From: Candidatus Omnitrophota bacterium
GTDB taxonomy: Bacteria > Omnitrophota > Gorgyraeia > Gygaellales > Profunditerraquicolaceae
Length of the DNA stretch: 64,000 bases
Assembly: GCA_050012075.1 (NCBI GenBank)
Contig: JBEKHW010000001.1
Span: 132,766 to 196,765 of the forward strand
Direction: 5' to 3'
In this document: piece after piece, positions 1 through 64,000 of the stretch
Numbering within the stretch: the stretch's first letter is position 1
How the letters are laid out: every line of letters starts with the position of its first letter
The notes under the pieces: generated by a model
Databases searched by the model: none
What the model saw: the letters and a program-made list of their open reading frames with translations, nothing else
What the model was told of the DNA's origin: nothing
Position numbers and translations under genes: made by a program

Positions 1-3000
1 ATTCTTTGGCGACTCTTTTTAAATCATATCTGTCTTTTTCTGCAAAAGAAGGGATTATTTTCATACCAGTATCGTCTAACCACAGCTTATCCTTATCTAA
101 CCTGTCTGTTAATACTATGTAGCCGAGCGAAGCTATTGTTTTTTCGTATAGTAACACGTATTGCTCTAACTCATTCACCGGATTACTCTTGCCTCTTCTA
201 AAACGCAGTAGCAAGACTACTAGGCTAGCTATACACATTGTTGGGCTGTGTAGAAGTTGATATATTAATCCTGAATCTGGCTTATTAGGTATTTTCTTTA
301 TTTTTTCATAAGTATCTAAAAGATCTTTTTTTGTTTCTGATTTATTTAATAACCAACGCATTGCCTGGGCCACTGCCATGTTGTCTTCTTTTGAGATTTC
401 TTTATTAATATCTCTTATAGTTAAGAGAATCACGTAGTTAATAAAGAAAACTTTTGTCGCAAACATCCTGGAAGTGAATTTCTTTAATTCTTCGCGCAAC
501 TCTGCCGTATCGCCACCCCTATAATGCCGCTCCAAAATCTCAATTGCTTCTTGCAGACAGACAATATTTATCGTATCGTATATCGTCTCTGCCTGCTTTT
601 GGCCGTACACCATTCGCTCATAGACTGCTTTTAAATTACCTAATACTATTGGTGGAGATTCCTCTTTCTTTATTCCAGAATATGCCCAGCGCGGCAATAA
701 TTCTTCCATGATGTACCTACCGGCTTCTTTAATCTCAAGATTATTTTTATTCAATGCTTCAATGCGCGATTTTATTATCCTGGCCAGCGACCGTTTTCGT
801 AGGTGATATGGCAAGACGACATAAGATAAAAATACTGATAAAACCACCACTGCTAATATCGTAAATTCAAGCAGCGAAATTTTACCGTCAGCTGCAAGGA
901 ACTTTTTTATCTGACTTAATCCGCTATCACTGCCAAGGATAAGCGCCAACAATGCAGGTCCGCTATAACAATATAATCCCCTGCCCCCACCCGCCTCTTC
1001 CGCCGGAGAGCTGCCGCGGCCGGTGCCATTTTTTGCCTGGTCTATCCTTTTCCATGCTTCCATGGTATTGCTCAACTCTTCATAAACCTCATCAGCAAAT
1101 CCATCGCGGTTGCCGACATCTTCTACGATAGGAATTATCTCTCCTAGTAATATGAATTCCTTTTCGGCAGAAAGCTGTTTTCCGGCCAAGCTAAATACCC
1201 TCTTTAATAACCCGGCTAATAAAAGTGCTTCGTTGGGTAGGAGGGGCTGCTTGGGGCAAATCGCCCAATAATCCTTTATCGCCTTAACGGCCTTGACTAA
1301 ATCCAAGTGGCGGTCCGACGCATAAACATTACAAAGCCTGTAATGCCCGCTTAGGAGGAATCTCCTGCTTTCGCCGCTAAAATGCACTTCCAGTTTTAGG
1401 CATTCGCCAAACAGTACATCTGCCTCAGACAGCATCTTTTCGGCAGAGTTGTAATCTTCGGCTTTAATCGCCTTATGTACCGCTTTTGTCTTATCGCTAT
1501 ATTGCATTACTTTTGTAATGGCTTCCATTAGCTGCCTCGGTTTCAAACGAAGCTCGATTGGGAAATACACTTCGATGCTTTTACGGACAAAAATATTCCG
1601 CCTTATCTGGAACGAAATCCAGTTAAGCATGTCTTGCCGGCTTCTCTGTACTTGGCGCCGTTCCGAGCTTTCTAAAAGAGAAAACAGGAACTTCACCAAG
1701 ATAACATCCGTGGTTTTAACATGTTCGTGGCTATACCATTTCAGGAATAAACTTAAGGACTCTATAAATAAGCCGGCGGCCTTCTTGAAATTGCCTTCTG
1801 ACGTAGCATTTGTTCCCAAACGCCTATAAGCCAATATCATGAAAGGTATCTCGCAAAGCACCTTTTCGTTAAACCTAGAACGCATCTGTTTATCTACGAT
1901 CTCCCTGGCTGTCTGCAGAAAAACAGCCGCTTCCTTGTATCTGCCTTGCTTCATCCTCTGATGCGCGAAGCGCGTACAAAATTCGCATTCCCACACCTCC
2001 TCGCACGGGCCTTTTCCTGCCGGTGAGCTGCCGCTTCCGCCCGTGGCGCTATCTTCAAGGGTGCCCACCTGGAGGAAGGCCCCAATGGAAATATTCTGGC
2101 CGCTATTCTTTATCAACGCTTTAGTGGAATCTACTAACTTAGATAGAGGCAGCTTCGGCTTGCCGTTTACGCCCATTACAAGGAGTATTTTTGCCAAAGG
2201 CCACTCTGCCTTATCTCCTATAGCGCTATCTATTATGTCAACCAGCTCCATACCTTTATACTTTAACCCTTTTTGCTGGATATCTTCATCGGATAAGACA
2301 GGCAATCGCAAAGCGTTTAATCCTTCCAGTATTGCCTGCCGCAACTGGCGCTCAACTTCCTGTTGTCCGTTTGCTGACGACAGTGTAGGTACTGGTTCAT
2401 CCGTGGGAATAACATCTGGAGGCCTGTAGTAATCGTCATCCCCAATCACGGGCACCTTTCTTAAAGGAATCTCTTTCTTTGACTCTGCCTTAACAGCTTT
2501 TACCGGATGTTTTCTTGTTCCTTTCTTCTCCCATTCTTTCCATTCCTGCCGCAGTTCTTTCAATCCCGCATACATTGATTTCAAAGAAGCCGCTTCTTTG
2601 TTCTTCTTTGCTTCAAGGATCATTATCGCTTCTTCTAATAGCCCTTCTGTAGTTACAAAATCCTGTTCGGACAGGGCCTGGGGTAATTCATCCCACAATT
2701 CTATTAACAGCTCCCAGAAATAGCAGGCCAGATCTATCCGCTGTTCTTCGACAATACTCATCTTTCTTGCCCTATTTTCAGCTGCGATGAGTCTGAATCT
2801 TTCTATCTGCGGCAACTGTTCATCCTGTTTTCTTGCGCCTGCCGCTTTTTTCGCAATAGCCGGAGAGCTGCCGCGCCTACCGCTTGAAAGCGATATTCCA
2901 TCGGGAAATAATTTATCTACATCGATGTCTAACGGCTCTTCCGGGACCATACAGATTTTACCTGCGCGTAAATCAAGCTCAGAAATCTCATTCGCTATCG

Positions 3001-6000
3001 CGATAACAATGTCGAGCCTTCTTGAAAAGAAATAGACCTTAGAAAGTATTCCGTAGGCCATCCGCGCATTATGCAAGATAAAGCCGGGATATTTCGGATA
3101 GTATCGCTTTAGCTCCTTAAGAGTGGTCTTGGCCCACTTTTCTGCTTCTGGCAAATCTCCTGATTGGATACATGCCTCTACAATCTTATGCAGCACGATG
3201 AAGCGGCCTCTCACGTCGCCTGATTCCCTGGATATCTTTTCTAATCTAATTAACTCATTTAACCTTTTGCCGGGATCAATGATTGCAAACGAATTCTTGA
3301 GCCCTTTTTTCACAAAAGGAGTAATGGGCCGCAACCTGGCAGGGCTGTTGCCTTTACTGTCCTCGCCCTGGCCGTAGCCAATATTGTTATTTGTTACGGC
3401 AACCGCGCTACCGGTGGCATCCCCATCGAGCCATTTTCGCCTTATGCTTTTATCAGGAAAGGTGCCTGTCAAAGAACCGGGTTTTTGCGCAATTAGCCTA
3501 TAGGCAGGATTCTTTAACTTATTTTCGAAAGCCAATTCCTGCGCCTCTATATCTCTCCTAAGCTGGGAGCTGATAGCGTCAATTTCCTGTTTGAGCGTTT
3601 TTGCATGCATACCGAAAGAATCGCTTAATTCATCTATGCTCGTACCCATCGCGTATTCAACAAATAGTTTCTGTTTGTAAGCAGGTAATTGCGCCAAGGC
3701 GCTGCGCGCCCTGGAGAATAATTCTAAATCGACGATAGCCCGTTCTGGTGCCTCTTTTTCTGTACTAAAGGTATCCAACCAAGTAGTTACTTTTCTATTT
3801 CCCTCATCTCCATAGCGCGCAGCGGATAAACTGACATTCTCTCGCGAGGCTAAGGAAGCGCGGCTTATAGCATAACCCTTAACCTTAGATCTTACTTTCT
3901 TAAAATATCCGAATTCATCCACTGTCCGCACCTTATATACAGATAAATATTTGCTAAGGATTACATAAAAAGCCAGATTGGCTTCATTAAATAAATCATT
4001 GACCCCTATGCCTTTCAAAGATAGATATTGCCCTTTATAATACCTTCCTTTAAATTCCGAACCCACGGAAAAGGCGGCATGGCCGGTAATATCATAGTGG
4101 GATTTGAGAAATACCTGAGAGGCATTAGTATTGCCTTTTTTAATCTCCCTGCATAAGCGTATTTCGGCAGCGCGGTCAGGCCTTAACTCGTTCTCTTTCA
4201 TATACATGACAAAACCCGGTTCCGACAGCTTGTTCAGCATAATTTTGTCGGTTTCTCCATCGCCGTTGGTAAAGGCCTTGGGATGAATAGCCTCAAGTAT
4301 CCCGTCATCGTAATAATAGCCTCCATTATTTGACGCAGCCAAGATAGGATGCGTATAATCAAGCGCTTCTCCTAAATAGAAATAATCATCCGACAATACG
4401 CCCAATTCTGAAAATATCTGCAGTATATTGTATCTATCAAGCAAATACATTGCCTTTAAAAATACCGTATTTGAATTATTGGAGGGATAGAGGTTTTGAT
4501 AAAGAGCTTCACTCTTTAGATACGGCTCATGCATAACTCTTGCAATAATCCTACGCGCTATCTCAAGCTGGACAAGGCGCGGATGTAAATCTATATCTTT
4601 TAGGCATGGTATAGCGGATAAAAATACTTCCCAAAGCATGGATTGTCTTAAGGGGATATTCTGCTTTTCTTCTTTTTCCAGGCGCATACCGGTAAACATA
4701 CGCAGAAAAGACTTTGCCTGAACAGAGAGCATTTTTCTTTTGCCTTGTAACTCTTCAAAATTATTAAAGGTTACGATGGAGCCGTTGGTATCTTTTAATA
4801 TTCCTGACCAGTACGCCTTATCGTCAATGGATAGTTCAAATCCCTGCTTGTCGTCCTTCAGGCTAAATGCTGTCTTTTGCCTAATTATCTCTTGTAGCTT
4901 TTTAAATCTCTGCTCTTCTTTTTTAGCCCTCTTGCGCCAGGAAGCTAAGGGCGTGCCTTCCTTAATCAATCTATCAACAAACACCTCATTAACATTGGGG
5001 CTATCCATACCATCTATGGCTACAAAAGAACACCATCTGCCTTCGTTTAATACTTCTCTTATATGTTCATCTACGGTATTTTTGGCAATTATGCTGTAGA
5101 CTAAAACCGGTTTAGTCTGGCCAAAACGGTGTTCTCTGTCTGAGGCGTGGTCCATTATCTCAGGCACCCAGTCTTCATCTACAAAGATAGTGATATTTCC
5201 TGCGCAGAAGTTCTTTGACTGGCCTCCGCTCTTTACAGTGGATGCGATTATAGGATGGTCAAAGTTAGGTTCCTGGAATAAAGAAACATCTCTATAATTG
5301 GCGCGCTGCCTGCCTCCTAAGACAGCCAAAGCACCGAGATGGCTATAACGCGCCTGTAGGGCTTTTACTACTTCTCTAAAATTAGAGAAGATGACTATCT
5401 TTTCCTTTCTCTGCAGATGATACTTTACCAGTTCATCCACCTTTTCATACTTGGCAGACGTACAAATTATACCTTCAGGCATATCTTCTACTAAACTCGC
5501 ATCTATGCAGGCTTCTCTACCCCTCATTATCTTGGTCAAGATAATCGCCTTGCTGGGTTTCTTGCCCTCTTTTGCATAGTTTTTGACCCATGATTTAAAA
5601 TCTCCCCAGACCCTGTCATAGACTTTTTTCTGCTCTCCTTTTAATTCCACCTCTACTACGATTTCCTTTTTGGGAGGGAGGTCGCATAAAACTTCCTCTT
5701 TGTAGCGGCGCAGCATAAACCGCCTTAATTCATTATTTAAATTTCTTAAATTTTCAAATGAGCCGGAGAATAACGCGGCAAAGGTTTCTCTTGATTTATA
5801 TCTTTCCGGATAAAGCCAGTTTAAAAGATTGTAAATCTTCATTGCGGAGCGTCCGATAAGAGGAGTAGCGGTAACTAAAATCTTATACTCGGCATCAAAC
5901 TTTCGCAAGGCCTGCATATGGAGAGTTTCGTTACGCATTTCATGTGCCTCATCTGCAATAATAAAGTCGAAATTAAACGACTTTAACCCCGCGACTATTG

Positions 6001-9000
6001 CGTTGTTTCTTAAGCCCTCATAGTGAACAATCACAAAGCGGCAATCTTTGGCTAGTTCAAGCTCCCTGGCTAATTTTTCATTATTTCCCGAGATAACCAC
6101 GGTTTTATTTTGCATCAAGACCTTGGTGAGGATTTCATCCTCCCAAATTTCCTTGGCGCCGTTAGGGCAGACGATTAAGATTTTTTGCGCTCCCCGGCCG
6201 CCATAGGCGTTTAAGGCAGCGGCTATAACCTGAATGGTCTTACCCATACCCGGCTCATCAGCCAGGATAACTCTTTTATTGTCAAGCATAAAAATTATAC
6301 CCGCTACCTCGTAGAGCCTTAAGATAATCTTATCCTTATCTAACCCTTTTATCCTATCTTTGTCTATGTCTTCCAATAGCCGCCGGTAGTATTCCAGTGT
6401 ATTGCCGTAAGCATTTCTGATAATCTCCGAGTTAAGCTGATCTTGCGCTTGCTCATTAAGCTTTTCTAAGAACCGATTATCCCTGACTAAATTCGGATAG
6501 GAAAGCCGGATTATCTCCTGGGTCAGTATGTCAAGCTGGTTTGGCCCGAAAACAACCGGCCATTCTATTTCTCTCATCCTGGTAAAAGATAATGACCGGG
6601 TTCTCTGAGGCATAGCTGCCTTCTTCTCTACATTTCCTCTATCAGCCAAGGCACAAATTGATTTTATGGTATGGGCCAGTTCAGGGCGGCTTAGCTGGTC
6701 GCCATAAAATGCAGAAAGCAAACCAAACGCCCTTTCGGGACGGCCGCAGACATTGGAAATCTTTTCTATCGTGCCGCTATCTACCAGGGAGTCAAGGAGA
6801 GCCTTTTTTGCATCCGTTCTTTTCGTTTGCCTTAAGGCCTTGATTTTTTCTTCAATATAATCCCTGATACCTAAACGAATTAGCCAGCCGTTAATCGTGT
6901 ATACGCTTTCCCCGAAGAATCCGGCTACTTCTTTCTGGGTCATCCTGCGCTCCAGGAACAGTTCTTCCATTTTTTCCTTCAAAAAGTTTGCCTTGTTAAT
7001 CTCAACGAGAGATTCTACAAGCTCTTTTTTTCTTATAAACCCATAGGATTTTAGCTTTTTCATTACCTCAATGAGTTTATATCCGCAAGACTCAAATATC
7101 TGCCGGATTTTCTCTTCAGGTAAGCTTTTCTGTTTCTCTTTCAGCGCCTGGCCTATTATATTCTTTAGCCCTAACTTACCAATCCAATAATCAATGAGAT
7201 AGTTTTGGACGCCAAAATATCCGGCTGTGAGTTCCGCATTGCACCAATCATCCAAATGTACCCTTTCCAGCTCTTTTTTAAAGCTATCCAGAAGCCCTAA
7301 AATACTGAAGATAGCGATGTAATCTAGCCATCTCTCTTGCCTTATTCCTATCCCTTCCATCATCCGTGGAATATTCCAGGCATTATCCTGGCAGAACTTG
7401 GCTAAACCGGAAGGAGAGGTATCTATATTCCTGGTACGCCCTATAAATTCTAATAACCCTGAAGCTATGTTTAATCTCTTGTATAACGCTATTATGGTAG
7501 GCATACTAACACCGAAAATTTTAGGAAGGCTCTTAAAGCTTAAACCTGCCTTTAGATACTCTTCCGGTATCTTGTCGCGGAATTCATCATAAAGCCCTAA
7601 GGAGGCAAATCTTTCCTCTATCATAGGAGAACTGCCTGCTATACCGGCATGGGAAATCTTCTTAAAAGATCTGGCGATATGCCAATTATTTGCTGTTAAA
7701 ATAGCTCTGGCTTTCTCGTTAGGCGGCATAAGTTCCTTTTTCCATTCCCCTACCATAGAAACAGGGATATTGAATTTATGGGCGATTAGATTGTGGTTGC
7801 CGGCCTGCTGACAGTAAACCTTGATAAACTGCCTCTTTAACAGATGTATTGCGCCTAATTCTTCTAATAATTCAATATAAGAGCCATATTCCTTAACTCC
7901 CCGGAGGCGAGCTAACTCTCCACAGGCTATTTCCATATTCCATTTGTGCGCGGTGAAAATGGCTCCTGTCGGTTTCTTCCTGGCTTTAAGACTCTCGGCT
8001 ATCTCCTTATCAATGCCTAAATAAATAAGCCAACGCCTCACCGCAGCCGTACTCACACCGAAAAATCCTGCTACTCTTCCCGGCATCATCCTTTTTTCTA
8101 AGAACAATTCCTTCAATTTGTTCTTTATAAGGAAGGCCTTATTGATGCTGATTAAGAATTCTACTGCCGAGTTTTCTTTTACATTACCGTATGGCTTGAG
8201 CTTAAGAGAAACTTCTCCAATCTTATAGCTGCACTCCTCGAATATCTCTGCGATCTTCTCCTCGCTCAATCCGGATTGCATCTTTTGGAACTCACTGTCC
8301 GCCTTATCTTTTATGCCTAATTCCCTCATTAACATATTGATGGTAGTGTCAGTCACGTTAAAATATTTCGCCATCTTGCCGACTACACAGTTGCAATCTG
8401 AATATACCCGGCTTAGCTCTTTTGTAAAAATATCAAGCATCCCTAACTGGTTAAATGCTTTCATATAGCCAATTGAGTCGCACGTAATGCATAGTTTCTG
8501 CAGAATCAATGGGATATTCCAGGAATTATGCTGACAGAACTTCTCTAAAGAACCGGAGGACTTAGATATTACTTTATGGCGATGCATGGCCTTTATGGCC
8601 TCCGGCTCTAATTGTAATCTTTGCAATAGACTCATTGAGATCCTTATATCTTGACCGAGAGCTTTTGCCAACTTAGTAATGCTATATCCTGCCCTTATGT
8701 ATAATTCCGTCACCTTCCTGCGGAATTCTCCGTAGAGTCCCCAGGAGGCAAAGGCTTCTTCCAAGACATTGCCCCTTCCGTATTTAAATGAAAGCTCTTT
8801 CAGTGACTTGCCAATGTTCCATTTGTTCTTTGCTAAGACACCTCTTGCCTCTTTATCTAGAGGCATAAACTTATCCTCCCATCCTTTTACCGTAGAGGCA
8901 GAGATATTGAATACTTTAGCGATTAGATTATGGTTGCAAAGCTGTTGGCAGTAAACCTTGATAAACTGTTTTTTCAAGATGTGCGCCGCGCCTAATTGTT

Positions 9001-12000
9001 CCAATAATGCAAGGCAAGAATCGTATTTCTCAATCCCATAAGCTTTAGCCAACTCTGCACAGGCCTTCTCTATATTCCATTTGTATGCGGCTAAAATGGC
9101 AAGGATTGCAGTGTCGGCGGAAGGAATCTCCGTCTTACCGCCTATCTTTGCAAGGTATGCCCGTAGATGCACAAAATAAGGTTCAATTTTTCCCTTTAAT
9201 ATTCCGTCTTGTCTACCAGAGAACCCAAAATATCTGGCTGTTTCCTCTAAACTGTATCCTGTGTTGATATATACGGATATAAGCTTTTCATAAGAGATAT
9301 CTTCATAACCGAATTCTATGGGTATATCTAAGGCGCACCTTGCCTGGATTTGTCTGGGTAATCTTGCAAGAACTGCTTCCTTGCCCCAATCTTCTTCTTC
9401 CAAAATTCTGCATAGCTCATCCCTGGTAGGCGGTTGCCCAAAAACCTTCAGGCGCTTATCCGCTAACCAATCGGAGATAGTTGATACGTAAGCATTAAAA
9501 AATAAAGCGGTCTTCCCGATATCCTGGCCGTTGGAAAAATAGACCTGTCTTAGCTTTTCAGCAATAATATCTATACAACCTAATGCCTCCAACCTTTCCA
9601 AGATTCCACCTACGGCATTCACATACGTTCCCAGCTCAATAAATATCTTCTTCGTATCCCAGTGGCAGACTTTATCGCAAAGGTCTTCTATTTCTTTCCG
9701 GGATGGCTGCGGGATTAAATCTGCTTTTAACTTACGCACTTCGCCCTCACTTATAGCAAAAAACTTAGCTATCTTTTCTATAGAGCCTTTGTACCTTTTA
9801 TTAATTTCTCTGAATTTATCTTCAAAAATATTTCTGTGGTCTACGTTTGGAGCCCGGACCGTGATAGTTCCTTCTGATTTTACCGGTGCTGCTACTTCCG
9901 TGGAACGAACTGAAGAGTCAGAAGTATTGAGGACGGCTTGTTTTTTAGGTAAAGGTATCTTGAATCTATAACAGGCTATACGCAACAGAGTATCGCCTCC
10001 TTCTTTTCGGGATTTTTTCAGGACCGAAGAAACATTATTAAGTTGTCCTCCGGGAAGGGTGGCACGCCTGGCCAGTTCTAGCCGGGCTGATTCTTCTGTA
10101 GGATATTCTTCTACTCTATTAGATTTGACAGGTTTAGCCCTGTGCAATATCTTAGGTAACGTCATCTTAAACTTGTAACGAGCTCTATATAATGTAGGAT
10201 CACCGCCTTTTTCACGGGGTTTTGCCAGAGCTGAAACAGTATTATTGAGTTCACCACCGGCAAGGGTGGCACGCCTGGCTAGTTCTAGCCGGACTGATTC
10301 TTCTGTGGGGTATCTATGAGGTTTAATACTGCGGGGTTTATTTGGTAACGCTATGCTCAACTTACGGCAAGCTTTGCATAGCGCATTATTACCCCCCTCC
10401 TTATGAGATCTTTGCAAAGCTGACGCAACATTGTTCAACTTTCCACCTGGAAGGTTGGCACGCCTGGTCAGTTCTTTCTGTGCTGATTCCACTGTGGGAT
10501 ATGCAGGCTTGTTCTGTACGCCGGCAGGGCTGCTGCCCTTTGAAGGCCTATCTAATCTTAACGCCTTTATCAACGCCTCGGCAGAATTCAATCGTAAAGA
10601 GATTGCTGCCTGGCTCGTAATGGGCGTTGCAAGAAGGTCAGCAAAATAATCCAGGCCGTCCTCATCTCCCATCATAAGCAGGGTCTCTGCAATACAACGG
10701 CAAATCTCCGCAGGCATACTACTTGGCTTATCTTTGCCTAATAATTTCTTGTAGTAATCAATGGTATTACCCAAACGTAATGCTTCGGCTGCCGGAAGGA
10801 ATTTCAAGGTAAGAAGTATCGCGCTGCCAAGTAATCCTGTCTGGCCTTCTATCTCTTCAAAATATTCCCTAAGCTGAGTTACCACATAACCATATTCTCC
10901 TATGTCCCTAAGCGAATGCGCGATATCTTGAAACAATAACGTATCCATATTAGTGTCATGTGGGGCGCGCATCGAATATTCGAACCGTTCTTTTAACTCG
11001 GAGACCGCTTCTCCTGCGGGCTCCAGGACAGCAATAGCCCTTAATAAAGCTATCCTGGCGCTTGCCCGTTCAAAAAGCTCTGCTGTAACACTTAGAGGGC
11101 AGGCAAAATGCGTAAGTGCTTCTTTTAACGCAGGCACTAATTCTTCCCTACGGAATTCTGCCGCTAAATCTGCGCTCTGGAGAATAAGTTGCGGATTGTC
11201 GGAACCCAAGAGCCACTGAAGCCACAATAGAGCCCACCCGTCATTGCAGCGCACCAAAGCCTTAGTTACAGCAGCTATCTTCTGTGCCATCCCCATGGCC
11301 CTTGTATCTTGTGAAAGAGGCGGGATATTACTGCATCTTTTGTATAATTGAACAAACCGCAAATCAATTATCTTCTTTTCCTGCTCATCAAACTTCTGTA
11401 AATAAGGAAAGCTGGTTGCCCAGGCTTTGCCGACAGTCACGGCTGTTTGCGGATCTATATGCATTAAAGCCTCTAACGCAATTGCTTGTGCCGCCGTAGA
11501 AATATTTGAAAAAGTGAATATTTTATCTATGTTAAACCTTGCTGCCTGATGGCTAAAATAACTAAGTATAAGTGTCAGCCGAGCAAAAGCAAGATCCTCC
11601 CAGTATTCTTCATGAGAGTTTAGTAAAGAGGAAAGCACCACCTCCATGGAGGCAACAATGTCTTTGGTAGCCGCTGCCTTGAAATGAATTATTGCCAAGG
11701 GTAAGCGGTAATCTTTAGCCAGTCTTATGCCGTAAGAACGGGATTCAGAAAGGAACTGTTGCAGTTCTTCGGGGTGTTCTTGATAATAAAGGAAACTTTT
11801 CTTGCGTGCTTTGCTGTTTGGCCCAGTACAGAGCTCTTCCAGTATGTAGCGGAAGAAATCATTGAGGATAGCGCAGGGCTTGTTGACCGTATTCCAGGCA
11901 ACCTGGATGATACCGGAAACTGCTTCTCCTGGACCGATTGCCCGGACTATAATCTCGCCTAAATAAGTTTGGCCAGCTGCCAGATGCGGAGAAAATGCGG

Positions 12001-15000
12001 TTTGTGAAACGAATTCAAAAACAAGCTCCTTTAATGGCGGAGAGTGTTCCTGGCCAGCAAGATATGCCCTGAATGCCTCTAAGTAAGAATGAACTCCTTC
12101 AGTCAACTGCTCTATTTCTACCTGAAGGAGTATATCTTTATCAGGCGTAAACTCTTCAGCGATTTCTTTACCCTTAAAGCTTAATTTTAATCTTACCGGC
12201 CCGTTACCGGGAATACCCTTTATCGGCTCTGTGCCGGGATAGGAATAAGTAGCGGGGCTGCTTCCGACCAGGACTAATTCACGCTGCTCCGCAGAGCATG
12301 CATCCATAAGTCTTTCTATTTCTTTCAAATCAGTATCATATGCCTGTCCGTATATCTCACTTAAAACATCTGATGCCTGTATAAATTTCCCTTTTAGTAT
12401 CAGAGAACGCGCATGGTCTATACCGAGCGCTACCGGATACCTTGCCTCGTTTCTATTTACGCTTTCGCCATTAGTGCGCCGATATATATCCTCCTCCGGC
12501 AACAAGTAAGGTTTACTGGTTATAATGGAAAGCGGAATCTCCATGTTAAGACGTTTTGAATAGAAAGCTACCAGGCGCCCTATCTTTTCATTCCTGCCTT
12601 TCTTATTTTTCAACATGTTCCTTTCAATCCGACGCAAGGCTGGATCGGAAACGCCGTATGCCGGGCCCGCCTCTTGCCTGGACCATCCGCAGCAGAGCCG
12701 CAGAAGCACAAGACACTCACCCGGAGTCCGACAGATATTCTTTAAACTATCGAGCAATCTCCGGCCTGTCCAGACCTGGCACATCTCGAACTTGCTTTTC
12801 TCCTTCTTAGGCAAAGATTTCATGATCTTCTTTACGCTGTGAGGAAACCTAAAAGCCCCGTGCTTATCTATGGTCCTGCCGCATTCAAGCAGTATGATCT
12901 CTATGCGCTTGTGCGTGTGTTTTAAATTATCCATAAGTTTTGGTTTTGAAGTTTTCTCCAGGTATTCTTCAACCGGTTTATTTAATATAATATCGCAGAG
13001 CCCGAACTTCGTCCCAAGCCGCCTGTTATAAATATTCACCAGGCGTTTCAATTGGCCAAGAATCTTACACAGCTTTCTTACACCCGTTTCATACTTGGAT
13101 AGAGCTGAAAATGATATACCAAGAAGATCTGCTGCCTGTTTCAAGCTTAGCCCACAGCAGAGCCGCAGGAGTTTCAGGCGTTCTCCGTAATCTTTACAGA
13201 TATCCCTTAAGCTGGGCAGAAGCTCTTTCCCGGTAAAAAGCTGGCATATCTGAAAGTCAACACCACATCTCTTCTTTAGAAAATTAGCAATTTCCCTGAT
13301 TTCCGAAGGAATAATTTTACCAACCTTTTTATTCCTATGACGATAGAAGATTATCTGGCCCAGCCTCCCTTTCTGTGCCAATTTCAGTAAGCTTAAACAC
13401 CCTGATTCGCTTATGATAATTTCAATCCTTTGCCAAATTAGCTTGAGATTATCTTCCAATTTTAATTCCGATGTTTCTTCAAGGAATTCTGTCAATGATT
13501 TTCCTGTCCTGATATGGCTAACATCTAACTTTAATTTCAAAACCTTATTGGTAAAGTTAATAAATTCTCTTTGGAGCTTACGGCCGAAATTACGCTCGCC
13601 TCTTATAACTGCAGCCAGATGCCTGGTATTTATATGGTTACCGATTGAAGCTATGGAATAACTCTTAGCTTCCATCAAGGAACAGAGATACCCGATGCGC
13701 TCATTTGGTTTCTCCAGCTCTTTTAGTTTGGCAAAAATCTCGTTTGTTCCGTTCGCCGGAGAGCTACCGGTTTCACCCACGCTGCTATCCAGAAGGGCTC
13801 CCTCTTGGGGAACGACTTTCGATAAAGCAAGATTGTACCGGCTTAACGCAGTTACGACCTCTTTAAGGCTATTCTCTCCGAAACCTTCAACCCTTGAAAA
13901 ATCTTCTATTCTTTTGGCGCAAAGCTCTGCAATGGTCTTAATATTAAGTATTTCAAACGCTTTTATTACCCGTTTGCTGAAATATGCAAGTTTATATACC
14001 GGCTCCTCTTCTAACCTGTCAATATCTATGCCCTGGCTTAAATATTTCCTGTAATAAGCGATCTTCCCAAGAACTATCTTCTCTATCTGGCGCACCCGTT
14101 CGCGCGTTATCCGAAGCTGCTCTTTAAGCTCCTCAAGGGTTGCGGCATTTGTCCCTGGCTTGACCACAATCCTGGACAATAGTATTGTCTTCTCTCTATG
14201 GTCAAAGGAAAGCGCCGGACAATCAAGCATTCCCTGCACATCCCAGGTATTAGCTGCAGCCTGCTCTCGCATGACAACCTTGTATTGTGTCCGAATGCGA
14301 GGCTTCTTTGCGGGCTTTATTAATTCGACAACCGGTTCCTTGACGGTACGCTTCTGTGCAGCCTTTTCTTGCTGAGGAGCTTTTTTCAAGGCAGATTCTA
14401 TAATCTTAAGCATAGTGGCAAGATATGGCCCTAAGATTTCGAGAGTTATCATGTCGTTGTAGAATTTTCTATTCAGGGCATCATACAAACCGCGGTCATC
14501 ATTTTCATCAGGCAGCTTATAATTTTTATCCAAACCGAGCGCTGCTAAGGCGCCATGAAGCCTTGAATTCCATTCTTCATGCTCTGCTGCGATAATCTCT
14601 AACATCTTCTTTCTTCTCTTTATACTATCCGTAGCCAAGATGTGCCTGACATAATCTATCCTTTGGTATAGCTTATCCAGTTGCCTGTACACCTTTGAAT
14701 CATGCGTTATCTCGCCTGTGCCGCCGCAGGCCGGAGAGGATGCTTGGTGTGAAGAAAAGACGGGTATCCTTAGGCTTATCTTTCTTAAATTCGTATTGAT
14801 ATCAAAGATGGTGATGACGAATTCATTGCCTGTCTTGACGTTGTAGACGATTAAATTAAACTCCGAGATACTTCCGAATACCTTCAAGCGATAATCCCCT
14901 TTTGCCTGCTGGAACTTCTCGGCTTCAGCGCGCAAAGCGGATTCTTTCCACTTGCCGTCTCTATTCAAAAACTTATTATCTTTCTTCATCCACTCTGTCT

Positions 15001-18000
15001 GCAAATGAGACATAATACCGGAAGAACAGGATACAATGAATTCGGCTGCTGGAGCGCTTTTCTCTTCTGCGCCTCCTAAAACGACATGAGCTACCTCAAG
15101 CATGATCTCTGCTTCAGGCGCATCAGGATCAAACCCGCGAAGATGAATATTCTGGCCTTCTCCTATTTCATGTGTTTCCTGTTTAATACTTCTTTGTTTT
15201 ATGGCAGCTTCCTGCGCTTTTTCCCCAAGGAAAGAACAGAGCATTTTTAATATTTCCGTGCCTTGGGATTCCGAGGATCTCTTCCTTTCTTTTAGCAGAA
15301 CCTCAAGATCTCCCTGGCGTTTTATCAGGAACTTGAATTTACCTTCAGCAGTCAAGAGATCAATGGCTTCTTTAACCTTCCAGGCATATTCCCAAGACAG
15401 GTCGCCCTCTGCGACTTTATCCGTCAGCCAGATAAGGATATATTTTGCTGCTGTGGCAGTGAGTTTACGAGCCGCCGGAGAGCTGCCGGAGGAAATCAAG
15501 TGGATACCTGTCGGCACAGGAAGCATCTTTTCTCTAAGCACAGCCAAGACTTTAGCCGGCACTATGCGGCGCATCTGCTTAGCGTAGCGTTCCGAGAGGG
15601 TCTCTACGTCCTGGATCTCATGATTAGCTGCGAGCTTCGATAGCTCCCCTTCAAGAATAAAGTTAGCCTTGAGATAGGCCTCTTCATATTCCGTAAGCTC
15701 TGCTGGTCCGGAAAGTAAAGTCTTAAGCCGAAACCAGGTTGCAACAGACATATTTATCTCCGGAGACGTGGGGTCAGCAAGAACTGAATTCAGGCAACGG
15801 TATTGGTTCGTATCAATATGCTCCAGCATAGAGAAATGCGTTATACCGCGTAAGATGATGATAATAGAGCCGGGCATATCAGCCGCTAATTGCCCTATTT
15901 GCCCGCGCACCCCTTCATCGCGCAGCTTAACCATATTGGCTCCCGGCTCAATGTTTTCTTTCAGCAACTTAAGATAGGATTTCCTGTTACCGAAGTTCCA
16001 ATCAAGCCACGCTTCATGAGATCTAACCGACCATTCCAATGTTGAAACAAAGGTATCGAATGATAGTAGCTCGGAAACAGCGTGAATGTTCCTGTGACGG
16101 TGAAGCATTTCCTGTAATCCATACATATAACCCATTACCACATCCAGTTTTTCAGGGTTCCCCACTTTAAAATCACCTAAGAGATTTCTTTTGCTAAACT
16201 TATCGAGGATGCCTTCACACAACTGGCCATAGATTACCTTTAATTCCTCACGCTTACCGGAGTCTAACCAGCTTTTTACTTTATCGTAGCCCTCCATAAG
16301 AGGTAAGCCATAAACACCCAGCCCATTTTCGACAATGACCGTTACAGGCCGTTCCTGAACATTTGCTATTTCTACAATACGCTCAAATGCAGGAGAAAGA
16401 CAAGCAAATGAATTGCGATAAGCATGAAAATCAAATATCCCTATAATATCCGTTAGCTTCCGTGTCGGCGAAGCAGGGTTTGTGAAGAATTTTTCTATAG
16501 CAGCAGGCAGAATCTTTAAGATCTCTGCCCGGCTATGGACGGATGAGTTTGTAGGAGATGAACCTTTTTCCGACTTTTCTGCAAAGATATTCCAATCCTG
16601 CATATCTTTCTTCAACATCCTTGCTACCTGCATAATCTCATGGGGTAATTCCATAGAATCTACCAAACTAAGGTTATAGCCGTTTTCATATCCATACTTA
16701 CTAGCCTCGGCACATCTTATTATCCGTATAGATTTCTGGCCTTCAGGAAAGGCATCAATAATATATTCGTCTTCAGTGACCACCCAGAATAGTATGAATT
16801 GCTGTCCAGCTATCTTAATGATTTTAAAGAAGATATTTGATTGCTTTGGCTGCCTGTCCAAGCGCCTTTTTACTTCAAAAGCATGGGCCTCGCAGCAGGT
16901 ATTTAAATGCGCGTCGCACAATTCCGCTTTATGCGCCCTGATAAAATATACCGCCTTCTGCGCTATATCCTCGTATAATCCTTGAGCCGGAGAGCTACCG
17001 TATTGTTCATAATTGACCCGTAAATTAGGGATATTATTGAACCTCTCTTTATCTATCCCGGAAATGATGCGTTGCCTGAACCAATCCAGAAGCGGAGACT
17101 TAACATGGGCCAAGGGTTCTTTTTGCCCTTGTATGAATAGAAGCAGAACTTCCTGCGGCAAGGCCTCGCCAAAATCCTTGAAATCTTCCTGAAGGTAGCC
17201 GCGTACAAAAGCAGAAATTGCCTGCGGCACCTTATAACCCAAAATCTTGGGGATGGCATAGCGCAAGTCACAAATCATCTCAGCCAAGAATTGATCCCTG
17301 GTTAATCCGTCAAACTCAATGTTCTTTGAGGACCCCAGGTCAAAGATTACCGGCGGCATATCCAGGAACTGGTCTGCATTAAACCAGGAGTGCGTAAAGC
17401 CGGCATTATGCATCAGGCGCAACAAGCGCCCTCCTGTGCAAATAGCCGAAATAAATTCCTCTTTCGGAAGGAGATCGCATAAACCAAGGCTACGCCATTC
17501 CTGCAGGCTGTTACAGCCATATAACGTAAAGCCCAAAACCTCACGCTGGCCTTCATAGTAGGCCTCCCCTGGAAAATCATAGTAGAACCCGGGGAAAAAT
17601 CCTATCCCAAGCGGATAGCGTACCGATACGCGGTGTTGACAGAAATACTTTGAATGCCAGATATCGCAAGAAATAATAAAATCGCGGATGGATTCACTTA
17701 ACAGGCAGCCACCTTGCGGAGAAGTATGGTCTGGGATAATGCTTATCAACCCTTGAGCGTCTTTAGCAAATTTATAGTCTGTCCAACCGCTGCCCATATG
17801 CGGCAGCAAGGGCTTGCGCGTATCAAAAACAACTCCTTTAGCATAGAATTTAGTGATTGTAAAATCTTTATCATTCCGGGAAACGGAGATCGGGTATTTA
17901 AGCTCTGTCCATGTCGTGCGTAGGTTCTTAACACTGGGCTGATTGGTAGAAATCAAATTCAGCAAGGACGCGTAATCTTCCGCATCAATAAACGGAAGTA

Positions 18001-21000
18001 TATCCTTTTTAATAAATAGTTCTAAAGGCCTCTCACCGGAAGATACGGAAATATGTTCTGTCGCCTCATTGATAAATTTCCAGCAGGAGCCAGCCTGTTC
18101 AAGGTCTATCCCCACGCCTGAATACCGGCCCACAGGATCCAATAATGCCTCTGACGGATGGGTATTCAAATATGAGCAAGTTGCGGTTTTGATAAAGATG
18201 CACGTTGGGAATTGTTTTTCTCCTGAGGGGAGTTCTTCAAGCAATACCATAAAAGGCAAGGAGCGGACATCCAATAAACTATTGGCGAAGACGATAAAAC
18301 GGCTGCCGGGCCTCATGGCCGCCAATTTCTTGGTAATACCATCCTTTAGCTGGCTGCAAGAGCTGTCGTCAAAATAAAAGATCACGTCATAAGCCGAAAA
18401 ATCCTCTTCCCTGAAATCGCCTGAGAGCTGAGTTGGACGGCCATTGAGCAGGCTGACTTTACAGGTGGAAACCTTGTTAAGAAGCATCTTCTCTGCCACA
18501 TCTCCTACCTTTGACAGTTGCTTATCTACCTCAAATCCCCTTGCCTCGGAGCCAAAAGCATAAGATGCCACCAAAAGCGCCCGCCTGTCATCAATGCCGA
18601 TTTTCAGGAATTTGTCTCCGGGCCTAAGCTTTGCTACTGCAAGCGCTTCACTAATATTTTTAATACGTGGAGGCATAAATACACCTTCAGTTGCAGAACC
18701 TATGGGCTTATCGTTTTCCGGAGGGAAACCCCTGATTAGTCTTCCTTGATAAATCTTTTCATAGATACGCGCGATTTCTTTTACCATCGCCTTTCTATAA
18801 TCAACAAGCTGCCAAAATAACAGCTTTTTCTTGTCTAAAACAGCAGGAGAGCTACTCTTGGTTGAAGTAAGTTTTCGGGAGGCGATGTTGATTTTAACAA
18901 GGCATTCTCTAGCGGCATCAGCGATAAGAATATTGCCTTGATAACCAATAATAACGGCTGGTTTAAAGACTTTTCCTTTTGCAATCTCTTTATAAGTGCC
19001 GTCTTTAGGGTTAACTTTGAGCAGGCGTTCCTTAACAGTATCAGCGATAAAGATATTGCCGCGGTATAGGGTCATAATACTTCCAAGTGATATGCTTCCT
19101 TGCGCAATCTCTTTATAAGTATTGCCCCTGAGGCCAATCTCAATGATGCACCCTTTGACAGCATCACCAATATAAATATTGCCACCGCATCCAACAATCG
19201 TGTCAGAATAGGGGATCTTTCCTTTTGCAATCTCTTTATAGTAGCCGTTCTTAAGGTTTATTTTTATAAGTGATTTTTCACTGCTTATGGCATAGATACT
19301 GCCCAGGTACCCAATCATCCTTCTTATAGTCGGCATTCCTGCTGCTATTTCTTTGCAAGTGCCGCTTTTGGGATTGATTTTGAAAAAATACACTTTACCG
19401 TTATCGACAACATAGATGGCGCCCTGATATAAAATCATGACGGTTGGATCAACAAAAATTCCTTGGAGTATAGTTTTACAAGCGCCATCTTTAGGGTTAA
19501 TTTTGACAAGCGATTTATTGCCGTCAATTGCATAGAGACTGCCATTATAGGTAATTATGTTGGCAAGAATAGGCATCCTTATCTTTGTGATATCCTCATA
19601 GCTGCCATTCTTTGGATTAATTTTTATCAGGGTTTTACCAGTGCCATCAAAAACATAGATACCGCCCCTACAGCCAGCCATTGTTCTTGGATTACAGGTA
19701 CTACCTTTGGCCAGTGCTTTATGTTTCCGGTAAGGCTTGGTTTTTTCTGCCTCGGCTATAATCGTTTTGACAAATGAAATTAAAACATCAACGGTTTCTT
19801 TCTTGCCGTCAGCCGAAGATGATATTTCATCTTTTTTCTTCAGTTCTTCCTGGAAGAGAGAAATAAATCTTTTTAAGCTATCTTCTTCTTTCTCCACAAC
19901 GGCATCCTTACCGCCTAACTCTTTCAAATATGCCTTAAATCCCGCTTTAAGGATAGACAATATATCTTTTGCAGCAAATTTATTCTTAAGTGACCAGTAG
20001 GTAATGACAACAACATATTCGCAAAGGTGTTGGCCTGTTTCAAAACTAAGCAAGGCATTGAGTTTTATCTTTTCTACATGGGCAAAGTCAGCTAAACCAC
20101 GCAGCCTTATATTTGACTTACTAACCTTTTTTCTAAGCTTCTCTATACCGCCTATAGGAACCGTGCTCCAGAACCACTGCCTGCGTGAACGTTTCTCATG
20201 CGTAAGCGGCGAGAGTGATTTATGGATATATCCTAACTTTAAAAGTTTGGCAAGCTGGGTCATGGTGTTGACAGCGCATCTTTTCATATCCTTGACGGTC
20301 TTGATATCTTCGGGATAGATGAAGTATTCCGGCTTGGCGATATAGGCGATATATTCATGGGACGCCTTTACAGCGGCAGGCGCGCCGGTAAGTTTTCTTT
20401 TATCGGTAAAAATATAGGAATCGTCTCCGTTGCTTAGCAGAACGGGAACATCTGCTCTCCTGCTTCTTAATTCCTGCATTATCCCTGCTTCACGCTCTAA
20501 TACCAGAAGCCCTTCACCTTTTTTCCTGAATTTCCTTGCTAGATACGCGTGGCTATTCAGCTTTGTAATGGCCGTGCGGAACGCCCAGTCATCAATCTTG
20601 TAACCGGCAAGCGGATTAAGGGCCGCCGGCGAGCTGCCGCGGCTGTCTTTGCCGTTAACCTGACCGGCAGGGCTGCTGCCGATGCTCACTCCCGCCTCCA
20701 GATTGCCAGTAAGATGGCGCCTGCCACTATTCTCTTCAGAATTAGCGATGGAAGATGAAACTTCCCTTATTACCACACATTTGCCGCAGGTTATATCATG
20801 ACCGTTAAATCTATTAACGACATCTAAATCCAGAGGGCTGCTGTCCGAAAGAATTCTTCCATAATACTGAATGATATCCGGATTATTCGTGCCTAAACCG
20901 GGCGCAAGCCCTCTTAAGGGAACGAGAATCATTCCAGCGCCAAGGAGCCTGGCAATTTCTTCTTCATAATCCAGGACCTTTTCTACAAAGTCCTCCGGAG

Positions 21001-24000
21001 ATAAATCTGCGGTAATTTCCGTGCGCGGGCTTAACCCCCTGTCAATAAGCACCTTTTTACCGCCTACGCTGTTAGGCATCAGCAGCGTACCGCCTAAAAG
21101 CCCTCCTGTATCTTCGTCGCTGAAGATGAGCGCTATTGCATCAGGGTTATCGCGGATGATATTCTGCGTGCGCGTCCAGCACTCATCAGAACAGTAACCT
21201 ATAAATTCCGCAATCCAACCACGACAAGCCTGTATACGGATATTCCTTTTTAGCCCGCCTCCTGCCCCACCCAAACACTGCCTCTCTTCTTTAAATATCT
21301 TGACCCCTATATATTTCATTAATTCCGCCCTGGCAGCCTGCTCCACATTATCAAAAAGATGGGGTTTGATAAAGCTATCCACGAACTCTACTATTTTACT
21401 AATCCTTCCATAAGAAACAGGATTGTTGGCATTCTCCTTAAAATAGCTTCGCCAAGAAGGATTTTCTTTTAAAGCTGCGCTAAACAATAAAATGGCTATG
21501 CGAGGGGAGATATTTCTTACTGTGCCTATGGTCTTAAGCTGGATTCCTGTAAGCTGGAATAATGGTGCTACCGAAGAACCGCAGAAGAGGGATAATTTAT
21601 CTTTAATGGCTTTTAGCACCTCTAGCCTTTTCCCTATTGCCTCGGAGGCCAGGAAGGACAAGTCTCTTCCGCTGCTGTCTTTTCCTTTATTAAGCTTATC
21701 CTGAAGAGACGATACCTCTTCATCTATAAGCCTGATAATCTCTGCGGTGGTTTTTTCATACGGTTTCTCCGGATTAAGCCCCAGTTCAGACAATGCCGTA
21801 TTTAATAAAGCAAGCATGTTGCGATAATACGCCTCGGCTTGCCCAGTAAACTCTTGCGCTCTCCTTCTTGCTACTGCGATAACTTTTGGCTGCGGCATGC
21901 CGGCCGGCAAGGATTTAATCTCTCCCTTCTTATAGGCATCTAAGTATTGCCTGTATATTTCCTCAAGCTTCAAATCGCTTCTGAAAAATTGACTTATTTT
22001 AAAACGGGTTATAGCTTCTAATAACGCAAGTGTCATCCTATCGGCTAAATTGACATTGTGCGGCAATAGATCCTGGAAAATATACGGATAAATGTTGTTG
22101 TATAATGCAGTAAAAGTAGCTACGCCTCCCCGCTTAAAAATTTCTTCTAAGACGGTATCTATCCCTATGGAGGAAATTAAAAAGCGTAATAAGGGTAGAA
22201 TGCGCTGATTTTCTCCAAGTGAAATAAAAATTCCCTGCAGATTGTTAACTCTGTCGTTTTCTAAAGCATAAGTTATCAGATGAGCGGAGAGGTCAAAACG
22301 TTCTTTCAACGGGAATTCCCTGTTATTTAGCATATGAATAATTTTTGAGGCCTTCTTGGAAAATTGTATCCTTTCTGCTGCCTCAACTGCGATATCCCCT
22401 GCTAATTCATGGTAGCCCGCATCATAGCATTTATTAATCCACCCCACCACATCAACTGCGCTTATGCCTGGGAGCTTGTTTTTCACTGCCTCAACTGCGA
22501 TCTTCCCTGCTGTGCTAGTCCGGCCGCTATCAAAACACTTGTTAATGTTCCCTACGATATCAGCTACGCTTATGCCTGGGAGGTTGTTTTTCACTGCCTC
22601 AACTGCAGAGCATTCCTTAATCCACCCCATCACATCAGCTGCGCTTATGCCTGGGAGGTTGTTTTTCACTGCCTCAACTGCGATATCCCCTGCTAATTCA
22701 TGGTAGCCCGCATCATAGCATTTATTAATCCACCCCATCACATCAGCTGCGCTTATGCCTGGGAGGTTGTTTTTCACTGCCTCAACTGCGATATCCCCTG
22801 CTAATTCAGGCTGGCGCCTATCATCAAAGCACTCTTTAATGCTTCTTATCACATCATCTATACTTATGCCTGGGAGGTTGTTTTTCACTGCCTCAACTGC
22901 GATCTTCCCTGCTGAGCTAGGAGAACCCATATAAAAGCATTCCTTAATCCACCCCATCACATCAGCTGCGCTTATGCCTGGGAGGTTGTTTTTCACTGCC
23001 TCAACTGCGATATCCCCTGCTAAACTACAATAATGCGTATCAAGGCACTCTTTAATGCTTCTTATCACATCATCTATACTTATGCCTGGAAGCTTATTTT
23101 TCACTGCCTCAACTGCGATCTTCCCTGCTAATTCAGGCCGACCACCATCACAACACTTCTTAATGCTTCTTACGACATCATCTATACTTATACCGTGGAG
23201 TTTGTTTTTCACTGCCTCAGCTGTAATCTTCCCTACTAGGCTAGGAAAACCCATATAAAAGCATTCCTTAATAATTCTTATGGCAGTGTATAAAATTAAT
23301 ATATCGTAGCCTAATTGCTGGCTATCTTGTAAATTTGGCAGTGAAATTTCGCGGATTAAATTTGGTAGTATTCCCGAATGTTTGGAGCTGATGTTTTGCC
23401 TATCCGCCCCGCCGCCCGCGCCCGCGCCGCATACCTTATCTTGCGCCGGCGAACTGCCGCACGCATTTAATACATCCTGGGGAGTGTTAGGATTTTTGGC
23501 AATGAACTGTCTTGTCTGTTTCCACAGCGGCCCTTGAAGCTCGCTACGAAAACCTATCCATAATTCCCTAAGGATCTGCGCAGGCGTTTTCCGGTTCAGG
23601 GCTATCGCGGTAATGATAAACCAATCTCCTTTTTGCTTTTCCGACTCCAATATCTTTCGAATGACCTTCTCTTCGCTTGATGACAGGGCCACTGCCAACC
23701 TTATGGCCGCATCTTTATCAGCCGCGTAACGGGCCTGAATGCGCCTATCCAGCCCGTCTATTCCTGTTTTGATTCTCTTATATTTTCCATTCCAGGCCCT
23801 GCCTTTTCTTTCTGTTAAATAAACAAAAATACGCCTGTTAAATCTTTGTAAAATTCTGGTAACGGCTTGAGTATGCCTGCCATATTCATTAATCAATTCC
23901 TTCTGATTCCAACCCAATCTTTTTGCTATGGCTTGCTGGACCCCTCCCAACCGGTCATCTTCCTGGCCCCGGTAATGGTGCAGTTCGTTCCTCACCAATA

Positions 24001-27000
24001 ATAGGAAACTTAGGGCTTCTCTTAGTATGCCGGCCTCTTGGACGTTTAGCAATATCTTTCCGTACGGCAAATACAAATCTTCTTCTATCTTGAAGTATAA
24101 CGGCGGTTCGTACCCGAAAGACCTCAGGCGGTGGTTTATGCAAGTCATATTCCTCAAGGTGCCATTGCCATATTTCAAGTTCAATTCCGAATCTTTCACT
24201 TCTACTATCGGAAATGATTCTCCGATCAATAACTCTTTAAGCATCAGGCTCTGATCTCTAACGATCTTTTTTCTTTGCTGTTCAGACATAATCTCAGGGA
24301 TAACTTCTTTATTACCCCAGATGAATGTAAGTTGCGATAAAAGATACATTAATTTACCGCTTATCTTCCGCTGCTCAATGGCCTCCGCAATATATTTCCA
24401 GGGGTGAAAAACCATCTTATTTTTGTGGTAACCCGCTAAAATTAAAGAACCTTTGATTTGATTGATCAATATTGCTTCCTGTTCAGTACTGATCCTGTCC
24501 TGATTGCAGAACATAATGAAATCTGTATCTGAATAAAGGACCATTTGCTTTCTAGCTACGCTGCCGTAACCTAAAAGCGCAATGTCTTGAGAATAAGACG
24601 GAGAAACATACCTATCCATAATACTTCTTACGGTAAATTCAAATAGATCAGTGGTTGCCTCGGCAATACGCAGGCCATTAAGTCTCGACGCTGATTGTGC
24701 CCGTATCTTATTAATCTGCTTCTTTCTTTCTGCAATATCGACTTTTAATTTTCTGATAAAGGCCATATCGATATTCTGGCAACCCGCCGGAGAGCTGGCG
24801 CGCTTATCTATACTGGCCTGTGCTTTTATATCCTGAACGAGTTTCCTTCCTTCCAATAGTAGCTCCATCAATTCAAAACATGACGCCATTGCCTTTTGCG
24901 TATCGGAAGGGAATATTACGCCTCCTGCGTCCAGTAAGCTATTTTCCAATAGGGTATATTTCTCATTTGCAGGGGGGATAAGATACTGCCGGTAATTATC
25001 AGGACTAATGCCGGTAAGAATACCCGGATTACGGGTCAGGATAGTGATTATTTCTTTTCTTTTTGCTTGCGCATTCCCAATGTGGCCGTTCAACCTCATA
25101 ACCCTATCCCACCAGCCCTCTGTGGCATAGACGGTATTATCACCTTCATTCTGAAAGACCGCGGCATTGGCTTGAAGATAATTCGGGCTCCTCGCAAGCC
25201 ATCTTAGGTTCTCTTCATCGGCATTATCCTGTGGATTACTTATTTTAATCAATTCACCTTTAATACAACTTATAGAGAATTTATCAGCTGCATCTGCGGA
25301 AATGCTCAATAATCTGGATTGAGTCTCTTTTGGCTCGGTAAGTAAAGGGTGAAGTTTTGGCCGGGCGCTACCTGGTTCGTATTCAGAAATGAGACTGCGC
25401 AACCCAACACCTGTGATTTTCTTCTGGCTGATCTGGGTAGCGATGTGGATTATGATGGGCTTACGCTTATTAGAATCCTTCGGCGGCGCCTGCGGATGCT
25501 GGGTCAGGCTCTCTTTTATCCTGGCCTTCAATACTTCGATCTTTCCTAGGGATAAGCTACCTTGCCTTAACACATTGAAATCATGTTGGCTTACCTTTAC
25601 GACGGCATCCTTGAAATCCTCATATCGCTCTTGGAGTTTACGCCCCAATACTGCGGGAGAACTAACGACGGCTGCCGGGCCGATTTCATCCGGCCTTATT
25701 TTTGAAAGCGGCCGGAAGCCTTCCGACTCAAACCTATCCTGGCCTTCCTGCATTTCAAACGATGTCTTTACATCCCAGAGCAACTTGCCACGAGTAAACT
25801 CCTGTCTTCCGCGCTTAGCCCAAAGCTCCCTCTTTAAGCTTTCGCTTTCCACCGGGAAACCTGCGCCATCTATTATCTTTAGGGCTTCCAGGAAAGGCAG
25901 GCACGGTTTTCCAATAGTTCCTATCTCTACCATTTCTATCGGCAGGTGGGCAAAATAAGCGATGATATCTTCTTCATTCATATATTCCAGCAGGTCAGTT
26001 AATTCTCGGCATATCTCTATAATGCCTCTGACCAGATGGACATTATATAAACTTTCTATGATCTTTTCGGCCTGGTAAATGGAAAATTCTGGCTTCAGTA
26101 TCCCTTGATATTCTTTTATTTCAACACAGGTGGCCCAGAAGGTTTGGCCGAGCATAACGTCTTTCCACCAGTCAATCTCTGCGCCGCGCCGGCGATACCT
26201 TGAAGTTAAATACTTTGGATTAAAAGGAATAAAACCCTGCCAGCCTTTATAATCACAGAGAAAGCCGGCAACGACCGATTCTCCGCTATCCAATCTCTTT
26301 GTGGCGATATCCATGATGAATACCTTCCATAATCTCGTCTCCCGCTCCCGGGCGGCTTTTTCTAATTCTTTGATGGCCTGGCGATGCTCTAATGCCAATT
26401 CCCTGGTGACACTAAAAATCGGCCTGTCGTTAATGCCGAAGCCGGCTAAATATGCGGTAACTTTTTCTCCCTGAGGATGCTTTTTCAGGTAATCTCCTGC
26501 TGGCTCTGGAATCAACCCATGAGGAAGCAGGCTATAAATTTCCCTCCCCTGGTAAAAATAAGAAACTCTTATGCCGTGATACCAGGGGCCGTATATAACA
26601 ACCTCACAGGGCAATGGTTCGCTGATTTGAGCGGCCTGCCTTAGATAAGAAAGAGCTCTGGTTACGGTAGGAAGGTATGGCGTAGGAAGGTATGGCGTAG
26701 GAAGCTGTTGCGTTGGCGCAGGTTTTTCTGTTTGTCTTAACTTATCCTGAGCCAACCGCATTACTTCTCTGCGCTGTATCTGGAAACTTTGTTTTTCGGT
26801 ATCCGTAAGGGCCTGCCAAGCTTCTGGCGGAAAATAACACCCTCTTTTGGCTATTCGTTCTAAATTATCGCCTTTTATTGAAGACGCCCCTTGAGCGATC
26901 TTTTCTTTGTAACTATCAATAACCGCTTGAATTTGGGCGGCAGGAGAAAGCGGCACTTCATTTGCTTTTGCCTCAGGCGGCGCGACTGTTGAATTATTCT

Positions 27001-30000
27001 CCGTCTCTAATAATACCTGAAGGCGTTCTTCCTTCTGCGCCTGTGGCTGTAAAGTTGTTTGCTTAACCAGCTCAATAATTTTATTTAGCTCAATCCGGAT
27101 TCCGTCTTCATTATAAATATTACCTGTCTCTTCATCTAAATAATAAGAGCCGCGGATAAGCCGGTCCTCTACAAATGCCTGCCCTATCAATAAGTCCACT
27201 CTGTGTTCAAATAAGTGCCGCTTTTCTTTTTCAGATAAACTGGTCTTGCGATAACATAGCTTCTCGCCTTCAAGCTGGATATCTTCTTCCAGGCGCTCGG
27301 CAATATCTTCGCTGAAGAACTTAGGTTTAAGTTTTAACCTAAAAATCTTCGAATATTCTCTTAACATAGTTATAACGTCTTCTTTTTCTTCCGCTTTTAC
27401 AAAGGTTCTTGCGGGGCACAGCTCCTGTGTAATGGAAACTTTACGCTTGAAAGAGGAGGTGCTTAGATAAATTTCCGGTAGCCGGCAGTATAACCTGGCA
27501 GTGAATTTCCCGGGGCAGGAGAGATCTTCTGAAATAACCAAAAGATGCTGTTTGTCTGACAACCCAGACAACATCTCTGCAGAAGGAAGCGGGTATTTAT
27601 AGGAGGAATAGACAATGAGGCCATCTAGGTCAGCAAGCAGTGTTCCAGTCCGCTCTTTCTTAGCCTTAGCCAATATCTCCTGCCATTTTTTACTGTCAAT
27701 GCATAACTGCCTGGCTTGCTGCTTAAGCTCAGGTATATTCGGCAAGATTTTCCATACCGGAGGCCTTACTCCGGGATACACCGTATCCCACTGCGCTTGC
27801 GTAAAATCCTGCATGTGCTTTATTGTATTGAACCCAAATATCAGATTTTTCTCAAATGCTTCCCAATCCACCAGGACAAAGTCCAAGTCAGTAACTGCCC
27901 GCTCTTCTCTTATTGCAGCTAGAACCTCATCCCACGGGTCGTATGAACACTTGGTAGTTCCGGATTGGAATTTCTTCAGCTTTCTTTCCACCTCTCTATA
28001 TCTGGCAAAATCCTCCTCCAAACATCCGGTAGCCGAGTCTTTAAAGAATACAAAGACATCCTTACGCACTTTTCCCCCGATATGAAAGCCGCTATCCTGG
28101 CAAAACGCGACCCTTAATGCCGGCAGATAGACCATATCTTCATAACTGCATCCTTTTACCGCTTCTATCTTTTCTATGATCTGCTGATTACCTATTTTCC
28201 TCTGCAGCGCTGTCGCTAGATCCTGTGGGGAGAGCATCGGCTTAAATCCGAATTTCTCCAACCCTTTATACATATAAGTATTCGCGGTAGAAAGTTCATA
28301 TTCTATACCCGGCACTTTATCCCGCGCGATCTCTATTCCTCCGCGGATACCTTCATCCTCTATCATTCCCCACAGCATCTCCTTGGTAAAATCAAGTAAT
28401 TGCTGATTGATGAGCATCTCTTGAATAGCCGCATTTGAAATATCAGCTTGCTGCGGCGTAACAGGTTGCCTTTCCCCGAAAAGCCTTCTGGCTCTTAGCT
28501 GTTTTATAACGGTATCTAACGAATCAGAAGATCCTTTCTGTCCGGAATGATCTGGTGTCCTGGCCGGGGACGAACCCTGCTTTACCGGAACTTTCTTTGA
28601 TGCCAAAGTGGATATCTTTTGCTTCAGTTGAATTGAAAGCTGCTGGAACGCTCCACTCATATCTTCTGGAAGGATAAATTGCCTAGAAAGTATTTCTATA
28701 CGCTGTGAAATATCCTGCAGAACTCTTAAGTCGTAGCTCTGCGCAGCTTTAAGCTTACTTGAACTTAACAATACCTGCCAGGCATCCTGCCAGACCGCAG
28801 AATATTCACCTTGTTCAGCAAGCGACAAACCATATTCCTCCATATTGGTGAATATATCCCTGACCCTTACCAGCAACGATATTTCTGTTTCAATATCCTG
28901 CATTTCCTGCGCTTCGCGCAATTGTCCTCTTAATGCTTGCGGCCTTGGCGCATGTTTCTTGTGGTGTGCCTCTCGCCTTATTTCAGCTGGTCGCTCTATT
29001 GCCTGCTCCGGATACGCAGGTTCCTCATCTGCAAATTCCTGCTTACTACTTTGTCTTGTTATATACTCCAACCTCCGGTATATCCTCTGCCGAAGAACCG
29101 CTAACCATTCTTTTAATTTCTCTCCTTCTCTATAACCGACTTTATTCCATTGGCCCGCAATAGCCCCCTGCCAATTCTTTTCTGTAAGCCGGTCATATAA
29201 TACCTGTAAACCGTCTTCACCCGTAGGATGGACGTACAAAAGATCACTCGCTTCTCTTGCTAATCCTCTAATATGCTCCTCAAGCGCTTGCCTGGCTAAG
29301 ATAGCTTCTTCATTTTTGGTTTTTGCCTGGTCCAACGCATCTTTCCTGTCCTCCAGCGCCTTAGTCCAATACTGTTTTAACTTACCTGTTAATTCCTGCG
29401 AAGCTTTTGAACGATCATCCAAAGACCCTATTTTATCCTGCGTCTGTTTGTTGAGCCCGCCAAATTGCGCAACGGCACTTAAATTGGACAGGGCTACAAG
29501 ATTTTCTCCTATATATAATAATACCTGCAGCCGCTTATTTTGTTTCTCAATGCTTACCGCCCGCTCCTTCAGATACCGTTCCAGTTTTCTTTGCCGTTCC
29601 CTTAAAGGTTCATCATCAGCATATTCAATAAGCTCAACAGGTACCTTCAATTCTGCGCGCGCCTGGGCGATTCTTTCGGATAATTGGGATAGAACTGAAG
29701 TAACCTGGCTGCATGCTTCTTTGGCCGGCAGCTGCCTTTCTTCTCCGCTAAAAGGATCCAAGCACCAATAGACCCTTTGGGAATAACCTCCCCATTTAAG
29801 ATCCTCCAATAACTCTTCTATCCTTGCTTCAAAATCAAAGAGGACTTTCTGGCAAGTGACGATATCTAATCTCCGCTGATTCAGGAAACCCAGATGCGCT
29901 GCTATAGCCTGAACCGCTTTTTGTTTAAACCCTTTCCCTAACTCCAGGATATCTTTCTGCCCCTTCTGTTTAAACTGCGCAAGCCTTCCATCCCCTTCCT

Positions 30001-33000
30001 TGATGCTGATAAAGAACCTTCTTAAAGCTTTCCCGAAAATAATCAGATCTTGCGTTTGCTGCAAGAGAAGCGGACCGAATTTCTTTGCCTCGGCTTCAGT
30101 CAGGCCTCCTTCTGGAATGCCTGCCTCGCTTACTTCCGCTGTTAAATCTTCCAGTTCCACGCCATTCTCGCCTTTGACGCCGATCTCCTGAAGCATGCCT
30201 TGAAGCCGCTTTAATTCCTCTTCCTGCGCCAGGACAAAAGGATCTACCTCTTGAGGGGCTTTTTGCTCTATCGCTTCAACTTGCTTTCCCGCTATCTCTG
30301 TGCGTTGCTGTACAGCTTCATTTGCCAATTTGAGCGTCGCCGATACTTCATTGAGCCCGGCAGCATCAGAAAGGATATTTCCGGCTGATTCAATTGCCTG
30401 CCCTGCCTTAGCGAGGTCACCTGTCGTAATTGCGGTTCTTGCTTCATTAAGAAATACATCAGCTTGCCCCTGTTTCTCCTCCGCTGCTTTTTCCTCGGCT
30501 GCCACCCGCTGAGATTCTTCTAATCTGGCGACTTCTTTCTTCTCTTCCTCGTTTATCCGAACCCTCAGCTTCCTCGCCTGTTTTGTCCGGCCGCTATGCT
30601 CTTCTGCTTCCCTTACTTTTGCGCGCGCCGCATTGAAATCTTTCTGCTCCAAGAAAACTTCCGCCTCTTCTATGATCTGCCTGCGTTCCCTTATTATCTG
30701 TTGAGAAGCATCGATTATCTCTTGCAACTTTGTTACTGCATTTAACAACTGTGCCTTTTGCTCCTCTATCTTCTTACTAAGTTCGTCTTTGCCAAGATCA
30801 AAAGAAGCAGAAAGCAACTGCCCTATCCTTGCCTTTGCGCTTTCTACCGCTCCCAGGTCTCCTCTCTGTCCCTTTCTGACTGCGGCTTCTGCCCGTCCCG
30901 ACAACTCCCTTATCCTGAGCAGGCATTCTACTGCCTGTTTTCTGGCAAGGAGAGTATAGGAATCCGGTATACTTGTTAATGCATATTCCACTAAGTTTAA
31001 GGCCTGCCTAAATTCTCCTGACTCTACCAATCCCTGAGTTTCCTCCATGGTCTTTCTTTCATATAGCACAGGTATGAATTCGTGGGGCGCAGTAAGAGCT
31101 TTCCTTATTCTCGCCAATTCAGGCAGGACCTTGTTGAAGATGGGATTATCCTGCTGATTCATCATCTGCGAGCTAAATGCGTTAGAGAACCGTTGCCCAT
31201 CTACCAAAATATATGGCAGAACTGCTACTGCGCGGCCAGTCCTAAGATATTCGGCTAAGCACGCTGCTGCTTTAGGATTGAATACAGCCCCTTCTCCTGC
31301 CAATTCCCGATAAGGCTCTTCTTCAAAAATGGCTCGGTGCTCCCGGTCATAAAGCACTATGGGTATGGCGTCCTGCATTGTTCCGGCATCATTCCGCAGG
31401 CGCCATTCCTGATTTAAGTAAATATAGAGCAAGGGAGGAACCCCTTCGGAGCCGCTTCTGGCTTCTACCTTGTTATATGCTTGAGGATTGTTAATCACTA
31501 AGCGTATTAAATCCTCTGTGCTTAAGATCGGAGCAAATCCCAGATAAAGCATGGCCACCGGTTCATAAGGACCGACCAATTTCCTGCTTGCATCAATAAT
31601 GCGTAAACAGCTTTGATTAAAGTTACCTCCCTTCCTGGCTAAAGCGAGGACATGTACCATCTGTCTTGCTGCAGCATGCCACATCAACCGCCTTATCTCT
31701 TGAGGATAATCTTTTAACTGATTGTTGCACCAGGCAGAAGCATCCGGTTCCGGAGGATGCACTGTCCAGGCATTAGAGGGATTGGTTGAGTTATCTTCAT
31801 TGAGCCCGCGCCAGTCAGTCAGGATTTCTCCTGCTGCGGTCCAGACACATTCTGCATTTGTTGTATTTATTGCCTTGCATATCCCTTCTTCCAGCCAATC
31901 GCCGATAGCATAATTATCAATCAGCAAGTCATTCCAGGCACAATAAGCCAATACCTCTGTACAAAGGTCGCTATATTCCGGTTCAAGCAGGACGTTCAAG
32001 AAATATCCGTAGCCAATGCTCTTGGCCTTAGGATACCGAGCAAAAGGCAGATATTGACAAAAATAGGCATATCTCAAGGCATAATAGAATCTCCTGGAAA
32101 CCGCATCTACATATATATCGCCTACCGGACAAGCAGCTTTCTCTTCTTTAGTATCCTCGTTTGCCTTATCTGCGCCTTGCCGGCCAATAAACAGATAATC
32201 AACGCCTCCTACGATAATACGGTTATCTTTATCCGTCCAATTTTTCTGTTCCCGCAGCATCTCTAATAATTCCGGCCATTTCTCCGCAGCATATCTATTG
32301 GCTTCCGAATCACTCACTGTGATCCCGGGAAGCGAGGAACTCATCAGATAAATATCCAATACCGCTACATCTGTTACCGGCCCTTTGAATATGGCTTCAT
32401 CTTTCATGAATACCCTGATAACAGTATAGCCACTGACCGTAGTAAGCACATCCTTCCGGAATATCGGGCTTCCCTTCCCAGGAGTATCTTTTAATTTCTC
32501 CGCTATCTCCTTTCCCGAAAGCATAGGCGTGATACCGAGGGCTAAAAGCGCACGTAAGAACGGCAGGTGCGGATAGAAAATTGCGCCTGCTGCATAGATA
32601 ATCGGCACTGAGCGGCCCTCGCCAGCCAAATAATCTTTGATTGTGTCTAATTTATTAATGATTTCTTCGTAGTCCAATGATTGCATACACTCATCTATTG
32701 TTTTGATTACAGATCGCACGGTATTTTCTTTTTGCTGGTCATTCGGCCCGGCTGTATCAACCGTATGTGCAATCTCCGGCTCTTGTCTTGTATCTGCTAG
32801 CTCCTCTGTGTCATAAAAAGCAAATATTGCACCCGCATAATAATCCATCATAAACCTGACAAAATAATTCGCATAATCTTCATTTTTCTTTAACTCATTG
32901 ATATCATTCGTATCTATATCGCAGAGGTCTTTTTTAGTAAGATAGCCGGCCTTGATTGATTCCACTTTACGATAAAAGTCTTCTCTATTGGCCGGCCAGA

Positions 33001-36000
33001 AATAGGACATCCCGGCAGATAATTGTTTCTTGAATTTATCTATTTCCAGCTCATATAGGAGATTGAGCGCTGAACTATCAACCTTGCTCCACACATCATC
33101 AGGAAGCTGATATACCAGTTCTCCTAACTTTTTGAGGATTCCTATATAATATTTCCAGCGTGTCGTATTAACATCACTAGTTGCGTTTACTTCGCGACAT
33201 ATTTCTCTGTATTCATCCGCCATAGCTACCAATATCTTCCTTTGTTCTTTAGGCAGCCAATGCGGGACTATTGCGCGCGCCTTTGCCGCAATCTCTTCCG
33301 AAAGTCCTTTTAACCCCGGATCATTCAGCATTTCTCTAAGCCCTGCTTCCAGAATCTCCTGCGCTGCGTCAAAGTCGTTCTTTTGCAATACCCCGCTTAC
33401 TTTAGTCTTTATCTCATTTAGCTTCTGCTCTTTTTCAGCTCTATTAGCTTCATTTTTCTTTGCTCTTATCCTGCTTAAAAGAAAAGTGATATCCTGATCC
33501 TGGAACCTTTTGCTAAAGTTTTGCGTTACTGTCTCTTCTGCTGCAGTAAGTTCTCCTGCGGCTATTTGTGCTTCGGCATAAGCAAGCACTGCTTTTTTCT
33601 TTCTTGCGGAAAAATCTGCCGAGACTCGCTCTCTCTGCTCCTTGGGCCACCTACCCCATGAAGCGGCTGTCTCATTCCTTATCAACTCCAGCGCCTGGGG
33701 ATATTGTTGCGTATTAATTAATTCATCTACCTTGGCAAAAATACGTTCTACACGCTGCTTCTCTAATAAGCCATTTGCCGCTTCTGTAGCCTCCTGCTTT
33801 TGTCTTATATCCTCTTGTATCATTGCTTCTGCCTGATCCCTTGAGATAAAGACCTCCTCTATAAATCGCTCTTTATCCTTCCGACTAAAACCTACTCTTC
33901 TCAACTCCTCTGCCAAGCATAGAAGCCCGCTTGTATAAACCACAACCATGGGCACACCCGAAAGCACTGCCTGGCCGCTCAAAATTAACTGATGCGCGTC
34001 AGCCGGGTTTGTCAGAATCCTGCTGAACCGCTTTGCGCTCCCTTCATCAAAAGTAAAGAATATTAATTCTTTAGCCGGCTTACCGCTGATTGTAATAACA
34101 TCCTCGGAAAAAGTAAGGGTATGCTTCATACCTTCCCTTACATATTGGACATTACTGCTTCGATGCTTGCTTGACGGTTCTATTTTAGAAATTACGCCAT
34201 CAGCGACCTGCGCAGGGCTAAGATTGCTCATAAAATGATGCTGCATGGCAAAACTTATCTCTTCCCCTGTCTGCGGGACGCAATAAAGCAGTTTCCTCTG
34301 CCCGTCGGCATTAGCCATAACGTCCAGCAAACCTAATCCAATCGTTTCCAAGTCGCAGGATGAAATATCTATCTGGCATTCTTGCGCCGGAGAAAATTCC
34401 TGAGCCCCAGCCGGCGAAGATGCCTGCTTTGGATTTAAGATGCAGTCCATTGCCTGGTAATCAGCCGTATTTAACCCCGGTATAAAGACAAAATCGCCTG
34501 CTATCTGTTTTACGCTGTCCGTTAAGCAAATTTCTCCTACCATAACGCCCTCTTTAGCACTATCAGATATGCTCTTTAATAATCTTGCGAAGAAAATCCC
34601 CTGTCCGGGCATCGGGCGTTTCTTAAAAACCTCCAGCCAATCCCCGGCTGCTTTCAATGCTCTTTCAAAATCTGAAGAGAGGCTCATCTGCTGCCCTAAT
34701 ATCACATAGCCGCCTAAGAGGGGCATTGTTGCTTTGTCCCCAAGAGATACGCCCCACGCTCCTATTTCAAAGAATGACCTTTTTGCCATGGCAAGAGTTT
34801 TCTCAGACAAATCATAATCCTTTTCGGAAAACGCCGTGTGCGCTATCATTGTTTTCCAGAAAAGCTTAATAGTGAACCCGATAATCTCATCCAATCTAAC
34901 CAGCCCTCTACTGATATCATCTGATAAATTGGGAAGACTGTTCATGAGCGATACGTTTTTACGCATTTCCTTTAAAAGCGCAATGCTATCGCCAAGCCAG
35001 CATTTCAATACTCTTTTAATGATAGCGTTTAAGAATCGTATCAAATAAATATCTTCTTCTTTCACGTCCTGGCGCGAATTCCATTTGATAAATAAACGCA
35101 GCCCCTCTGAAAATAAGCTGTGCGCCTTTTTAAAATCACCCTTCTCCGCAAAAACCAAGCTCAAGCGGCAATAAGCGAGTATAAGGTAATGAACCTGACT
35201 AAGCACGCCTTCGTTGGGCCCTTGTTCCGGTTGCGCGTCAATAATCTTTCTGGCTTCCTCTGCAAAGATAAGCGCTTCGTCGTATCTATTATAGCTTATC
35301 CTTGAATTCGCCCGGCGCATGAAAGATTCACAATTGGCAGCATCTGTTTGCTTCGACATAGCCTGACCTGTCTCTGCCTGGCTTACCGATGGAGATGAAC
35401 CTCTTTCTGGATTTATACCAGTTTTCTCTCCTGTTTTCTGTTTATCCCTGCGGGAGAAAGCGGCGCCCAGCGCTGTCAAGAACAAACCTAACACGCATGC
35501 TTCTATAATTGTTAACCGCCGGTCGAAATTACTTTGTGGCTCTGCCAGAGTTTCTTCTTGGGATATTGATTTGGCCTGTTCCCCTATAGTTACCTTAACA
35601 GGCACAAGCTCGTTATTATCGGTAGTTATTCTTACGGCGGGCGCAGGGCTAATTTTTTGCGCCAGGCCTTGCTGGTTACGCACAACGCATGACGTAAACA
35701 GGCAAAGAAGCCCCGGCGTAAGAGCAATGAGTATATATTTAGCGGCGGGCGATGAGCCCTTGCCTGCTTTATGTTTTTTCTTTGTCTTAGCCTTTTCCGC
35801 TGCTTCCTTTTCTAACTGCGCCTTCTTTGCCTCCTCCAGGGCTTTAGACCTGCCTGAATCTACTTCAGCAAGACAGGCGACGGGGAAATTCTGGCGCGTC
35901 GTAGAACCCTCAAGCAATCCTTTCCAGGAAAAGTTAAAATCAACGTAGCTTCCCTGCTGCTTCTCGCCGATTTCTGCTAGTATCTTTTCTATTATGGATA

Positions 36001-39000
36001 TCTCCTTAAGGTTTATCAGGGCGTAAACCAAGGCTTCCTTGATATAAACGCTGAACTCCTCCGGAGACAGCTTCCATTCCCCCCTGTGATTATCTATCTG
36101 GGCAACAAACCGTTTCGGGCCGTAATGGCCTTGTACGACTATCTTTCTATATTTCCTGCCGGCAGAAATAAGCTGGAGATCGTCAGTTACAACAGTTAGC
36201 TCGGATAATCCCCAGGTGGACTTAATCTTTGCTATAATCTCTTCTTTAACTGAATATTCTTTTTTCAAGCAGCTGAGTATCCTGTTTGTCAAGGCTGAAT
36301 CAAATTCAACCAAGGAATCTAAGGGCTGAACATTCCAGCTATTGCCTTGAATGCTATACCTTAGAACAAACTGATCCGTCCCGACCGCACCTGATATTTC
36401 TGCTGCTGCTACTTGTCGCGAGCCTTTCTCGGCCATGAATCTTATATTTTCCTTGTCTATTACCGGCGCCTGGGTAGATACCGTAACCACGCGTTTCGGC
36501 GTTACGGCAGGGGCACTCGGAGTGACGTCTCCACTATTGCCCACCAATCCTTTATATAGCGGATCGTTGACCAAAAGTTGCAGGTAATCCTTATTCCCTA
36601 CTGCTACATTATTCTTTACTATCTGCGCTTCAAAATCAGAGATCTCTGCGGGGTTGCCATTGGCATCCAGCGAAGGCATCTCCTTATTAAACAAAGGCTC
36701 ATAATTCCTGCTTAACTCTTTCTCATTGATGCTTTCTATCGCTTCCTTGTTGAACGCTTTATCTTCAATCTGCAGTATCTGATAACCCTGACTGCTTAAG
36801 AATTCGTATATACTGCGCAGCCCATGCAGAACCTCGTGTATCTCGGCCTGCGATATTACAGGCACTACGACATCCCCATCTCCTTGCGTATATGTTTTAT
36901 CAATTGCGACTACCAAATAATATCCCGGTTTAGTAAAATATTGGGCTTGCCTATCTATCTTAATAAAACTAACCGCGCTTAAAGGCGCTTTTATTCCCAC
37001 CGCATTAACCTGGAATCCTTTTCCTCCGGTATTTATAGGCAGGATCTCCAAATTAAAGATAACAGACCCTGCTTTCTCTTCTTTATTCTTTAGGCTTAGA
37101 TATATTTTCTTACCGGTAAGAATACTTACGGCCAATCCTAAATTATATAGCCGATGCTCATTGCGAATGAATTTTCCGTCTTGCGCGAGCTTATCCAATC
37201 TGGCCTGAATGTGCCCATTAGCTGAATCCTGGACCTGTCCGGGGATTATTTTTAATACCTTCTTTTGCTTGGCGGAGCTAATATAAGATAGGAGCCGATT
37301 TTCTAACCCGCCAAACACTTCCTTGCCCGGCTCGGCATCCAGCGGCGCGCTCTTAGCGCTGCATATTTTATCAGCAAGATGCCTGAGGCGGTCTGGCTGG
37401 TTAATGTCAAGTAAAGGACCTTGGCGCTTAGACTGTGGCTCGCTCTCTTCGGATTGAGTTTCTGATGGATCTTCCATAATAGGATCCGGGTGCAAGGTTA
37501 AAGATTGCCTGGGGTCAGACGGTTCGTTTAATAGCGCTACCGCTTCTGTATCCGTTATCCTTTCCATCTCGCGCCTATGAGTATCTTCATCTATCATATT
37601 TTCTGTAAACAATCGGTCTACGATTTCCCTCTCCTGCCTCAAGCCTGAAGAATGATCATAGGCGCTTTCATGAGCCCAGGCGCAATAAAGCCGCAATGGA
37701 ACACCTTCCTTGGTCGGCCTTAAAATAAGGGCGGAGAATGTGGGTATGCCATCCACGCTACAGCCGTATGTCTGTTGAGCATTGACTTTTATCCTTCCGG
37801 TATCCGAAACAATCCGGAATTTGCATTGAACAGCGGACTCGCCTTTCCTGGTTATTGTCAACTTCGCAGGCAGGGCTAAGATTATATATAACCGGGGAGC
37901 TATCTTTATCATTCCTCCGCAATAACGCAAAATCTCATTCTTTGCCGCCAGGAGATAGTTAATATGCTTTTCTGTGTTTGTGGCGAGGACCTTCTTTCCG
38001 GCTTTGACGATATGGGCAACTGGCGTTTGCGTATCCATGCCTTCAATAGAAATATACTGCCCCTCCTGCATCGCCTGCCATAATGCCCGGCTCTCAAACT
38101 CGCCAAAAGTCCCGTCGCTGGAATAATCTGTTTGGCCAAATTCTGCTATTTTTATATCTATAAGTTCGCGGAGTTCATCTGATATCTGCATAAAGATATT
38201 CCCATGCTTTTCTTCCAAGCCAGACCAAAGCCGGGATATCGCCTTGGGGTCCTGACTGTATAACTTCTCCAAGCGAGCCCAATCAATATTCCCTGTATGC
38301 TCCTGTTGTATTATAAGTTGGAGCGCATATTTAAACGCGCTTTCCAGATTCGGCTTCTTTGCCGCTTTGTTCTTTCCCCGGCTTGTTTCTTTTTTAGCGG
38401 CCTTCGCTCCTTCTATAGGCCATGGTTCTTCTTCTCCGGTCAGCACCCTTATAATCCGTTTTATGATCAGGGAGTCCGGGGCAACTCTTGAGTGCGGATT
38501 TTGAATATATTCAAACGCTTTGACAATATGGCCCAAAGGATAGCCCGCGAAATTATCTCTCAATGCCTTTACCAATTCGGGTAGCTCGGAGAATCTCCCG
38601 TGAAAGCCAATCTGAAGCTCATGCATAAAGGTAAGGAATCTTTTTTCTTCTGTCTTTCCTTTTGTGGCGTCATATTCCTTGTTTAATTCCTCGGCTAACC
38701 CTTTAACTTCTTTTGAAGCTGCTTTCTGTAATCCGGCAATAACTTCAGGCGGCATAAATGCCCCTTGTAAGCGAGATAACCCTGTCTGTTCTGTTTCTTT
38801 ATCCGGGCCCATATGCCTATGCCTTCTCAGGGGGCTGGATGCCTTACCTTGCTTGGCTATCGGAAGATAGACCATAAAATAAGTCGTATTAATGCCCTTG
38901 ACAGTGCGGCAGACGACATTAATACTCCCTCCGTAAAGAGCTACGCAATGCCAGGCATTAGTAGTGCCGATACCTTTGCCTCCCTTCCTGGCGCTGACCC

Positions 39001-42000
39001 CTAAATCAAAGAGTTTCTTGCGTCCTGCCAGTACAATGGATGTCGGTTTCAGTAGATCCTCGGGAATGGGCTGGCCTTTATTGGAGACAATAGCAACAAT
39101 CCTGTCTTTTGTGCGCCTTAAAATGACCCTGACATCAAAAATACCTTCATCCCTCTCAAAGCTATCCGCCCAACCAACTGCATTGTCAACAAAGTCTGCG
39201 AAGGCACTGACCAGGTTCCACTTATCGCTTCTGACAAGAAGATGCGCATAAGAACCAAAATCCTTGGTTATCCTTGCGCGCTTACCGCAGGCAGACTGGA
39301 TAATACTGCCGATACGATGCCTTTCTTCTCCTATTAAACCGTTGACGAAATTCAGCCGGCTCTGTGAAATATCAATTGTCTCCTGAAGCGGTTTAAAAGC
39401 CCGTTTGAGCCGCCAGGTCAAGTCTTTATAATTCTTCAAGACATCTCTTTTTTGTTTGGCAAAACCGACTATACTTTCAAAAACCTCTATATGCCTCCTG
39501 GCTGTGCGCAGTTTAAGCCGCGGATCGGCTATGGCTGCTTGGGCAGCGCTATGGATATTAACAAATCTTTCCCTGAGCCGGTTTAACTCGTTAAGAAGCC
39601 TTTCCAGGTTGAAGTTGGGAGCTTTTTCCTGCAGCAGCTTTCTTTCTTTTATCTGGGAAAGCGTCAAGAACGTTATCGTCTTTCTGGAACGGTCTCTGCA
39701 ATCAAGGATAAGCTCAAGGCCATGGTCAATACTCCTTAAAGCAACAGCCATGCGCTCTTTTTCCACTGCCACACTTGCCTTTTTCAGTGCCAGCCATTCC
39801 CTGAAATCCCTCTTTTCTTTAACTGCCGGCCTTCCTGCCTTATTCAGGATGACTGATTGCCCGATAATGATCTCTTCAGGTCCGACTTCATCAACCAAGT
39901 TGGCAATCGCGTATAAGGAGCGTCCTTCCTTTTCAACCAAACCAAGGGCAGATAAGGCCTGAACAGCGCCCTTGACTTCTTCCTGCGCAAGCCCGAATGA
40001 ACGCGCCATGTATCGCACCGTGCCTGCCTGGCCATGGATGACTTTGCCCATAAACATTTTTGTTAGCAATTCAGTCGGGGTAAGCGGAGAACTGGCATAT
40101 TGCCGATGCTCAAGTACGGAGCCTTCTTCAACATGCTTCAGATTATTTCTTGGGCCCGACAGGAAGACATCCATATAACCGTATCTGGTTTTAATAATAC
40201 ATTCTTTTGACGGCACTCCATAAGATATCCCTTGGCTGACAACAGAGATAATTTCTCCTATGCGCGCCCTTCCGGAACCGCTGAAATCAGTCGGCTCAGC
40301 CCATAGGACGGATAAGTCAAAACCATTTATCTGCGTCCGGGCAGCCAAGCACGGTAGGTAATAAAAAGCGCGTATGCAGCGGGAAATGTCCTTCATCGGC
40401 TGGTGCCAATCAATATACAGGTGCTGTTTAAGTTCGCGCGCCCGGGCAGTCGGATGGGTTGGGCCCTTCTGCGGATAGAAAATATCTTCCCCGCGAATAA
40501 ATGCTTTAATAACGCGGTGCAGAAGTTCGGCGCTTACATAAGCAAGCCTTCTGGTCAAAGACAATGCTGTATCGCTTTCGGTTATGGATATACCGGTAAC
40601 CTGTCCTGCTATATCGCCTCTGTCATACTCTTCTGAAACCTTGTGCACGGTAATGCCGGTTTCCCGCAAACCATGTAATATAGCGCCTATAACAGGCGCG
40701 GCGCCCCGTAGCCTTGGTAAAACAGAAGGATGCACGTTCAAGAAGACTCTCCGAGGCATCTCTATCATTTCGCTATCGAACTTGTAGGGCCAGACAGCTG
40801 AAACCATTATATCCGGCTTAAATCCACTCAGCCTATCTTTAAGATATGGCGTGTGCGCTACTACTTCTATTAAGGGAATATGCCTGGCGCTGGCAACCCT
40901 GATAATGTTCCCGCTCTTTAGCCCTGTAACCACACAGCGGATAGGATAAGATTCCCTGATAAGCCCTTCCAATACAGCCATCCCAATGTAACCGCCTTCT
41001 GAAAAGAGGACCAGCGAAGGTTTCTGCCCTGTAACGGCAGGAGAAGAGGCACTCATAAGGTACTCAAATAGCTGAGGGCTCTTGCGCGCCATCATCTGGG
41101 TCAAATCAGCATTTACATACTCATAGACCTTTGAAGCCCCTTGCGGAACGCATTCATTGAAATCCGGCTCTTTAGATAAAAGCCTGTAAGCGAAGTGAAC
41201 AGCGATATCCCAGCATCGCGTCAGGCGGGCCGTCTCTTTCAAGGATATATCAAGATACCCAAAACCATAAAGGCTATTTTGCGAGGGATTCTGCAACTTC
41301 TTGCCCTGGTTACGGGCATATTCAATCTCTTCCCGAGGATATCCCGTAAGCCACTGAAAATATGCGAACCCATCCTGAGCTCTTTTTGGGTAATTCAAGA
41401 TATAATTGCCGATAATAAGGTTTATCTTCCTGCGTAATATTTCTACGCTATCACTGCTATCAGTCAGGATATCCCAATCCTGCGCAGGGAAAAACCCGAT
41501 CTCTTTTAAATACCTGGCTTCTTCTTTATGCATTCTTTCTATCAGGTCATACAAATTAACGACTTGCCCGCCTAAAAGCATGATGCCTAAAGAGCTGATT
41601 AGTTTATTCTCGAAGAGCTCCTTGGCGATATCCTCTCGCATAATATCATCGTCATGGGAGCTAAGGCAACCTGGTCTTAACCCCAGGAATACAAGCAGCA
41701 CACCCGGCCTTAAAAGTATCTTTCTGGATCGCGGGCTAAGCTGGCGGTAAATCTCCCTGACAATAGGAGCGCGCTCCAGTAATATCGCTTCCTCTTCAGC
41801 ACTTAGCATTGGAGGTATCCTTGCTGATATCGGGTCTTCATAACGCTCTCCTGTTACAAGCTCCTGTCTTTCTTCTAATATCCTTAACGCTTCTTTCTTC
41901 CTTAAAACTATGAATTCCGGCATGTATGTATCGGCAAATTCCTGCTGGACTCTGGCAAGCTCCTGTGGAGTAAAATATGCCTTCTTGATAGGCTGCCATT

Positions 42001-45000
42001 GCCTAAGATAATCGTCGTATTTTGCCACAAGGATGCGCCCTTCCCATTCTTTGCTGAATTGGCCTAATGCCGCGTCTACAACAACCTGCTCTTTGCCTTT
42101 AACAAGGGGATAGGAATGTTCGATCTCTCCTGCAATCACTGTTGATCCCTCTATTTTAACCTCGCTTGTTATCTCAAGGGTATTAAAGGCAGCGGAAAAA
42201 CAATTAGAGAATATCTGGCACACGCCACTGTCAGGCGCCTTTCGTGCACGTAAACGGCTGTATTCCATAACATCATTATTGTATAAGGTCTTGCGCAGGT
42301 CTTTTTCCTTCAAACACGATAACATCCTGAATATCTCTACCTCATGCCCTAACAGGCATCTTCTTGTTTCTGCGGCTGTAACAGGCTTTGCCTTCAGCGG
42401 CTCAAAAAGAGATACCAAATAAATCACTGTCGCAAGAAATGCCTCTCTGTATTCCTGCTCGCAGTTATTCCTCCTGCTTTTTAACGCCGCCTCTAAGACA
42501 GGATGTAAAGGCAGGATATTCTGGAAGGAATGCAATGCTTGTTCTGTTTCCGGATTATCCGGTAAATTAGAGCTGTCAGAGTTTACAGCAGCCATCTGTA
42601 TGCCTTTTAAGATATCTTGCGGTTTTACGGATTGGCGCCTTGTCTCTTGTTGTATCCATGAAGACAACTTGCCTGCTAAACGCATCTGTTTCACATTAAG
42701 CGGTTTTTGCCGCTGTGCCTGCTGCTTATTCTCTCTATTAATACCGTTATCAAAAATCGCCTGGATCTTCTGGTAAGGGTCAGAAGTGTTACTGCTATTC
42801 CCATCTGCAGGAGAAGAGGATGTTACACGCTTATAGCTTCCTTCCCTGACCACTAATTCTTCAAACTCTCCACCCAAGAGCGCTACGTCAACAATCGCCT
42901 CTAACGGTATCTCTACCCTTATAACCTCTCCGCCATCTTCTGCATGTTCCTTTGCGTATTCGATATGACGGGTAAAATAGGCAGGGTCTTTTAATTCTAT
43001 ATCGACCCCTTCAAAAAAGCCCTTCTGCTCCGAACCATGATATAGCCTAAACGCCCGGACATCGGGGAATTTATGCATTAAATACCAGGTGACCATCCTT
43101 TCGTATTCATGATGGCGTATCTGTATTGCATTTACTATTGTCCTTCTCTCTGTCTTCTTAAACTTCATGGCGTCAACCACGAAATATGGGCATTGCTGTA
43201 AGGCGGCTAAGCCAAGTTCGACTTTTTCTTCAAAGTTTAACTTTTCATCGATCCAATAACTGGATACATTAAATATACTGTAGCGCGTGCCCTTGACGGT
43301 TTTTTCAAGATCCAATTGCTTGCCCCTGAAAGGATCTATTCCTCCTTTTTTCTTTAGGGATTCTATTGCCTCCGATAATTCGGCCCTCCCGGTCTCTATG
43401 ACTTCGAATAACCTCATCACTGAATTAAAAATATGCGGCTCCGTAACAAGCTGTAACATGAAATAATTCCAGCGATGGGTTTCTATATTGAGAATATCGT
43501 CGCTCCAGTCATACCCTATTAATTCATCATCCAATCTCTTGGCAAGATGCTTTATCATGCTTATGAATTCTCGCCATGAATCCCCGAATTCCGCATCCAG
43601 CATAGCAAGCTTTGTAGCCCTCTCCCGGAATTGTTTCCTGCCTTTAAGCAAAACCCTAAAATCCTCGCCAGCCGGTGAACTGCCTTTATCAAACTTTGTA
43701 TTCTCGATTATGCCTGCGGTCCTCTGGCTGCCTCCCGAGCGCTCTTTATCCGATAGGGAAATAGTTATCAGGAACATATAACTGATGAACATCACATAGG
43801 CCAATTGCAAGCTAGGCGCATATTGCAATACAAAGTAGGTCAAAGGATGCGCAAAAAGGAAGATGGACCAGGCCTTAAGCGAATCCGCGTACACCCGCCC
43901 TTTCCATTCCGGGCTAAAAGGGGACAACTTTATCTTATGCCAATATGCCGAATCAAATAACCCCGTAAAGGTATGATACAGGAAGAAAAAGATAAAGGAT
44001 GTCCAGATGAACTGGTCAAATGCTATCTTAACCAAAGGATACAACCCTGCTGCCGGAATATATGCCTTAAGCATGCTATACATGAAACGTAGCAGAACCG
44101 CTGTTACTGCAAAAATAGGTATCCGGTAAGAAAGACGGTACCATAAAGGAGACACCTCTCCCGCATGGTCAGAAGTGCCTTTTATGCGGGACAAAGACCA
44201 GGCAGTAAGCTCGGTAAAAATACCCATGATGACAACGGTGATCAAAACGCTGACGGAATACGGGTATTTCTCGTCAATAAAGACCCTGAAGGCCTCAAGG
44301 GCCTGTGATACCGTTGAGAGGCCGAATATACCTAAAGACAAACCTGCCAATCCGGCTGCTATAAGCACAATAGTCAAATAATATTTCTTCTGCCAATTCT
44401 TCTTAACCTGCTCTTTATAATCACGGGCTACTTCTTTGAAAGATTTCCCGCAGATGAATGACAGCGCCAACACCCCTACTATTGTTATGGCTGCTGTTAC
44501 GCCTACGGCAACAGGTGCATTCAACAAGAAAGCGGCGATAGGAGAAGTTGACATATTCTGTAACCATGGCGCCAACAGGTTGACTCCCCAAATAGCAAAT
44601 ACACCGCTGCCTATAGCCAACAATTGTGTCCCCGACTCGCGTAAGAGGCGGTTATTCCTTTTTTCCGGCATAGCCGAGGTTGAAGCAGGAGAGCTGGATT
44701 TACCGCGGATACCGACATTGTTCCTGATTATTCTAAATAAGCGCCTCTTTGCTTTTTTGGAGCTGGCAATTAGAGTAGGCAACCTGGACGAGGGCTGCTG
44801 TAATAGTCCCCGGCTAAGAGGCAATAAAGAAGCGCCGTTAAAATCTGAAACCACTCCTCCTGCCTTAAATACAATAAACATGGAAGGAACTGCATCCCAG
44901 AGCTTTGGAGTACGATGAGTATAAGCGATCGGCATCGCAAAATTACTGCTCATTGCCACTTTAACCATATCAAAACCTTGGGTCAGCAAGGTTCTTGTAA

Positions 45001-45232: not shown

Positions 45233-45560
45233 TAGAGCGATTATAAAACCGTACTCATCTTTACCTTCCACAAAAGCCTTTGTCCCGTCAATAGGGTCAA
45301 TCACCCAGACGTATTCCGCCTCTCTTTTTGGCTCAATCCCTTCCAATTCCTCCTCTGCTATAATTCCATGCTCGGGGAATTCTTTTCTAATCAACCTGAT
45401 TGCCATCCGCTGAATTTCCTGATCGGCTTCGGTGACTATGCTGTAATCTACTTTTGCTCCCAACGACCTCTCTCCTAAAGACGATTTCTTATAATCACTC
45501 ATTATAATCTTTGCTTTTTGGGCTATTGTTCTGGCGATCTCGGCTGCCGCAGCCACAGAG
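44930..45560 (-). other. Inositol monophosphatase / FBPase (IMPase)-family unit, disrupted by the 45241-45360 shifted block
   Basis: 'SIVTEADQEIQRMAIRLIRKEFPEHG' in frame 1. 'IAEEELEG...EYVWVIDPIDGTKAFVEGKDEYGF' readable only in frame 0 (45241-45360). 'ALMRNGMPILALLYAPEW' again in frame 1. Confidence 0.55.
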
Positions 45561-48500
45561 AACGGCGTCCATTCATCTCCCTCAACCTGCGACACAGTAG
45601 CCGGAGAAGAGGCTTTGTCTTCTCGCTGCACGCTGACTATATTAGGATCTGCCTTGCCGGCCTGGATATCTCCCGGTCCCGATAATACCGCTGCCAATTC
45701 TTCGTTCAACTTTTTCAGTTCTTCCTCTAATTCTGTAAGTCTTTTCTCGATTGTTCCCCATTGTGGCGAGCCCTTCTCCCATTTCAATTGTTCTGCTCTT
45801 TTTTCTATTTCTTCTCTGACATTTCCCCTCACCCTTTCCGTGTAATCGTTAACTTTTTTCACTAAGATAGCTGTTGCCGGATGCTCTCCCAAGAGAATAT
45901 CCGGCCTAAAACCATTCGTATTCAACATCTTCAGTAATGTATCAGGAGAAGATTGTAACCCTCTAATCACCAGTACCTTGGGCGTTGTTTGTAATACTTT
46001 TACTATTTCTGTCCCTGCTTTTCCCTCCATTGCTTCTACTATGCCGGCCCATGGCTCTATTATTCCTTGTCGCGTTAATAATATTATGCTATCCAAATAC
46101 TTTTCATAAGCCGCGGGCGTAGGATTATCAAATATAATCTGGAAGCGCTGGCCTTCTTTAGCTTTTTTCTGCAAATATGCATAGAGTTGCCGCTCGAATT
46201 CTTTGATCGCTGATTTACTAAAATCCACCCTTAAATTTAAGCTCGGAAACTCTATTTTGTCTTCAGATATTATGCTCTGCTCCCAGTCTTCAATTGTAAG
46301 CTTATTCAGTCTTTCATTCTGCAAAGATTCTTCCCTAATAAATTTAGAGAAAGCTGCGGCGTAATTAGGGTCGGTAAACTTTCCGTTGTTAGGGTCTCTA
46401 CCTAAAACACCTCCCTCAAGCAAATCTCGAGGTATATGATAGGGCAATGCGATTTCAGGAAATATGGTAAGGCAGTTACCTTCGGCCTTAGCCTGCTTAA
46501 AGGCCTTTTCTAAGCCGGGCATCACCATCTTTTCAAAAACTATCTTTTCAAAATCATCTTTCCCGGGATGAAAACAATATAGAATAGTAATCGGGGAAGT
46601 CTGTTTAACAGAAGAAGCGGCTCTTTTACCAGGAGCGGCCTGGCGGCGTACCGGTACCGCTGCGTCTCCAAGTGAATCAATACCTAAAATTGCTAATACT
46701 GTGCCTATGAATTTGACCAAAAATCCCCTTCGTGAGGAAACAACTAAAGCGTGGGAGTAGATCGTTTCAGCGAATATAGTATTAAAATCATCGCTATTAC
46801 GAGAATAGGCACTAAATTCGTGGATAAAGGATATGGTAAGTTCTTTACTCTCATAGAGGTACTTTTCATTTAGGAATAATCCTTTGGCAGGGACAAGAGA
46901 ACTAAATACTTTATCAGAAGGACCAGCCCTGGTGTGGCCTGTGCGCTTAAGATATTTTATGAAAGCGGCAAGCTGAACAGGGAATTTGCTGCGTAAAATA
47001 TTCGTGGCTGCCGGATCAAGGTTTTTTTCGATTGAGCTAAAATCAATTACTTGTTGCACATCCCACTCCCTACTTATCCTGGCCTGCTCTACGGCAGCTT
47101 CGGCTTCCGAGACGCCGGGTAAGCGGCGGGCGGCATCAAAGAAAGTATTTTTTATGTCCCGATAAATCAGAGGTATCAGTATAATGGCAATAGAGATTAG
47201 CGGTGCAATAGTAAAAAGCAAGCCGATTATATACGCAGGTATATGACCAATAATACCAGCAACATTATGCCAATTTCCATCATTCTGGCAAAACGATATA
47301 AGAGCCCCACATCCTATCTTAAATAACATAAGGAGAGAAATACATCTAACAATTACACCGGGAGCTGTTTTCTTGTATTTACTGCAGCTTAGGATTAAGT
47401 AGAGTGGCAGAGAGCAAACCAGCAGCAAGAGATCCCCGGCAAGATTGAACAATACCGTCGCAACAGAAGGCCCAAGGAATCGTCCGAGCGCATTTAAGGA
47501 ACCCCACTTATCAATATTATACACAGAGGCGGGTAGATCATCGAGATCAAATGAGATAGCGCCACTGTTTCCTTGCCACAGAAGATGATGCATCGCCTTC
47601 TGTGCGAATGCAGGTGAAAATCTGAGTAAAGAAACTACTAACGCTATAGTTAAAACTATTATTAGGAGCGGAACTAGTATGTCTTTTGCTATGTCTTCCA
47701 TTAATCCTTTTTGCGCGAGGGTGGCGCGGGGCTTTCCAGACCGGGCGGTAAGGAAATCGGACGCTTCACCATAGTCCTGTATCCTTTTGGAGAATAGGCG
47801 TGTTTTCAAACTCTTTAAGGCATTCATTAAGGGCGAGGTGAGGAGGACTGGCAAACAAATAATTTGGATGGATCTTAGGGCTAAATAATAAAATAAATCT
47901 AATCTAACCTTTGCGTCTTTGACGGCCTGGAAGTAGAGCCGTAATTCCTTAGGGTGGATGAGATAATATAGGCAACTTATCAAGCAGGCAAGAAGGTGCG
48001 AGCCGGTAGCAAATTCGTTTCGCTCATGGCGGATGAGGTCATTGATAAAAATTTGGAAAGCCATGGAAGCAGGATTGCTGAGATTAAAAGGCGGAGCCCT
48101 GGCTGCTAAGGCCTTGAGAATAGCAATTTTCCCTGGGCGAGTCTTCAAATCGGCAATACTGCCGGTAACGGTCTCATCTACAAAAACAATCTTCTTTAAT
48201 ATTTTGTGGATAATGTATTTCTTAAAATTGCTGAGTTGGTCCTTATTAGCTGATACAATCTCGCCGTAAAGAGTGCCGGGGTAGGCATGCTTCTTCGTGT
48301 CCGCTGCGGCGAGAATAGGTTCCCCACCAGCCACGAAGAGGTAAACTTCTTCCATAAAATTCCGCAGCGGACGAATAATCGAAAGCGTTTTCACTTTGGC
48401 TAAAATAAAATTGAAAAGGGCTGCGGCAGAAGCCAGAACCCCACCAGCCACGGAAGAGGTGATCCAGCTTAAATCCTGCCGCAACCCGATAAAAGATTGT

Positions 48501-51500
48501 TTTATAATGTAGCTATCATAGGCATTGCTGCCCTTCCCCATTGCTGCGGGGCTGGAACCCTTCAAGACAGAACCAGGCCTTTTCTTAAATGTATCCGCCC
48601 GCGAAGAGAATATTCTATTCCAACTGTCAGGTATAGTTAGATGTTCACCTACGGAAATAATCTTGGCGGGCGCAGAACGAGTAGAATATGCCTTAAAATT
48701 ATTAAACAGTGTTTCTTGGACTTCTTCAAAGGAAGCAAACCGGCTAAAATCTATACTATTGGCCCAGGGCGGAAATTGCCACTGACCACTCTCTTTATAA
48801 ACATAGTACATAGCGGATTCTTGATAAAGGGCGGTCTTAAAACGAAATTGCACTTTAATGCCGAGCTTGCCCAGCTCTTTATGATTCAACCAGCCCTGTA
48901 TAAATAAATTTACCGCTTCAAATCCGGGAACCCGACTCTCTTTTCTTATCTTTGTTATTTGAATATTGCTAAACTTTGACTTAAGAGCTGTTTCGAGCTG
49001 CTCAGGGAATGTTGTGAGTGCGCTCGCCCTATCTTCCTGATTCATGCCGTTATCATCAATAATAAAATTAAATCCTAAAATATCATCTAAATATGTAAGC
49101 GGAGCGGCAGTAATAACAGCCCGGTGTTTCATTATCTTTTCTATAACTCTGGATATGCTTAAAGAAGCATTTTTCTTATTAACGCCTTCTATCTGTAGTA
49201 TTATTTTTTCTAACTTTATGATTAAGCTCTTATATTGTTTTATCCTTGAGAATAATTTAATGTTGTCCTTACCGGCTACAATGCTGCCCAATGTTTTGTA
49301 GACCTGGAACACCATGGTTTCCCACATCGTATCCGGCTCCCAGGCCAGTTCTTTGTTATATTCATATCTTTCTGAACTATAAAATATTTCATCAATTTTC
49401 CTTTTTTCTTTTTCGCTTAGTTGCATATTCTTTAAGATTGAGCCCAGGCTATCTAAGATTCCCTTATCAGGTTTACTCTCATACCCAAATAGCAAGGTAA
49501 GTTTCTCAAGGAGCGAAAGCAGCTCCTGCGACGCCTTCCCTCCAAAAGCATAGCAATCTCTCACATCTGAGATGGCCTTATCAAACCATATTTCAAAATC
49601 ACTGAAAGATTCGAAATAATGGGCGATATCGGCAACTTTAGAGGGCACATCCACCTGAAAGCCGGAAATATCCGTTGCGGCCGGGCTGGAACCTTTTGAA
49701 TTGGAGGCTTTTTTGCGCTTGCCCTGGCCTTTCTCACTGATGGTCTTACCGGGAATATTTTTGGCGGTAATAAAATAACTTGGCACAGTTGAGATAAGAT
49801 TAATTAGAAAATGCATCGTAATAGAAGAGACTAAAGAACCTGTTATCCAATAAACGTAAGCAAAGAAAATGCCGCTAACCCATTGAAAGATCATACTACA
49901 TTTGCCATGTGAATCAGAGAATACGTGCGCATTGCTTAATATCGCAAATAGAATACCCGAAGGCATGCCAAAAATATATGTGCCTGTTAGATTCAATAGA
50001 TCGCACCAGAACCAGCATTGTATATTAAAAAGTATCCCCCGGAATAAAACCTCCTCTATGATCGGAGCCCAAAGAGATCCCGCAATAATAAGTTTTACGG
50101 AATCTTTACGCCTGAAACTGTCTTTAAGCTTTTTCCCGGCTAAGTCATATAATATAGCCACTGCCACTAATAAGCCTAATTCTATGGGGGCTTGTACGGT
50201 AAACAAGAAACCCGCACCGAAACAAATATTCGATATTATCGAACCCCAATTTTGATAGAGAATAAACGGCAGGATAAGAGCCGGTATTAAAATATGCCTG
50301 CGTCTGATCTCCAATTCTTCTTTCTTGGTATCTTCTTTCTTAGCGAAATCGGCAATGAATCCTGTGAATTGGCGTAGTAAAAGATACGCTGCGTAGATTA
50401 ACGGTATCCCGATACCTGCGTTAAAGAATCTTAAGCCGATTACGCTGAATTTTGCAGCAATACTGCTTAAACCAGCCATGCCAATATAAATACCGCAATC
50501 TATAGCAGCAATACAGAAGATTGACATGATAGTAGCAGACATCCCTAACATAAACTTTGCCCAAGATCCCGGGGCTGCTTTTTCCAAGATCGTTTTTGTG
50601 AAGGCATTTAATTTATTTACGAGCATTCTTTCTACTTTGAACATAGCCATGCACGCTATTATTGCAATAGCCCAATCTATACCGCTTAGAGAAGGCTTAA
50701 AACAAAAATCAGTCATTGCGGAGGGACTGGAAGCTTTCGATACGGAAGCATCCCTGTTTCCTGTGGGGATCTCCGGAAGGAAGGCCTTTAATTTTGCCTG
50801 TATCCCGGCTAAATCATCTGCGGGGGTAGATTTTTCGCCAAGCGCCAGAATATTGGCGTGATATTCGCTGCGCGCCAATGCTGCCTGCCCTACGGTGTGG
50901 CAAAGGGCGCAGCGCACATTGTTAAATTTATTAGTTGCTATTGATATGCCGATACCGGTTGTGCACATTACGATACCAAACGCGCATTCGCCTGAACTGA
51001 CCAAACAGCTGACTGCCGTAGCGAATTTTGGATAATGGCAGGAATCTATATTGAATGTGCCCTGGTCCAATACAACCCAGCCTGATTTCTCAAGCTCGCT
51101 TTTTACTTTTTCTTTTAAGGCAAATGCGCCATGGTCGCCGCCGATAGCTATTTTTCCTGCTGCGCCCGGCTGCATGATTAATCCAGCTGCCGGCTTCTGC
51201 GCTACTTCTCTTTCAATTTCGCTTACTAAATTCAATCTCTGCGCGTGCCTGCCGCCCTCAAATTCTGCCAGGCGGAATTTGGCAATAAATTCTTTAGTAG
51301 CAGGATTACCTTTTACTATTACAAGGATGTTGGCGCTATTGTGCTGACGGGTTAATGCAACGGTCTCCGCGTTAAAACAGAAAGCAGCGCGTATACCAGC
51401 TTTTTTATTGGCGAACATAGTAATACCTATGGCTGTGCTTTCCGTATCGGCGATAATTATACCCCGCGCGATTTTTTCTTGCGCAATACCATCTGCCATT

Positions 51501-54500
51501 TTATTCACTACCTGCCTGAAATTATCCCGGTTGGCAGATACGCGGACAATTGGCGTAGAACGCTTACTATATTTGATGCTCCACGAGGCAGTCCTTGACT
51601 CGCCCGATTTAAGAATAACTGGGGTGGCTTCATCTATGAGACTGTTATAGAGATTAATCGCATTTGCCGCGGAGGTTGTCGGCTGGATACTGGCAACGCC
51701 CTCCGGGAAGTTAGGGTTACCTAAAGGCACGAAAAGCATTACATTCTTATATATGCTGCTTTGAGTAACATACAGATTCTCTCCGCTAAGCGGGTTAAAG
51801 AAACGGGAAATGATTTTCCTTTTCTTTGGATCAAACCCGGTAATCCCCTGCTCAAATGCACGGGTTAACGGAGTAAGCTCGCTCACATCTGTTGAACCCT
51901 TTTCTACAAACAGCGGCGGCTGGTAACGCGGGACTTGTAGCGCTTCTTTTGTATCGTGCACCTTCCAGTATTTTTTCCCGGGAACCTGCACTTCCCAGCT
52001 GCGGATATCATTCAGATAACCCCACCAATGGTCGCCAAAGCTGCAGATACGCCGTTTTGTATCTTTATTCACTACTTCGGTTATTGGCAGGAATTCATCT
52101 TCTTTGAGCCAGAGGGTGCGAGTAAGGTCAAAATTGCCGAAGTTACTGCTGATTTCCGCGGATTCGCTTGTGGAGTAGAAAAGCTTGATGTAACGCCAGC
52201 CAAACCAGCCTTTTCCTACGCTGATAAAATGCCATTTAACTTTATCCGTCATCCCGTGCAGGGCATTTGGCCCAGTTACAAGATCAGGATTATAACGCAT
52301 GGTTTTCAAACCTTGGCCGGCACTCACATTAATTTTTTGGCCATCAAATTCCGCTATCCCGTTATGTATACGGCTGGTCCAGGGGAACATAAAAGGTATG
52401 CCACCGGGAAGTGGTAACCCGGTTTTTTCATCTACCAAGCGCGTGACTTTACCTTTAGTAGCATCAAAACCCTTGTGCCAGACAATGCGCTTACCGTTCA
52501 ATACCAAATCCACAATAGTGCCGCCTAATTCAGCAACGGAAAAGTAAGAATTCTTACCGCATGATACCGTGCGGATTTTATAACCGTCATCAGAAATATG
52601 TTCCTTGTAATTCTCCTCAGGCGCGACCATTGAGGCCACTTTAACGCGTTCAAAGATAGAAGCGCCCGGCCTTCTGGAGGAAACCCCGAAGGCATTATAT
52701 GTATTTATGCACAATAACGCGGCCCCGCATCCTACGAGAGGAGTCAACCATCCCCACCATGGCAGGAGGTTAAGATACCAATAATTGAGCGGGACGACCC
52801 AACATCTTTTCCACACGCGCTCCCAGGTCTTAATAACCTGCCAAGATAAACTGTAATCCGCGTTTACCACCTCAACATTCTCAAGAGAATTTTCTCTGGC
52901 TGCTTTCCTGGCAAAATAGCCCGGTATAAATATTGAATACAGGGAAATAAGCCCCACGCCTGGTATGTAGATGATCAGCGCGCGAAGCAGATTGTAAAGA
53001 CTCCAAGTTCCTACCTGGGGGACGAAATGGCCGATACCGGCAATCAGGCCCTGCATGGCTACCCCAAGGAATAAACCCGTAACGAAAATGGTAGCTGCGC
53101 GTTTTAAAGATTGGGAGAAGCTATGCCTGGGCCCGTCGGCAATACGCATACCCACAAAATCTCCTGCGACAACCAGGGATGCAAACAACAGGATGTTGCG
53201 TAACAGCACCTGGTCCAATGCAAAAAGGTACAGCAGCGTTTCTCCTATGCCGAATAATGACAGGCCGATAGCGCCTGTGACTAGCGCAGTCAAACAAACT
53301 GCCGAAACTATCAAGCGCCGCGATGAAAGCGCTTTCGTTTCTGGGCCAACAAAATCTACGGCAGGAGAAGAAGCAACCGACCCGCCGAGCACTGCGACAA
53401 GCGACACATCCTTTATAAAATCTATTTCTTTTAATTCATTCTTGCCATAACGCCGGCCTGCTTTTTCTGTATAATAGAGATTTTCTCCTGCCTTATAAAT
53501 GCGTAGATCGGCATTCTTGCAGCGGATGATGATGTCTTCTGCTTTCTTGAGCCGGTATATCTGTAAATCAAGACTGTCGGGGAATTTATTACTTGCCCAG
53601 TCCAAGATCATAAGCGTATCCTGCAGCGGCCTGTATCTTATATGATCTATGACTCTGCCTGCGGCGCCATTTACCTCCAGCAAATTCCTTAAAGTAACTA
53701 TACAAATACCTGCTGCTGCGGCCAGATTCTCCGCGAAGGAATCTTCTTCCGGAGTAAGCCTTACGCTAATCTTAACCTTCTTCACTTTGGAAGGATCAAG
53801 AGAGAGTTCTGCCATAATCTGCTGAAGTAGGGCCCTGAGCGGATCAGGTATTACCTGTTTTTTATTTTCCTCTTCCGGAAAATAAAATCCTACGCGGGCA
53901 TTCTTTTTGTTGCGTAAATCCCAAAGAGTTAAAAGGGTTGTTTTTAAGCTGGGATGAAAGATCTCTTTACCTTGAATTACTGCCGGAGCAATCTGTAGAT
54001 AAATCTTCTGGGCTACATTTTTGCCTATGATTTTTACTGCGCGCGGGATTTTAAGGGTGAATACGCCGATCCCGGAAAAGGTCTCGATATCTCTGGGCCT
54101 TATATTATTAAACATTGCCCGGGCGGCTTTAAACTCCTGCTGCCGGATAAGCTCCTTATAGAGACAGTTGGCGCGGATTATTGTCTGCCTTGCCGGACTT
54201 ATCTTCAATAAACCAAGTAATAACCTTTGTAATTTTGTTTTTTCCTTGCCCCGCGCCTTTATTTCTTTGGCCAGATAAAAGATGGTCATAATAGAGCCTA
54301 TCCTGTCCTGGAAAAGCGCAAAAAGCCCGGTCTGTTTTATGATATAGCAGGCAAAGTCAATCTCCTTCTTACTCGCTGCGACTAACCGCTTCAATAAGGC
54401 CTGCTGCGCGCCCTCAGCTATCTCCTGGTTGAATTCTCCTCTTAGTTTTTCCTGGAATGACCGGGATATGACCTCTACAATGCCTAATGCGTGCTGATGC

Positions 54501-57500
54501 TTCGCCTGGTATTTCTTAAACACCTTACCTATATTAAGTATGTATTCACCTAACAAAGGCACAAGCTCGTCCAAAGGAGTAAGGGATGTCCTGACTATTT
54601 CTTCGGTATCCAGGTCCCTTAACGCAAGGCGTCCTTTTTCATTCCAGGTCTTAAGATATGTTCCGGAGACTTCATATCCTTGCCTTGCGTCTATGTTCTC
54701 AAATATAATTCTCGTGGTGTAGATATCCCGTACCGTCAATGACTGGTTTGACTTACGCGTGGCCAGATGGGTAAGGGTGAGCTGGAAACCACTCATTGCA
54801 TCAATGTCTTTGAATATTATCTCTTTGGTTTTTACCGCTCTTAAGGTAAGATGGCCGCCTGCTTTACGCGTAGCCAGATGCGTAAGCGTCCACGCATAAT
54901 CCCATGTAGCGTCTATGCCGCAAGCTGCTTCCCCGTCCTGAAATACAGGGTTTTCTGCAGGGTCAAATAGCCATACGCGCTTGGATACGCCTTTGACAAG
55001 CTGATAGCCGGCTTCATTTCTCTCAATCTGCCTGACTTTTTCTTTGATTATATTTTCAAACTTCGCGATTAACGCCTCATCTGTAATTACAATCGCGGCA
55101 GGAGAAGAGCCGGCTTGCTTCGTTTTCTCAACACTAGGACGCCTATTCTGATCTTTAAAGGAAGCGGTTAAAATTGCGCCTAATAATAATACATAAAGCG
55201 CCATCCCTGTGGGCACTGCCCAAGATAGATAAGAACCGGCAGGAGGGCTTTCGTTCAACTTATCTTCTACCGCGATTTTGTACGCCTTAACGTCAAATAT
55301 CTTCTTATTGAAATTAACGTACATCGGCTCAAGCTCCGAAACCTGCTCCCAGGTATTGCCTCCTAAAATCCTATTTATCTCTTTATTGTCTCCGGTTAAA
55401 TACAGATATTCTAAAACCTTAAACCCTCTTATACGGGCTGCATCAATATCCTTTAATCCTGACCTTTCACCGATTTTTTCTGCAAGATAAATGACGGCTT
55501 CCTGCTGGCATGGATAGCAGGAGATATCCACAGAACTTAAGACCGAAGATAAATCACCATTTACAATCAGCGCTCTTTCAATCAGGGTGGTCATCCCCTC
55601 ATCCAGTATCTCGTTTTGGAACCCTGCGGCATTAATATGCAGGGCCTCGTGTAGATGAGTCCTCTTAATCCGTTCTGCAGAATCTTTTATCAATAACGGA
55701 TAAATGAATTCTTTACGGCTGACCCCGGGATAACTTCTGCCAGTGAGATTCTCTTCCGGCTTATCAATAAATACCGGCTGCGGCTTCTTGTATCTCAAAC
55801 CGAAAGATTCAATATATTTCCTGGCTATTTCATCGCCTTCCCTGACTATGTTATCTTCTAAAACAGAGGCAGGCCTTGAATTATTCCGAGCATAAACTGC
55901 GATATCAACTTTTTGCAGATTATAGAGCAGAAGAAATGCCGCGCCTATCTCAATCGCCAAGAGGGCAACGAGCAGCAAGGCGTTGGAAATTGGGCTGTCT
56001 TTTTTACCAGTTTTTGTCCGCGCAGCATCTGAGGGCACCGTTGCTGGGCTGCTAACTATTCCTGCTTGGTTTAACAGGCCAGGCTCCGCCCTATGGACTG
56101 CAGGCGCCTGGATTTCAACAAAGGTTTCTCCGGAATATGTGTAATTCGCCAGGAATCCTGTGATAGGTGGAGAGTTTTCAAGTATTTCCAGCCATTCAAT
56201 GAGCTGCCCCTGTAAAGCTCCTGACTCCGGCCCTATATAGGTAGACATATTGGTATCTTCATATATTGAGCCCACGTGAGCGGTTATGACAATAATGAGC
56301 GAATTGGATTCTTTCTTGAAGGCGGTTTCAACCGGTATTGCCGGGGTTGAGGAAGTTTTTGTGCAGACATTACAGCCTAAATCCTGCTGTTGACTATTTA
56401 CAAACGGCCCAACAGTAGCGGGCGAAGAACCGCCCCGCTCTGCTATCAGCCGCACAGCTTCGATTGCCGCGGGTGTAGCAATCTGTGTCCCCGGTAACGT
56501 TACGGTTGCTGCGCCAAATAAGCTCGCCTGATGCAGCGCCTCTTCTTCGCTTCCGCCTTTAGCTAACTTAAGCACAAACCCTGCGTTTGCGGAATCACCG
56601 GCTCCAACAGGGCTTACCACTCTAACCTTGATAGCCGGTTCTTTTATAACCCTACCATCCCGCAATACCAGTATCATTCCTTCTATATCCTGCTTTACCA
56701 GGACACCGCGTAAATTATATTTCTTTATGAGCTCGCGGGAATATTCCTCTATCTCATCCGCGTTTAATTTCTCTCTGGATAAAACACCTCCACTGGCAAA
56801 CCCCATTTGTTCCAATATCGTGATAAATTCTTCTTTATTAGGAGCGATTATATCAGAGGGCTCTTTTCTTTCTACTTGCGCCAACACTGCTTCTGTTTCT
56901 GCTTTGGTAGTGGACCCCCTCTGGAAGTCCAGAAGCGCCTGGATATTATGCCTATGAGCGATCTCTACGATAGATTTATAAATACGCGGCGTTTCGTCCG
57001 ATGCAATCTGCCCTCCTACGGTTGTCACCAGCCACTTACAATTGGGAGCGCCGGACAGCATCCTGTCAACTTCGTTTAATAAATTATCTGCGACCTCCGA
57101 GGAAATCACGCCTCCTAAACTAGTCATTCCGGCAATAAGCTCACCGCCTATAATATGGTTAATAAGTATCTTGTGCGCGGTTTGTGTGGGCACAAAAGAA
57201 GCTATGATATGCTCATTCGCTAATTTCCGGCAGCGCATATCAGCAATCTCGTCTCTTCCCTTAAATCCCACAAAAGCAATATATTCATTCTGATTTGACA
57301 CTGCCTTGGCTGTATTTGCCGCTCCCCCGCCTGCATCAAACTGAACATCAACCAATTCTAATGTGCCGTCGCCCTTATCCTTCCAAACAAAGGCAATATC
57401 CGCTGCTCCGCATATATTGACTCCCATAACCATCGTTTTATTTAATAAACCTTCTCCGGAGAACTCCGGTTCTCTAGTGTCGGGTGATTGCTCTTTCCTT

Positions 57501-57541
57501 AACTTGATAAACCTAATTGGCGCATCCGTTAACCTTGCCAT
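45332..57541 (-). CDS. Giant multidomain protein, fragment 2, in the same frame as fragment 1. Contains PfkB kinase-like, TM plus HExxH, multi-TM, mutarotase-like, tandem RpiB-like and CPBP protease-like units, more membrane blocks, and the N-terminal part of the IMPase-like unit. The start is unresolved. The first in-frame ATG is at 57539-57541, but a GSSPA junction motif (57662-57676) lies in-frame between the TAG and that ATG, so the frame probably does not really restart. Ends at TGA 45332-45334, which sits inside a +1-shifted block.
   Basis: Frame = 1 mod 3 verified at 57478, 57598, 56620, 56431, 56053, 55111, 53374, 52420, 51160, 50734, 50086, 49693, 48559, 47698 and 45613. Confidence 0.5.
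47100..47700 (-). other. Multi-TM membrane block
   Basis: 'EDIAKDILVPLLIIVLTIALVVSLLRF' (47641-47698, verified) plus further hydrophobic helices downstream. Confidence 0.35.
49750..50700 (-). other. CPBP-family (CAAX protease-like) intramembrane protease-like unit with extra TM helices
   Basis: 'IAGSLWAPIIEEVLFRG' EExxxR motif (50037-50086, verified), 'FAILSNAH', 'SITMHFLINL' HxxxN. Flanked by ASSPS (50720-50734) and GSSPA (49679-49693). Confidence 0.5.
50830..51700 (-). other. Tandem ribose-5-phosphate isomerase B (RpiB/LacAB)-like units
   Basis: 'KIAIGGDHGAFALKEKVKSELEKSGWVVLDQGTF...CTTGIGISIATNKFNNVRCALCHTV' (51121-51160, verified), preceded by a second partial RpiB-like copy. Confidence 0.6.
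51850..52700 (-). other. Aldose-1-epimerase / YeaD-type mutarotase-like unit
   Basis: 'GLPLPGGIPFMFPWTSRIHN' (52361-52420, verified) resembles the YeaD 'RGGIPICWPWFG' motif. Confidence 0.4.
52950..53350 (-). other. Multi-pass transmembrane block (about 4-6 helices)
   Basis: Consecutive hydrophobic ~20-aa segments in the frame translation, e.g. 'LIVSAVCLTALVTGAIGLSLFGI' and 'ATIFVTGLFLGVAMQGLIAGIG'. Preceded by ASSPA at 53360-53374. Confidence 0.4.
54720..54900 (-). repeat. Short tandem repeat (~90 nt x2) encoding 'TLTHLATRK...LTLR' peptide repeats
   Basis: 'cgcgtggccagatgggtaagggtgag' and 'cgcgtagccagatgcgtaagcgtcca' repeat on the + strand. Confidence 0.4.
55150..55990 (-). other. Membrane-anchored HExxH zinc-metallopeptidase-like unit
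   Basis: TM helix 'ISNALLLVALLAIEIGAAFLLLY' (55925-55990, verified). 'THLHEALHIN' HExxH (55630-55660, verified). Second hydrophobic helix 'SYLSWAVPTGMALYVLLLGAILTA' near 55150-55230. Confidence 0.4.
56440..57540 (-). other. PfkB-family sugar kinase-like unit (1-phosphofructokinase / tagatose-6-P kinase type)
   Basis: 'NKTMVMGVNICGA...GGGAANTAKAV' N-terminal glycine-rich motif and 'VVSPVGAGDSANAGFV' (56581-56620, verified). Followed by GGSSPATV at 56417-56431. Confidence 0.55.
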
Positions 57542-57697
57542 AATTCCATTTCTCTTGCTTACTTCCAGGCCCCTTACTGCCTTTGTTGCTATCTTTAAGG
57601 ACTCCGCGGTTATCGCTCCCTGCAAATATTCAGCCAGTTCTTTTTTAACAGTATCAACAATCTGCTGGAGAGCTTCCTGCCCGGGCACTGCTGCCGG

Positions 57698-60600
57698 GCT
57701 AGAAGCTTTCTTGCCGGCTTCTGCTAAAATATGGGCCGGGTTCATCGTAGCGATATCGGCCCCGGATGCAAGCAGCCGGTCAAGCAGGTTCTCGTTATCG
57801 GTAAATCCGATGATACGGATATCGTTACCCAGGATATCACGCACCTCTTGGGCTATGTAATGGCTGTCATCTACCAAAGCGCTCTGCTTGAGAGGAATAT
57901 TGTGTTTATTAAGCAAATCACCGATAGCGATGATCTTTTCCCTGCTAGAGGTGCCCCTTCTTTTCTCGTGAAATTCCCCAAAGAGAGGAATATTCTCCCA
58001 GATGGGCTGCGTCCTTTCCGGAATGTTGGATGTAGCCAGGAAGACTTTGATACCCCTCTGTTTTAAATCCAGGATCAATTCTTTAATGCCGGGGGTAAGC
58101 AGGCTCTCCGAATCAGTATCTAAAATCTTTTGCGTCCGCTGCCATCTTTCTTTTTCAAAAATATTCAGATATTCCGCGGGAGAAAGGAATTGCCTTGTGG
58201 ATTGGGATGCCTTGGCCTGCCTTATCAGATCACCTATCGCCCCTATTTCCGGTAGCCCCCGCGTATACTCATCATAATAAGCCCTGCCAGCCCTCAGATT
58301 TTGCTCTGTCCTCTCTAACTTCAGGATTTCAAGATATATCGTATCTACAAAGCAGTCCCGCGTCAGCCCTATATTAATGACAGTGCCGTCCATATCAAAA
58401 ACCACTGCCTTGAGATTACGGACCCATTCCGGAACAGCAAATGGAGCGGCCGGAGAAGAAGCACATTCTTCTTTGATTTGCTTCCATAATTCGTCTGCTT
58501 GCGCCTGGGTATGGCTGAAACCTAACTGCTCATTTAGGCATAACCTTGCAATGCTTATCTTACCCAGGCCTTTAATATCTATATACTTCGTTAAAATATC
58601 TCTATTAGTTTGGCCATCTTCAACTTTAAATGTTTCTCTCAGTATTTCTGTGATGAATTTTTCTTTCCCCTGTTCAGAGATAAGAGGCTTTCCCTTGAGA
58701 TTCTGAAATGCAGCTGCTCTTGTTTTAAAGGACAATTTTTCGGAAGAAATACCCTCGAACTGTTCTGCCCTATCACTCCCCTCCAAGGGTATCGTCATAC
58801 CGACATGTGCAGGTACAATCGTAGCAGGCAGGTTGCCATCGACTAACCTGTTGACTAATGCTTGTTTTGCTTCTTCTGGGGCGTGGACCAAGACAAGGTT
58901 CTTGGGATTTATCTTGCCGATAACGTACGCCAGGCCTCTTTGGTCGGCATGAGCCCTAAAGAGGAATTTCCTGACCTCGGCGTTTACCTGTATAATCGCT
59001 TCGCCTTCACCAGACGGAATAGCTATTTTCTTTCCCTTCTGAAGATTGAGGATCTGTGCCGCAGGGCTTTCTTCCGTGGCATAACCTACGAAAAAGATGG
59101 CATTAGCAGGATTACCGGCCATCTGCGTAAGATACAACAGGGAACAGCCTCCCACAAACATTCCTGAACCGGCAATTATAATATGCGGCTCTTTTAGTTC
59201 AAGAATCGACTTTCTTCTGTCGCGGCCTACCGCAATAATATTACTGCCATCCTCGAATAAATATTCTGAGCCACGTACACGGTATCTTTTGTAAAGCCCG
59301 GCCGTCCTTATCGCAAGGCCGTCAATATAGATATTGGCCTGAGGAATAATACCCTTTCGTTGATATTCCTGTAAAATAAGGGCTATCTCCGTTGACCTTC
59401 CTATCGCAAAAGCAGGGACCAGGATAGAGCCACCCCTGCGCAAAACCTCTGCTACCGAAGCGGCAAATTCTTCTTTTACGGATTGACGCGGCGGCAGATT
59501 TGCTTCTTTGCCATAAAGCGCCTCCATGATCAATAAGTCGATTTCTGCCGTAGATAGCCGCATAGAATCCACCGAATTCTGTTTTTTCACGGAAATATCC
59601 CCGGAATAAAAAATGTTACCGTAAGGAGTGGCTATGATTACCGAGGCTGCGCCAAGGATATGCCCGGCAGGAATAAAGAGCACCTTGATGTCTTCCGAAA
59701 GCCTGTACCATCTTCCAAAATCAACGTATCTAAAACGCTTTGAAATATCCGCAAACTCTTTTCTATTAAACTCATTAGTGAGTAAAATCCTGGCTAAGCC
59801 AAAAGTAGGAGCTGTAGCAAGTATCTTGGCATCCGGCAACTGCCTTGCTGCCTCTATCAGTGAGCCGGAATGGTCAAAATGGGCATGGGTAATGATTATA
59901 TGGCCTATCCGGCCTTCTACATTGCTTAGGTCAAGGGGCTCCAGGGTTTTGGGGTCTGCTCCGATATCTAAAAGCAACTTTTCGCCGGCAATATCTGCGA
60001 GAAATGCGCTCTTACCCGGCTCATCCACTCCGCCTAAAGGCGTTATCTTTATTTTATCTCTCTTCAAAGGAGATTCATCTTCAAGCAGCGCCCGGCACAA
60101 GCCATCATAAGATTCCTGCACGCTCCTATCATTCTCAAAGAAAGATTTTCCGGCCACAAACACATTGGCCCCTGCCTTGGCTGCCTTTCTTATGGTGAAA
60201 CGGTTAATGCCACCGTCTATTACAATATCTCCGTCAAAATGATACTCATTCCTTAATATCCCGATATTCCTTACCGCTATGCCTTGCTGGTCAAACTTCT
60301 GGCCGCCCCTGCCCGGATAAACGCTCATCTGCAATACTCTATCGATGTACTTACGGTTTTCCATGATGAACCTGCAAATAGCATGGATATCGGCTTCGGG
60401 GGATGGGTTTAGAGCAAGTGCGGCAATCCCGTCGTAGGCCTTAATCAACTTAAGGCAATCCAATAAGCGCCCTTTATCTTCAAACCCCTCCCGGTGCAGA
60501 GTAATCATCTTGGTTCTGAATAAGATATAGTCCCGCACCAGGCGCTCAAAGCTGCGGGAGATCGCCCGGCTATCTGCCATTACCATCAGGTGCGCATCAA

Positions 60601-63600
60601 ACATTGTGCCGGTATCAGCCTGCCGAATAATCCTCCATACCCCCCTCGGAGTCAATTCCTTTAAAGTATCTTGCGCATTTGCCTGGACTATGGCGCTGCC
60701 TACGCCATTATTGCTGTCTATTACATCTATGTGAATGATAACCGGAATGGGGCCTTTCTTTCCTATCTTTATTGCCTGAAGCGCTTTCTGGCGCCTATCT
60801 GCCTTTGGAACACTGAGCACCGACGGCTCAATGATAAATCTCTGGGCTGTCGGAGAACTTGCCTTGTAAAGAGCCGGAGCCGGTTGTCTTGGATATAATG
60901 AACCGGCCGCTACGGTGGACTTATTTAACTTTTCCAGCTGCGCCTGTGCAGCCGCGTAGTCCAATACATTGCCGCCTAAATTTAGTAGAAGATCGCGAAG
61001 GCGATTAGTATAAAAATGTATCCCAAGCGCGCCCAAAAGATTATTGACTTCTTCATGTATCAGGCCACCTGTAACAGCAATGAATTCATGTTTAATAATA
61101 TCTTCACTGCTCATCTTCTTTAATTTAGGAGAAAGCTTCATTGTCACAGAAGATAGATGTTTGCCCTGATGTTTTATGGAGGCTTCCATAAGCAATTCGT
61201 GAACCGCTATTAAAACAGGGTGGCCCTTTGCTTCTTCAGGAAGCGAGGCGGCGTTTCTCATTCTTTTTTGGATTTGATCTATTATCAAACCTTCATGTAC
61301 TATTATTGCTCTTCCCTGTGGATGGTTATACAAACCTTGCAGGCAAAGCGGCAATCTTTCAACGCCGCCTATCTCCTGAAGCATCTCTCCCGTTATCACG
61401 CAAGCACCGCAGTCAAATTTCTCACTTTTTGTTGTATATACCTGAACTCCTTTGGCGATCTCCGGTTTACTTATACCGTGCGTGATTCTCGCAATATCCT
61501 CTTCTAACTGCTTACGAAAATCCTCTACTATATCCAGGCCTTTTGTTAAAGATTCGACGGCATTACCATTAATTAAATCTTTTACCAAGTCCTTTACCTC
61601 TTCTCTATCTTTCCCATCTGCAGCGAAATCTAAGCCATCCTGCCCGGATTTACTTTCCAGATTATTACCGGCCGCTGCGGCAAACTTTGCCCCCACCAGC
61701 CACGGAGAGGATAGCAAAGTCTCTAAAATACGCCACAGCGGCCGGATTATTGAAAGCGCTTTCACTTTAAGCCGTAAAAATATGCTTACTGAATTATCAC
61801 AAGATAAAACGGGTGAAGCAGGTGAAGACCCGGCATAACCCGCAGCGCGGCCATTCATCGCAAACTCGGTAAGAACCGGGGCATCTTGCGCAAGATAGTC
61901 ATAAGAAGGCACGGGAGCTTTAGTCACAACATACTTTTCAATATTCAGGATAAAATCCCTCCATTCAGAACTGGCTTTTATAATCTCTCTTAAGAAGCCT
62001 TGCCAGGAGCTTCTTAAGCCATATTCCTTGGGGGTCACGTGTAGATGGCTCCAATACCGGCCTTGCTGGTCGTGTTCTCCGCCTACCATAGGACTCATCT
62101 GCCCCTTATGGAGGAGCCATTCCCGTAAATCAATCATCACCGGAACCCCAAAATAGGCTGCCAAGATTAACAGTTCAATAAATCCTTTGACCGGGCCTCC
62201 CAACGTTGCCAATGACCTCTCGTCATAGTTGGAAGGATAGATGAGCAGTTCCGGCATCCTGATAATGGCATATTTTAATGACTCAACTAAATATCTTCCG
62301 GCATCATTATTACCTTCAACCATTCTCCTGTAGTCGCCGTAAACATTAGGATAATAAACCTTTACTTCGACCCCGGCCTCTTTTGCCAGCCGCAGCAATT
62401 CTTTTCTGTCTGCCTCTTCATACGCCTCCATGATAAATTTAAATTTCTTGCCTTTTACGGAAGCAAATATCATGGACCAGGGCTCTGGCTGCTTTGCCAG
62501 ATAATCTGGGGAGAAATATGTGCCTAAGTTCCGTTTTAAAAGAAGGTGCGGCAGGTCAGCACGCGCTCCTATCGCACCTGAATTAATATGCTCCTGGATA
62601 GAAGTAATATAATATTCCATTACTTCCGTGTTAAAAGGATTGAGGAATACCTGGTCAACATTGGGGACCCCGGCGAATCCTACTAAATGTTTGACGTATA
62701 CCGGCCTGGGCTGCTGGCCATCCGCAACCCTTATCACGCAAGAGCCGCCGTTTTTACTGACTAAATCATCAACAAACCGCTGCTGCATGATTGCAGCAGC
62801 GCGCCTTCGGTACATCTCACCCTGTCTGGCATCTAATTCGGTATACATGGTCCAGCGATAATTTTTCTCCGTAATGGCGTCAGGGGATAACCACGGGATG
62901 AAATCAACAATAACGCCCATTCCTAATTCCGCGGCACGTCCGGTAAATGCCCGCAATGCCTGCCTAGGTTCATCTCCGTTACACAATTGAGGATCGATCT
63001 CCCGCATGCTATATATCGAAAAACTATTACCGTGACAGTCGGTTAATGTAATATCTCCTATCGTAGCTTTCTTGGTCAGATAATTGTTTACGGAGATGGT
63101 AGGGTAGTTCGGTTTTTCTCCGGTGAGGATATACTGCGCTGCGGCAGGAACCCGATGCAGCGATTTTGATATTAGTCCCTTCTTGTACAGATTATAAATA
63201 TAAACTTCTCCTACGCCGCTATCTGCCAATATAGGCAAAATCTCTTCGGCTTTATTGAAACTGTTTTCATAAATAACTGCCCCGCTCTTTGGATCGACCA
63301 CTGACCCGATATCAGCTAAGTTCATAGCAACCGTCAATTCCTTGATTTGATGGCCGTTGCTTAACGCCTGATCTTTTAAAGGAGATGATCCTACCTGGCT
63401 ATTTTGATGGGCTGCGGCAGAAAGAGAGCCCCCACCAGCCACGGAGAGGTAATCCTTTTCTACATTAATGTTTTTATTTCTATCTCTCTGCACAAAGCCA
63501 TTCTCCGAACTTGCCTTTACTGTCGTCGGCGAAGAGCCGTTTGAGTTATTTCCCTGGAAGACCGTGTTTCTAAGCACCTCCCATGTTAAACCTCCCTTAA

Positions 63601-64000
63601 TATTTATTTTAATATTCCTGTACTCACCCCACCCTTTGTAGATACGCAAATAACCGTTATGGATATGCAAGGGAATTATAAAAAGGAGTTCCTTTTTCAT
63701 TCTTTCATCTTTAAATACAGAAGATAATTCTTCGAATTCTTTGATACAACCTTCGCTGTCTAGCATCCAAGACTTATTGGCTGCGGCAACTGCTTCGTAA
63801 GGATCGTTATGCAGGAAATAGTTGCCTGATCCAAACTCTTTTTTAAATTTATCAACCATAAAACTATTCTGCTCGTGGTAATTAGTCAGCCAAAGGTGGG
63901 ACATTTCCTCTAACAACTGGAGCAGGAATTCTTTTGACGACTCTGCTTTTATTAAAACAGCTTTATCTTCCAAATAGGCTATAGCTCCTACAGTTCCTTT
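57698..64000 (-). CDS. Giant multidomain protein, fragment 1. Its 5' end lies beyond the window. Contains GH13-like, ribulose-phosphate-3-epimerase-like, beta-CASP MBL RNase-like and HAD-like units. Ends at an in-frame TAG (57698-57700), possibly an artefact.
   Basis: Minus frame (codon starts = 1 mod 3) translated by hand at 63841-64000, 62701-62820, 60713-60753, 59858-59905 and 58377-58470. All are open and protein-like. TAG lies at 57698-57700. Confidence 0.6.
57720..58440 (-). other. HAD-superfamily hydrolase-like unit
   Basis: 'KAVVFDMDGTVINIG' DxDGT motif I (58377-58410, verified), 'KVFLATSNIP', 'IIAIGDLLN'. Preceded by ASSPA at 58448-58462. Confidence 0.5.
58800..60080 (-). other. Beta-CASP metallo-beta-lactamase ribonuclease-like unit (RNase J / CPSF73-like)
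   Basis: 'IIITHAHFDHSGSL' HxHxDH motif (59858-59905, verified), downstream 'FYSGDIS', 'ILVPAFAIGRSTEI', 'RAHADQRGL' (58931-58957). Confidence 0.6.
60150..60770 (-). other. Ribulose-phosphate 3-epimerase-like unit
   Basis: Motifs 'GPIPVIIHIDVIDS' (60713-60753, verified), 'MFDAHLMV', 'LQMSVYPGRGGQKF' and 'DGGINRFTIRKAAKAGANVFVAGKSFF' (60194-60217), in RPE order. Confidence 0.6.
61832..63376 (-). other. Possible GH13-like (alpha-amylase superfamily) TIM-barrel unit (low confidence)
   Basis: Translation contains 'ELGMGVIVDFIPWLSPDA' (62881-62930), resembling GH13 region I, and 'GGSCVIRVADG' (62701-62760), resembling region II. The unit is flanked by GSSPL (63377-63391) and GSSPA (61817-61831). 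Confidence 0.3.

What the first reader, a model, noticed from the sequence alone, without database searches (positions are those of the whole stretch)
1..64000. Entire 64 kb window is one continuous minus-strand reading frame (at least 21,333 codons)
Hand translation at more than 40 points from 82-102 to 63841-64000 always falls in the same minus frame (codon first bases = 1 mod 3) and gives protein-like sequence with recognisable catalytic motifs. No intergenic gaps, RBS-plus-start structures or strand switches were seen. The + strand has only short antisense ORFs (largest 189 aa). No complete ORF of 60 aa or more in this minus frame appears in the supplied track. This is consistent with a frame that enters and leaves the window, although the track may be filtered. 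The only interruptions found are two 60-nt-aligned shifted blocks. A frame open over 64 kb at this base composition cannot arise by chance, so this is a giant-gene locus of at least 21 thousand aa in window, with both ends outside.
Basis: seen in the sequence. Interest (0 to 1): 0.95.

Follow-up and report, generated by a model that had tools for sequence, protein, structure and literature searches.

The report
Giant multi-enzyme gene with junction motif
The whole 64 kb window is one uninterrupted piece of a real giant bacterial gene (at least 21,333 codons) of the kind already described in Omnitrophota and related bacteria; it strings together about 44 protein-sized modules, and a strict short peptide ([K/R]-[G/A]-Ser-Ser-Pro-Ala) between them may mark where such giant proteins are cut or modified.

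Summary
Observation confirmed. The minus frame whose codons start at 64000, 63997, and so on has 0 stops in 21,333 codons. The other two minus frames have 1,562 and 1,625. That frame has the best coding score in every 300-nt window.

It is not a PKS/NRPS and not a repetitive adhesin. It is a mostly non-repetitive chain of diverse domains:
- sugar-phosphate enzymes: Rpe, RpiB x2, PfkB, aldose epimerase, HAD, IMPase;
- a beta-CASP nuclease, a formyltransferase, HATPase, a GlnD-like NTase and a SidJ-like domain;
- sigma70-r4, alpha-CTD and HTH arrays, an SNF2 helicase, and a CPBP intramembrane protease.

It also has about 25-29 transmembrane helices. 61% of it has no Pfam family.

The nearest homologue is an Omnitrophota giant-gene fragment (49% identity). 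This suggests the stop lies about 0.7 kb beyond base 1.

Giant Omnitrophota genes are already published (up to 147,155 aa), so this is a new member of a known kind.

One feature appears to be new. SSP occurs 44 times (3.6 expected) and GSSPA 19 times (0.02 expected), with varied codons. It never falls inside a Pfam domain, and it delimits modules the size of free-standing enzymes. I read it as an enzyme recognition site, most likely for processing. Cleavage is not shown.

The parts
2..64000 (-). One continuous coding frame, 21,333 codons, open at both window ends (aa 1 = bases 64000-63998)
   Evidence: 0 in-frame stops. Best coding frame in all 300-nt windows. No frame-shifted 60-nt block.
1004..63535 (-). 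44 copies of the junction peptide core Ser-Ser-Pro (consensus [K/R]-[G/A]-S-S-P-A-[A/T/G/V]). First bases of the S-S-P codons at + coordinates 63535, 63388, 61828, 61711, 60859, 58459, 57703, 56428, 56053, 55108, 53371, 50731, 49690, 48556, 45952, 45610, 44695, 43681, 42817, 41047, 40093, 38839, 35755, 35398, 34420, 28573, 25663, 24796, 23455, 20842, 20677, 20635, 18853, 16996, 16561, 15484, 14740, 13765, 12262, 10534, 7633, 2869, 2029, 1012
   Evidence: SSP 44 vs 3.6 expected (P 4e-32), SSPA 32 vs 0.31, GSSPA 19 vs 0.02. [GA]SSP 36 vs 0.55, with no near-variants. Both TCN and AGY serine codons are used. None lies inside a Pfam envelope, and the median spacing is 347 aa.
60116..60841 (-). Ribulose-phosphate 3-epimerase-like domain (aa 1054-1295), starting 6 aa after junction 1048
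   Evidence: PF00834 E 1.7e-19. NF004076 E 1.6e-25, below the curated cut-off.
58823..60076 (-). MBL / beta-CASP / RMMBL nuclease (aa 1309-1726), HAHFDH motif at aa 1372
   Evidence: PF10996, PF07521, PF00753. aCPSF1 TIGR03675 E 4.6e-64. PDB 3af5/2ycb/FttA E 1e-41 to 1e-44. 49% identical to Omnitrophota fragment P0001 over aa 1303-1843, with the homology ending 5 aa before junction 1848.
57863..58411 (-). HAD phosphatase domain (aa 1864-2046) in a 248-aa module between junctions 1848 and 2100; FDMDGT motif
   Evidence: PF00702 E 1.9e-9; motif; module size.
56453..57376 (-). PfkB-family sugar kinase (aa 2209-2516) in a 421-aa module between junctions 2100 and 2525
   Evidence: PF00294 E 1.3e-24. 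TIGR03828 E 1.8e-29, below the cut-off.
51926..52543 (-). Aldose 1-epimerase-like domain (aa 3820-4025)
   Evidence: PF01263 E 1.6e-5, 24.9 bits, just under the gathering score of 27.
50816..51556 (-). Two tandem RpiB/LacAB sugar-phosphate isomerase domains (aa 4149-4260 and 4283-4395); CTTGIG catalytic motif in the second
   Evidence: PF02502 E 3e-53. TIGR01120 rpiB 162 bits, above the cut-off of 138.65. PDB 3he8 E 1e-32.
49691..50722 (-). CPBP / Rce1-like intramembrane protease module (aa 4427-4770), bounded exactly by junctions 4424 and 4771; motifs EEVLFR (4649), FSDSH (4694), HFLIN (4730)
   Evidence: PF02517 E 5.2e-11; the three catalytic motifs are intact.
43754..55981 (-). Main cluster of predicted transmembrane helices (aa 2674-6749, about 20 helices)
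   Evidence: Kyte-Doolittle 19-residue window, threshold 1.7. The method is crude; the hits at aa 1440 and 1607 lie inside the MBL core and are probably false.
44762..45556 (-). Inositol-monophosphatase / FBPase-family domain (aa 6149-6413) in a 301-aa module between junctions 6131 and 6436; DPIDGT motif
   Evidence: PF00459 E 3.6e-37; motif; module size.
40208..40909 (-). Formyltransferase (Fmt-like N and C domains, aa 7698-7931) in a 314-aa module between junctions 7652 and 7970; HPSVLPRLRG motif
   Evidence: PF00551 E 4.6e-21 and PF02911. TIGR00460 E 3e-33, below the cut-off. Motif.
38858..39214 (-). GHKL ATPase domain (HATPase_c, aa 8263-8381), ending 7 aa before junction 8388
   Evidence: PF02518 E 2e-5, 25.5 bits, just under the gathering score of 26.4.
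33914..35737 (-). Second transmembrane cluster (aa 9422-10029, 3 helices). No helix is predicted between aa 10030 and 21045.
34421..35389 (-). TPR-containing module, copy 1 (aa 9538-9860), bounded by junctions 9535 and 9861
   Evidence: 31% identical over about 330 aa to copy 2. TPR_2 E 1.5e-6.
23828..24847 (-). GlnD-type nucleotidyltransferase-like region (aa 13052-13391)
   Evidence: PF08335 E 1.2e-7. TIGR01693 E 8.6e-7, far below the cut-off.
22373..23272 (-). About 9 tandem 36-aa repeats (IKEC..AG.IAVEAVKNNLPGIS..DV), the only clear DNA-level tandem array
   Evidence: TRF period 108, 6.1 copies, 78% matches. Protein register.
20000..20590 (-). SidJ-related pseudokinase-like region (aa 14471-14667)
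   Evidence: NF033874 E 3.9e-11, 42.5 bits, far below the cut-off of 300.
12548..14200 (-). Transcription-type DNA-binding domains: sigma-70 region 4 (aa 16601-16646), RNA polymerase alpha-CTD-like (16674-16728), duplicated HTH_3 units (16811-17151)
   Evidence: PF04545 E 3.5e-11, PF03118 E 4.8e-6, PF01381 E 1.7e-10. Internal duplication.
6809..10501 (-). Diverged internal repeats: 63-aa units (aa 17834-18020) and about 190-aa HTH-containing units (aa 18052-19064)
   Evidence: Self-BLAST, 30-60% identity. HTH_28 E 2e-6 and Cro-like hits.
5120..6301 (-). SNF2-family helicase/ATPase (aa 19234-19627); GMGKT and DEAH motifs
   Evidence: PF00176 E 2.6e-43, PF04851, PF00271; motifs.
1013..2020 (-). 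TPR-containing module, copy 2 (aa 20661-20996), bounded by junctions 20658 and 20997
2..745 (-). First half of a conserved C-terminal cap (aa 21086-21333), cut off by the window edge, preceded by a transmembrane helix at aa 21046-21064
   Evidence: These were the only hits of an exhaustive HMMER search of 1.84e9 proteins: P0080 E 6e-16, P0081 1.2e-7, P0082 1.3e-6, P0083 1.4e-6. The alignment places the window end 215-240 residues before the relatives' C-terminus.

Best explanation
SHOWN:
- The window is an internal-to-near-C-terminal piece of one real giant protein-coding gene on the minus strand.
- Its product is a mostly non-repetitive chain of about 44 protein-sized modules (median 347 aa). 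They include sugar-phosphate enzymes, a nuclease, a formyltransferase, signalling and nucleotidyl-transfer domains, many DNA-binding HTH/sigma-type domains, an SNF2 ATPase, an intramembrane CPBP protease and TPR scaffolds. There are about 25-29 membrane-spanning helices.
- The modules are separated by a strict peptide, [K/R]-[G/A]-S-S-P-A, that is conserved at the amino-acid level and not at the DNA level.

INFERRED:
- The organism is an Omnitrophota-like or other PVC-group bacterium.
- The gene belongs to the published class of giant multi-enzyme membrane-anchored proteins.
- The gene ends about 0.7 kb beyond base 1 in a conserved C-terminal cap.
- The ATP- or cofactor-dependent modules (kinase, GHKL, SNF2, formyltransferase) must act in a cytoplasm, either the cell's own or a prey cell's.

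PROPOSED MECHANISM:
The giant chain is made as one membrane-inserted precursor. The junction peptide is the recognition site of a lineage-specific enzyme, most likely a processing protease, so the precursor works as a polyprotein that yields many separate enzymes and regulators in fixed stoichiometry. The embedded CPBP protease or a protease encoded outside the window are candidates.

My sub-confidences: real single giant gene 0.95; junction = module boundary 0.9; Omnitrophota/PVC origin 0.75; junction recognised by an enzyme 0.65; actual cleavage 0.4.
For: Real gene:
- 0 stops in 21,333 codons, against about 1,600 in each off-frame.
- Coding signal in every window.
- More than 20 different families matched in that frame, with intact catalytic motifs DPIDGT, HPSVLPRLRG, HAHFDH, GMGKT/DEAH, FDMDGT and CTTGIG.

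Not repetitive: only local diverged duplications and one tandem array.

Junction motif:
- SSP 44 vs 3.6 expected; GSSPA 19 vs 0.02; it is the most over-represented 3-, 4- and 5-mer.
- The core is strict, with zero near-variants.
- Both serine codon families are used.
- 0 of 44 lie inside Pfam envelopes (P 0.0014).
- Modules match free-standing enzyme sizes: HAD 248 aa, IMPase 301, Fmt 314, PfkB 421.
- Homology to the Omnitrophota fragment stops 5 aa before a junction.
- Both copies of a duplicated module are bounded by junctions on both sides.
- No SD+ATG follows any junction.
- The CPBP module has an intact active site.

Affiliation:
- The best homologue is MCU0652569.1, a 1,909-aa partial ORF that fills a 5.7 kb Omnitrophota contig.
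- C-cap relatives include a 5,475-aa protein of a Planctomycetia MAG and 16 metagenome loci.

Literature: giant multi-enzyme, TM-rich ORFs in Omnitrophota; cleavage is suspected but the sites are unknown.
Against: - No direct evidence of transcription, translation or cleavage.
- The source contig was not found in any collection, so the gene ends, the neighbours and the taxonomy are inferred.
- The nearest Omnitrophota fragment (P0001) and 14 of the 16 C-cap loci have no SSP enrichment, so the junction motif is lineage-specific and is not a general feature of giant genes.
- No classical soluble protease family (C39, S8, S1) was found in the window.
- A CPBP protease cleaving soluble linkers has no precedent that I know of.
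- A strict motif could equally be a phosphorylation or glycosylation site.
- Most enzyme modules score below NCBIfam equivalog cut-offs, so their exact activities are uncertain.
- The TM prediction is crude.
Confidence: 0.5

Rival explanations
1. Same real giant gene, but the product stays in one piece. It would be a giant membrane-tethered scaffold or 'metabolon' in which [K/R]-[G/A]-SSPA is an uncleaved hinge, possibly a site for Ser phosphorylation or O-glycosylation, or a prolyl-isomerase site that helps the modules fold independently.
For: - The junction flanks are only slightly more polar than average, as expected for short hinges.
- No soluble protease family was found in the window.
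- Published work reports peptides from the V. archaeovorus giant ORF but no defined cleavage products, and a conserved parvulin-type isomerase next to giant genes.
- A Ser-Pro core is typical of proline-directed modification (general knowledge).
Against: - Passive linkers are normally variable in sequence. Here the S-S-P core is invariant, with zero near-variants and position-specific preferences at -2, -1 and +3.
- The modules have the sizes of complete free-standing enzymes.
- A polypeptide of more than 2.3 MDa with about 25 helices poses severe folding and insertion problems.
Confidence: 0.35
2. Effector polyprotein. The chain, or its cleaved modules, is delivered into or onto a prey or host cell. 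This would resemble MARTX toxins, where effector domains are released from one huge precursor.
For: - The window contains domains that recall host-manipulating effectors: a SidJ-related pseudokinase, a GlnD-type nucleotidyltransferase, an SNF2 ATPase, many HTH/sigma-type DNA-binding units and an archaeal-type beta-CASP nuclease.
- Omnitrophota are described as predatory or parasitic, and giant-ORF peptides are enriched in attached cells.
- The enzyme modules are divergent paralogues rather than housekeeping orthologues.
Against: - No secretion signal, translocation domain or toxin family was detected in the window.
- The SidJ and GlnD hits are weak (42 and 28-32 bits).
- About 25 transmembrane helices argue for retention in the producer's membrane.
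- The neighbouring secretion genes could not be examined.
Confidence: 0.15
3. Assembly or sequence artefact: a chimeric or collapsed contig, or several genes fused by sequencing errors that removed the stops.
For: The source contig and reads are not available. The sequence has no match, not even to itself, in the 5.8-billion-cluster protein set, GTDB representatives, JGI metagenomes or IMG/VR.
Against: - Removing every stop over 64 kb by error is impossible.
- GC content, skew and codon signal are uniform.
- The lineage-specific junction motif is spread over the whole window, with a largest gap of 1,949 aa, which a join of unrelated DNA would not show.
- There are almost no DNA repeats that could cause a collapse.
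- No RBS-plus-start structures follow the junctions.
Confidence: 0.03
4. Megasynthase (PKS/NRPS) or repetitive giant adhesin, the usual explanations for very long bacterial ORFs.
For: Length alone.
Against: - No KS, AT, C, A, TE or KR motifs, and a single chance GxDS.
- No PKS/NRPS, Ig-like, cadherin, RTX, dockerin or TSP3 family in Pfam or NCBIfam.
- The sequence is mostly unique.
Confidence: 0.01

Closest known systems
Giant 'multi-enzyme metabolic cluster' proteins of Omnitrophota (Nielsen & Lui 2026, bioRxiv 10.64898/2026.06.07.730766; class 1 of 916 proteins of 10 kAA or more, longest 147,155 aa)
   Same: - Longer than 10 kAA.
- Many distinct Pfam families tile the chain with none dominating.
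- Sugar-metabolism, kinase, HAD and HATPase_c content.
- Transmembrane helices.
- Large Pfam-dark fraction.
- Sequence-unique (no close homologues).
- Nearest homologue is an Omnitrophota fragment.
   Different: - The host is not verified.
- Strong content of transcription-type DNA-binding domains and an SNF2 ATPase.
- A strict recurrent junction peptide; that paper contains none of the word stems cleav, linker, motif, polyprotein, processing or proteol.
- A C-terminal cap shared with much smaller proteins.
'Archaeovorins' (West-Roberts et al. 2023, bioRxiv 10.1101/2023.11.21.568195; type: the 39,678-aa protein of Velamenicoccus archaeovorus LiM)
   Same: - Giant, TM-rich, enzyme-bearing ORF.
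- Glycolysis/pentose-type sugar-phosphate enzyme domains are embedded.
- TPR units.
- Divergent domains.
- Post-translational cleavage is suspected.
   Different: - The defining glycosyl transferases, methyltransferases, glycosyl hydrolases, NUDIX and SecA-DEAD domains were not found in the window.
- The N-terminal C39/S8 region lies outside the window.
- That paper states that cleavage points are unknown, whereas this gene offers 44 candidate sites.
Unnamed 'capped' multi-enzyme proteins P0080 (2,408 aa), P0081 (5,475 aa, Planctomycetia MAG CAZYPU010000007.1), P0083 (2,017 aa) and 16 metagenome loci
   Same: - Homologous C-terminal cap (E 6e-16 to 1e-6).
- Variable enzyme cargo between conserved ends.
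- P0081 and P0080 carry a few related S-[S/A]-P-A linkers.
   Different: - They are 4 to 20 times shorter.
- Most lack any SSP enrichment.
- The window protein's N-cap and the second half of its C-cap cannot be seen.
MARTX toxins and viral polyproteins (functional analogy only)
   Same: One very long precursor made of independent functional modules, separated by short recognisable junctions.
   Different: - No homology.
- No CPD, 3C or NS3-type protease.
- Cleavage is not demonstrated here.
- Far more modules, and many membrane spans.

Membership tests
Omnitrophota very long proteins, multi-enzyme class (Nielsen & Lui 2026) | Single ORF of 10,000 aa or more | tested here: met
   21,333 codons without a stop, and still open at both ends.
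Omnitrophota very long proteins, multi-enzyme class (Nielsen & Lui 2026) | Many distinct Pfam families tile the polypeptide, with none dominating by copy number | tested here: met
   More than 20 distinct families, at most 2 copies each apart from TPR/HTH units.
Omnitrophota very long proteins, multi-enzyme class (Nielsen & Lui 2026) | [quoted passage not shown] | tested here: met
   29 hydrophobic 19-mers, about 25 of them outside enzyme cores. The method is crude.
Omnitrophota very long proteins, multi-enzyme class (Nielsen & Lui 2026) | Encoded in an Omnitrophota genome | tested here: inconclusive
   The best homologue of the beta-CASP module is an Omnitrophota MAG protein at 49% identity. 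The C-cap relative is from a Planctomycetia MAG. The source contig was not found and the window has no marker gene.
Archaeovorins (West-Roberts 2023) | [quoted passage not shown] | tested here: not met
   Within the window only a CPBP peptidase of that set was found. The rest of the gene is unseen.
Archaeovorins (West-Roberts 2023) | Divergent SecA DEAD helicase / preprotein-binding domain | tested here: not met
   No SecA family hit. The helicase present is SNF2/ResIII. One could still lie outside the window.
Archaeovorins (West-Roberts 2023) | N-terminal C39 or S8 peptidase near a signal peptide; total length over 30,000 aa | not testable with these tools
   The N-terminus lies beyond base 64000, and the source contig is unavailable.
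Capped multi-enzyme proteins (P0080/P0081/P0083 group, unnamed) | Conserved C-terminal cap of about 500 aa ending ...SLQALQAA | tested here: inconclusive
   The first half is matched (aa 21086-21311; E 6e-16). The second half would lie beyond base 1.
Capped multi-enzyme proteins (P0080/P0081/P0083 group, unnamed) | Conserved N-terminal cap of about 240 aa | not testable with these tools
   There is no match inside the window. The N-terminus is outside it.
PKS/NRPS megasynthases | KS, AT, ACP or C, A, PCP, TE domains and motifs | tested here: not met
   The motif scan found none, and there are no such Pfam or NCBIfam families.
Repetitive giant adhesins (Ig-like, RTX, dockerin/TSP3 types) | One repeat family dominates the chain | tested here: not met
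   Only local diverged duplications and one 36-aa array (about 300 aa) in 21,333 aa.
Proteolytically processed polyprotein (viral or MARTX-like, by function) | Demonstrated cleavage at defined inter-module sites by a cognate protease | not testable with these tools
   Candidate sites (44 x SSP) and a candidate protease (the CPBP module with intact motifs) exist. Cleavage needs proteomics or biochemistry.

The most novel reading that the evidence does not exclude
A cellular organism expresses dozens of otherwise separate enzymes and regulators as one gene-sized-module polyprotein. A strict, lineage-specific processing site ([K/R]-[G/A]-S-S-P-A) separates the modules, much like a picornavirus-style polyprotein but about ten times longer. 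This would give the first defined cleavage map for a bacterial giant protein. It would also show that 'giant genes' can be fused operons whose products are released after translation.
Probability: 0.3. Interest if true: 0.85.

Novelty: new member of a known kind. Interest (0 to 1): 0.62.

Why it matters
Giant genes of 20-440 kb are now known to be common in Omnitrophota and relatives. It remains open whether their products work as one molecule or are cut into pieces. The 2023 study says explicitly that the lack of information about cleavage points blocked further analysis.

This gene offers 44 precisely placed, statistically unambiguous junction peptides. They coincide with module boundaries, and one module is an intramembrane protease with an intact active site. 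That turns the open question into a simple experiment: look for peptides that start, end or are modified at K-G-S-S-P-A.

The link to a family of 0.9-5.5 kaa proteins with conserved end caps and variable enzyme cargo also suggests how such genes grow, namely by inserting modules between fixed ends.

Tried and rejected
- PKS/NRPS reading: motif and family scans were negative.
- First homologue search with a 5,000-aa query failed on time.
- A dark module (aa 11813-12779) found nothing in 5.8 billion clusters, not even itself, so the source is not in that collection.
- Looking for the source or close relatives with the last 500 aa in GTDB representatives, JGI metagenomes and IMG/VR found nothing.
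- A profile search with the C-cap alignment through the word-indexed tool returned only P0082.
- The single-sequence AlphaFold model of the C-cap protein P0082 was unusable (pLDDT 38.7). No fold search was run, and the fold of the cap stays unknown.
- Scanning 27 junction-delimited dark modules one by one against Pfam added only TPR and HTH-type hits.
- Internal translation starts after junctions: 0 of 44 have SD+ATG. Rejected.
- Recombination scar or DNA-level signal for the junction: rejected, because both TCN and AGY serine codons occur at both positions. The second Ser does favour TCT (24 of 44 vs 21% background).
- Compositional (S/P/A-rich linker) origin of the motif: rejected, because the flanks are near background and near-variants are absent.
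- Promoter- or terminator-like sites inside the ORF are not above shuffled expectation in bases 1-20000.
- Literature search for GSSPA found nothing relevant.
- Regex search for S8, S1, C39, Lon and rhomboid signatures was negative. Two HExxH motifs (aa 2784 and 9055) are unverified.

Full report
**1. The observation**

The reverse-complement frame that begins at base 64000 has no TAA, TAG or TGA in 21,333 codons. The other two minus frames have 1,562 and 1,625 stops, and the three plus frames have 599-1,336. With about 7.5% stop codons in the off-frames, the chance of such an open run is of the order of e^-1600, so it cannot be chance at 44.6% GC.

The frame shows the positional base composition of real coding DNA. 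It has the best codon-usage score in all 1,062 sliding 300-nt windows. GC content and strand skews are uniform.

There is no tRNA and no Rfam family.

No 60-nt window has another open frame that outscores frame 0. I take them for line-reading slips.

**2. What the frame encodes**

It is not a megasynthase. None of the KS, AT, C, A, TE, KR or DH signatures is present, and no such family appears in Pfam or NCBIfam.

It is not a repetitive adhesin. Self-comparison finds only local, diverged duplications. Tandem Repeats Finder finds one real array, about nine 36-aa units at 22373-23272.

The chain carries a diverse set of domains, all in the same frame (aa numbering, aa 1 = bases 64000-63998):

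| Domain | aa range |
|---|---|
| Ribulose-phosphate 3-epimerase | 1054-1295 |
| MBL/beta-CASP nuclease | 1309-1726 |
| HAD phosphatase | 1864-2046 |
| PfkB sugar kinase | 2209-2516 |
| Aldose 1-epimerase | 3820-4025 |
| Two RpiB isomerase domains | 4149-4395 |
| CPBP/Rce1 intramembrane protease | 4427-4770 |
| Inositol-monophosphatase/FBPase family | 6149-6413 |
| Fmt-like formyltransferase | 7698-7931 |
| GHKL ATPase | 8263-8381 |
| GlnD-type nucleotidyltransferase | 13052-13391 |
| SidJ-related pseudokinase | 14471-14667 |
| DUF6923 repeats | 14760-15054 |
| Sigma-70 region 4 | 16601-16646 |
| RNA-polymerase alpha-CTD-like | 16674-16728 |
| XRE-type HTH units | 16811-17151 |
| About 190-aa HTH-bearing repeats | 18052-19064 |
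| SNF2 helicase | 19234-19627 |
| Two TPR modules | 9538-9860 and 20661-20996 |

The beta-CASP nuclease is closest to archaeal aCPSF1/FttA, Integrator-11 and Cas14.

Catalytic signatures are intact: DPIDGT, HPSVLPRLRG, HAHFDH, GMGKT and DEAH, FDMDGT, CTTGIG.

Most enzyme modules score below NCBIfam's equivalog cut-offs; RpiB passes. They are therefore divergent paralogues rather than plain housekeeping genes.

A hydropathy scan finds 29 candidate membrane helices. They cluster at aa 2674-6749, 9422-10029 and 21046-21267, and there are none in the 11,000 residues between aa 10030 and 21045.

About 13,000 residues (61%) have no Pfam family, even when the modules are scanned one by one.

**3. The junction peptide**

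Frequency and consensus:
- Ser-Ser-Pro occurs 44 times against 3.6 expected (P 4e-32). SSPA occurs 32 times against 0.31, and GSSPA 19 times against 0.02.
- These are the most over-represented 3-, 4- and 5-mers of the protein.
- The consensus is [K/R]-[G/A]-S-S-P-A-[A/T/G/V]. Positions further out are at background.
- The core is strict. [GA]SSP occurs 36 times, while the near-variants [GA]S[AT]PA, [GA][AT]SPA and [GA]SS[AG]A do not occur at all.

Conservation at the peptide level:
- Both serine positions use both the TCN and AGY codon families, and proline uses all four codons.
- So the conservation acts on the peptide, not on DNA or RNA, and a recombination scar is excluded.
- The second serine does prefer TCT (24 of 44 vs 21% background). 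This remains unexplained.

Evidence that the sites mark module boundaries:
- None of the 44 lies inside a Pfam envelope (P 0.0014).
- The median spacing is 347 aa.
- Modules that hold a recognisable enzyme have the length of the free-standing enzyme: HAD 248 aa, IMPase 301 aa, Fmt-like 314 aa, PfkB 421 aa, CPBP 344 aa.
- Homology to the closest foreign sequence (Omnitrophota fragment P0001) runs from aa 1303 to 1843 and stops five residues before junction 1848.
- Both copies of the duplicated TPR module are bounded by junctions on both sides.
- No junction is followed by a Shine-Dalgarno plus ATG (0 of 44; random expectation 0.98), so the modules are not separately initiated.

**4. Relatives and likely origin**

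The window is not in the collections I could search:
- A 967-aa dark module found nothing, not even itself, among 5.8 billion protein clusters.
- The last 500 aa found nothing in GTDB species representatives, JGI metagenomes or IMG/VR.

The best hit of the Rpe-to-PfkB stretch is MCU0652569.1. This is a 1,909-aa partial ORF that fills a whole 5.7 kb contig of a 'Candidatus Omnitrophica/Omnitrophota bacterium' MAG. It is 49% identical over the nuclease module. All other hits are 800-900-aa free-standing nucleases at about 30% identity.

An exhaustive HMMER search of 1.84 billion representatives with the last 1,200 aa gave only four hits, all to aa 21086-21311:
- P0080: 2,408 aa, on a 163 kb JGI contig with ordinary bacterial neighbours.
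- P0081: 5,475 aa, on CAZYPU010000007.1, an 'uncultured Planctomycetia bacterium' MAG.
- P0082: 505 aa.
- P0083: 2,017 aa.

The three long proteins (P0080, P0081 and P0083) share a conserved N-terminal cap of about 240 aa and a C-terminal cap of about 500 aa that ends …SLQALQAA; the 505-aa P0082 matches the C-terminal cap only. Their middles are unrelated and hold methyltransferase, PIG-L, GHKL and other domains.

Sixteen further loci with this cap were found in JGI metagenomes, with ORFs of 0.9-5.5 kaa.

The window protein aligns to the first half of the cap, and the window ends 215-240 residues before the relatives' C-terminus. I infer that the gene stops about 0.65-0.75 kb beyond base 1 and that the N-terminus lies beyond base 64000.

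P0081 has its own weakly enriched linker, [S/F/P]-APAD-A-G (APAD 5 vs 0.15 expected), plus GSAPAD, ASAPAD and SSSPA. P0080 has PSSPAA and RGSAPAG. The Omnitrophota fragment and the other cap loci have no SSP enrichment. The strict SSPA junction is therefore specific to this lineage.

**5. Comparison with what is known**

Giant ORFs longer than 20 kb occur in most Omnitrophota classes. The V. archaeovorus LiM ORF encodes 39,678 aa with 42 helices, and its peptides are enriched in attached cells (PMC10066038).

West-Roberts et al. 2023 curated ORFs up to 85,804 aa. They defined 'Archaeovorins' (enzyme-rich, including sugar-phosphate enzymes) and 'Dockerin-type' proteins. [quoted passage not shown]

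Nielsen & Lui 2026 report 916 proteins of 10 kAA or more, up to 147,155 aa. Their class 1 is 'multi-enzyme metabolic clusters', 94% have TM helices or signal peptides, and most are sequence singletons. The text contains none of the word stems cleav, linker, motif, polyprotein, processing or proteol.

The window fits that class 1 on every feature I could test except the host, which is only inferred. It does not show the Archaeovorin-defining GT/MT/GH/NUDIX/SecA set within the window. A literature search for GSSPA gave nothing relevant.

**6. How it most likely works**

Shown:
- One continuous coding frame.
- Independent, gene-sized modules with intact active sites.
- Membrane spans.
- A strict peptide at module boundaries, conserved at the protein level.

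Inferred from general biochemistry: the kinase, GHKL, SNF2, nucleotidyltransferase and formyltransferase modules need ATP, NTP or folate cofactors. They must therefore act in a cytoplasm, and the TM-free 11,000-residue stretch lies on one side of the membrane.

Proposed: the chain is made as a membrane-inserted precursor, and the junction is the recognition site of a dedicated enzyme. A strict five-residue motif with side preferences is what protease sites in viral polyproteins look like, and it is not what passive linkers look like. Processing is therefore my first choice (about 0.4). The embedded CPBP protease has intact motifs EEVLFR, FSDSH and HFLIN, which makes it a candidate, although CPBP enzymes are not known to cut soluble linkers. 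A protease outside the window is the other candidate.

The main rival (about 0.35) is an uncleaved hinge that is phosphorylated, glycosylated or isomerised at Ser-Pro. A delivery/effector reading (about 0.15) is compatible with either. It is suggested by the SidJ-like, GlnD-like, SNF2 and HTH content and by the predatory lifestyle described for Omnitrophota. An artefact is very unlikely (about 0.03), because the lineage-specific motif and the codon signal run evenly through the whole window.

**7. Verdict**

The added value lies in three results:
- the junction-peptide map;
- the link to a capped family of much smaller multi-enzyme proteins;
- the predicted nearby C-terminus.

The junction map makes the long-standing question 'are giant proteins cut, and where?' directly testable.

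Dead ends: AlphaFold on the cap (pLDDT 38.7), word-indexed profile searches and module-wise Pfam scans gave no further function.

Noticed in passing
window 22373-23272 (aa 13577-13876): About nine tandem 36-aa repeats (IKEC..[AG]G.IAVEAVKNNLPGIS..DV.GW) at 78-86% DNA identity. This is the only recent-looking expansion in the gene. It has no Pfam family and contains conserved Cys.
   Followed up: partly
window 58823-60076 (aa 1309-1726): The beta-CASP nuclease module is closest to archaeal aCPSF1/FttA, eukaryotic Integrator-11/CPSF73 and type VII CRISPR Cas14, rather than to bacterial RNase J (RNase J family model TIGR00649 E 2.4e-13, against aCPSF1 4.6e-64; a solved RNase J chain E 2e-6).
   Followed up: partly
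window 49691-50722 (aa 4427-4770): The CPBP/Rce1-type intramembrane protease module has all three catalytic motifs and sits exactly between two junction peptides. It is a candidate processing enzyme. Function untested.
   Followed up: partly
window 55640-55654 (aa 2784) and 36824-36838 (aa 9055): Two HExxH motifs. The first lies in a 312-aa junction-bounded module flanked by transmembrane helices (aa 2674 and 2928) and could be a membrane zinc protease. No family match.
   Followed up: no
all 44 junctions, second Ser codon: The second serine of S-S-P uses TCT in 24 of 44 cases, against 21% of all Ser codons. This is a mild nucleotide-level or codon-pair bias on top of the peptide conservation, and it is unexplained.
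   Followed up: no
window 6809-14200 (aa 16600-19064): An unusual concentration of transcription-type DNA-binding units (sigma-70 region 4, alpha-CTD-like, XRE HTH x2, arrays of HTH-bearing repeats of about 190 aa) lies just upstream of an SNF2 ATPase. This content is not highlighted in the giant-protein papers I read.
   Followed up: partly
window 20000-20590 and 23828-24847: Weak but specific hits to a SidJ-related pseudokinase (E 3.9e-11) and to the GlnD nucleotidyltransferase region. Both are protein-modifying enzyme types known from effectors and signalling.
   Followed up: no
L001-L017; P0080-P0083: An apparently undescribed family of 0.9-5.5 kaa proteins with a conserved N-terminal cap (about 240 aa), a conserved C-terminal cap (about 500 aa, no Pfam family, always ending ...LQAA or similar) and unrelated enzyme cargo in between. 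One member is from a Planctomycetia MAG.
   Followed up: partly
whole window: The sequence has no match, not even to itself, in the 5.8-billion-cluster protein set, GTDB r232 species representatives, JGI metagenome contigs or IMG/VR. It therefore comes from a source outside these collections.
   Followed up: yes

Follow-up and report, generated by a model that had tools for sequence, protein, structure and literature searches.

Giant genes of Omnitrophota have been described (West-Roberts 2023), as have giants of the 'multi-enzyme metabolic cluster' type (Nielsen & Lui 2026). Cleavage of the Omnitrophota giants is suspected, with the cleavage points unknown (West-Roberts 2023), and published topology surveys regard them as anchored in the membrane and intact. 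The text of Nielsen & Lui (2026) contains none of the words motif, cleav-, linker and polyprotein.

The giant reading frame

The window (the whole 64 kb stretch of DNA that was analysed) is open along its entire length (1–64000) in frame 0 of the minus strand, with 21,333 codons and no stops in the six-frame translation, while each of the remaining five frames contains 599–1625 stops across the window. The open frame is the internal part of a giant ORF that runs past both window ends. At least 42 protein-sized units are strung in this one frame, dozens of them ordinary proteins that are separate as a rule; the median unit size is 364 residues (interquartile range 296–595), resembling the sizes of ordinary bacterial proteins. 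Complete enzymes or domains among them include Fmt, Rpe, PfkB, IMPase, RpiB, HAD, SNF2 and sigma domains, and many units are complete, apparently active housekeeping or regulatory proteins. The nearest relatives are Omnitrophota proteins with a similarly fused architecture. The ORF belongs to the Omnitrophota-type multi-enzyme giant genes, described as a class in 2023 and 2026; the remark in the earlier note that it knew of no described giant-gene family with such punctuation is to be corrected for the gene class, but the motif punctuation itself appears to be undescribed, without mention in West-Roberts (2023) or Nielsen & Lui (2026).

The recurrent pentapeptide

The pattern [G/A/S/V]-SSP-[A/T/L/S/M] occurs at 41 sites in the ORF frame versus 0–2 in each other frame. 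SSPA is observed 32 times in frame (0.31 expected), SSP in any context 44 times (3.6 expected) and [GAS]SSP[ATLSM] 39 times (0.24 expected). The recurrent in-frame GSSPA-like pentapeptides of the earlier note are confirmed, and the frame-bias check that it had set beforehand as a refutation test found the motif to be frame-specific. Its 41 coordinates translate exactly as given in 40 cases; the exception, 57662–57676, was listed as GSSPA and reads EALQQ, the correct place being 57692–57706 (ASSPA, residues 2099–2103).

All sites lie on the minus strand and are given by residue number with nucleotide positions in parentheses; those adjoining recognized features appear with these features below. 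Along the chain, GSSPT at 155–159 (63524–63538) and GSSPL at 204–208 (63377–63391) are followed by GSSPA at 724–728 (61817–61831), 2964–2968 (55097–55111) and 6773–6777 (43670–43684), SSSPA at 7061–7065 (42806–42820), GSSPA at 11809–11813 (28562–28576), VSSPA at 12779–12783 (25652–25666), ASSPA at 13068–13072 (24785–24799), GSSPA at 13515–13519 (23444–23458), SSSPA at 15049–15053 (18842–18856), GSSPA at 15668–15672 (16985–16999), GSSPT at 15813–15817 (16550–16564), GSSPA at 16172–16176 (15473–15487), ASSPA at 16420–16424 (14729–14743), and GSSPA at 17246–17250 (12251–12265), 17822–17826 (10523–10537) and 20377–20381 (2858–2872). Two further GSSPA copies, at 14441–14445 (20666–20680) and 14455–14459 (20624–20638), form a doublet 9 residues apart, with a SidJ-like domain beginning 11 residues after the second. 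The GSSPM site at 18789–18793 (7622–7636) is atypical and lies within a loop of an HTH-like module of ∼88 residues that is repeated.

The exact plus-strand 14-mer GCCGGAGAGCTGCC has just three copies in the window. The motif serines are encoded by AGC, AGT, TCT, TCC, TCA and TCG, and all four codons are used for Pro, Ala and Gly at approximately background frequencies, the exception to background-like usage being an over-use of TCT at the second Ser. Conservation of nucleotides is limited to codon positions 1 and 2 of the five motif codons. With both Ser codon families and all of the Pro, Ala and Gly codons in use, conservation is therefore at the peptide level, as had been proposed from the synonymous variation. 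Position −1 is Lys or Arg in 18 of the 41 sites (p = 1.9e-6), and position +5 is a small residue in 29 of 41 (p = 2.3e-7). The PSSM scores are bimodal: the 41 sites score at least 13.5 bits and all else in the ORF is within shuffle expectation except for one near-cognate, GNSPA at 20217–20221 (3338–3352, minus strand), which follows the ECF-sigma domain and is the sole sub-threshold site above chance. The PSSM scan of the ORF thus revealed no decaying copies. From its sequence pattern, the motif is best written as (K/R)-[G/A/S]-S-S-P-[A>T,L,S,M]-(small), apparently held by purifying selection at the protein level within one gene. A motif-profile search found no other motif-bearing proteins, and the motif is missing from the relatives P0001, P0009 and P0029 (39–49% identity), even at the orthologous β-CASP unit end.

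Motif position relative to units and folds

Recognized domains cover 18% of the residues and hold none of the 41 sites (P = 3e-4). Motifs inside folded domains had been named in advance as refuting the junction idea; the sites fall between them. Around the motifs, hydrophobic residues are under-represented (z = −5.5) and disorder-promoting ones over-represented (z = +4.8). Frame specificity together with the position between folded domains therefore supports a junction motif in inter-unit linkers. The claim that the motif marks the boundaries of enzyme-sized units is true wherever testable, although not every domain junction carries one.

The clearest case is methionyl-tRNA formyltransferase (Fmt), a complete unit (residues 7656–7968; 40097–41035, minus strand) bracketed exactly by ASSPA at 7651–7655 (41036–41050) and ASSPL at 7969–7973 (40082–40096). 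The Fmt equivalog model extrapolates to residues 7651–7968, and free-standing homologues begin 3–6 residues past the first of these motifs and extend as far as the second. The catalytic Asn, His and Asp are conserved. In the AF2 model, Fmt residues 61–365 are confident and both flanking motifs, the downstream one in a coil, lie in segments with pLDDT of 52–65; a Foldseek search matches the model to complete Fmt.

Other unit ends (all minus strand) show the same arrangement. PfkB, the second RpiB copy and HATPase_c end 0–3 residues before a motif, and Rpe starts directly after one. ASSPT at 1047–1051 (60848–60862) precedes Rpe (residues 1051–1306), which is fused without an intervening motif to a β-CASP RNase (residues 1317–1739; together 58784–60850); ASSPA at 1847–1851 (58448–58462) closes this unit and HAD begins 12 residues on. 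GSSPA at 2524–2528 (56417–56431) lies right after the PfkB-family sugar kinase domain (residues 2190–2523; 56432–57433). Aldose 1-epimerase and two RpiB copies (residues 3808–4422; 50735–52579) have no motif at their internal junctions, and ASSPS at 4423–4427 (50720–50734) separates the end of the second RpiB from u11, a CPBP/Rce1-like intramembrane protease unit (residues 4428–4769; 49694–50719) with EExxxR, FxxxH and HxxxN intact. GSSPA follows at 4770–4774 (49679–49693) and 5148–5152 (48545–48559). The IMPase/HisN-like domain (residues 6152–6415; 44756–45547) occupies a 300-residue unit (6135–6434) that begins after ASSPA at 6130–6134 (45599–45613), 17 residues before the domain, and ends at SSSPA at 6435–6439 (44684–44698), 19 residues past it. 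ASSPL at 8387–8391 (38828–38842) lies 3 residues past HATPase_c, and GSSPA at 16745–16749 (13754–13768) lies 15 residues past an RpoA-CTD-like domain. An SNF2 helicase (residues 19226–19683) and an ECF-type sigma domain (residues 19972–20151; together 3548–6325) share one motif-delimited unit with no motif between them.

Transmembrane (TM) segments follow the motifs closely. Seven of nine TM clusters start 2–45 residues after a motif, which none of 200,000 random draws equalled. TM helices start 20 residues after VSSPA at 2649–2653 (56042–56056) and 2 residues after GSSPA at 9415–9419 (35744–35758), and TM clusters start ∼10–15 residues after ASSPA at 3543–3547 (53360–53374) and 20 residues after SSSPA at 6435–6439. 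The paralogs u22 (residues 9539–9859; 34424–35386) and u40 (residues 20662–20995; 1016–2017) are 31% identical, and each retains a motif at both ends (GSSPS at 9534–9538, 35387–35401; ASSPA at 9860–9864, 34409–34423; GSSPA at 20657–20661, 2018–2032; GSSPA at 20996–21000, 1001–1015), whereas neither the length nor the sequence of their spacers is shared; a TM helix starts 45 residues after the last of these.

Processing and alternative explanations

The most likely reading is that the motif is recognized by an endoprotease that processes a cellular polyprotein, a proposal that we hold tentatively, as a little short of an even chance; we infer, rather than observe, the cutting itself, the bond cut and the protease responsible. 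A site-specific endopeptidase would cut the giant precursor at the motifs, which lie precisely at the unit ends in linkers that are short, hydrophilic and unstructured, and would release individual proteins, much as happens with viral polyproteins. The domains on either side of the motif-free junctions (Rpe/β-CASP, aldose epimerase/RpiB/RpiB and SNF2/ECF sigma) would remain joined in multi-domain products. Among the linker, cleavage and modification readings of the earlier note, the inter-unit linker position stands, whereas cleavage is only favoured over a passive linker. It is favoured by the strict conservation of five residues in otherwise freely drifting linkers without decayed copies, by units that are protein-sized and carry N-terminal TM anchors of their own, and by enzymes that normally oligomerize or act on DNA or tRNA. 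Against processing are the lack of the motif in the relatives and in the profile search, several motif-free junctions, GSSPM in a repeated module, the doublet 9 residues apart and the published view, in which the giants are membrane-anchored and stay intact.

The motif would fit a cut that has Pro at P2 and a small P1, the pattern of the AAPA/AAPX substrates of subtilisin- and α-lytic-type enzymes, and also a post-proline cut. A speculative candidate for the processing enzyme is u11 in the same ORF, although CPBP enzymes usually act at the membrane and not on soluble linkers. Other candidates are S8 or C39 peptidase domains, which have been reported elsewhere in such giant genes; no S8, C39 or C80 domain was found in the 64 kb window, beyond both ends of which the ORF continues.

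Exposed, hydrophilic, low-confidence linkers with a strictly conserved peptide would suit any trans-acting recognition, by a protease or otherwise. The pentapeptide could be a hinge, docking or modification site read by a partner in an intact giant chain, for instance by way of phosphorylation or O-glycosylation of Ser in S-S-P, or as the place where a prolyl isomerase, a chaperone or a scaffold binds; S-P is a common type of modification site, and the topology surveys also take the chain as intact. An uncut linker leaves unexplained the coincidence of the sites with complete protein termini and N-terminal TM anchors, and the absence of the motif between partner domains such as RpiB–RpiB. Oligomerizing enzymes (Rpe, RpiB and IMPase) are, moreover, hard to picture tethered in a chain of >21 000 residues, as are Fmt, the sigma/HTH domains and SNF2, which must reach tRNA or DNA. 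We regard an uncut linker as possible, if rather unlikely.

The motif DNA (14–15 nt) might instead be a past or present site of in-frame cassette capture, through recombination (site-specific or driven by microhomology) in which the junction is duplicated, and the peptide a tolerated by-product. The first-Ser codons cluster by family along the gene: the first 24 sites have 19 TCN and 5 AGY, the last 17 have 2 TCN and 15 AGY (runs test P = 0.012, post hoc Fisher 2.5e-5), and background Ser usage is the same in the two parts. Adjacent sites are more alike in nucleotides than randomly paired ones (P = 0.0009), the sites at residues 4423, 4770 and 5148 are identical at 21 of 27 nt, and the TCT over-use at the second Ser also counts for such a scar. 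Neighbouring sites share codon choices and their junctions therefore seem to be copied. However, third codon positions are approximately randomized and nothing is conserved outside the five codons, so that neither an extended recombination site nor an inverted repeat is present; under such synonymous drift a peptide without function should have decayed, and there are no degenerate copies. The presence of both AGY and TCN at one motif position requires selection for Ser. A by-product peptide is thus improbable, and copying is better seen as how junctions arise, compatible with processing, than as the function of the motif. Addition or duplication of a unit would copy existing junction DNA and so create new junctions.

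A protease-free, 2A/StopGo-like signal, in which nascent S-S-P-A pauses the ribosome, skips a bond or hands over to a targeting factor so that each unit folds, inserts or is released singly at its boundary, is very improbable. Pro is a poor peptidyl-transfer substrate, and at unit boundaries, right before TM anchors, a pause that allows folding or targeting to the membrane would make sense, but the ORF contains no NPGP or 2A-like consensus, the upstream nascent-chain segment is not conserved beyond the preference at position −1, and by inspection neither Met nor start-like features are enriched after the motif. To our knowledge, the known bacterial arrest peptides and EF-P-dependent stalls also differ from it in sequence. 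Chance, low complexity or an assembly or annotation artefact is negligible as an explanation, its sole foothold being that the source lineage is not represented in the sequence collections searched and offers no independent copy: the enrichment is at least 100-fold and frame-specific, sequencing error cannot yield a stop-free 64 kb frame, the embedded enzymes keep catalytic residues and confident folds, and the nearest relatives are similarly fused Omnitrophota proteins.

If the motif is indeed a processing site, its copies would be the first set of candidate cleavage positions in the unexplained giants of Omnitrophota.

The pentapeptide and the content of the open frame

The minus-strand frame of the window (G+C content 44.6%) runs through 21,333 codons with 0 stops and off both ends of the window, whereas each of the five remaining frames of the six-frame translation contains 599–1625 stops. 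The entire 64 kb is a single open frame, and therefore no ORF terminates within it. The pentapeptide [GAS]SSP[ATLSM] occurs 39 times in this frame against an expectation of 0.24, with SSP found 44 times (3.6 expected from composition) and SSPA 32 times (0.31 expected); acceptance of Val at position 0, the first residue of the motif, brings the total to 41 sites. The earlier note had listed 41 in-frame copies, and the frame specificity holds, with 0–2 copies in the remaining five frames. Forty of its 41 coordinates translate as listed; the exception is 57662–57676, recorded as GSSPA, for which the true site is ASSPA at 57692–57706. The two serines and the proline are invariant by definition of the sites, while position 0 is Gly in 24, Ala in 12, Ser in three and Val in two, and position +4 is Ala in 32, Thr in three, Leu in three, Ser in two and Met in one. 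The residue directly before the motif is Lys or Arg in 18 of the 41 sites (p = 1.9e-6), and the one directly after it is small in 29 (p = 2.3e-7); comparison of the 41 sites revealed no conserved residues farther out than these immediate neighbours. The observation of the motif is confirmed and is highly non-random. At 20624–20680, two perfect GSSPA copies are just nine residues apart (GSSPAGQVNGKDSRGSSPA) and would bound a nine-residue 'unit'; this doublet may be a duplicated junction without cargo.

Pfam and NCBIfam searches identify ordinary, usually separate proteins joined in series: ribulose-phosphate 3-epimerase (Rpe), a β-CASP/MBL ribonuclease, a HAD hydrolase, a PfkB sugar kinase, an aldose 1-epimerase, two copies of RpiB, a CPBP/Rce1-like intramembrane protease, an IMPase/HisN-like phosphatase, methionyl-tRNA formyltransferase (Fmt), a histidine-kinase ATPase domain (HATPase_c), a GlnD-type domain, a SidJ-like pseudokinase, sigma-70 region 4, an RpoA-CTD-like domain, an HTH domain, an SNF2 helicase and an ECF-type sigma domain. 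About 19 different families tile the ORF, each in at most two copies and none dominating, and the Fmt, IMPase, HAD, PfkB and Rpe units are full length. The 40 complete units delimited by the motif have a median length of 364 aa (interquartile range 296–595), like ordinary bacterial proteins. Approximately 29 hydropathy peaks above 1.7 fall into 7–9 clusters on the Kyte–Doolittle scale, a crude measure that is not equivalent to DeepTMHMM.

Several segments are less ordinary. The SidJ-related match (window 20000–20590, aa 14471–14667; NF033874, E = 3.5e-11) is weak, lying far under the family cut-off, and is followed by a DUF6923 repeat. About eight tandem copies of a 36-aa repeat ('AGDIAVEAVKNNLPGISAADVMGWIKEC...') occupy 22426–23281 on the minus strand (aa ~13575–13860, inside unit 13520–14440), with a 108-nt period and 78–86% nucleotide matches; the 'LPGIS' within this repeat resembles a helix–hairpin–helix motif. 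Repeated HTH-like modules of ~88 aa, with copies 42% identical, extend across the boundary between motif-delimited units u37 and u38 (window ~6800–8800, aa ~18400–19060), and the atypical GSSPM site lies in a loop of one such module, at which the sister modules have 'YGRGN'.

Placement of the motif relative to folded units

None of the 41 sites lies within a recognised domain envelope (the envelopes cover 18% of the residues; P = 3e-4). Rpe begins immediately downstream of a motif, the ends of PfkB, RpiB copy 2 and HATPase_c lie 0–3 residues upstream of one, and the IMPase, HAD and SidJ-like domains are 11–19 residues from one. The 12-residue flanks on each side are depleted in hydrophobic residues (0.27 versus 0.354, z = −5.5) and enriched in disorder-promoting residues (z = +4.8). 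The suggestion in the earlier note that the motif marks junctions between enzyme-sized units, outside folded domains, is thus supported by sites that avoid domains, match enzyme ends and have hydrophilic flanks. Seven of nine transmembrane (TM) clusters start 2–45 residues downstream of a motif, a placement matched in 0 of 200,000 random draws; this is where separate membrane proteins would carry their N-terminal anchors.

The Fmt unit defines both of its boundaries closely. The Fmt equivalog model (315 positions) extrapolates to aa 7651–7968, with motifs at 7651–7655 and 7969–7973. A HMMER search of 1.84 billion representatives with this unit returned free-standing formyltransferases of ~310 aa, none of them embedded in a giant protein and none above 40% identity; residue 1 of these proteins maps 3–6 residues past the upstream motif, and extrapolation places their C-termini on the downstream one. 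In an AF2 model of the segment (90 sequences), residues 61–365 are confidently predicted, with pLDDT > 90 for the catalytic domain, and both flanking motifs fall in segments with pLDDT 52–65. Against crystal structures of complete Fmt, Foldseek aligned ~315 columns of the model (TM-scores, normalised to the target, of 0.77–0.80), and the catalytic N/H/D residues are conserved. Judged by its sequence and predicted fold, the Fmt inside the giant ORF is apparently complete and active. It is also very divergent (window 40097–41035): against the same 1.84 billion representatives its identity is at most 40%, or 39% on the domain alone, and the best-scoring match has 31% identity (E = 3e-28).

Certain domain junctions carry no motif, namely Rpe|β-CASP, aldose epimerase|RpiB|RpiB and SNF2|ECF-sigma. 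The tandem RpiB/LacAB-type isomerase domains at 50735–51628 have no motif between them and are preceded in the same unit by the aldose 1-epimerase and a segment with 4–6 TM helices. RpiB is a partner of the type that works as a dimer, which would fit a deliberate fusion in one product, and the pair could form an in-chain pseudo-dimer.

Peptide conservation, codon pattern and relatives

Conservation is at the level of the peptide, as the earlier note had proposed. All six Ser codons and all four codons each of Pro, Ala and Gly are used at the motif sites at near background frequencies, nucleotide information is limited to codon positions 1–2 of the five codons (nt 0–13), with 0.02–0.56 bit at the third positions, and the literal 14-mer given in that note occurs only three times. 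No nucleotide conservation was found outside the 15 motif nucleotides across the 41 sites. When the ORF is scanned with a position-specific scoring matrix (PSSM) derived from the sites, the scores are bimodal: none of the 41 falls below 13.5 bits, the near-cognate GNSPA at aa 20217, just downstream of the ECF-sigma domain, scores 13.1 bits, and no matches below this exceed the level of shuffled sequence. There is therefore no population of decaying motif copies, which, together with the near-random third positions, indicates that the peptide is under purifying selection.

Two paralogous units are instructive in this respect. Units u22 (aa 9539–9859) and u40 (aa 20662–20995) are 31% identical over their full length and are each flanked by motifs on both sides, yet the spacers between core and motif differ in length (23 versus 12 residues on the N-terminal side) and in sequence, so that the pentapeptide has been retained in linkers that were otherwise free to drift. 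Both units (window 34424–35386 and 1016–2017) comprise ~320 aa with no assigned function and are 11,000 residues apart; their alignment found no relatives in metagenome contigs.

The choice of serine codons carries a further signal. Interchange between AGY and TCN codons must pass through a non-Ser codon, and at the first Ser the codon families are clustered along the gene, with 19 TCN and five AGY among sites 1–24 and two TCN and 15 AGY among the last 17 (runs test, P = 0.012; post-hoc Fisher test, 2.5e-5). The background AGY share of Ser is equal in the two parts of the gene (37% versus 36%). Adjacent sites have more nucleotides in common than random pairs (P = 0.0009), those at aa 4423, 4770 and 5148 being identical at 21 of 27 nucleotides in pairwise comparison, and at the second Ser TCT is over-used (22 observed versus 8.3 expected). 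From this pattern we infer that junction DNA was copied when units were added or duplicated, or was locally homogenised. The sharing of codons and flanks between neighbouring sites is clearest at 48545–50734 and 1001–2872.

The window contains no marker gene, and its best relatives come from a Candidatus Omnitrophota MAG. Among the three closest database proteins, P0001 (locus L004, 1–5727) is 49% identical on the β-CASP unit and fills a 5.7-kb contig. The other two, of ~2,100–2,250 aa, have Rpe or IMPase embedded among other domains: P0009 (L001, 10001–16357) contains Rpe, and P0029 (L002, 2793–9539) has the order His_Phos-PHP-His_Phos-IMPase-IMPase. All three (1,900–2,250 aa) place housekeeping enzymes amid unannotated and TM segments and may represent an intermediate grade of fusion. 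The junction motif is absent from these relatives (39–49% identity), including the orthologous end of the β-CASP unit, where the window has ...KEEC-ASSPA-APF... and P0001 has ...ELKNT-RRIFG.... An 'ASSPA' following the IMPase of P0029 was considered as a conserved junction site and rejected, as it aligns with 'IASSKKAK' of the window, which lies within the C-terminal helix of the IMPase fold, the true junction motif being 20 residues farther on. Comparison of the C-terminal 957 aa with genome and metagenome contigs found no related loci, the β-CASP alignment recovered only the 5.7-kb contig of P0001 itself from genome contigs, and two scans of viral contigs found no relatives. A 45-column profile of the 41 sites alone, meant to recover proteins punctuated by the motif whatever their homology, gave 33 candidates, none with E ≤ 10, a weak negative since the sensitivity of the method is not established.

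Proposed processing, its alternatives and the wider class

Five residues so strictly conserved, in exposed linkers that flank complete proteins, imply that a trans-acting factor recognises the pentapeptide. The favoured reading, though unproven, is that the motif is a cleavage site, at which endoproteolytic processing would cut the polyprotein; we hold it tentatively and put its chance slightly short of even. It is favoured because the anatomy of the junctions is that of viral polyprotein cleavage sites, because the units, which are of ordinary size and bring TM anchors of their own, resemble autonomous proteins, and because many of the enzymes normally oligomerise or need access to tRNA or DNA. 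A scissile bond after position +4 (Pro at P2, small residues at P1 and P1') or a post-proline cut would fit the pattern. Enzymes of the subtilisin and α-lytic type cut AAPA/AAPX substrates with Pro at P2 and a small P1.

The sole recognisable protease in the window according to Pfam, NCBIfam and PDB sequence searches is the CPBP-type unit (u11), with EExxxR, FxxxH and HxxxN intact; it is a speculative candidate for the processing enzyme. Two HExxH signatures, HEALH at 55634–55648 (aa 2784–2788, inside a unit of 310 aa that has a TM anchor at its N-terminus) and HEVLH at 36821–36835 (aa 9055–9059), compare with 0.4 expected by chance and may mark zincin-type peptidases; a permissive Pfam scan gave no family match at either. 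The single-sequence AF2 model of unit u8 (pLDDT 43) is too poor for use.

Alternatively, the chain might stay uncut and the motif serve as a hinge, docking or modification site. It would be hard to see how enzymes could oligomerise, or reach tRNA or DNA, while tied into a chain of more than 21,000 residues that is anchored in the membrane. The parity of TM helices between cytoplasmic enzymes was tried as a test of the uncut chain and dropped, the counts shifting with the hydropathy threshold. The motif might instead be primarily a recombination scar or part of an extended DNA element of the integron attC kind, but neither conservation nor inverted repeats are found past the coding motif; under the cleavage reading, junction DNA would be copied or homogenised and the peptide afterwards held by selection. 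A co-translational pause or skip signal of the 2A/StopGo type (consensus D(V/I)ExNPGP with a conserved upstream nascent peptide) is opposed by the lack of NPGP anywhere in the ORF, which has one NPG, and by the lack of conservation upstream of position −1. On inspection, Met is not enriched downstream of the motif as internal translation starts would require, and Rfam and tRNA scans of the window are empty, so that there is no ribozyme or RNA element at the junctions. A double-glycine leader (G-[GAS] after an amphipathic leader whose positions −4, −7 and −12 are hydrophobic, together with a C39 domain) was rejected: [GAS]-S could mimic positions −2/−1, yet the upstream residues are hydrophilic and the window has no Pfam match to C39 (PF03412).

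Viral polyproteins, with sites such as Q|G for picornavirus 3C, LQ|S/A/G for coronavirus Mpro, those of potyvirus NIa and GG|X in ASFV pp220/pp62, likewise encode products of protein size in one ORF, with a short conserved peptide set among small residues in the exposed linker of each junction, and leave certain junctions uncut to give multi-domain products; in the window the cleavage itself is only inferred. The window gene differs in being bacterial and ten times longer, with housekeeping enzymes and regulators as its units, and to our knowledge its motif is unlike any viral cleavage site. In MARTX and large clostridial toxins, also giant modular bacterial proteins, an internal cysteine protease domain cuts after Leu in linkers between effector domains, much as the window sites are candidates for module release; the window units are not toxins and are separated by at least 41 junctions versus 3–5. 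Autoprocessing of this kind was rejected, as the window has no Pfam match to C80/CPD and Leu occupies +4 in only three of the 41 sites. Multi-core RiPP precursors also bracket every cassette with repeated short sequences (recognition sequences flank each cyanobactin core and are used by S8 proteases, and amatoxin precursors are cut after Pro by POPB), but their cassettes are of 6–10 residues, in contrast to the folded proteins of ~300–1,900 residues in the window.

Giant genes of Omnitrophota have been described by West-Roberts et al., 2023 (bioRxiv 10.1101/2023.11.21.568195) and Seymour et al., 2023 (PMC10066038), and by Nielsen & Lui, 2026 (bioRxiv 10.64898/2026.06.07.730766) for the class Gorgyraeia, whose 'multi-enzyme metabolic cluster' giants reach 147,155 aa. 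The public catalogues of Omnitrophota proteins with at least 10,000 aa in the latter paper comprise 916 and 5,761 proteins, and it reports an orthologous pair with 58.6% identity. The window ORF resembles those of Gorgyraeia and Velamenicoccia in exceeding 10,000 codons, in its many Pfam families (including HAD, HATPase_c and sugar-metabolism enzymes), in its numerous TM helices, in having its nearest homologues among Omnitrophota MAG proteins and in its poor conservation between lineages; the giant gene itself is therefore of a known kind. It differs in its 41 boundaries marked by one pentapeptide. Neither a recurrent junction motif nor defined unit boundaries are reported in these three papers, and the junction punctuation appears to be new. 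Cleavage has been suspected from the frequent occurrence of S8 and C39 peptidase domains in giant genes, with the cleavage points not known, a gap named as an obstacle (West-Roberts et al., 2023).

The punctuation bears on the central open question stated for the Omnitrophota giants, some of up to 147,000 codons: whether each is one molecule or is cut into many. The window supplies 41 sequence-defined candidate boundaries which coincide with the ends of complete enzymes, making that question directly testable, and the motif offers structure prediction and annotation a principled way of dividing giant proteins into units. A bolder proposal, which we consider unlikely, is that in a free-living or episymbiotic bacterium a single ORF exceeding 21,000 codons yields dozens of housekeeping, membrane and regulatory proteins (Fmt, pentose-phosphate enzymes, kinases, sigma-like and helicase units) by way of a true polyprotein, with a dedicated protease and its pentapeptide, and that the gene grows as cassettes are captured in frame or duplicated at junction DNA. 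If true, a cell would have its own equivalent of viral polyprotein expression, in which operons and start and stop codons are replaced for a large block of the proteome. Should cleavage be confirmed, a cellular organism would be using a polyprotein strategy for core metabolism and gene regulation, and the codon-family pattern would give a first view of how giant genes grow.

What the first reader, a model, noticed from the sequence alone, without database searches (positions are those of the whole stretch)
3545..14160. Transcription-machinery-like modules concentrated in the C-terminal 14 kb
Four sigma-70 region-4 / ECF-sigma4-like HTHs (3545-3720, 12600-12760, 13085-13200, 14045-14160), an RNAP alpha-CTD-like HhH module (13865-13980), a RapA/HepA-like SNF2 ATPase (5000-6560) and about 2.5 copies of a ~370-aa HTH-rich module (6600-9330) all lie in the same frame. 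RapA, alpha-CTD and sigma-4 are all RNA polymerase-contacting elements. This suggests a segment that engages RNA polymerase or DNA.
Basis: partly seen in the sequence, partly recalled or inferred. Interest (0 to 1): 0.7.

Follow-up and report, generated by a model that had tools for sequence, protein, structure and literature searches.

The report
DNA-binding Snf2/sigma modules in giant ORF
The flagged stretch is a run of DNA-binding and transcription-factor-like modules, centred on a Snf2 motor with 11 helix-turn-helix (HTH) repeat units in front and a sigma-like tail behind, all inside one uninterrupted reading frame of more than 64 kb that a short peptide motif divides into protein-sized units.

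Summary
The whole 64-kb window is one stop-free frame on the minus strand (at least 21,333 codons, open at both ends).

**What holds up**
- A sigma-70 region 4 with an intact -35 recognition helix.
- An RNAP alpha-CTD-like domain next to it.
- A catalytically intact Snf2 ATPase.
- A repeated HTH-rich block.
- A sigma-like module after the Snf2.

**Corrections**
- Two of the four "sigma-4" HTHs are XRE-type. A third XRE copy was missed.
- The Snf2 is not RapA-like.
- The "370-aa module" is 11 units of about 90 aa (6839-9844).
- The ECF-sigma-like module scores below the curated cut-off.
- "C-terminal" cannot be verified.

**New context**
- A peptide motif, [GA]SSPA, occurs 39 times and cuts the ORF into protein-sized modules.
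- The block array-Snf2-sigma-like lies between two motif sites. A metagenomic relative (35% identity over about 1,900 aa) encodes the same block as a separate 2,279-aa gene with a signal peptide, bracketed by its own motif variant.
- The order array then Snf2 recurs in at least six other large proteins.

**Best reading**
A DNA-anchored Snf2 translocase, possibly tethered to RNA polymerase by its sigma-like tail. DNA binding is well supported by homology. RNAP contact is only inferred. Taxonomy is unresolved, and the architecture resembles the giant "multi-enzyme" ORFs of Omnitrophota.

The parts
2..64000 (-). Single open reading frame, at least 21,333 codons, with no stop codon. It is open at both window ends.
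   Evidence: 0 stops in this frame against 599-1,625 in the other five. Pfam tiles it with about 25 unrelated families.
13769..14728 (-). Module M1 (seg 92-411), bounded by [GA]SSPA sites at 14729-14743 and 13754-13768. The N-terminal 170 aa or so are unassigned, followed by sigma-4 and alpha-CTD.
14057..14215 (-). Sigma-70 region 4 (4.1/4.2) HTH. Its recognition helix TRERVRQIE is the same as in E. coli sigma70 583-591 except I587V.
   Evidence: PF04545 above GA. PDB alignments to RpoD/SigA region 4. NCBIfam RpoD/RpoH/RpoS C-terminal matches.
13817..13981 (-). RNAP alpha C-terminal-domain-like helix-hairpin-helix domain.
   Evidence: PF03118 at 30.5 bits against GA 23.8. Aligns to T. thermophilus and B. 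subtilis alpha-CTD. The R265, G296 and S299 equivalents are kept; N268->K, C269->A, K298->N.
12266..13753 (-). Module M2 (seg 417-912): three paralogous XRE-type HTH units, at 13589-13702, 13067-13189 and 12602-12736.
   Evidence: HTH_31 at 45.9 bits (2 stretches) and HTH_3 at 39.1 bits. Internal repeat at 35.5% identity, E 1e-24. The sequence was read.
10538..12250 (-). Module M3 (seg 918-1488): helical, with no assignable family (only a weak HEAT_2 hit).
   Evidence: Bounded by motif sites at 12251-12265 and 10523-10537.
2873..10522 (-). Module M4 (seg 1494-4043, about 2,550 aa): 63-aa repeats, HTH array, Snf2, a conserved post-Snf2 region and a sigma-like domain. It lies between two strong motif sites. 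One weak site (GSSPM, 7622-7636) falls inside a repeat unit.
   Evidence: Seg 1968-3825 is collinear at 35% identity over about 1,900 aa with P0094, which is part of the stand-alone gene at L004 9905-16741.
9941..10501 (-). Three tandem copies of a repeat of about 63-66 aa (YPTEES..ELARRA.LPGG.LNN), function unknown.
   Evidence: Self-BLAST at 52-60% identity, E from 1e-15 to 1e-31. Sequence. No Pfam hit.
6839..9844 (-). Array of 11 units of about 90 aa. By sequence reading, each unit has a W-N 'UBA-like' part followed by an HTH.
5012..6661 (-). Snf2-family ATPase with a conserved N-terminal extension. Motifs present: LADEPGMGKT, DEAH, TATPL, SGGQSKNF and DREHRFGQ.
   Evidence: PF00176 at 148.7 bits. 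ISWI and CHD1L structures at 1e-40. pilus_reg_Snf2 at 149.8 bits and DpdE at 173.6 bits, with RapA at only 31.7. 50% identical to P0010, 47% to P0094 over the aligned Snf2-to-sigma-like stretch (A3) and 30% to P0001.
4085..5011 (-). Post-Snf2 region, strongly conserved with P0094 (IPLRQSMLW, LDYTHPI, DRAAEIRLCREI), function unknown.
   Evidence: No Pfam hit. AF2 confidence was low.
3557..4027 (-). Divergent sigma-70-family (ECF-like) module. The sigma-2-like part includes DLFNEA. The sigma-4-like HTH is LPAYKQKLFVEYAMGTSIDELSDSFGMHAKTLKQEI.
   Evidence: TIGR02937 at 30.4 bits, E 2.6e-7, profile positions 21-162 of 165, cut-off 42.9. The P0094 homologue scores 40.0 bits. Only the sigma-4 helices were confidently modelled.
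1016..2857 (-). Modules M5 (2033-2857, unassigned) and M6 (1016-2017, TPR-like). M6 is a paralogue of the motif-delimited module at window 34529-35332.
809..865 (-). First transmembrane-like segment after about 11,000 aa without one (FTILAVVVLSVFLSYVVLP).
   Evidence: Hydropathy scan.

Best explanation
The region is not one 'transcription segment'. It is a run of protein-sized modules inside a giant stop-free ORF, and the modules are separated by the peptide motif [GA]SSPA.

Three of the modules are built from DNA-binding parts:
- M1 is a stand-alone sigma-70 region 4 fused to an alpha-CTD-like helix-hairpin-helix domain.
- M2 is a triple XRE-type HTH protein.
- M4 is a unit of about 2,550 aa. 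It has 11 units of about 90 aa at the front, each read as a W-N 'UBA-like' part followed by an HTH, then a catalytically intact Snf2 ATPase, then a divergent ECF-like sigma-2/sigma-4 domain.

M4 is an evolutionarily conserved unit.

Most likely mechanism (inferred):
1. The HTH array holds the protein on duplex DNA.
2. The Snf2 motor uses ATP to translocate on DNA or to remodel protein-DNA complexes.
3. The sigma-like tail either docks the motor on core RNA polymerase, as sigma-2 and sigma-4 do on the beta-prime clamp helices and the beta flap, or adds promoter-like DNA recognition.

That makes M4 a functional analogue of RNAP-associated Snf2 factors without being a RapA homologue. M1 and M2 are probably accessory DNA-binding or decoy proteins. 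The [GA]SSPA sites are most simply read as processing or linker sites that let the modules act as separate proteins.

Shown here: domain identities, repeat structure, conservation of the M4 unit, and motif placement. Inferred: DNA translocation, RNAP docking and proteolytic processing.
For: - One stop-free frame.
- Domains above Pfam GA: Sigma70_r4, RNA_pol_A_CTD, HTH_3/HTH_31 and SNF2-rel_dom.
- The -35 recognition helix is retained.
- Snf2 motifs are intact and both lobes align to ISWI/CHD1L.
- TIGR02937 spans sigma-2 to sigma-4 here and in the homologue (E 2.6e-7 and 2.9e-10).
- The sigma-like region is 41% identical to P0094 over A5, including invariant DLF.EA and KVR..V.GY..SR.
- Unit conservation: seg 1968-3825 is collinear with P0094 at 35% identity over about 1,900 aa.
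- The order array then Snf2 is also found in P0009, P0092, P0097, P0100 and P0139.
- Snf2 followed by Sigma70_r2 plus r4 (both above GA) forms the C-terminus of giant protein P0001.
- Motif evidence: SSPA occurs 32 times against about 0.3 expected. Codons at the motif are synonymous-variable, so it is selected at the peptide level.
- None of the 39 sites falls inside a Pfam domain. Sites sit 10-19 aa before the starts of the Rpe, HAD and IMPase Pfam matches, and they bracket a 318-aa Fmt module.
- In the relative, the homologous unit is a separate gene whose only two K[ST]SS[SA]G sites lie at aa 50 and 2258.
Against: - There are no experimental data of any kind.
- The sigma-like domain is below the curated cut-off. 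It could not be confirmed by structure (AF2 pLDDT 44) or by profile-profile comparison with the P0001 sigma (probability 2%).
- The alpha-CTD keeps only half of the 265 determinant.
- The homologue carries a Sec-type signal peptide. That is hard to reconcile with an ATP-dependent role on the producer's own chromosome.
- The membrane topology of this stretch is ambiguous.
- Cleavage at the motif is unproven.
- The ends of the ORF and the organism are unknown.
Confidence: 0.55

Rival explanations
1. Exported effector. The array-Snf2-sigma unit, and perhaps M1 and M2, is exported and delivered into a host or prey cell, where it binds foreign DNA and disrupts or hijacks the victim's transcription. 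The biochemistry is the same as in the best explanation; the target is different.
For: - The closest homologue is a separate gene that starts with a typical Sec signal peptide (MKKRIFKTISCVLILAICINSIQGSVHA). Its neighbours carry near-identical signal peptides.
- Most array-bearing large proteins begin with signal-peptide-like N-termini.
- Giant Omnitrophota ORFs are linked in the literature to predatory or episymbiotic lifestyles, and 94% carry a signal peptide or TM helices (papers 10.1101/2023.11.21.568195, 10.64898/2026.06.07.730766 and PMC10066038).
- An ATPase is of no use in the periplasm, so an exported Snf2 implies a cytoplasmic destination elsewhere.
Against: - No signal peptide can be seen for the window's own copy, which is embedded in about 11,000 aa without TM segments.
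- The positive-inside rule around the preceding TM hairpin suggests a cytoplasmic location.
- No delivery system was seen.
- The organism and its lifestyle are unknown.
- The signal-peptide call rests on inspection only.
Confidence: 0.2
2. Mosaic accretion without a common function. The giant ORF has accumulated gene fragments, including pieces of rpoD (region 4) and rpoA (CTD) and a mobile Snf2 cassette. On this view the clustering of 'transcription' parts is an accident of cargo capture.
For: - The rest of the ORF is a patchwork of unrelated enzymes: Rpe, RNase-J-like MBL/beta-CASP, HAD, PfkB, RpiB x2, CPBP protease, IMPase, Fmt, HATPase and GlnD.
- Modules are shuffled between relatives.
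- The same Snf2 subfamily is fused to radical-SAM/SPASM in P0010 and to methyltransferase or DUF488 in others.
- Sigma-4 and alpha-CTD occur as isolated fragments.
Against: - 64 kb without a stop requires purifying selection on the frame.
- The array-Snf2-sigma-like order is conserved at 35-47% identity across lineages.
- Snf2 followed by sigma recurs independently in P0001.
- Catalytic and DNA-recognition residues are intact.
Confidence: 0.13
3. Anti-phage defence helicase. The Snf2 with its HTH and sigma accessories is a defence module of the DpdE/ZorD/DrmD type that senses or attacks invading DNA.
For: The best PADLOC matches are DpdE (173.6 bits), ZorD (140.1) and DrmD (90.2). There is also a weak match of the first sigma-4 to the MZA-system sigma MzaA.
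Against: - All NCBIfam equivalog cut-offs are missed by a wide margin (67 against 1,500 for ZorD, 37 against 500 for DpdE, 20 against 610 for DrmD).
- Matches cover only the generic Snf2 core.
- No partner genes (ZorABC, DpdA-K, DrmABC) can exist in a window that is one ORF.
- There is no nuclease domain.
- Eukaryotic ISWI scores as well as the defence models do.
Confidence: 0.07
4. RapA/HepA-type RNAP recycling factor.
For: It is a Snf2 ATPase in a bacterial context, close to sigma-like and alpha-like domains. The RapA model gives a weak hit at E 4.7e-8.
Against: - RapA scores 31.7 bits against a cut-off of 576, covering the N-lobe only (profile 169-344 of 959).
- Other Snf2 models score 4-5 times higher.
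- No RapA chain is among the 60 best PDB hits.
- The N-terminal side carries the HTH array, and no match to RapA's N-terminal part was found. RapA is regulated through its NTD (PMC8501970 abstract).
Confidence: 0.03

Closest known systems
Giant 'multi-enzyme' ORFs of Omnitrophota (West-Roberts et al. 2023 preprint; Nielsen & Lui 2026 preprint, class 1)
   Same: - An ORF of more than 20,000 codons, tiled with many unrelated Pfam families with no single family dominating.
- Clusters of TM helices.
- Sugar-metabolism, kinase, HAD and HATPase content.
- Internal divergent repeats without nucleotide tandem repeats.
   Different: - Taxonomic placement is not established here. Scans of GTDB representatives found no close relative.
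- Neither paper mentions sigma, Snf2, HTH or transcription-related content. The 2026 text contains none of 'sigma', 'Snf2', 'helicase', 'transcription' or 'HTH', and the 2023 text mentions only SecA 'helicase'.
- Neither reports a punctuation motif. The 2023 paper states that cleavage points are unknown.
Snf2-family ATPases with accessory DNA-binding domains (ISWI HAND-SANT-SLIDE, CHD1 SANT-SLIDE)
   Same: The ATPase core is most similar to ISWI/CHD1L among solved structures (1e-40). It is coupled to Myb/SANT/HTH-like three-helix DNA-binding modules.
   Different: - It is bacterial.
- The helical modules lie N-terminal to the ATPase rather than C-terminal, and there are 11 repeat units.
- There is no nucleosome substrate.
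- It has an extra sigma-like C-terminal domain.
- No sequence homology was shown between the array and SANT-SLIDE.
RapA/HepA (bacterial RNAP-associated Snf2)
   Same: Possible functional analogy: a Snf2 motor that may be tethered to RNA polymerase.
   Different: It is not a member. The RapA model is far below cut-off, no match to the RapA N-terminal part was found, and tethering here would be through a sigma-like domain (inferred).
ECF (group 4) sigma factors
   Same: Two-domain sigma-2/sigma-4 layout. There are DLxxE(A) region-2.2-like and LP....F....G.S..E....G....T.K region-4-like motifs. The TIGR02937 alignment spans both domains.
   Different: - It is below the curated threshold.
- It is embedded at the end of a 2,550-aa Snf2 protein rather than being a free protein of about 190 aa.
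- No anti-sigma partner is visible.
- The -35 and -10 recognition residues are not conserved enough to judge.
Viral and eukaryotic polyproteins, and bacterial multi-module precursors
   Same: Protein-sized functional units are strung in one frame and separated by a short recurring peptide motif. In a relative, the units are separate genes.
   Different: - No cognate protease has been identified.
- Cleavage is unproven.
- The motif differs between lineages: GSSPA, KSSSAG and RSELR.
- The scale, more than 21,000 aa, has no precedent among polyproteins.

Membership tests
Sigma-70 family, region 4 (PF04545) | Profile match above the gathering threshold. | tested here: met
   27.5 bits against GA 24.1 for module M1 alone, and 42.9 bits in the 5,000-aa scan.
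Sigma-70 family, region 4 (PF04545) | -35 recognition-helix residues (E. coli R584, E585, R586, R588, Q589). | tested here: met
   The HMMER alignment to E. coli RpoD region 4 shows TRERVRQIE against TRERIRQIE. Residue numbering is from my knowledge of E. coli sigma70.
Complete sigma factor (for the 14057-14215 element) | A sigma-2 domain (core binding, -10 recognition) in the same protein. | tested here: not met
   No Sigma70_r2 or r3 hit in M1 at E<=5. NCBIfam matches cover only the C-terminal 50 or so residues of the RpoD, RpoH and RpoS models.
RNAP alpha subunit C-terminal domain (PF03118) | Profile match above the gathering threshold. | tested here: met
   30.5 bits against GA 23.8. Aligns to alpha-CTD structures 1doq, 1z3e and 3gfk.
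RNAP alpha subunit C-terminal domain (PF03118) | 265 DNA-binding determinant (R265, N268, C269, G296, K298, S299) and linkage to alpha-NTD. | tested here: not met
   Only the R265, G296 and S299 equivalents are kept (alignment; determinant list from my knowledge). No alpha-NTD is present in the module.
ECF / sigma-70 superfamily (TIGR02937) | Score at or above the curated cut-off of 42.9 bits, spanning sigma-2 and sigma-4. | tested here: inconclusive
   The match spans profile positions 21-162 of 165 but scores 30.4 bits standalone (E 2.6e-7). The homologue P0094 scores 40.0 bits. AF2 was uninformative for sigma-2.
Snf2 family ATPase (PF00176 + PF00271) | Both RecA-like lobes with helicase motifs I, II (DExH), III, V and VI. 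| tested here: met
   SNF2-rel_dom scores 148.7 bits. Helicase_C scores 21.5 bits, just under GA 23.5, but both lobes align to ISWI (query 94-516). Motifs GMGKT, DEAH, TATP, SGGQS and HRFGQ are present.
RapA/HepA subfamily (NF003426) | Equivalog score of at least 576 bits, with the RapA N-terminal domain. | tested here: not met
   31.7 bits, covering only profile positions 169-344 of 959. Absent from the 60 best PDB hits. An HTH array lies on the N-terminal side, and no match to the RapA N-terminal part was found.
Defence Snf2 helicases (ZorD, DpdE, DrmD) | Equivalog-level score and the presence of system partner genes. | tested here: not met
   ZorD 67.3 against 1,500, DpdE 36.7 against 500, DrmD 20.2 against 610. 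The window is a single ORF, so no partner genes are present.
XRE-type HTH (PF01381 / PF13560) | Profile match above the gathering threshold. | tested here: met
   HTH_31 scores 45.9 bits against GA 27, with two stretches. HTH_3 scores 39.1 against GA 23.
Omnitrophota giant multi-enzyme ORF class | ORF of at least 10,000 aa with many distinct Pfam families and TM helices. | tested here: met
   At least 21,333 aa, about 25 families and about 25 TM-like segments.
Omnitrophota giant multi-enzyme ORF class | The genome is classified in phylum Omnitrophota. | not testable with these tools
   The window has no marker genes, rRNA or tRNA. No close relative was found in GTDB representatives, JGI metagenomes or IMG/VR.

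The most novel reading that the evidence does not exclude
Bacteria of this kind encode true punctuated polyproteins. Dozens of gene-equivalent modules are translated as one chain of more than 21,000 aa and released at lineage-specific peptide sites: [GA]SSPA here, K[ST]SS[SA]G in the closest relative, and R[SPA]E[LVMA]R in a third group.

One released product is an exported Snf2 remodeller, anchored by an HTH array and carrying a sigma-like tail. It enters a host or prey cell and acts on that cell's DNA and RNA polymerase complexes.
Probability: 0.15. Interest if true: 0.9.

Novelty: new variant of a known kind. Interest (0 to 1): 0.65.

Why it matters
Giant bacterial ORFs are known, but their content is mostly unannotated. 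It is also an open question whether they act as one chain or are cut into pieces. The 2023 preprint that described them says explicitly that cleavage points are unknown.

This window bears on that in two ways.
- A conserved module of about 2,500 aa (HTH array, Snf2 and sigma-like domain) shows that giant ORFs can carry nucleic-acid machinery as well as adhesins and carbohydrate enzymes. I found no description of a Snf2 motor fused to a sigma-like domain in the literature that could be searched.
- The recurring peptide motif, and the fact that one motif-delimited module is a free-standing gene in a relative, give concrete candidate processing sites. These make the 'one protein or many' question directly testable by proteomics.

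Tried and rejected
- **Whole-protein self-BLAST** returned only the identity hit. Searching in chunks recovered the repeats.
- **Close relatives of the window** were not found in GTDB representative genomes (2 scans), JGI metagenome contigs (2 scans) or IMG/VR. Only generic Snf2 hits at 26-27% identity turned up. The source organism stays unknown.
- **The word-indexed protein search with the HTH array** found nothing. The exhaustive HMMER profile search was needed.
- **AF2 of the post-Snf2 plus sigma-like region** with a two-sequence alignment gave pLDDT 44, so no fold search was run on it.
- **hhalign of the sigma-like profile against the P0001 sigma domain** aligned only the sigma-4 HTH, at 2% probability.
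- **phmmer of the sigma-like region against the PDB** gave only E of about 1 to SigW.
- **Foldseek of the array model against the PDB** gave nothing at E<1. The afdb50 library was unavailable.
- **Rfam and tRNA scans** of the window were empty.
- **A DNA-level explanation of the motif** (repeat, recombination site) was rejected because its codons vary synonymously.
- **Internal translation starts after the motif** were rejected because no Met follows the motif consistently.
- **Membrane topology** from the positive-inside rule was contradictory.
- **The literature search** found no prior description of Snf2-sigma fusions or of punctuated bacterial polyproteins.

Full report
**Coordinates.** The features all lie on the minus strand. 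Residue numbers labelled 'seg' refer to the translation of window:2-15001:-. Residue i starts at window position 15001-3(i-1). 'Giant' numbers count from window position 64000.

**1. The observation**

The other five frames have 599-1,625 stops. So the finding lies in a giant ORF. 'C-terminal 14 kb' means only the low-coordinate end of what we can see.

Pfam and NCBIfam scans gave the following.

| Window coordinates | What it is | Score |
|---|---|---|
| 14057-14215 | Sigma70_r4 | 27.5 bits vs GA 24.1 (module alone) |
| 13817-13981 | RNA_pol_A_CTD | 30.5 bits vs GA 23.8 |
| 13067-13189 | HTH_3/HTH_31, XRE type (not sigma-4) | 39-46 bits |
| 12602-12736 | Paralogue of the XRE HTH above | repeat 35.5% identical, E 1e-24 |
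| 5120-6301 | SNF2-rel_dom plus Helicase_C | 148.7 bits |
| 3557-4027 | Sigma-70/ECF-like, TIGR02937, profile 21-162 of 165 | 30.4 bits standalone, E 2.6e-7, cut-off 42.9 |

- The repeat of about 370 aa is real. Copies are 35-43% identical, with E from 1e-47 to 1e-77.
- No HTH, sigma or Snf2 family appears in the other 49 kb at E<=0.01.

The corrections are that two 'sigma-4' elements are XRE HTHs and that the Snf2 subfamily call is wrong.

**2.

- **Sigma-4.** The first sigma-4 aligns to E. coli, C. difficile and Thermus RpoD/SigA region 4. Its recognition helix TRERVRQIE is identical to E. coli T583-E591 apart from I587V. All the -35-contacting residues are retained. The basic patch that follows, used by activators, is not.
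- **Alpha-CTD.** It aligns to B. subtilis and T. thermophilus alpha-CTD. It keeps the equivalents of R265, G296 and S299 but has K, A and N at the positions of N268, C269 and K298. It is a helix-hairpin-helix domain with a partly eroded UP-element determinant.
- **Snf2 motifs.** The Snf2 has GMGKT, DEAH, TATP, SGGQS and HRFGQ, so it should hydrolyse ATP.
- **Snf2 subfamily.** Its best models are pilus_reg_Snf2 (149.8 bits), SCO1167 (128.5), PADLOC DpdE (173.6) and ZorD (140.1). All are far below equivalog cut-offs. ISWI and CHD1L lead among solved structures at 1e-40. RapA reaches only 31.7 bits, on the N-lobe, and is absent from the top 60 PDB hits. It is a generic prokaryotic Snf2, not RapA/HepA.

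**3. The HTH-rich block**

- Iterative HMM search resolves it into 11 units of about 90 aa, seg 1720-2721, window 6839-9844. Four units make up the super-repeat of about 380 aa.
- By sequence reading, each unit starts with a short part containing a conserved Trp-Asn (weak UBA_4/TAP_C hits). It ends with an HTH of the form G.S...A..FGVS..TV..W...LGI (HTH_28 at GA; HTH_8 above GA in relatives).
- AF2 on two units, using a nine-row alignment of the window's own copies and those of P0009, gave pLDDT 87 and pTM 0.79. The model is all helical.
- Foldseek finds no whole-model match.

'HTH-rich' is supported. DNA binding is a reasonable but unproven inference.

**4. Relatives**

Word-indexed searches found little. 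An exhaustive profile search with the two-unit alignment found 2,355 proteins at E<=1e-3 and 21 at E<=1e-30.

- Among the best hits, the array is followed by a Snf2 ATPase in P0009, P0092, P0094, P0097, P0100 and P0139.
- The domain after the Snf2 varies between them. It is Methyltransf_11 in P0009, P0097 and P0139, and DUF488 in P0092.
- In P0094 and in the window it is the ECF-like module.
- P0094 is 35% identical to seg 1968-3825 over about 1,900 aa. It is 47% identical over the aligned stretch from just before the Snf2 core to the sigma-like end (A3).
- The sigma-like part of P0094 scores 40.0 bits on TIGR02937. It shares invariant DLF.EA, KVR..V.GY..SR and LP...LF...A.G...EL.D.FG...KT.K with the window.
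- A more distant giant protein, P0001 (5,515 aa, ending next to convergent mutL and mutS), has the same Snf2 subfamily (30% identity). Sigma70_r2 and Sigma70_r4, both above GA, follow it at the very C-terminus.

So 'Snf2 followed by a sigma-like domain' occurs in three lineages, and 'HTH array followed by Snf2' in at least seven proteins.

**5. Context: a punctuated giant ORF**

The rest of the ORF carries these families:
- ribulose-phosphate epimerase
- an RNase-J-like MBL/beta-CASP/RMMBL block
- HAD
- PfkB
- aldose epimerase
- two RpiB copies
- a CPBP/Rce1-like membrane protease
- inositol monophosphatase
- formyltransferase (N and C domains)
- HATPase_c
- GlnD nucleotidyltransferase
- DUF6923

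While reading homologue P0009 I noticed the pentapeptide RSELR recurring 11 times. A k-mer count of the window's protein then showed an analogous motif.

- SSPA occurs 32 times against about 0.3 expected. [GAS]SSP[ATSVLM] occurs 39 times, usually preceded by K, R or Q.
- The codons at the motif vary synonymously, including both AGY and TCN serine codons. It is therefore conserved as a peptide, not as a DNA repeat.
- Median spacing is 421 aa.
- No site falls inside a Pfam domain.
- Sites sit 10-19 aa before the starts of the Rpe, HAD and IMPase Pfam matches. They bracket a 318-aa formyltransferase module, a 252-aa HAD module and a 305-aa IMPase module.

Within the finding, the sites delimit these modules.

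| Module | Seg residues | Content |
|---|---|---|
| M1 | 92-411 | sigma-4 plus alpha-CTD |
| M2 | 417-912 | three XRE HTHs |
| M3 | 918-1488 | unassigned |
| M4 | 1494-4043 | 63-aa repeats, array, Snf2, sigma-like |
| M5 | 4049-4323 | unassigned |
| M6 | 4329-4662 | TPR-like; paralogue of another motif-bounded module at 34529-35332 |

The contig of P0094 (L004, JGI 3300009105) supports this reading.

- There the M4 homologue is a separate 2,279-aa gene. It starts with MKKRIFKTISCVLILAICINSIQGSVHA and ends in RIDQAA*.
- Its only two copies of that lineage's motif, K[ST]SS[SA]G, lie at residues 50 and 2258. Together they bracket the whole array-Snf2-sigma unit.
- Its neighbours carry 1-8 copies of the motif and near-identical signal peptides.
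- In P0009, the homologous array-Snf2-methyltransferase unit lies between RSELR sites at 2691 and 5061.

The motif therefore marks gene-equivalent boundaries in three lineages. The two preprints on giant Omnitrophota genes do not describe any of this. One of them states that cleavage points are unknown.

**6. Interpretation**

The best-supported reading is a cluster of modules, each with its own DNA-binding parts, and M4 is the conserved core.

- M4 is a DNA-anchored Snf2 translocase. Its sigma-like tail could dock it on core RNAP or add promoter-like recognition.
- That would make it functionally analogous to RapA without being homologous to it.
- DNA binding and ATPase competence rest on homology and intact motifs.
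- RNAP docking and processing at the motif are inferences.

The signal peptide on the free-standing homologue, and on most array-bearing proteins, raises a more novel possibility: these are exported effectors that act on another cell's DNA. In the window itself, the modules sit in about 11,000 residues without a TM-like segment, and the local topology is ambiguous.

The remaining rivals fared as follows:
- Accidental accretion is weakened by the conserved domain order.
- A defence helicase is not supported, because the thresholds are missed and the partner genes are absent.
- RapA membership is not supported, because the curated threshold is missed.

**7. Limits**

- Taxonomy is unresolved. 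The window has no marker genes, rRNA or tRNA, and all collection scans failed to find a close relative.
- Bacterial origin is inferred from the relatives' neighbours. These are mutS/mutL, AsmA/YhdP, and NrfD plus cytochromes.
- The sigma-2 fold could not be confirmed.

**8. Verdict**

The conserved HTH-array-Snf2-sigma-like unit and the punctuation motif are the parts worth following up.

Noticed in passing
window 2-64000, minus strand: The entire 64-kb window is one stop-free reading frame (at least 21,333 codons), open at both ends. GC skew is negative in all but one 2-kb window and AT skew in most, on the plus strand throughout.
   Followed up: yes
39 sites across the window, for example 14729-14743, 13754-13768, 12251-12265, 10523-10537, 2858-2872, 2018-2032 and 1001-1015: A recurrent peptide motif, [KRQ]-[GA]-S-S-P-A. 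SSPA occurs 32 times against about 0.3 expected. It is conserved at the peptide level, since its codons vary synonymously. It is never inside a Pfam domain, and its median spacing is 421 aa. It brackets enzyme-sized modules (Fmt 318 aa, HAD 252 aa, IMPase 305 aa). These are candidate processing or linker sites of a polyprotein. Neither giant-gene preprint that I read describes it.
   Followed up: partly
P0009, P0102, P0122, P0145 (Logan assemblies); L004 1915-26741: Other large multi-module proteins carry analogous, lineage-specific punctuation motifs. R[SPA]E[LVMA]R occurs 7-14 times in proteins of 5,400-6,200 aa. K[ST]SS[SA]G occurs in the genes of L004. In each case the array-Snf2 unit lies between two consecutive motif sites.
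   Followed up: partly
L004 1915-1995, 9905-9990, 16874-16960, 22086-22170, and the gene ends at 9798 and 16741: Four consecutive large genes share near-identical N-terminal signal peptides (MK[KR][RQL]IFK[ST][IV]S...INS), each followed by a (A/C/T)LR[PG] motif. Two of them end in the same C-terminal peptide, RIDQAA. Many array proteins end in -SA, -AA, -EA or -KA. This suggests a shared export or sorting signal.
   Followed up: no
window 15002-64000, minus strand: Upstream modules of the same ORF: Ribul_P_3_epim, MBL/beta-CASP/RMMBL (RNase-J-like), HAD, PfkB kinase, aldose 1-epimerase, two RpiB copies, a CPBP/Rce1-like intramembrane protease, inositol monophosphatase, formyltransferase N and C domains, HATPase_c, GlnD nucleotidyltransferase and DUF6923. 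A CPBP/Rce1-like domain is also present in giant protein P0001.
   Followed up: partly
window 34529-35332 and 1136-1987: Two TPR-like modules about 11,000 residues apart are paralogues (29-33% identity, E 1e-20 to 1e-24). Each is bounded by [GA]SSPA sites. This points to module duplication within the ORF.
   Followed up: no
window 22229-23272 and 18839-19723: Two further internal tandem repeat blocks. One has a period of about 108 aa and the signature (I)AVEAVKNNLPGIS, which occurs about 7 times (up to 75% identity between copies). The other has a period of 40-80 aa and overlaps the DUF6923 hit.
   Followed up: no
window 9941-10501: Three tandem copies of a unit of about 63-66 aa (YPTEES.R.ELARRA.LPGG.LNN...GG), directly after the motif site that opens module M4. 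There was no family match.
   Followed up: no
L003 10001-12883 (P0010): The closest Snf2 by identity (50%) is fused N-terminally to radical-SAM/SPASM domains and loses similarity after the first RecA lobe. It sits in a run of radical-SAM and glycosyltransferase genes. The same Snf2 subfamily is therefore recombined with unrelated partners.
   Followed up: no
window giant residues 600-10030 (about 33900-62200) versus 900-33900: TM-like segments cluster in the upstream half of the window. Then there are none for about 11,000 residues until 809-865. The positive-inside rule gives contradictory topologies for this long soluble stretch.
   Followed up: partly

What the first reader, a model, noticed from the sequence alone, without database searches (positions are those of the whole stretch)
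38828..61831. Units between junction motifs match full-length stand-alone housekeeping enzymes (polyprotein-like architecture)
Segments delimited by the xSSPx motifs have the size and motif order of complete free-living proteins. The ~315-aa Fmt-like unit (40097-41035) has N-terminal Rossmann, 'HPSxLPRxRGAAP' and C-terminal domains. The IMPase-like unit is about 300 aa (44699-45598). The PfkB kinase-like unit is about 390 aa. RpiB-like, RPE-like, HAD-like and beta-CASP RNase-like units are likewise complete. No Met follows the junctions, so this is not simple concatenation of ORFs with starts. Unrelated metabolic, translation and RNA-decay enzymes fused in one frame behind a common junction peptide would be highly unusual. 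Candidate explanations are a processed polyprotein, massive gene fusion, or an artificial or chimeric sequence.
Basis: partly seen in the sequence, partly recalled or inferred. Interest (0 to 1): 0.85.

Follow-up and report, generated by a model that had tools for sequence, protein, structure and literature searches.

The report
SSP-delimited cassettes in a giant bacterial gene
The whole 64-kb window lies inside one stop-free giant gene of the kind known from Omnitrophota bacteria. In it, more than 40 protein-sized units, many of them complete enzymes, are separated by a sharply conserved Ser-Ser-Pro peptide that looks like an unreported processing or junction signal.

Summary
One frame of the window has no stop codon in 21,333 codons and runs off both ends.

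[GA]SSPA occurs 27 times against 0.04 expected. The codons at the motif vary, so selection acts on the peptide. The motif sits in linkers poor in bulky hydrophobic residues and cuts the protein into units with a median of 359 aa.

In the flagged region 8 of 17 units hold complete enzyme domains:
- RPE plus beta-CASP
- HAD
- PfkB
- aldose epimerase plus two RpiB
- CPBP protease
- IMPase
- formyltransferase
- GHKL ATPase

They are divergent superfamily members, not housekeeping orthologues.

A Candidatus Omnitrophota MAG contig, also wholly stop-free, carries the same motif (17 against 0.66 expected). A shared unit is bracketed by SSP at both ends in both ORFs, but not in a stand-alone homologue.

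Multi-enzyme giant genes in Omnitrophota are already published. The junction motif appears in none of the three papers I term-searched, and one of them says cleavage points are unknown.

Best reading: a giant multi-enzyme ORF built of SSP-bounded cassettes, with the motif probably a protease recognition site. Cleavage is inferred, not shown. Artefact and chimera are rejected.

The parts
2..64000 (-). One stop-free reading frame of 21,333 codons, open at both ends. It is an internal piece of a giant ORF longer than 64 kb. Residue i occupies window bases 64001-3i to 64003-3i.
   Evidence: 0 stops in this frame, 599-1,625 in the other five; no Rfam family and no tRNA.
61817..61831 (-). Junction motif AGSSPA (aa 724-728), the upstream limit of the flagged region. 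The 18 junctions inside the flagged region are at aa 725, 1048, 1848, 2100, 2525, 2650, 2965, 3544, 4424, 4771, 5149, 6131, 6436, 6774, 7062, 7652, 7970 and 8388.
   Evidence: coordinates of all 42 junctions are.
60860..61828 (-). Unit 3, 323 aa, no known family. It carries the element KVKALSIIRPL and SSPWLVG near its start.
   Evidence: 0 Pfam families.
58460..60859 (-). Unit 4, 800 aa. A ribulose-phosphate 3-epimerase domain is fused directly, with no junction, to a metallo-beta-lactamase / beta-CASP / RMMBL nuclease-type domain that keeps the HxHxDH motif.
   Evidence: aCPSF1 scores 221 bits against a 580 cut-off; the nearest proteins are stand-alone MBL proteins at about 30% identity.
57704..58459 (-). 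Unit 5, 252 aa, HAD-superfamily hydrolase.
   Evidence: PF00702, 44.3 bits.
56429..57703 (-). Unit 6, 425 aa. A PfkB-family sugar kinase preceded by an N-terminal extension of about 100 aa. The GAGD motif is present.
   Evidence: PF00294, 95.8 bits, profile 18-301 of 302.
56054..56428 (-). Unit 7, 125 aa, no known family.
55109..56053 (-). Unit 8, 315 aa. An N-terminal and a C-terminal hydrophobic helix flank a soluble part that contains HEALH. This is a speculative membrane-anchored metalloprotease.
   Evidence: Not confirmed: no Pfam, NCBIfam or PDB match, and the AF2 single-sequence model is poor (pLDDT 43).
53372..55108 (-). Unit 9, 579 aa, no known family.
50732..53371 (-). Unit 10, 880 aa. 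At least 4 hydrophobic helices are followed by an aldose 1-epimerase domain and two tandem RpiB/LacAB isomerase domains.
   Evidence: (RpiB, 168-178 bits over two stretches).
49691..50731 (-). Unit 11, 347 aa. A polytopic CPBP / Rce1-like intramembrane protease with the EExxxR motif. It is the only Pfam-recognised protease in the window.
   Evidence: PF02517, 48.2 bits.
48557..49690 (-). Unit 12, 378 aa, no known family.
45611..48556 (-). Unit 13, 982 aa. A polytopic membrane unit with no known family. It shares the KVKTLSIIRPL element with unit 3.
44696..45610 (-). Unit 14, 305 aa. A complete inositol-monophosphatase-fold enzyme that retains the EE, DPIDGT and WD metal-site motifs. Both flanking junctions lie in low-confidence linker 12-14 aa outside the fold.
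   Evidence: PF00459, 135.7 bits; pLDDT above 90 in the core, about 40 at the junctions; SuhB/IMPase structures, TM-score 0.79-0.90 per target.
43682..44695 (-). Unit 15, 338 aa. A polytopic membrane unit with no family above cut-off.
42818..43681 (-). Unit 16, 288 aa, an orphan family. It has homologues in the Omnitrophota ORF on L005 and in the stand-alone protein P0143. SSP brackets it at both ends here and in L005, but not in P0143.
41048..42817 (-). Unit 17, 590 aa, no known family.
40094..41047 (-). Unit 18, 318 aa. A formyltransferase with N- and C-terminal domains and the motif NVHPSVLPRLRGAAP. It is equally close to Fmt and to the ArnA formyltransferase domain.
   Evidence: (TIGR00460, 121.8 bits against a 201.5 cut-off).
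38840..40093 (-). Unit 19, 418 aa, with a C-terminal GHKL (HATPase_c) ATPase domain.
   Evidence: PF02518, 29.8 bits.
2..38842 (-). 23 more SSP-bounded units (aa 8388-21333). Their 23 junctions start with the one at aa 8388, which is also the downstream limit of the flagged region. Recognised content: TPR-like units, a GlnD-type nucleotidyltransferase, DUF6923 repeats, sigma-70 region 4 with an RNAP alpha-CTD-like domain, HTH arrays and an SNF2 helicase. There is also one near-cognate site, GNSPA, at 3338-3352.
61829..64000 (-). Upstream units (aa 1-724), with junctions at aa 156 and 205. No Pfam family.

Best explanation
The window is an internal 64-kb piece of one giant protein-coding gene on the minus strand. 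It belongs to the multi-enzyme class described from Candidatus Omnitrophota.

**Architecture.**
- The gene is a chain of at least 43 protein-sized cassettes with a median length of 359 aa.
- The cassettes include complete but highly divergent sugar-phosphate and nucleotide-sugar-type enzymes, polytopic membrane modules, DNA-binding and helicase modules, and many orphan modules.
- Each cassette is bounded by a crisp hexapeptide, [K/R]-[G/A]-S-S-P-A.
- The hexapeptide sits in a linker of about 30 aa that is poor in bulky hydrophobic residues.
- Cassettes duplicate and reshuffle together with their junctions.

**Proposed mechanism.**
- The motif is a sequence-specific recognition site for a processing protease.
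- The translation product is therefore a bacterial polyprotein cut into its cassettes.
- The recognised residues are the invariant S-S-P. My guess is that the cut falls after Pro (SSP|A/I/V).

**What is shown and what is inferred.**
- Shown: the ORF, the motif statistics, the completeness of the domains, the linker context, and conservation of the motif in a second Omnitrophota giant ORF.
- Inferred: the Omnitrophota origin of this window, cleavage itself, the position of the scissile bond, and the identity of the protease.
For: - **ORF.** No stop in 21,333 codons.
- **Motif enrichment.** [GA]SSPA occurs 27 times against 0.04 expected.
- **All-or-none motif.** There are almost no degenerate copies. 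That points to purifying selection on a recognised sequence, not a drifting linker.
- **Peptide-level selection.** Both Ser codon families and all four Pro codons are used at the motif.
- **Linker context.** The bulky-hydrophobic fraction is 0.24 next to the motif against 0.354 overall, about 5 SD. The AF2 model of the IMPase unit puts both junctions in low-pLDDT segments just outside a full SuhB-like fold.
- **Complete domains with catalytic motifs.**
- **Second example.** The Omnitrophota MAG contig L005 is also wholly stop-free and has 17 SSP against 0.66 expected.
- **Shared cassette boundaries.** Homologous unit 16 is bracketed by SSP at both ends in both ORFs, although they share only 29% identity. 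The non-giant homologue P0143 has no SSP there.
- **Third, weaker example.** The PfkB unit is followed by SSP in the window (9 aa after the end of the aligned region) and in the Omnitrophota fragment P0199 (32 aa after it).
- **Paralogous cassettes.** Units u22 and u41 share the same boundaries relative to SSP.
- **Control.** 27 ordinary Omnitrophota genes have 2 SSP against 0.87 expected.
- **Taxonomy.** Every named close homologue is 'Candidatus Omnitrophota'.
[quoted passage not shown] The 'multi-enzyme metabolic cluster' class is defined in bioRxiv 10.64898/2026.06.07.730766.
Against: - There is no direct evidence of cleavage.
- No protease of matching specificity was identified. The window holds only a CPBP intramembrane protease unit and an unconfirmed HExxH unit.
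- Some units contain two or three enzyme domains with no junction between them (units 4 and 10).
- One SSP, at aa 18790, lies inside a repeated HTH module rather than between modules.
- Other Omnitrophota giant fragments lack the motif or nearly so (P0138, P0196 and P0199). It is therefore not universal.
- The window contains no taxonomic marker, and its source genome was not found in any collection searched.
- Low pLDDT at the junctions partly reflects the lack of alignment depth there.
Confidence: 0.5

Rival explanations
1. The ORF and the cassettes are the same, but the protein stays as a single uncleaved membrane-threaded mega-enzyme. The SSP motif is then something other than a cleavage site. 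It could be a fixed hinge, a site of O-glycosylation or phosphorylation on Ser, a docking motif for a partner or chaperone, or a translational pause that lets each cassette fold before the next one emerges.
For: - Published work treats these giants as membrane-anchored surface or interface proteins and could not establish cleavage.
- Membrane units often show paired helices. Unit 8, for example, has one TM helix at each end, which would return the chain to the same side of the membrane.
- Several multi-domain units have no junction between their domains.
- No cognate protease was found.
- A Ser-Ser-Pro core with a basic residue upstream is also plausible as a modification site (my own knowledge, not tested).
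Against: - Simple linkers do not need an invariant tripeptide held by purifying selection across ORFs that share only 29% identity.
- In L005, and at three places in the window, motifs come in pairs that flank short spacers of 14-55 aa. That is typical of processing sites and hard to explain as a hinge.
- Many of these enzyme families normally work as homo-oligomers (established knowledge for RpiB, RPE and IMPase). That is awkward inside one chain of more than 21,000 aa.
Confidence: 0.4
2. The cassettes are expressed separately from one mRNA by internal initiation or reinitiation, or by RNA processing. The lack of stops would then be incidental, and the motif would be an RNA- or initiation-level signal.
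For: Units have the size of ordinary proteins. In a different giant protein, P0140, the recurring junction contains Met (D[DK]AM).
Against: - Met is not enriched after the junctions (6 against 5.2 expected).
- Motif codons are synonymously diverse, so there is no conserved RNA element.
- There are no Rfam families in the window.
- With no stop codon of any kind in 21,333 codons, ribosomes would read through every junction.
Confidence: 0.04
3. The sequence is an artefact: an assembly chimera, a synthetic concatenation of genes, or a run of ordinary genes misread because of stop-codon reassignment.
For: The source genome was not found in the GTDB representatives, JGI metagenomes or IMG/VR. Most units have no close relatives.
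Against: - All three stop codons are absent from one frame and abundant in the other five. Reassignment of one codon cannot explain this.
- Composition and codon usage are homogeneous across units.
- Junction codons vary in a natural way.
- An independent NCBI MAG contig has the same stop-free, SSP-punctuated design.
- The phenomenon is documented from complete long-read genomes.
Confidence: 0.02

Closest known systems
Omnitrophota giant ORFs: the 'multi-enzyme metabolic cluster' class (bioRxiv 10.64898/2026.06.07.730766) and the 'Archaeovorin' type (bioRxiv 10.1101/2023.11.21.568195). See also Seymour et al. 2023, PMC10066038.
   Same: - A single ORF of tens of kilobases.
- Many distinct Pfam families tiled along it, with none dominating.
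- Sugar-phosphate enzymes and kinases.
- Scattered TM helices.
- Mostly unannotatable sequence that diverges strongly between genomes.
- The nearest named homologues are from Omnitrophota.
- Cleavage into several products has been suggested.
   Different: - Term searches of those three papers found no recurrent junction or cleavage motif. The 2023 preprint says cleavage points are unknown, and the 2026 preprint returned no hits for motif, cleavage, linker or proteolysis.
- This window shows none of the Archaeovorin hallmark domains: GT5/GT1, NUDIX, glycoside hydrolase, SecA-DEAD or C39/S8 peptidase. Only part of the gene is visible, however.
- This window also carries sigma/HTH DNA-binding and SNF2 helicase cassettes.
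Viral polyproteins (picornavirus-, flavivirus- and potyvirus-type)
   Same: One long ORF with no internal starts or stops. Protein-sized units of unrelated function. A short conserved peptide at every unit boundary, in exposed linker. Occasional short spacer peptides between paired sites.
   Different: - This is a cellular bacterial context, and at more than 64 kb it is ten times larger or more.
- No viral hallmark genes were found, and there were no matches in IMG/VR.
- No cognate protease was identified, and cleavage has not been demonstrated.
- The cassettes include metabolic enzymes and polytopic membrane proteins.
Secreted multi-enzyme fusion proteins of 1-6 kaa from Omnitrophota, Elusimicrobiota and unassigned metagenome contigs (P0001, P0122, P0123, P0132, P0140, P0240)
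   Same: They hold the closest IMPase-type domains, at 31-40% identity, embedded among other sugar-phosphate enzymes such as His_Phos, HAD and PfkB.
   Different: - They are complete genes with a signal peptide and a stop codon (for example L004).
- They show no SSP enrichment.
- P0140 uses a different recurring junction, D[DK]AM.

Membership tests
Omnitrophota giant ORFs (Seymour 2023: longer than 20 kb) | An uninterrupted ORF longer than 20 kb. | tested here: met
   At least 63,999 nt without a stop, open at both ends.
Omnitrophota giant genes (West-Roberts 2023: longer than 90 kb) | A gene longer than 90,000 bp. | not testable with these tools
   The window truncates the ORF at both ends, and the source contig was not found.
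Omnitrophota giant ORFs | Encoded in an Omnitrophota genome. | tested here: inconclusive
   The window has no marker gene. All named top homologues are 'Candidatus Omnitrophota' (P0124, P0131, P0138, P0196, P0199). The only other SSP-type ORF found is in Omnitrophota MAG GCA_041650535.1.
Omnitrophota giant ORFs | Numerous transmembrane helices along the protein. | tested here: met
   About 30 hydrophobic segments of 19 aa with Kyte-Doolittle mean above 1.7, clustered in membrane units. This is a crude predictor.
'Multi-enzyme metabolic cluster' class (2026 preprint) | [quoted passage not shown] | tested here: met
   About 25 Pfam families lie above their cut-offs and none has more than two copies. 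They include RPE, RpiB, PfkB, HAD, IMPase and aldose epimerase.
'Archaeovorin' type (West-Roberts 2023) | A consistent set of glycosyltransferases, methyltransferases, glycoside hydrolases, peptidases and NUDIX, with SecA-DEAD and N-terminal C39/S8 peptidase domains. | tested here: inconclusive
   None of GT, GH, NUDIX, SecA or C39/S8 was found in the 21,333 aa visible; only a CPBP peptidase was. The N-terminus and the rest of the gene lie outside the window, so I do not file it as an Archaeovorin.
Processed polyprotein (viral type) | A conserved short peptide at the boundaries of the mature products. | tested here: met
   The motif [K/R][G/A]SSPA occurs at 42 boundaries, in linker context, and is conserved in a second giant ORF.
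Processed polyprotein (viral type) | A cognate protease encoded in cis or in the same genome. | tested here: inconclusive
   There is a CPBP/Rce1-like unit and an unconfirmed HExxH unit. Their specificity is unknown, and the rest of the gene and genome are unavailable.
Processed polyprotein (viral type) | Demonstrated cleavage into mature proteins. | not testable with these tools
   This needs proteomics or biochemistry.
Methionyl-tRNA formyltransferase (Fmt, TIGR00460) | A score above the equivalog cut-off, and greater similarity to Fmt than to other formyltransferases. | tested here: not met
   121.8 bits against a 201.5 cut-off. The Fmt (3tqq) and ArnA (1z7e) structures score the same, 81.8 bits each. 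The Pfam Formyl_trans_N and Formyl_trans_C domains are present. It is a formyltransferase-superfamily member, not demonstrably Fmt.
Inositol monophosphatase superfamily (PF00459) | A full-length fold with the metal-binding motifs. | tested here: met
   135.7 bits, profile positions 7-264 of 271. The EE, DPxDGT and WD columns are conserved. The AF2 model matches SuhB/IMPase structures with TM-score 0.79-0.90 per target. No NCBIfam equivalog cut-off is reached.
RpiB/LacAB sugar-phosphate isomerase (TIGR01120, PF02502) | A score above the curated cut-off. | tested here: met
   167.9 bits against 138.65, and 185.5 bits in Pfam. In both cases the score is summed over two tandem copies.
Beta-CASP ribonucleases (aCPSF1, RNase J) | The equivalog cut-off. 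| tested here: not met
   aCPSF1 scores 221 against 580, and RNase J 53.7 against 400. The Pfam MBL, Beta-Casp and RMMBL domains are present. The fold family is supported; an RNA-decay role is not established.

The most novel reading that the evidence does not exclude
Some Omnitrophota express dozens of otherwise independent proteins from one giant translation product. These include metabolic enzymes, polytopic membrane proteins, transcription-factor-like proteins and helicases. A dedicated protease that recognises [K/R]-x-S-S-P-[A/I/V] would cut the product into its parts. That would be a cellular, genome-scale use of the viral polyprotein strategy, in which cassettes with their cleavage sites serve as the unit of duplication and shuffling.
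Probability: 0.35. Interest if true: 0.85.

Novelty: new variant of a known kind. Interest (0 to 1): 0.62.

Why it matters
Whether the giant Omnitrophota proteins work as single molecules or are cut into many products is an open question. The authors of the main study say it is blocked by the lack of known cleavage points.

A crisp junction peptide that marks cassette boundaries, and that is conserved between two very divergent giant ORFs, has three uses:
- **Testable sites.** Existing metaproteomes can be re-searched for semi-specific termini at SSP. Motif presence can be correlated with protease families across genomes. Two-cassette constructs can be tested in vitro.
- **Splitting giants for analysis.** It is a rational way to cut giant proteins into units for structure prediction and annotation.
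- **An evolutionary model.** It suggests how these genes grow and reshuffle, cassette by cassette.

If cleavage is confirmed, this would be a polyprotein strategy used by a cell rather than a virus.

Tried and rejected
**Finding the source or close relatives.**
- The search for related loci on GTDB genomes found nothing, either with a protein query or with the unit-16 alignment.
- The JGI metagenome scan returned only three weak formyltransferase matches.
- The IMG/VR scan found nothing.

**Word-indexed protein searches.**
- A 2,257-aa query returned one protein, P0001, which is not a giant.
- Unit 4 returned only stand-alone MBL/beta-CASP proteins at about 30% identity.
- The unit-16 profile returned nothing.
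- Only the exhaustive phmmer search found the informative relatives.

**Surveying the motif database-wide.**
- I dropped longer variants. HMMER's local-entry penalty would cancel the score of a 6-residue motif.

**Identifying a protease.**
- Unit 8 (HEALH) has no Pfam, NCBIfam or PDB sequence match.
- Its single-sequence AF2 model is unusable (pLDDT 43).

**Explanations rejected.**
- Stop-codon reassignment: all three stop codons are absent from the frame.
- Chimerism: composition is homogeneous.
- Internal starts: Met is not enriched after junctions.
- An RNA-level signal: motif codons are synonymously diverse, and there are no Rfam hits.
- A C39 double-glycine site: position -2 is mostly K or R (18 of 42) with no Gly preference.
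- A signal-peptidase site: no hydrophobic region precedes the motif.

**Literature.**
- 'Bacterial polyprotein' and related searches gave nothing relevant.
- No giant-protein sequences are held in the supplements.

Full report
**What is in the sequence**

With the bacterial code the window shows almost no long ORFs on the plus strand. The minus-strand frame that begins at base 64000 has no TAA, TAG or TGA in 21,333 codons. The other five frames carry 599 to 1,625 stops each. The whole window is therefore an internal piece of one ORF longer than 64 kb, open at both ends. The plus strand is C- and T-rich throughout, as expected if the purine-rich coding strand is the minus strand. There are no Rfam families and no tRNAs.

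Positions 61831 and 38828 are the outer edges of the junctions at residues 724/725 and 8388.

**The junction motif**

- SSP occurs 44 times against 3.6 expected from composition.
- [GA]SSPA occurs 27 times against 0.04 expected, and no more than once in any of 200 shuffles.
- An unbiased k-mer enrichment ranks SSP and SSPA first.
- The logo is [K/R] at position -2 (18 of 42), G or A at -1 (36 of 42), invariant S-S-P, and A at +3 (32 of 42). The flanks carry little information.
- A position matrix gives a bimodal result. The 42 sites score at least 11.3. There is one near-cognate site (GNSPA, 11.5) and one weak one (SSTPA, 6.1), then nothing. The motif is kept intact or is absent.
- Both serine codon families and all four proline codons are used at the motif. 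Selection therefore acts on the peptide, not on DNA or RNA.
- The ten residues on either side are depleted in bulky hydrophobic residues, 0.24 against 0.354 overall. That is about five standard deviations below random positions.
- Met is not enriched downstream: 6 junctions against 5.2 expected.
- Inter-motif units have a median length of 359 aa, the size of an ordinary bacterial protein.

**The units in the flagged region (residues 725-8387, 17 units)**

- Ribulose-phosphate 3-epimerase together with MBL, beta-CASP and RMMBL domains. These share one unit, with no junction between them.
- HAD hydrolase.
- PfkB kinase.
- A membrane segment, then aldose 1-epimerase and two RpiB domains, all in one unit.
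- A CPBP / Rce1-like intramembrane protease.
- Inositol monophosphatase.
- Formyltransferase N- and C-terminal domains.
- A GHKL ATPase.

Nine of the 17 units match no family.

Signature motifs are retained. These are HxHxDH in the MBL domain, GAGD in PfkB, NVHPS...RGAAP in the formyltransferase, and EE, DPIDGT and WD in the IMPase.

I modelled the IMPase unit with 30-aa flanks, using 60 homologues as the alignment. The core is confident (pLDDT above 90) and matches full-length SuhB/IMPase structures with TM-scores of 0.79-0.90 per target. Both junctions fall in low-confidence segments 12-14 residues outside the fold. Part of that low confidence comes from the missing alignment depth in the flanks.

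The rest of the window continues in the same way. It holds TPR-like units, a GlnD-type nucleotidyltransferase, DUF6923 repeats, sigma-70 region 4 with an alpha-CTD-like domain, HTH arrays, an SNF2 helicase and many orphan units.

**'Housekeeping' is not supported**

Against NCBIfam, every equivalog match is far below its cut-off:
- Fmt: 121.8 against 201.5.
- aCPSF1: 221 against 580.
- 1-phosphofructokinase: 109 against 292.
- HisN: 119.5 against 275.

The only exception is RpiB, and its score is summed over two copies. The formyltransferase is exactly as similar to the ArnA sugar-nucleotide formyltransferase as to Fmt. These units are divergent paralogues with a sugar-phosphate and nucleotide-sugar theme. 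They are not the cell's translation or RNA-decay enzymes.

**Not an artefact**

- GC (0.38-0.49), GC3 and codon usage are homogeneous across units.
- Junction DNA differs at every site.
- The same design exists in an independent public assembly, described below.

**Relatives**

The source genome was not found in the GTDB representatives, JGI metagenomes or IMG/VR. Word-indexed protein searches found only stand-alone homologues at about 30% identity, or a single 2,071-aa fusion protein.

An exhaustive phmmer search with residues 6131-7061 was informative. The best IMPase matches are domains embedded in long multi-enzyme proteins. Every hit that carries a name is 'Candidatus Omnitrophota'.

The orphan unit 16 matched P0131. 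This protein lies on contig JBAZKY010000048.1 of Omnitrophota MAG GCA_041650535.1.
- That 9.7-kb contig is itself stop-free from end to end, 3,235 codons.
- It carries 17 SSP motifs against 0.66 expected, with consensus [K/R]-x-S-S-P-[I/V/A].
- Its units also hold single domains, a methyltransferase and a LOG-family domain.

In the alignment of unit 16, both giant ORFs have SSP at the N-terminal and the C-terminal boundary, although they share only 29% identity and have different neighbouring units. The non-giant homologue P0143 (990 aa, with a signal peptide, in an ordinary gene context) has no SSP at either boundary.

Further points in the same direction:
- A third Omnitrophota fragment, P0199, has its only SSP 32 residues after the end of the region that aligns with the window's PfkB domain. 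In the window the junction lies 9 residues after that point.
- Inside the window, the paralogous units u22 and u41 share the same boundaries relative to SSP.
- Twenty-seven ordinary genes from another Omnitrophota MAG show no enrichment, 2 SSP against 0.87 expected.
- Other Omnitrophota giant fragments (P0138, P0196) lack the motif. A 6,249-aa ENA protein, P0140, uses a different recurring junction, D[DK]AM.

SSP therefore marks one variant of a more general design.

**What it most likely is and how it works**

The following is shown:
- The window is part of a giant ORF built of protein-sized cassettes.
- The cassettes are delimited by a conserved hexapeptide in exposed linker.
- Cassettes and their junctions behave as the unit of duplication and reshuffling.
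- The affinities are to Omnitrophota.

The following is inferred. The motif is a recognition site for a processing protease, which would make the product a polyprotein. The arguments are:
- An invariant tripeptide is held by purifying selection while its flanks and even the neighbouring units change.
- There are almost no decayed copies.
- Paired sites flank short spacers of 14-55 aa, in L005 and at residues 156/205 and 14387/14442/14456 of the window.
- Many of these enzyme families normally act as homo-oligomers. This last point rests on established knowledge and was not tested here.

Position -1 differs between the two ORFs (G or A here, often I in L005), while S-S-P is invariant and +3 is small or aliphatic. 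I therefore guess that S-S-P is read on the non-primed side and that the cut follows Pro. This is speculation.

No cognate protease was identified. The window holds a CPBP intramembrane protease unit. It also holds a membrane-anchored HEALH unit that I could not confirm.

The main rival keeps everything except cleavage. In that reading the protein stays whole, and the motif is a hinge, a modification site, a docking site or a pausing site. I rate cleavage at about 0.45-0.5 and this rival at about 0.4. Separate expression by internal initiation, and artefact, are each unlikely.

**Comparison with what is known**

- West-Roberts et al. describe 46 genes longer than 90 kb. They note embedded glycolytic and other enzymes, and suggest cleavage by C39 or S8 peptidase domains. 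[quoted passage not shown]
- A 2026 preprint defines a 'multi-enzyme metabolic cluster' class of up to 147,155 aa. Term searches for cleavage, motif, linker, junction, fusion and proteolysis returned no hits in it.

The fused-enzyme architecture is therefore already known and is not an anomaly. The SSP junction peptide, its all-or-none conservation and its coincidence with cassette boundaries across divergent giants are not described in these three papers as far as term searches show. I checked by term search and by reading two sections of the 2023 preprint, not by reading every paper in full.

This window meets the description of the multi-enzyme class. It shows none of the Archaeovorin hallmark domains in the part that is visible, so I do not file it under that subtype.

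**Verdict**

Fusion and a polyprotein-like layout hold, artefact is rejected, 'housekeeping' is not supported, and 'highly unusual' is overstated.
- Novelty: a new variant of a known kind.
- Interest is moderate to high, because the motif turns the open question of whether giant proteins are cleaved into something directly testable.

Noticed in passing
window 22426-23281 (minus strand, aa about 13,575-13,860): A tandem array of about 8 copies of a 36-aa (108-nt) repeat, 'AG[KD]IAVEAVKN[KN]LPGIS..DV...I..C', at 78-86% DNA identity, inside one SSP-bounded unit. It is the only recent-looking DNA repeat in the window.
   Followed up: partly
P0140 (ENA, 6,249 aa, 41-kb contig): A different long multi-enzyme protein uses another recurring junction, 'D[DK]AM(T)'. 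It is often followed by the conserved linker 'LALSSSVDAAQPDVDAINAVYDAAM' and a TM helix. DDAM occurs 5 times against 0.07 expected. Lineage-specific junction peptides may be a general feature of these giants.
   Followed up: partly
P0001, P0122, P0123, P0130, P0132, P0135 (1.1-2.2 kaa; Logan, ENA and NCBI): A family of signal-peptide-bearing multi-enzyme fusion proteins holds the closest IMPase homologues. Most end in -AA (…YLAA, …YTAA, …LQAA, …DAAA). P0001, P0122 and P0135 also share an N-terminal domain with 'AQY[IV]FHE' and a conserved C-terminal domain of about 200 aa. The C-terminus resembles an ssrA-like tail or a sorting signal.
   Followed up: no
window about 61756 and about 48385 (aa 745-756 and 5202-5213); aa 764: Units 3 and 13 share the element 'KVK[AT]LSIIRPL' 20-55 aa after their junctions. 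Unit 3's 'SSPWLVG' recurs as '[ST]SPWLVG' in the Omnitrophota fragments P0199 and P0138. These are short conserved elements of unknown role.
   Followed up: partly
window 34421-35398 and 1013-2029 (units u22 and u41): Two TPR-like cassettes 11,000 residues apart are paralogues (31% identity over 284 aa) with the same boundaries relative to their SSP junctions.
   Followed up: partly
window 7634-10534 and 2870-7633 (units u38 and u39): An array of repeated HTH-containing modules of about 130 aa continues across the SSP site at aa 18790 (42% identity over 266 aa between the two units). This one junction lies inside a repeat module rather than between modules.
   Followed up: partly
L005 (GCA_041650535.1 contig JBAZKY010000048.1), ORF residues 1149-1202 and 1476-1527: In the second SSP-type ORF the motifs often come in pairs 17-53 aa apart. 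One spacer, 'FNT.RLINAQSPKTISLP.INT.KAPSITRLS.VVA.N.MA.ISSP', is itself repeated. This suggests excised spacer peptides or a composite junction.
   Followed up: no
window 58460-60859 (unit 4): After aCPSF1, the second-best NCBIfam match of the beta-CASP domain is the type VII CRISPR protein Cas14 (173 bits against an 800 cut-off). This is far below membership level, and I record it only as a similarity.
   Followed up: no
window 55109-56053 (unit 8): A soluble domain with an HEALH motif sits between an N-terminal and a C-terminal hydrophobic helix. It could be a membrane-anchored metalloprotease. No database match was found, and the single-sequence structure model failed.
   Followed up: partly

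Follow-up and report, generated by a model that had tools for sequence, protein, structure and literature searches.

A stop-free giant reading frame in an Omnitrophota bacterium: fused sugar-phosphate enzyme modules and a recurrent SSPA motif at module borders

Introduction

Several sugar-phosphate enzymes that are normally encoded separately lie one after another in a single frame of the 64,000-base stretch of Candidatus Omnitrophota DNA analysed here (the window), and a sequence-only reading had taken them for a catalytically intact cluster of about 10 kb. This raises the questions of how far the frame extends, whether its units form an active and self-contained set, and what separates one unit from the next.

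Extent and nature of the giant open reading frame

The frame occupies the whole window:

1..64000, minus strand: giant ORF with no fewer than 21,333 codons, running off both window ends (stop count, composition and Pfam)

Its numbering starts with codon 1 at window positions 63998-64000, amino acid i corresponding to positions 64000-3i+1..64000-3(i-1). None of the 21,333 codons is a stop, vs. about 1,302 expected from composition (log10 P ~ -584), the remaining five frames holding 599-1,562 stops each over the 64,000-base window. The ORF listing contained no long entry because the frame overruns both window ends. Codon positions show a coding-type composition (G is 0.33 at position 1) and Pfam domains are spread along the entire frame, with identical matches for split and unsplit scans of the protein. 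Neither Rfam families nor tRNAs were found in the window. Besides the sugar enzymes, the ORF encodes SNF2 helicase, sigma-70 region 4/HTH, formyltransferase, HATPase, GlnD and TPR modules, as well as about 30 hydrophobic segments (hydropathy), and the polypeptide would string together modules of protein size, some of them soluble enzymes and others transmembrane (TM) blocks.

The closest relatives, at 46-53% identity, come from Candidatus Omnitrophota MAGs and metagenome contigs, where the ORFs stay open across whole loci of 13-21 kb; no close orthologue of the window was found, the relatives of one module having about 50% identity. Could such a frame result from mis-assembly, or from separate genes masked by a reassigned stop codon? 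Apart from the extreme ORF length nothing favours this explanation, which is scarcely credible: all three stop codons are missing from the frame, so that one reassignment would not suffice, the domains follow each other in a single frame over 64 kb, the same kind of ORF recurs in independent MAGs and in metagenome contigs of other studies, and published long-read complete genomes contain ORFs as long as 147 kAA. The frame is continuous, and the window is very probably an internal stretch of a single giant minus-strand gene of more than 64 kb, of the Omnitrophota "multi-enzyme metabolic" type; this confidence applies to the explanation as a whole, with the chain of modules and the delimiter described below. 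The architecture matches the "class 1 multi-enzyme metabolic clusters" defined among giant proteins (bioRxiv 10.64898/2026.06.07.730766) and the domains of glycolytic type recorded in Archaeovorins (bioRxiv 10.1101/2023.11.21.568195).

Sugar-phosphate units and interleaved modules

The following modules were located in the part of the frame that contains the sugar enzymes:

60137..60832, minus strand: ribulose-phosphate 3-epimerase (RPE)-like unit, aa 1057-1288 (PF00834, PDB and motifs)
58838..60007, minus strand: metallo-beta-lactamase/beta-CASP/RMMBL nuclease, aa 1332-1721 (PF00753, PF10996, PF07521)
57863..58411, minus strand: HAD-superfamily phosphatase-like unit, aa 1864-2046 of a module at aa 1848-2099 (PF00702, E 4e-11)
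56429..57703, minus strand: PfkB sugar(-phosphate) kinase module, aa 2100-2524 (PF00294 and motifs)
55109..56053, minus strand: TM helix, about 235 aa with HEALH (aa 2784-2788) and TM helix, module aa 2650-2964 (hydropathy, regex)
53372..55108, minus strand: 579-aa module of no recognisable family, aa 2965-3543 (Pfam/NCBIfam scan)
52631..53329, minus strand: multi-TM domain, aa ~3558-3790 (hydropathy)
51563..52609, minus strand: aldose-1-epimerase-fold unit, aa 3798-4146 (PF01263 borderline; profile vs. PDB)
51191..51562, minus strand: RpiB unit 1, aa 4147-4270 (alignment and motifs)
50726..51160, minus strand: RpiB unit 2, aa 4281-4425 (PF02502 1-111/138; PDB 3ph3/3he8, E 4e-37)
49793..50098, minus strand: CPBP/Rce1-like intramembrane glutamic protease, aa 4635-4736 (PF02517, E 1e-11, and motifs)
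44762..45556, minus strand: inositol-monophosphatase (IMPase)-family unit, aa 6149-6413 (PF00459 Inositol_P, E 3e-39)

Pfam, NCBIfam and PDB searches thus recovered all the sugar units named by the earlier reading, fused in one frame. They do not form a self-contained cluster: their 10 kb make up about 15% of a stop-free ORF of more than 64 kb, and unrelated modules lie between them, namely the beta-CASP RNase, the TM-HExxH-TM module, the 579-aa module, the multi-TM domain and the CPBP protease. As for a pathway, the fusion of normally separate enzymes stands, whereas domain scans detected no transketolase, transaldolase or aldolase anywhere in the 64,000-base window, and the set is therefore not a pathway by itself.

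The RPE unit matches the full PF00834 Ribul_P_3_epim profile (2-198/198, E 1e-20) and the RPE structures 3inp (E 6e-14) and 2fli (E 5e-13). It retains the metal-binding and catalytic H/D/H/D motifs, with HIDVID (aa 1090-1095), DAHLMV, MSVYPGRGGQKF and IDGGIN, and scores 79.6 vs. an NCBIfam rpe cut-off of 212.6. It is joined directly to the beta-CASP nuclease (HAHFDH, aa 1372-1377), for which the NCBIfam matches aCPSF1 (E 5e-65) and Cas14 (E 2e-50) both stay under their cut-offs. HAD motifs I, II and IV are retained (DMDGT at aa 1869-1873, TSN and DD). The PfkB kinase fold spans aa 2209-2511 (window 56468-57376; PF00294, E 4e-27), preceded by about 100 conserved aa that extend the N-terminus; the related protein P0001 has 48% identity with this module, extension included. 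Its GG, NxxE and GAGD signatures are kept (DAGGGAANTA, PNKEE, and GAGD at aa 2466-2469), and its nearest NCBIfam model is 1-phosphofructokinase/hexose kinase (E 2e-31, under cut-off). The IMPase unit, with EE, WVIDPIDGT (DPIDGT at aa 6235-6240) and WD, matches PDB 2p3n (E 1e-22) and is nearest to HisN in NCBIfam, again under cut-off. Since all enzyme units except the RpiB pair fall far below the NCBIfam equivalog cut-offs, specific substrates are not assignable to them.

Concerning the epimerase-fold unit, the Aldose_epim Pfam match is borderline (aa 3820-4025, E 2e-6, 27.9 bits vs. a cut-off of 27), but a profile of eight homologues made it firm against PDB, with aldose 1-epimerase 4bzf at E 2e-27. 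The same profile reached yeast hexose-6-P mutarotase 2ciq at E 7e-6 and YeaD 2hta only at E 0.006; the top PDB matches are YoxA-type aldose 1-epimerases, and the label "YeaD-type" given earlier finds no specific support. The unit retains His3915, His3991 and the conserved Asp. Its catalytic Glu is lost, the Glu of the "PEP" motif of 4bzf being aligned with the Gln of "IQP" (Gln4106). Among the homologous modules, IQP occurs in four of the five members of the window's clade (MQP in the remaining one) and IEP in three others. In the related protein P0004, a homologous HAD module stands immediately upstream of the epimerase-like module.

Both RpiB-like stretches announced by the earlier reading were found (LacAB_rpiB Pfam, E 1e-54), each of them incomplete. 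Unit 1 has neither GxDHxG nor the catalytic Cys and retains QHNSAN and EGGRHAQR; unit 2 retains GGDHG (D4289, H4290) and MCTTGIG (C4346), its His-Asn motif being degenerate (SEYHAN) and GGRH missing. The two are complementary halves of a conserved asymmetric tandem that leaves one predicted composite active site, with Asp-His and Cys from unit 2 and His-Asn and Arg-His-x-x-Arg from unit 1. The complementarity recurs in P0010, P0014, P0018 and P0002, with PDB alignments in support. The losses complement each other exactly in five independent proteins, one of them a standalone protein of 325 aa, which argues for a working composite site and not for decay.

A two-unit isomerase of this kind resembles the LacA/LacB heteromer, and a galactose/tagatose-6-phosphate set, with a LacA-LacB-like isomerase and a LacC-like kinase, has to be weighed against a pentose-phosphate one. 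The NCBIfam models of LacA fall on unit 1 and those of LacB on unit 2, the LacA structure 4lfk_A aligns with unit 1, and LacC itself belongs among the PfkB kinases. Nevertheless, the RpiB model TIGR01120 scores above its cut-off (166.9 bits), LacB (79-120) and LacA (35-63) remaining far below theirs, the kinase scores 109 bits for 1-PFK vs. 38 for LacC, and no tagatose-bisphosphate aldolase was found in the window, so that the galactose/tagatose assignment seems rather improbable.

More improbable still is that the units are decayed, non-catalytic scaffolds, even though the Gln of the epimerase unit, the absence of Asp-His and Cys from RpiB unit 1 and of GGRH from unit 2, and the strong divergence of all units from equivalog models would fit such a view. 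Catalytic motifs are kept in the RPE, HAD, PfkB and IMPase units, in the beta-CASP nuclease and in the CPBP protease; the RpiB losses point to a composite site; and the conservation of Gln across the window's epimerase clade indicates a position under selection. The four motifs quoted in support of intact catalysis (HIDVID, DxDGT, GAGD and DPIDGT) are all present, and that claim holds for the RPE, HAD, PfkB and IMPase units but not for the epimerase and RpiB units. Essential residues are not lost in most units, the majority keeping their signatures. A membrane-tethered set may interconvert and (de)phosphorylate pentose and ketohexose phosphates, through R5P<->Ru5P<->Xu5P steps, a ketohexose-P kinase and sugar-P phosphatases, and would take in whatever is captured elsewhere in the giant protein. 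Its modules are assumed to face the cytoplasm, a side that hydropathy alone does not fix, because they would need ATP and phosphorylated sugars.

In the interleaved part, hydropathy peaks of the HEALH module lie at aa 2674 and aa 2928, and its HExxH is one of two in the entire ORF (regex). Pfam, NCBIfam and homologue searches returned no match for it, and its AF2 model is unusable (pLDDT 36); the module is a weak candidate metalloprotease. The 579-aa module likewise has no Pfam or NCBIfam match. The multi-TM domain also occurs as a standalone protein (P0006, 256 aa, 43% identity), P0006 and P0005 both matching query 5-216. The CPBP domain, with its EEVLFRG and HFLIN motifs, sits within a multi-TM stretch and matches MrtJ-type CPBP in NCBIfam (E 2e-5); a relative stands alone in P0011, and a similar module is part of P0013.

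A delimiter motif at module borders

Between most modules, though not all, a short motif of consensus [K/R]-[G/A]-S-S-P-A was found. In the region considered here it occurs at:

60848..60862, minus strand: variant A-SSPT, aa 1047-1051, 6 aa ahead of the RPE domain start
58448..58462, minus strand: A-SSPA, aa 1847-1851, beta-CASP module/HAD border
57692..57706, minus strand: A-SSPA, aa 2099-2103, HAD/PfkB border
56417..56431, minus strand: G-SSPA, aa 2524-2528, 14 aa past the PfkB end
56042..56056, minus strand: V-SSPA, aa 2649-2653, 24 aa ahead of a TM helix
55097..55111, minus strand: G-SSPA, aa 2964-2968
53360..53374, minus strand: A-SSPA, aa 3543-3547, 20 aa ahead of the multi-TM domain
50720..50734, minus strand: variant A-SSPS, aa 4423-4427, immediately past RpiB unit 2
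49679..49693, minus strand: G-SSPA, aa 4770-4774, 35 aa past the CPBP domain
45599..45613, minus strand: A-SSPA, aa 6130-6134, 18 aa ahead of the IMPase
44684..44698, minus strand: S-SSPA, aa 6435-6439, 23 aa past the IMPase

SSPA is the commonest 4-mer of the whole protein (32 copies vs. 0.31 expected), the highest count of any 4-mer in 300 shuffles being 10. With the [GA]SSPx variants, 41 sites were counted, at a median spacing of 368 aa. In the unsplit scan no site is spanned by a Pfam domain, domain ends lying 6-45 aa away, and the sites at aa 6131 and 6436 set the IMPase module borders exactly. Linker-type residues are enriched in the flanks (0.675 vs. 0.571) and hydrophobic ones depleted (0.261 vs. 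0.354), each about 6 SD from random. The Ser codons come from both families, with varied third positions, which indicates selection on the peptide. No excess of Met was observed after the motif, and the modules therefore bear no trace of former start codons.

Other versions were found in related giant ORFs: SSSP in L001/P0003 (21 SSP vs. 1.3 expected), SSP[VLA] (SSPV) in L002 (17 vs. 1.4), VSSP in L006, SSPA in P0014 (5 vs. 0.04), LRGTSP in L008, LDNGG in P0013 (9 vs. 0.06) and RSELR in L012 (7 vs. 0.16, codons varied). The homologous epimerase-like module has the local motif on both sides in L001, L002 and L006 and ahead of it in L008; in L012 the motif follows the domain end by 11 aa. No obvious delimiter was seen in L003/P0004, L010 and P0010. 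The delimiter marks module borders at the level of the protein, and its versions in related giant ORFs differ by lineage. While multi-enzyme fusion is of a kind already described in Omnitrophota, the [G/A]SSPA delimiter is absent from the published giant-protein accounts compared.

Possible roles of the delimiter

So strict a delimiter implies a specific reader. Our tentative preference, held at somewhat less than an even chance, is that the gene encodes a bacterial polyprotein, translated once and cut by a dedicated protease at [G/A]SSPA or the equivalent motifs of other lineages; ordinary-sized enzymes and membrane proteins would be released, as from a stop-codon-free operon, and the motifs would be candidate processing sites as well as module delimiters, marking where giant proteins may be cut. 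A strict five-residue motif placed only between domains, at the spacing of ordinary proteins and selected as a peptide, agrees with cleavage, as does its variation by lineage, expected of a site co-evolving with its protease. The LDNGG version has a double-glycine end like the substrates of C39 peptidases, standalone homologues of modules start within about 10 aa of the delimiter place (e.g. P0006 vs. the site at aa 3544), and the ORF itself encodes proteases (CPBP and possibly HExxH). Against cleavage, no cognate protease was identified, and we know of none with a matching specificity; some relatives have no recognisable delimiter, Met is not in excess after the motif, and distinct domains adjoin without a delimiter at the RPE/beta-CASP and epimerase/RpiB boundaries. 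West-Roberts et al. proposed cleavage of giant proteins by C39/S8 domains with "no information about cleavage points" (bioRxiv 10.1101/2023.11.21.568195); domain scans found neither domain in the window.

Next in likelihood, and less probable than cleavage, comes an uncut, tethered metabolon in which each linker carries a hinge or a docking site for a chaperone, parvulin-type prolyl isomerase, kinase or glycosyltransferase, which would aid the folding or insertion of successive modules. The linker-like flanks are consistent with it, the invariant Ser-Pro bond would be a natural target of a PPIase or kinase, and at 7 of the 41 sites a TM helix follows within 45 aa (2.7 expected). A Rotamase_2 peptidyl-prolyl isomerase gene is moreover conserved near giant genes (West-Roberts et al., bioRxiv 10.1101/2023.11.21.568195). 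A passive hinge, however, does not need four invariant residues, and the RSELR and LDNGG versions contain no Pro, so that a prolyl isomerase would not be a general explanation.

Extent and class of the giant ORF

One minus-strand frame is free of TAA, TAG and TGA over all 64,000 bases, as against 599 to 1,562 stops in each of the other five frames. About 1,302 stops were predicted from the base composition in 21,333 codons and none was seen (log10 P about -584). The window therefore lies inside one ORF of at least 21,333 codons, well beyond the 10,000 aa that a single ORF must reach in the multi-enzyme metabolic class of Omnitrophota giant proteins. The codon-position composition is that of typical coding DNA, and stop-codon reassignment was ruled out, all three stop codons being missing from the frame. 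The ORF listing for 40-64 kb contained short plus-strand ORFs only, the giant ORF being missing from it because it is open at both window ends. No Rfam or tRNA match was found when embedded RNA genes and ribozymes were looked for in the window.

More than 20 distinct Pfam families were found along the giant ORF at E <= 1e-5, of which only RpiB is repeated (twice). Concerning hydropathy, 37 Kyte-Doolittle peaks of at least 1.6 were counted along the chain, giving about 30 plausible helices, with 2 peaks falling within the metallo-beta-lactamase (MBL) fold; the method is a crude one and not a topology predictor, and by its count the chain carries the TM helices that characterise the multi-enzyme metabolic class. 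Giant ORFs are common in Omnitrophota (PMC10066038), and West-Roberts et al. (bioRxiv 10.1101/2023.11.21.568195) reported genes of up to 85,804 aa and also noted domains of glycolytic type. The "multi-enzyme metabolic cluster" class of Nielsen & Lui (bioRxiv 10.64898/2026.06.07.730766) combines sugar-metabolism, kinase, HAD and HATPase content with about one TM helix per few hundred residues. The window fits this class, and its fusion adds one more example, of a pentose/ketohexose-phosphate flavour, to an already described giant-gene type. Few features of bacterial genomes are as poorly understood as giant genes of 30-150 kAA; whether their products remain one chain or are cut is open in published work, in which the cleavage points are stated as not known.

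An exhaustive HMMER search with aa 3571-4770 as query returned separate relatives for each sub-module, some standalone and others embedded at differing positions in proteins of 4.7-6.5 kAA, mostly contig-limited fragments. When an alignment of the epimerase-like module (aldose-1-epimerase fold) was searched against genome and metagenome collections, loci were found in five Candidatus Omnitrophota/Omnitrophica MAGs (best MAG identities of 53, 50 and 46%) and in large metagenome contigs, and in nearly all of these relatives the ORF around the match is open over the entire 13-21 kb locus. As for the HAD and PfkB modules, no relatives came out of the genome scan or of the metagenome scan, the latter run with a two-sequence alignment, and a word-indexed protein search gave a single relative, P0001, with 48% identity.

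Module content

The protein was scanned with Pfam twice, once cut into pieces and once as 5,000-aa chunks left unsplit. The modules considered here are the following.

Modules of the giant ORF (aa numbers follow the minus-strand frame, aa i lying at window 64000-3i+1..64000-3(i-1))
aa 1057-1288, minus: Ribul_P_3_epim (RPE-like), PF00834, E 1e-20, full profile 2-198/198
aa 1332-1721 (window 58838-60007), minus: Lactamase_B, Beta-Casp and RMMBL by Pfam, with an HAHFDH motif
aa 1864-2046, minus: HAD, PF00702, 44.3 bits vs 26.4
aa 2209-2511, minus: PfkB, PF00294, E 4e-27, 95.8 bits vs 25.8
aa 2650-2964 (window 55109-56053), minus: TM-HExxH-TM module, HEALH in about 235 aa between two TM helices
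aa 3820-4025, minus: Aldose_epim, borderline in Pfam (27.9/24.9 bits vs a cut-off of 27)
aa 4147-4270 and 4281-4425 (window 50726-51562), minus: LacAB_rpiB in two stretches (RpiB units 1 and 2), Pfam E 1e-54, PDB 3ph3 E 4e-37
aa 4635-4736 (within window 49691-50690), minus: Rce1-like/CPBP, EEVLFRG and HFLIN, with EExxxR and HxxxN intact
aa 6149-6413, minus: Inositol_P (IMPase-like), PF00459, E 3e-39, 135.7 bits vs 27
between the sugar units, minus: module of 579 aa without recognised family
among the sugar units, minus: multi-TM domain, with a standalone counterpart of 256 aa (P0006)

The sequence-only reading had proposed a cluster of sugar-phosphate interconversion enzymes fused in series at 50830-60770, equivalent to aa 1077-4391, with an IMPase-like unit near 44.9-45.6 kb. 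The RPE-, HAD-, PfkB-, RpiB- and IMPase-like units were recovered in one frame by Pfam, with PDB matches for all of them but HAD, and the epimerase-like unit through a profile. The fusion is thus confirmed, but the sugar enzymes are interleaved with unrelated modules and form a small part of a giant Omnitrophota-type gene. Further along the ORF, formyltransferase, HATPase_c, TPR, GlnD, RNA-polymerase alpha-CTD, sigma-70 region 4, HTH and SNF2-helicase modules were found.

A delimiter motif between modules

The tetrapeptide SSPA is present 32 times, vs 0.31 expected, and is the commonest 4-mer of the whole protein; in 300 residue shuffles, the maximum was 10 for any 4-mer and 4 for SSPA. The preceding residue is G (19 sites), A (8), S (3) or V (2), and position -2 is often K or R. 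With nine extra [GA]SSP[TLSM] sites the total reaches 41, at a median spacing of 368 aa. As in a polyprotein, this short motif recurs only between functional units: none of the 32 SSPA sites (41 with the variants) lies inside a Pfam domain, and in the unsplit scan no domain spans a delimiter, domain ends being located 6-45 aa from the nearest site; the motifs of relatives likewise fall outside the domains. The RPE unit, for instance, starts 6 aa past an ASSPT, PfkB ends 14 aa ahead of a GSSPA, the IMPase unit is separated by 18 aa from one of its two sites and by 23 aa from the other, and an ASSPL follows 7 aa after the end of HATPase_c. The flanks of the delimiters are enriched in G/S/P/A/T/K/Q/E/N/D (0.675 vs 0.571) and depleted in hydrophobic residues (0.261 vs 0.354), each about 6 SD from random positions, and seven delimiters, vs 2.7 expected, are found at most 45 aa before a TM helix. 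A search for former start codons after the delimiters showed no Met excess within 8, 12 or 20 aa.

The SSPA codons draw on both Ser families and vary at every third position, which indicates selection at the peptide level; an origin of SSPA solely from a repeat or recombination site at the DNA level was ruled out on the same grounds. The codon of the first Ser is nevertheless regionally split: it is TCN at 14 of the 17 SSPA sites before aa 12,000 and AGY at 14 of the 15 after aa 12,780 (Fisher p = 2e-5). Since a switch between the Ser codon families needs two substitutions, this split suggests that the delimiter linkers are inherited copies of a few ancestral linkers rather than convergent, with two linker lineages within one gene. 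Modules may be added with, or into, an existing linker, and the two Ser-codon versions within the gene hint at modules having been added along with copies of it.

Delimiter versions in relatives

Several homologous loci (L) and proteins (P) carry a recurrent motif of their own, which differs from one relative to the other.

Recurrent motifs in relatives (observed vs expected counts)
L001/P0003: SSSPx, 21 SSP vs 1.3
L002: SSP[VLA], 17 vs 1.4
L006/P0079: VSSP[LIV], 10 vs 0.9
P0014: SSPA, 5 vs 0.04
L008: LRGTSP, 3-4 times
P0013 (4,704 aa): [ST]LDNGG, with a double glycine, 9 vs 0.06
L012: RSELR, 7 vs 0.16, with varied synonymous codons

In L002, the Ser-Ser-Pro codons are AGY-TCG-CCG almost throughout. 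In L001, L002 and L006 the local motif stands on either side of the epimerase-like module, the two sites being 350 aa apart in L002 and 341 aa in L006; in L008 the motif lies ahead of the module, and in L012 it lies 11 aa past the end of the Pfam domain. No obvious delimiter motif was seen in the relatives L003/P0004, L010 and P0010. Of note, L012:2180-15007 holds a complete ORF of 4,276 aa with a Peptidase_M23 domain and a canonical aldose epimerase. A flank scan for a protease gene beside this RSELR-type locus found only SUKH-4, DUF3095 and a periplasmic binding protein. A literature text search for a polyprotein description in Omnitrophota gave nothing relevant, a description elsewhere being possible.

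Possible roles of the delimiter

An invariant motif of four residues with lineage-specific versions implies, judging from the sequences, a specific reader. A processing protease, which would make the gene in effect a stop-free operon, appears to us the leading candidate for this reader, with a chance somewhat below even. The ORF itself offers candidates for such a protease in its CPBP domain and, as a weaker option, in its two HExxH motifs, but nothing ties either to the delimiter. The second reading, in which the chain stays uncut and the delimiter serves for docking or as a hinge, seems less likely than not: it would be in keeping with the Ser-Pro bond and with the parvulin gene that has been reported in the neighbourhood of giant genes, but the RSELR and LDNGG versions, which are devoid of Pro, speak against it. 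Other modifications at the delimiter come after these two.

If the delimiter is read by a processing protease, Omnitrophota-type giant ORFs could be polyproteins, in which lineage-specific delimiters and a co-evolving protease would yield enzymes and membrane proteins of ordinary size and the delimiters would provide a map of the cleavage points; we put this broader proposal forward tentatively, as having perhaps one chance in three or slightly better. The ATP- and sugar-phosphate-using modules would be on the cytoplasmic side, as a node tethered to the membrane in which pentose phosphates would be interconverted by the RpiB tandem and RPE, and ketohexose or other sugar phosphates would be phosphorylated or dephosphorylated by PfkB, the IMPase-family unit and HAD.

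Of the features described, it is the delimiter grammar that deserves to be followed, as it turns the question of whether the chain is cut, and where, into a peptide-level prediction. It could move the field by dividing the chain into units that can be separately predicted, expressed and assayed, and the prediction is an exact one: termini at [G/A]SSPA, checkable in proteomes.

Comparison with known systems

Like the class of Nielsen & Lui (bioRxiv 10.64898/2026.06.07.730766), the window presents a single ORF of tens of kAA with many Pfam families, none of them dominant, a content of sugar-metabolism, kinase, HAD and HATPase_c domains, TM helices every few hundred residues and very divergent relatives, although only an internal piece of 21 kAA is visible here. 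The set highlighted by these authors consists of starch synthase, GT1, PGM/PMM and ROK, whereas that of the window comprises RPE, the RpiB tandem, PfkB, IMPase and the epimerase-like unit; an inter-module motif is not mentioned in their work, in contrast to the delimiter of the window.

Archaeovorins, typified by the 39,678-aa protein of Velamenicoccus archaeovorus LiM, are likewise giant membrane-associated Omnitrophota ORFs with occasional central-carbon domains (TPI, PGI, FBPase, PGM and aldolase), and their cleavage into smaller products has been proposed (bioRxiv 10.1101/2023.11.21.568195; PMC10066038). None of the domains by which Archaeovorins are defined (glycosyl transferases/hydrolases, methyltransferases, NUDIX, SecA-DEAD and an N-terminal C39/S8 peptidase) was found in the 21,333 aa visible in the window. 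The published role of Archaeovorins, degradation of the prey cell wall outside the cell, also does not fit the ATP- and sugar-phosphate-dependent enzymes of the window.

Eukaryotic fusions such as AROM, CAD and fatty-acid synthase are similar in that enzymes acting in related metabolism follow one another along a single polypeptide, which is left uncut. They are soluble, with 3-7 domains from one pathway and without repeated delimiter, whereas the window chain has dozens of unrelated modules, TM blocks and DNA/RNA-binding domains. A short repeated sequence between functional units is shared with viral polyproteins and multi-core RiPP precursors (cyanobactin PatE). In those systems, it is read by a dedicated protease, while such a reader is putative for the window delimiter; moreover, the host of the window is cellular and its scale is 100-fold above that of RiPP precursors.

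Sugar-phosphate units

Against the PDB, the RPE unit matched 3inp and 2fli (E about 1e-13) and the IMPase unit 2p3n (E 1e-22), the PfkB match being weak (E 1e-6). The RPE unit, a full-length TIM-barrel match, carries H1090-x-D1092, H1137 (DAHLMV), MSVYPGRGGQKF and D1262 (IDGGIN); the HAD unit has D1869-x-D1871-G-T, TSN and DD; PfkB has DAGGGAANTA, PNKEE and GAGD; and the IMPase unit has EE at aa 6216-6217, WVIDPIDGT (DPIDGT at aa 6235-6240) and WD at aa 6368-6369. We take the motifs of these four units, as well as those of the nuclease and CPBP units, to be the catalytic signatures of their families. The HIDVID, DxDGT, GAGD and DPIDGT quoted in the sequence-only reading are all present, and its view that the catalytic residues are intact holds for RPE, HAD, PfkB and IMPase; it does not extend to the epimerase-like unit, which has Gln4106, nor to the RpiB units, each with a half-site only.

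All enzyme units except the RpiB pair score far under the NCBIfam equivalog cut-offs, so that substrates cannot be assigned: RPE reaches 79.6 vs 212.6 bits for TIGR01163, PfkB 109.2 vs 292 bits for 1-PFK (TIGR03828), and the IMPase unit has no single equivalog among SuhB, HisN, CysQ and FBPase/IMPase, all being below cut-off (best HisN, 119.5 vs 275 bits). Because the RpiB models score above LacA and LacB, and 1-PFK above LacC, a tagatose-6-P reading seems less likely than a pentose/ketohexose-phosphate one. As for the pathway set once proposed, its enzymes are real and largely intact but the set is incomplete, no transketolase, transaldolase or aldolase being present in the window.

Similar combinations recur in relatives: in P0004 the epimerase-like module comes after HAD, in P0002 it comes after the RpiB tandem, and in P0009 it is joined to a GHMP kinase. 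This recurrent co-occurrence argues, at the level of gene architecture, that the units may work together. P0001, the sole close relative of the PfkB module (846 aa, ENA contig ERZ1426844), is a gene of normal size. It has a signal-anchor, shares the N-terminal extension of about 100 aa, shows DSPA/ASPA at its own domain borders and is followed by a response-regulator gene.

The RpiB tandem

The RpiB pair passed the family cut-offs (166.9 vs 138.65 for TIGR01120 and 169.5 vs 88.3 for TIGR00689), with scores summed over the two stretches. Two RpiB stretches are thus present, as had been read, but they are complementary halves and neither is complete. On PDB 3ph3, unit 2 aligns to RpiB residues 1-111 (E 1e-26) and unit 1 to residues 75-147 (E 1e-10). 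Unit 1 keeps QHNSAN and EGGRHAQR, is devoid of GxDHxG and has ADTESTAIG at the Cys-loop position; unit 2 keeps GGDHG and MCTTGIG, has SEYHAN and is devoid of GGRH. The full residue set (Asp-His, Cys-x-Thr, His-Asn and Arg-His-x-x-Arg) is found in neither unit alone, the two jointly providing one complete set.

In RpiB dimers, as seen in the E. coli and M. tuberculosis structures, each site combines the Asp-His/Cys-Thr half of one subunit with the His-Asn/Arg-His-x-x-Arg half of its partner. If residues are assigned to subunits by analogy with these structures, the fused pair would keep exactly one composite active site. As in the RpiB homodimer and the LacA/LacB heteromer (PF02502), this site would be built across a two-subunit interface, but here the pair is fused in one chain and each half-site is lost where the partner keeps it. 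The same asymmetry was found in P0010, P0014, P0018 (standalone, 325 aa) and P0002, P0012 being a full double. From this distribution, the asymmetry is probably an evolved architecture and not decay, and the pseudo-heterodimer lineage appears to be independent of the giant genes; a pseudo-heterodimer reduced to one active site makes a neat case. Tandem RpiB proteins form a family, in which P0012 is a full double and most members are asymmetric and single-site, including standalone ones of about 320 aa.

The epimerase-like unit

Taken alone, the epimerase-like unit gave only noise against the PDB (phmmer). A profile of eight homologues matched the aldose 1-epimerase 4bzf with E 2e-27 over 312 positions, placing the unit in the galactose-mutarotase fold. 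The "YeaD-type" label of the sequence-only reading was not borne out: the PDB ranking favours YoxA-type epimerases (4bzf) over 2ciq (E 7e-6) and YeaD 2hta (E 0.006), with no specific affinity for YeaD/hexose-6-P mutarotases. Two His and an Asp are invariant in the alignment, and Gln4106 is aligned to the Glu of the "EP" motif, which is the general base in galactose mutarotase, according to work on L. lactis GalM. This Gln is common to the clade of five sequences to which the window belongs, and Glu is kept in three more distant relatives. With its Gln, the fold more probably serves sugar binding than catalysis.

Interleaved and other modules

The beta-CASP RNase, whose nearest models are aCPSF1 (E 5e-65) and Cas14 (E 2e-50), is fused directly after RPE, with the delimiter absent between them, and is unexpected amid sugar enzymes. 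A module similar to the CPBP protease is present in the unrelated giant fragment P0013. For the HExxH module (aa 2650-2964), neither a family match nor a homologue was found, and a single-sequence AF2 model had a pLDDT of 36 and a pTM of 0.24. A second HExxH occurs at aa 9055 (about window 36821-36835), two such motifs in 21 kAA being not far from chance. The module may be a candidate extracytoplasmic metalloprotease, a weak lead.

The stretch at window 35756-41047 is a single module of 1,764 aa between SSPA sites and holds both a formyltransferase (N- and C-terminal domains) and HATPase_c. Two ASSPL variants, at aa 7970 and aa 8388, divide it further. Nucleic-acid-handling modules are found in this membrane-studded ORF at window 2870-14740, with alpha-CTD and sigma-70 region 4 (aa 16,421-16,745), HTH_31/HTH_3 and a full SNF2/Helicase_C ATPase (E 1e-43). 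At the DNA level, the window has a single repeat of notable size, at 22426-23281 (aa about 13,600-13,880), where a tandem unit of 108 nt (36 aa) is present in about 6-8 copies of 78-86% identity and encodes AGDIAVEAVKNNLPGISxxDVxGWIKECxxxxxx.
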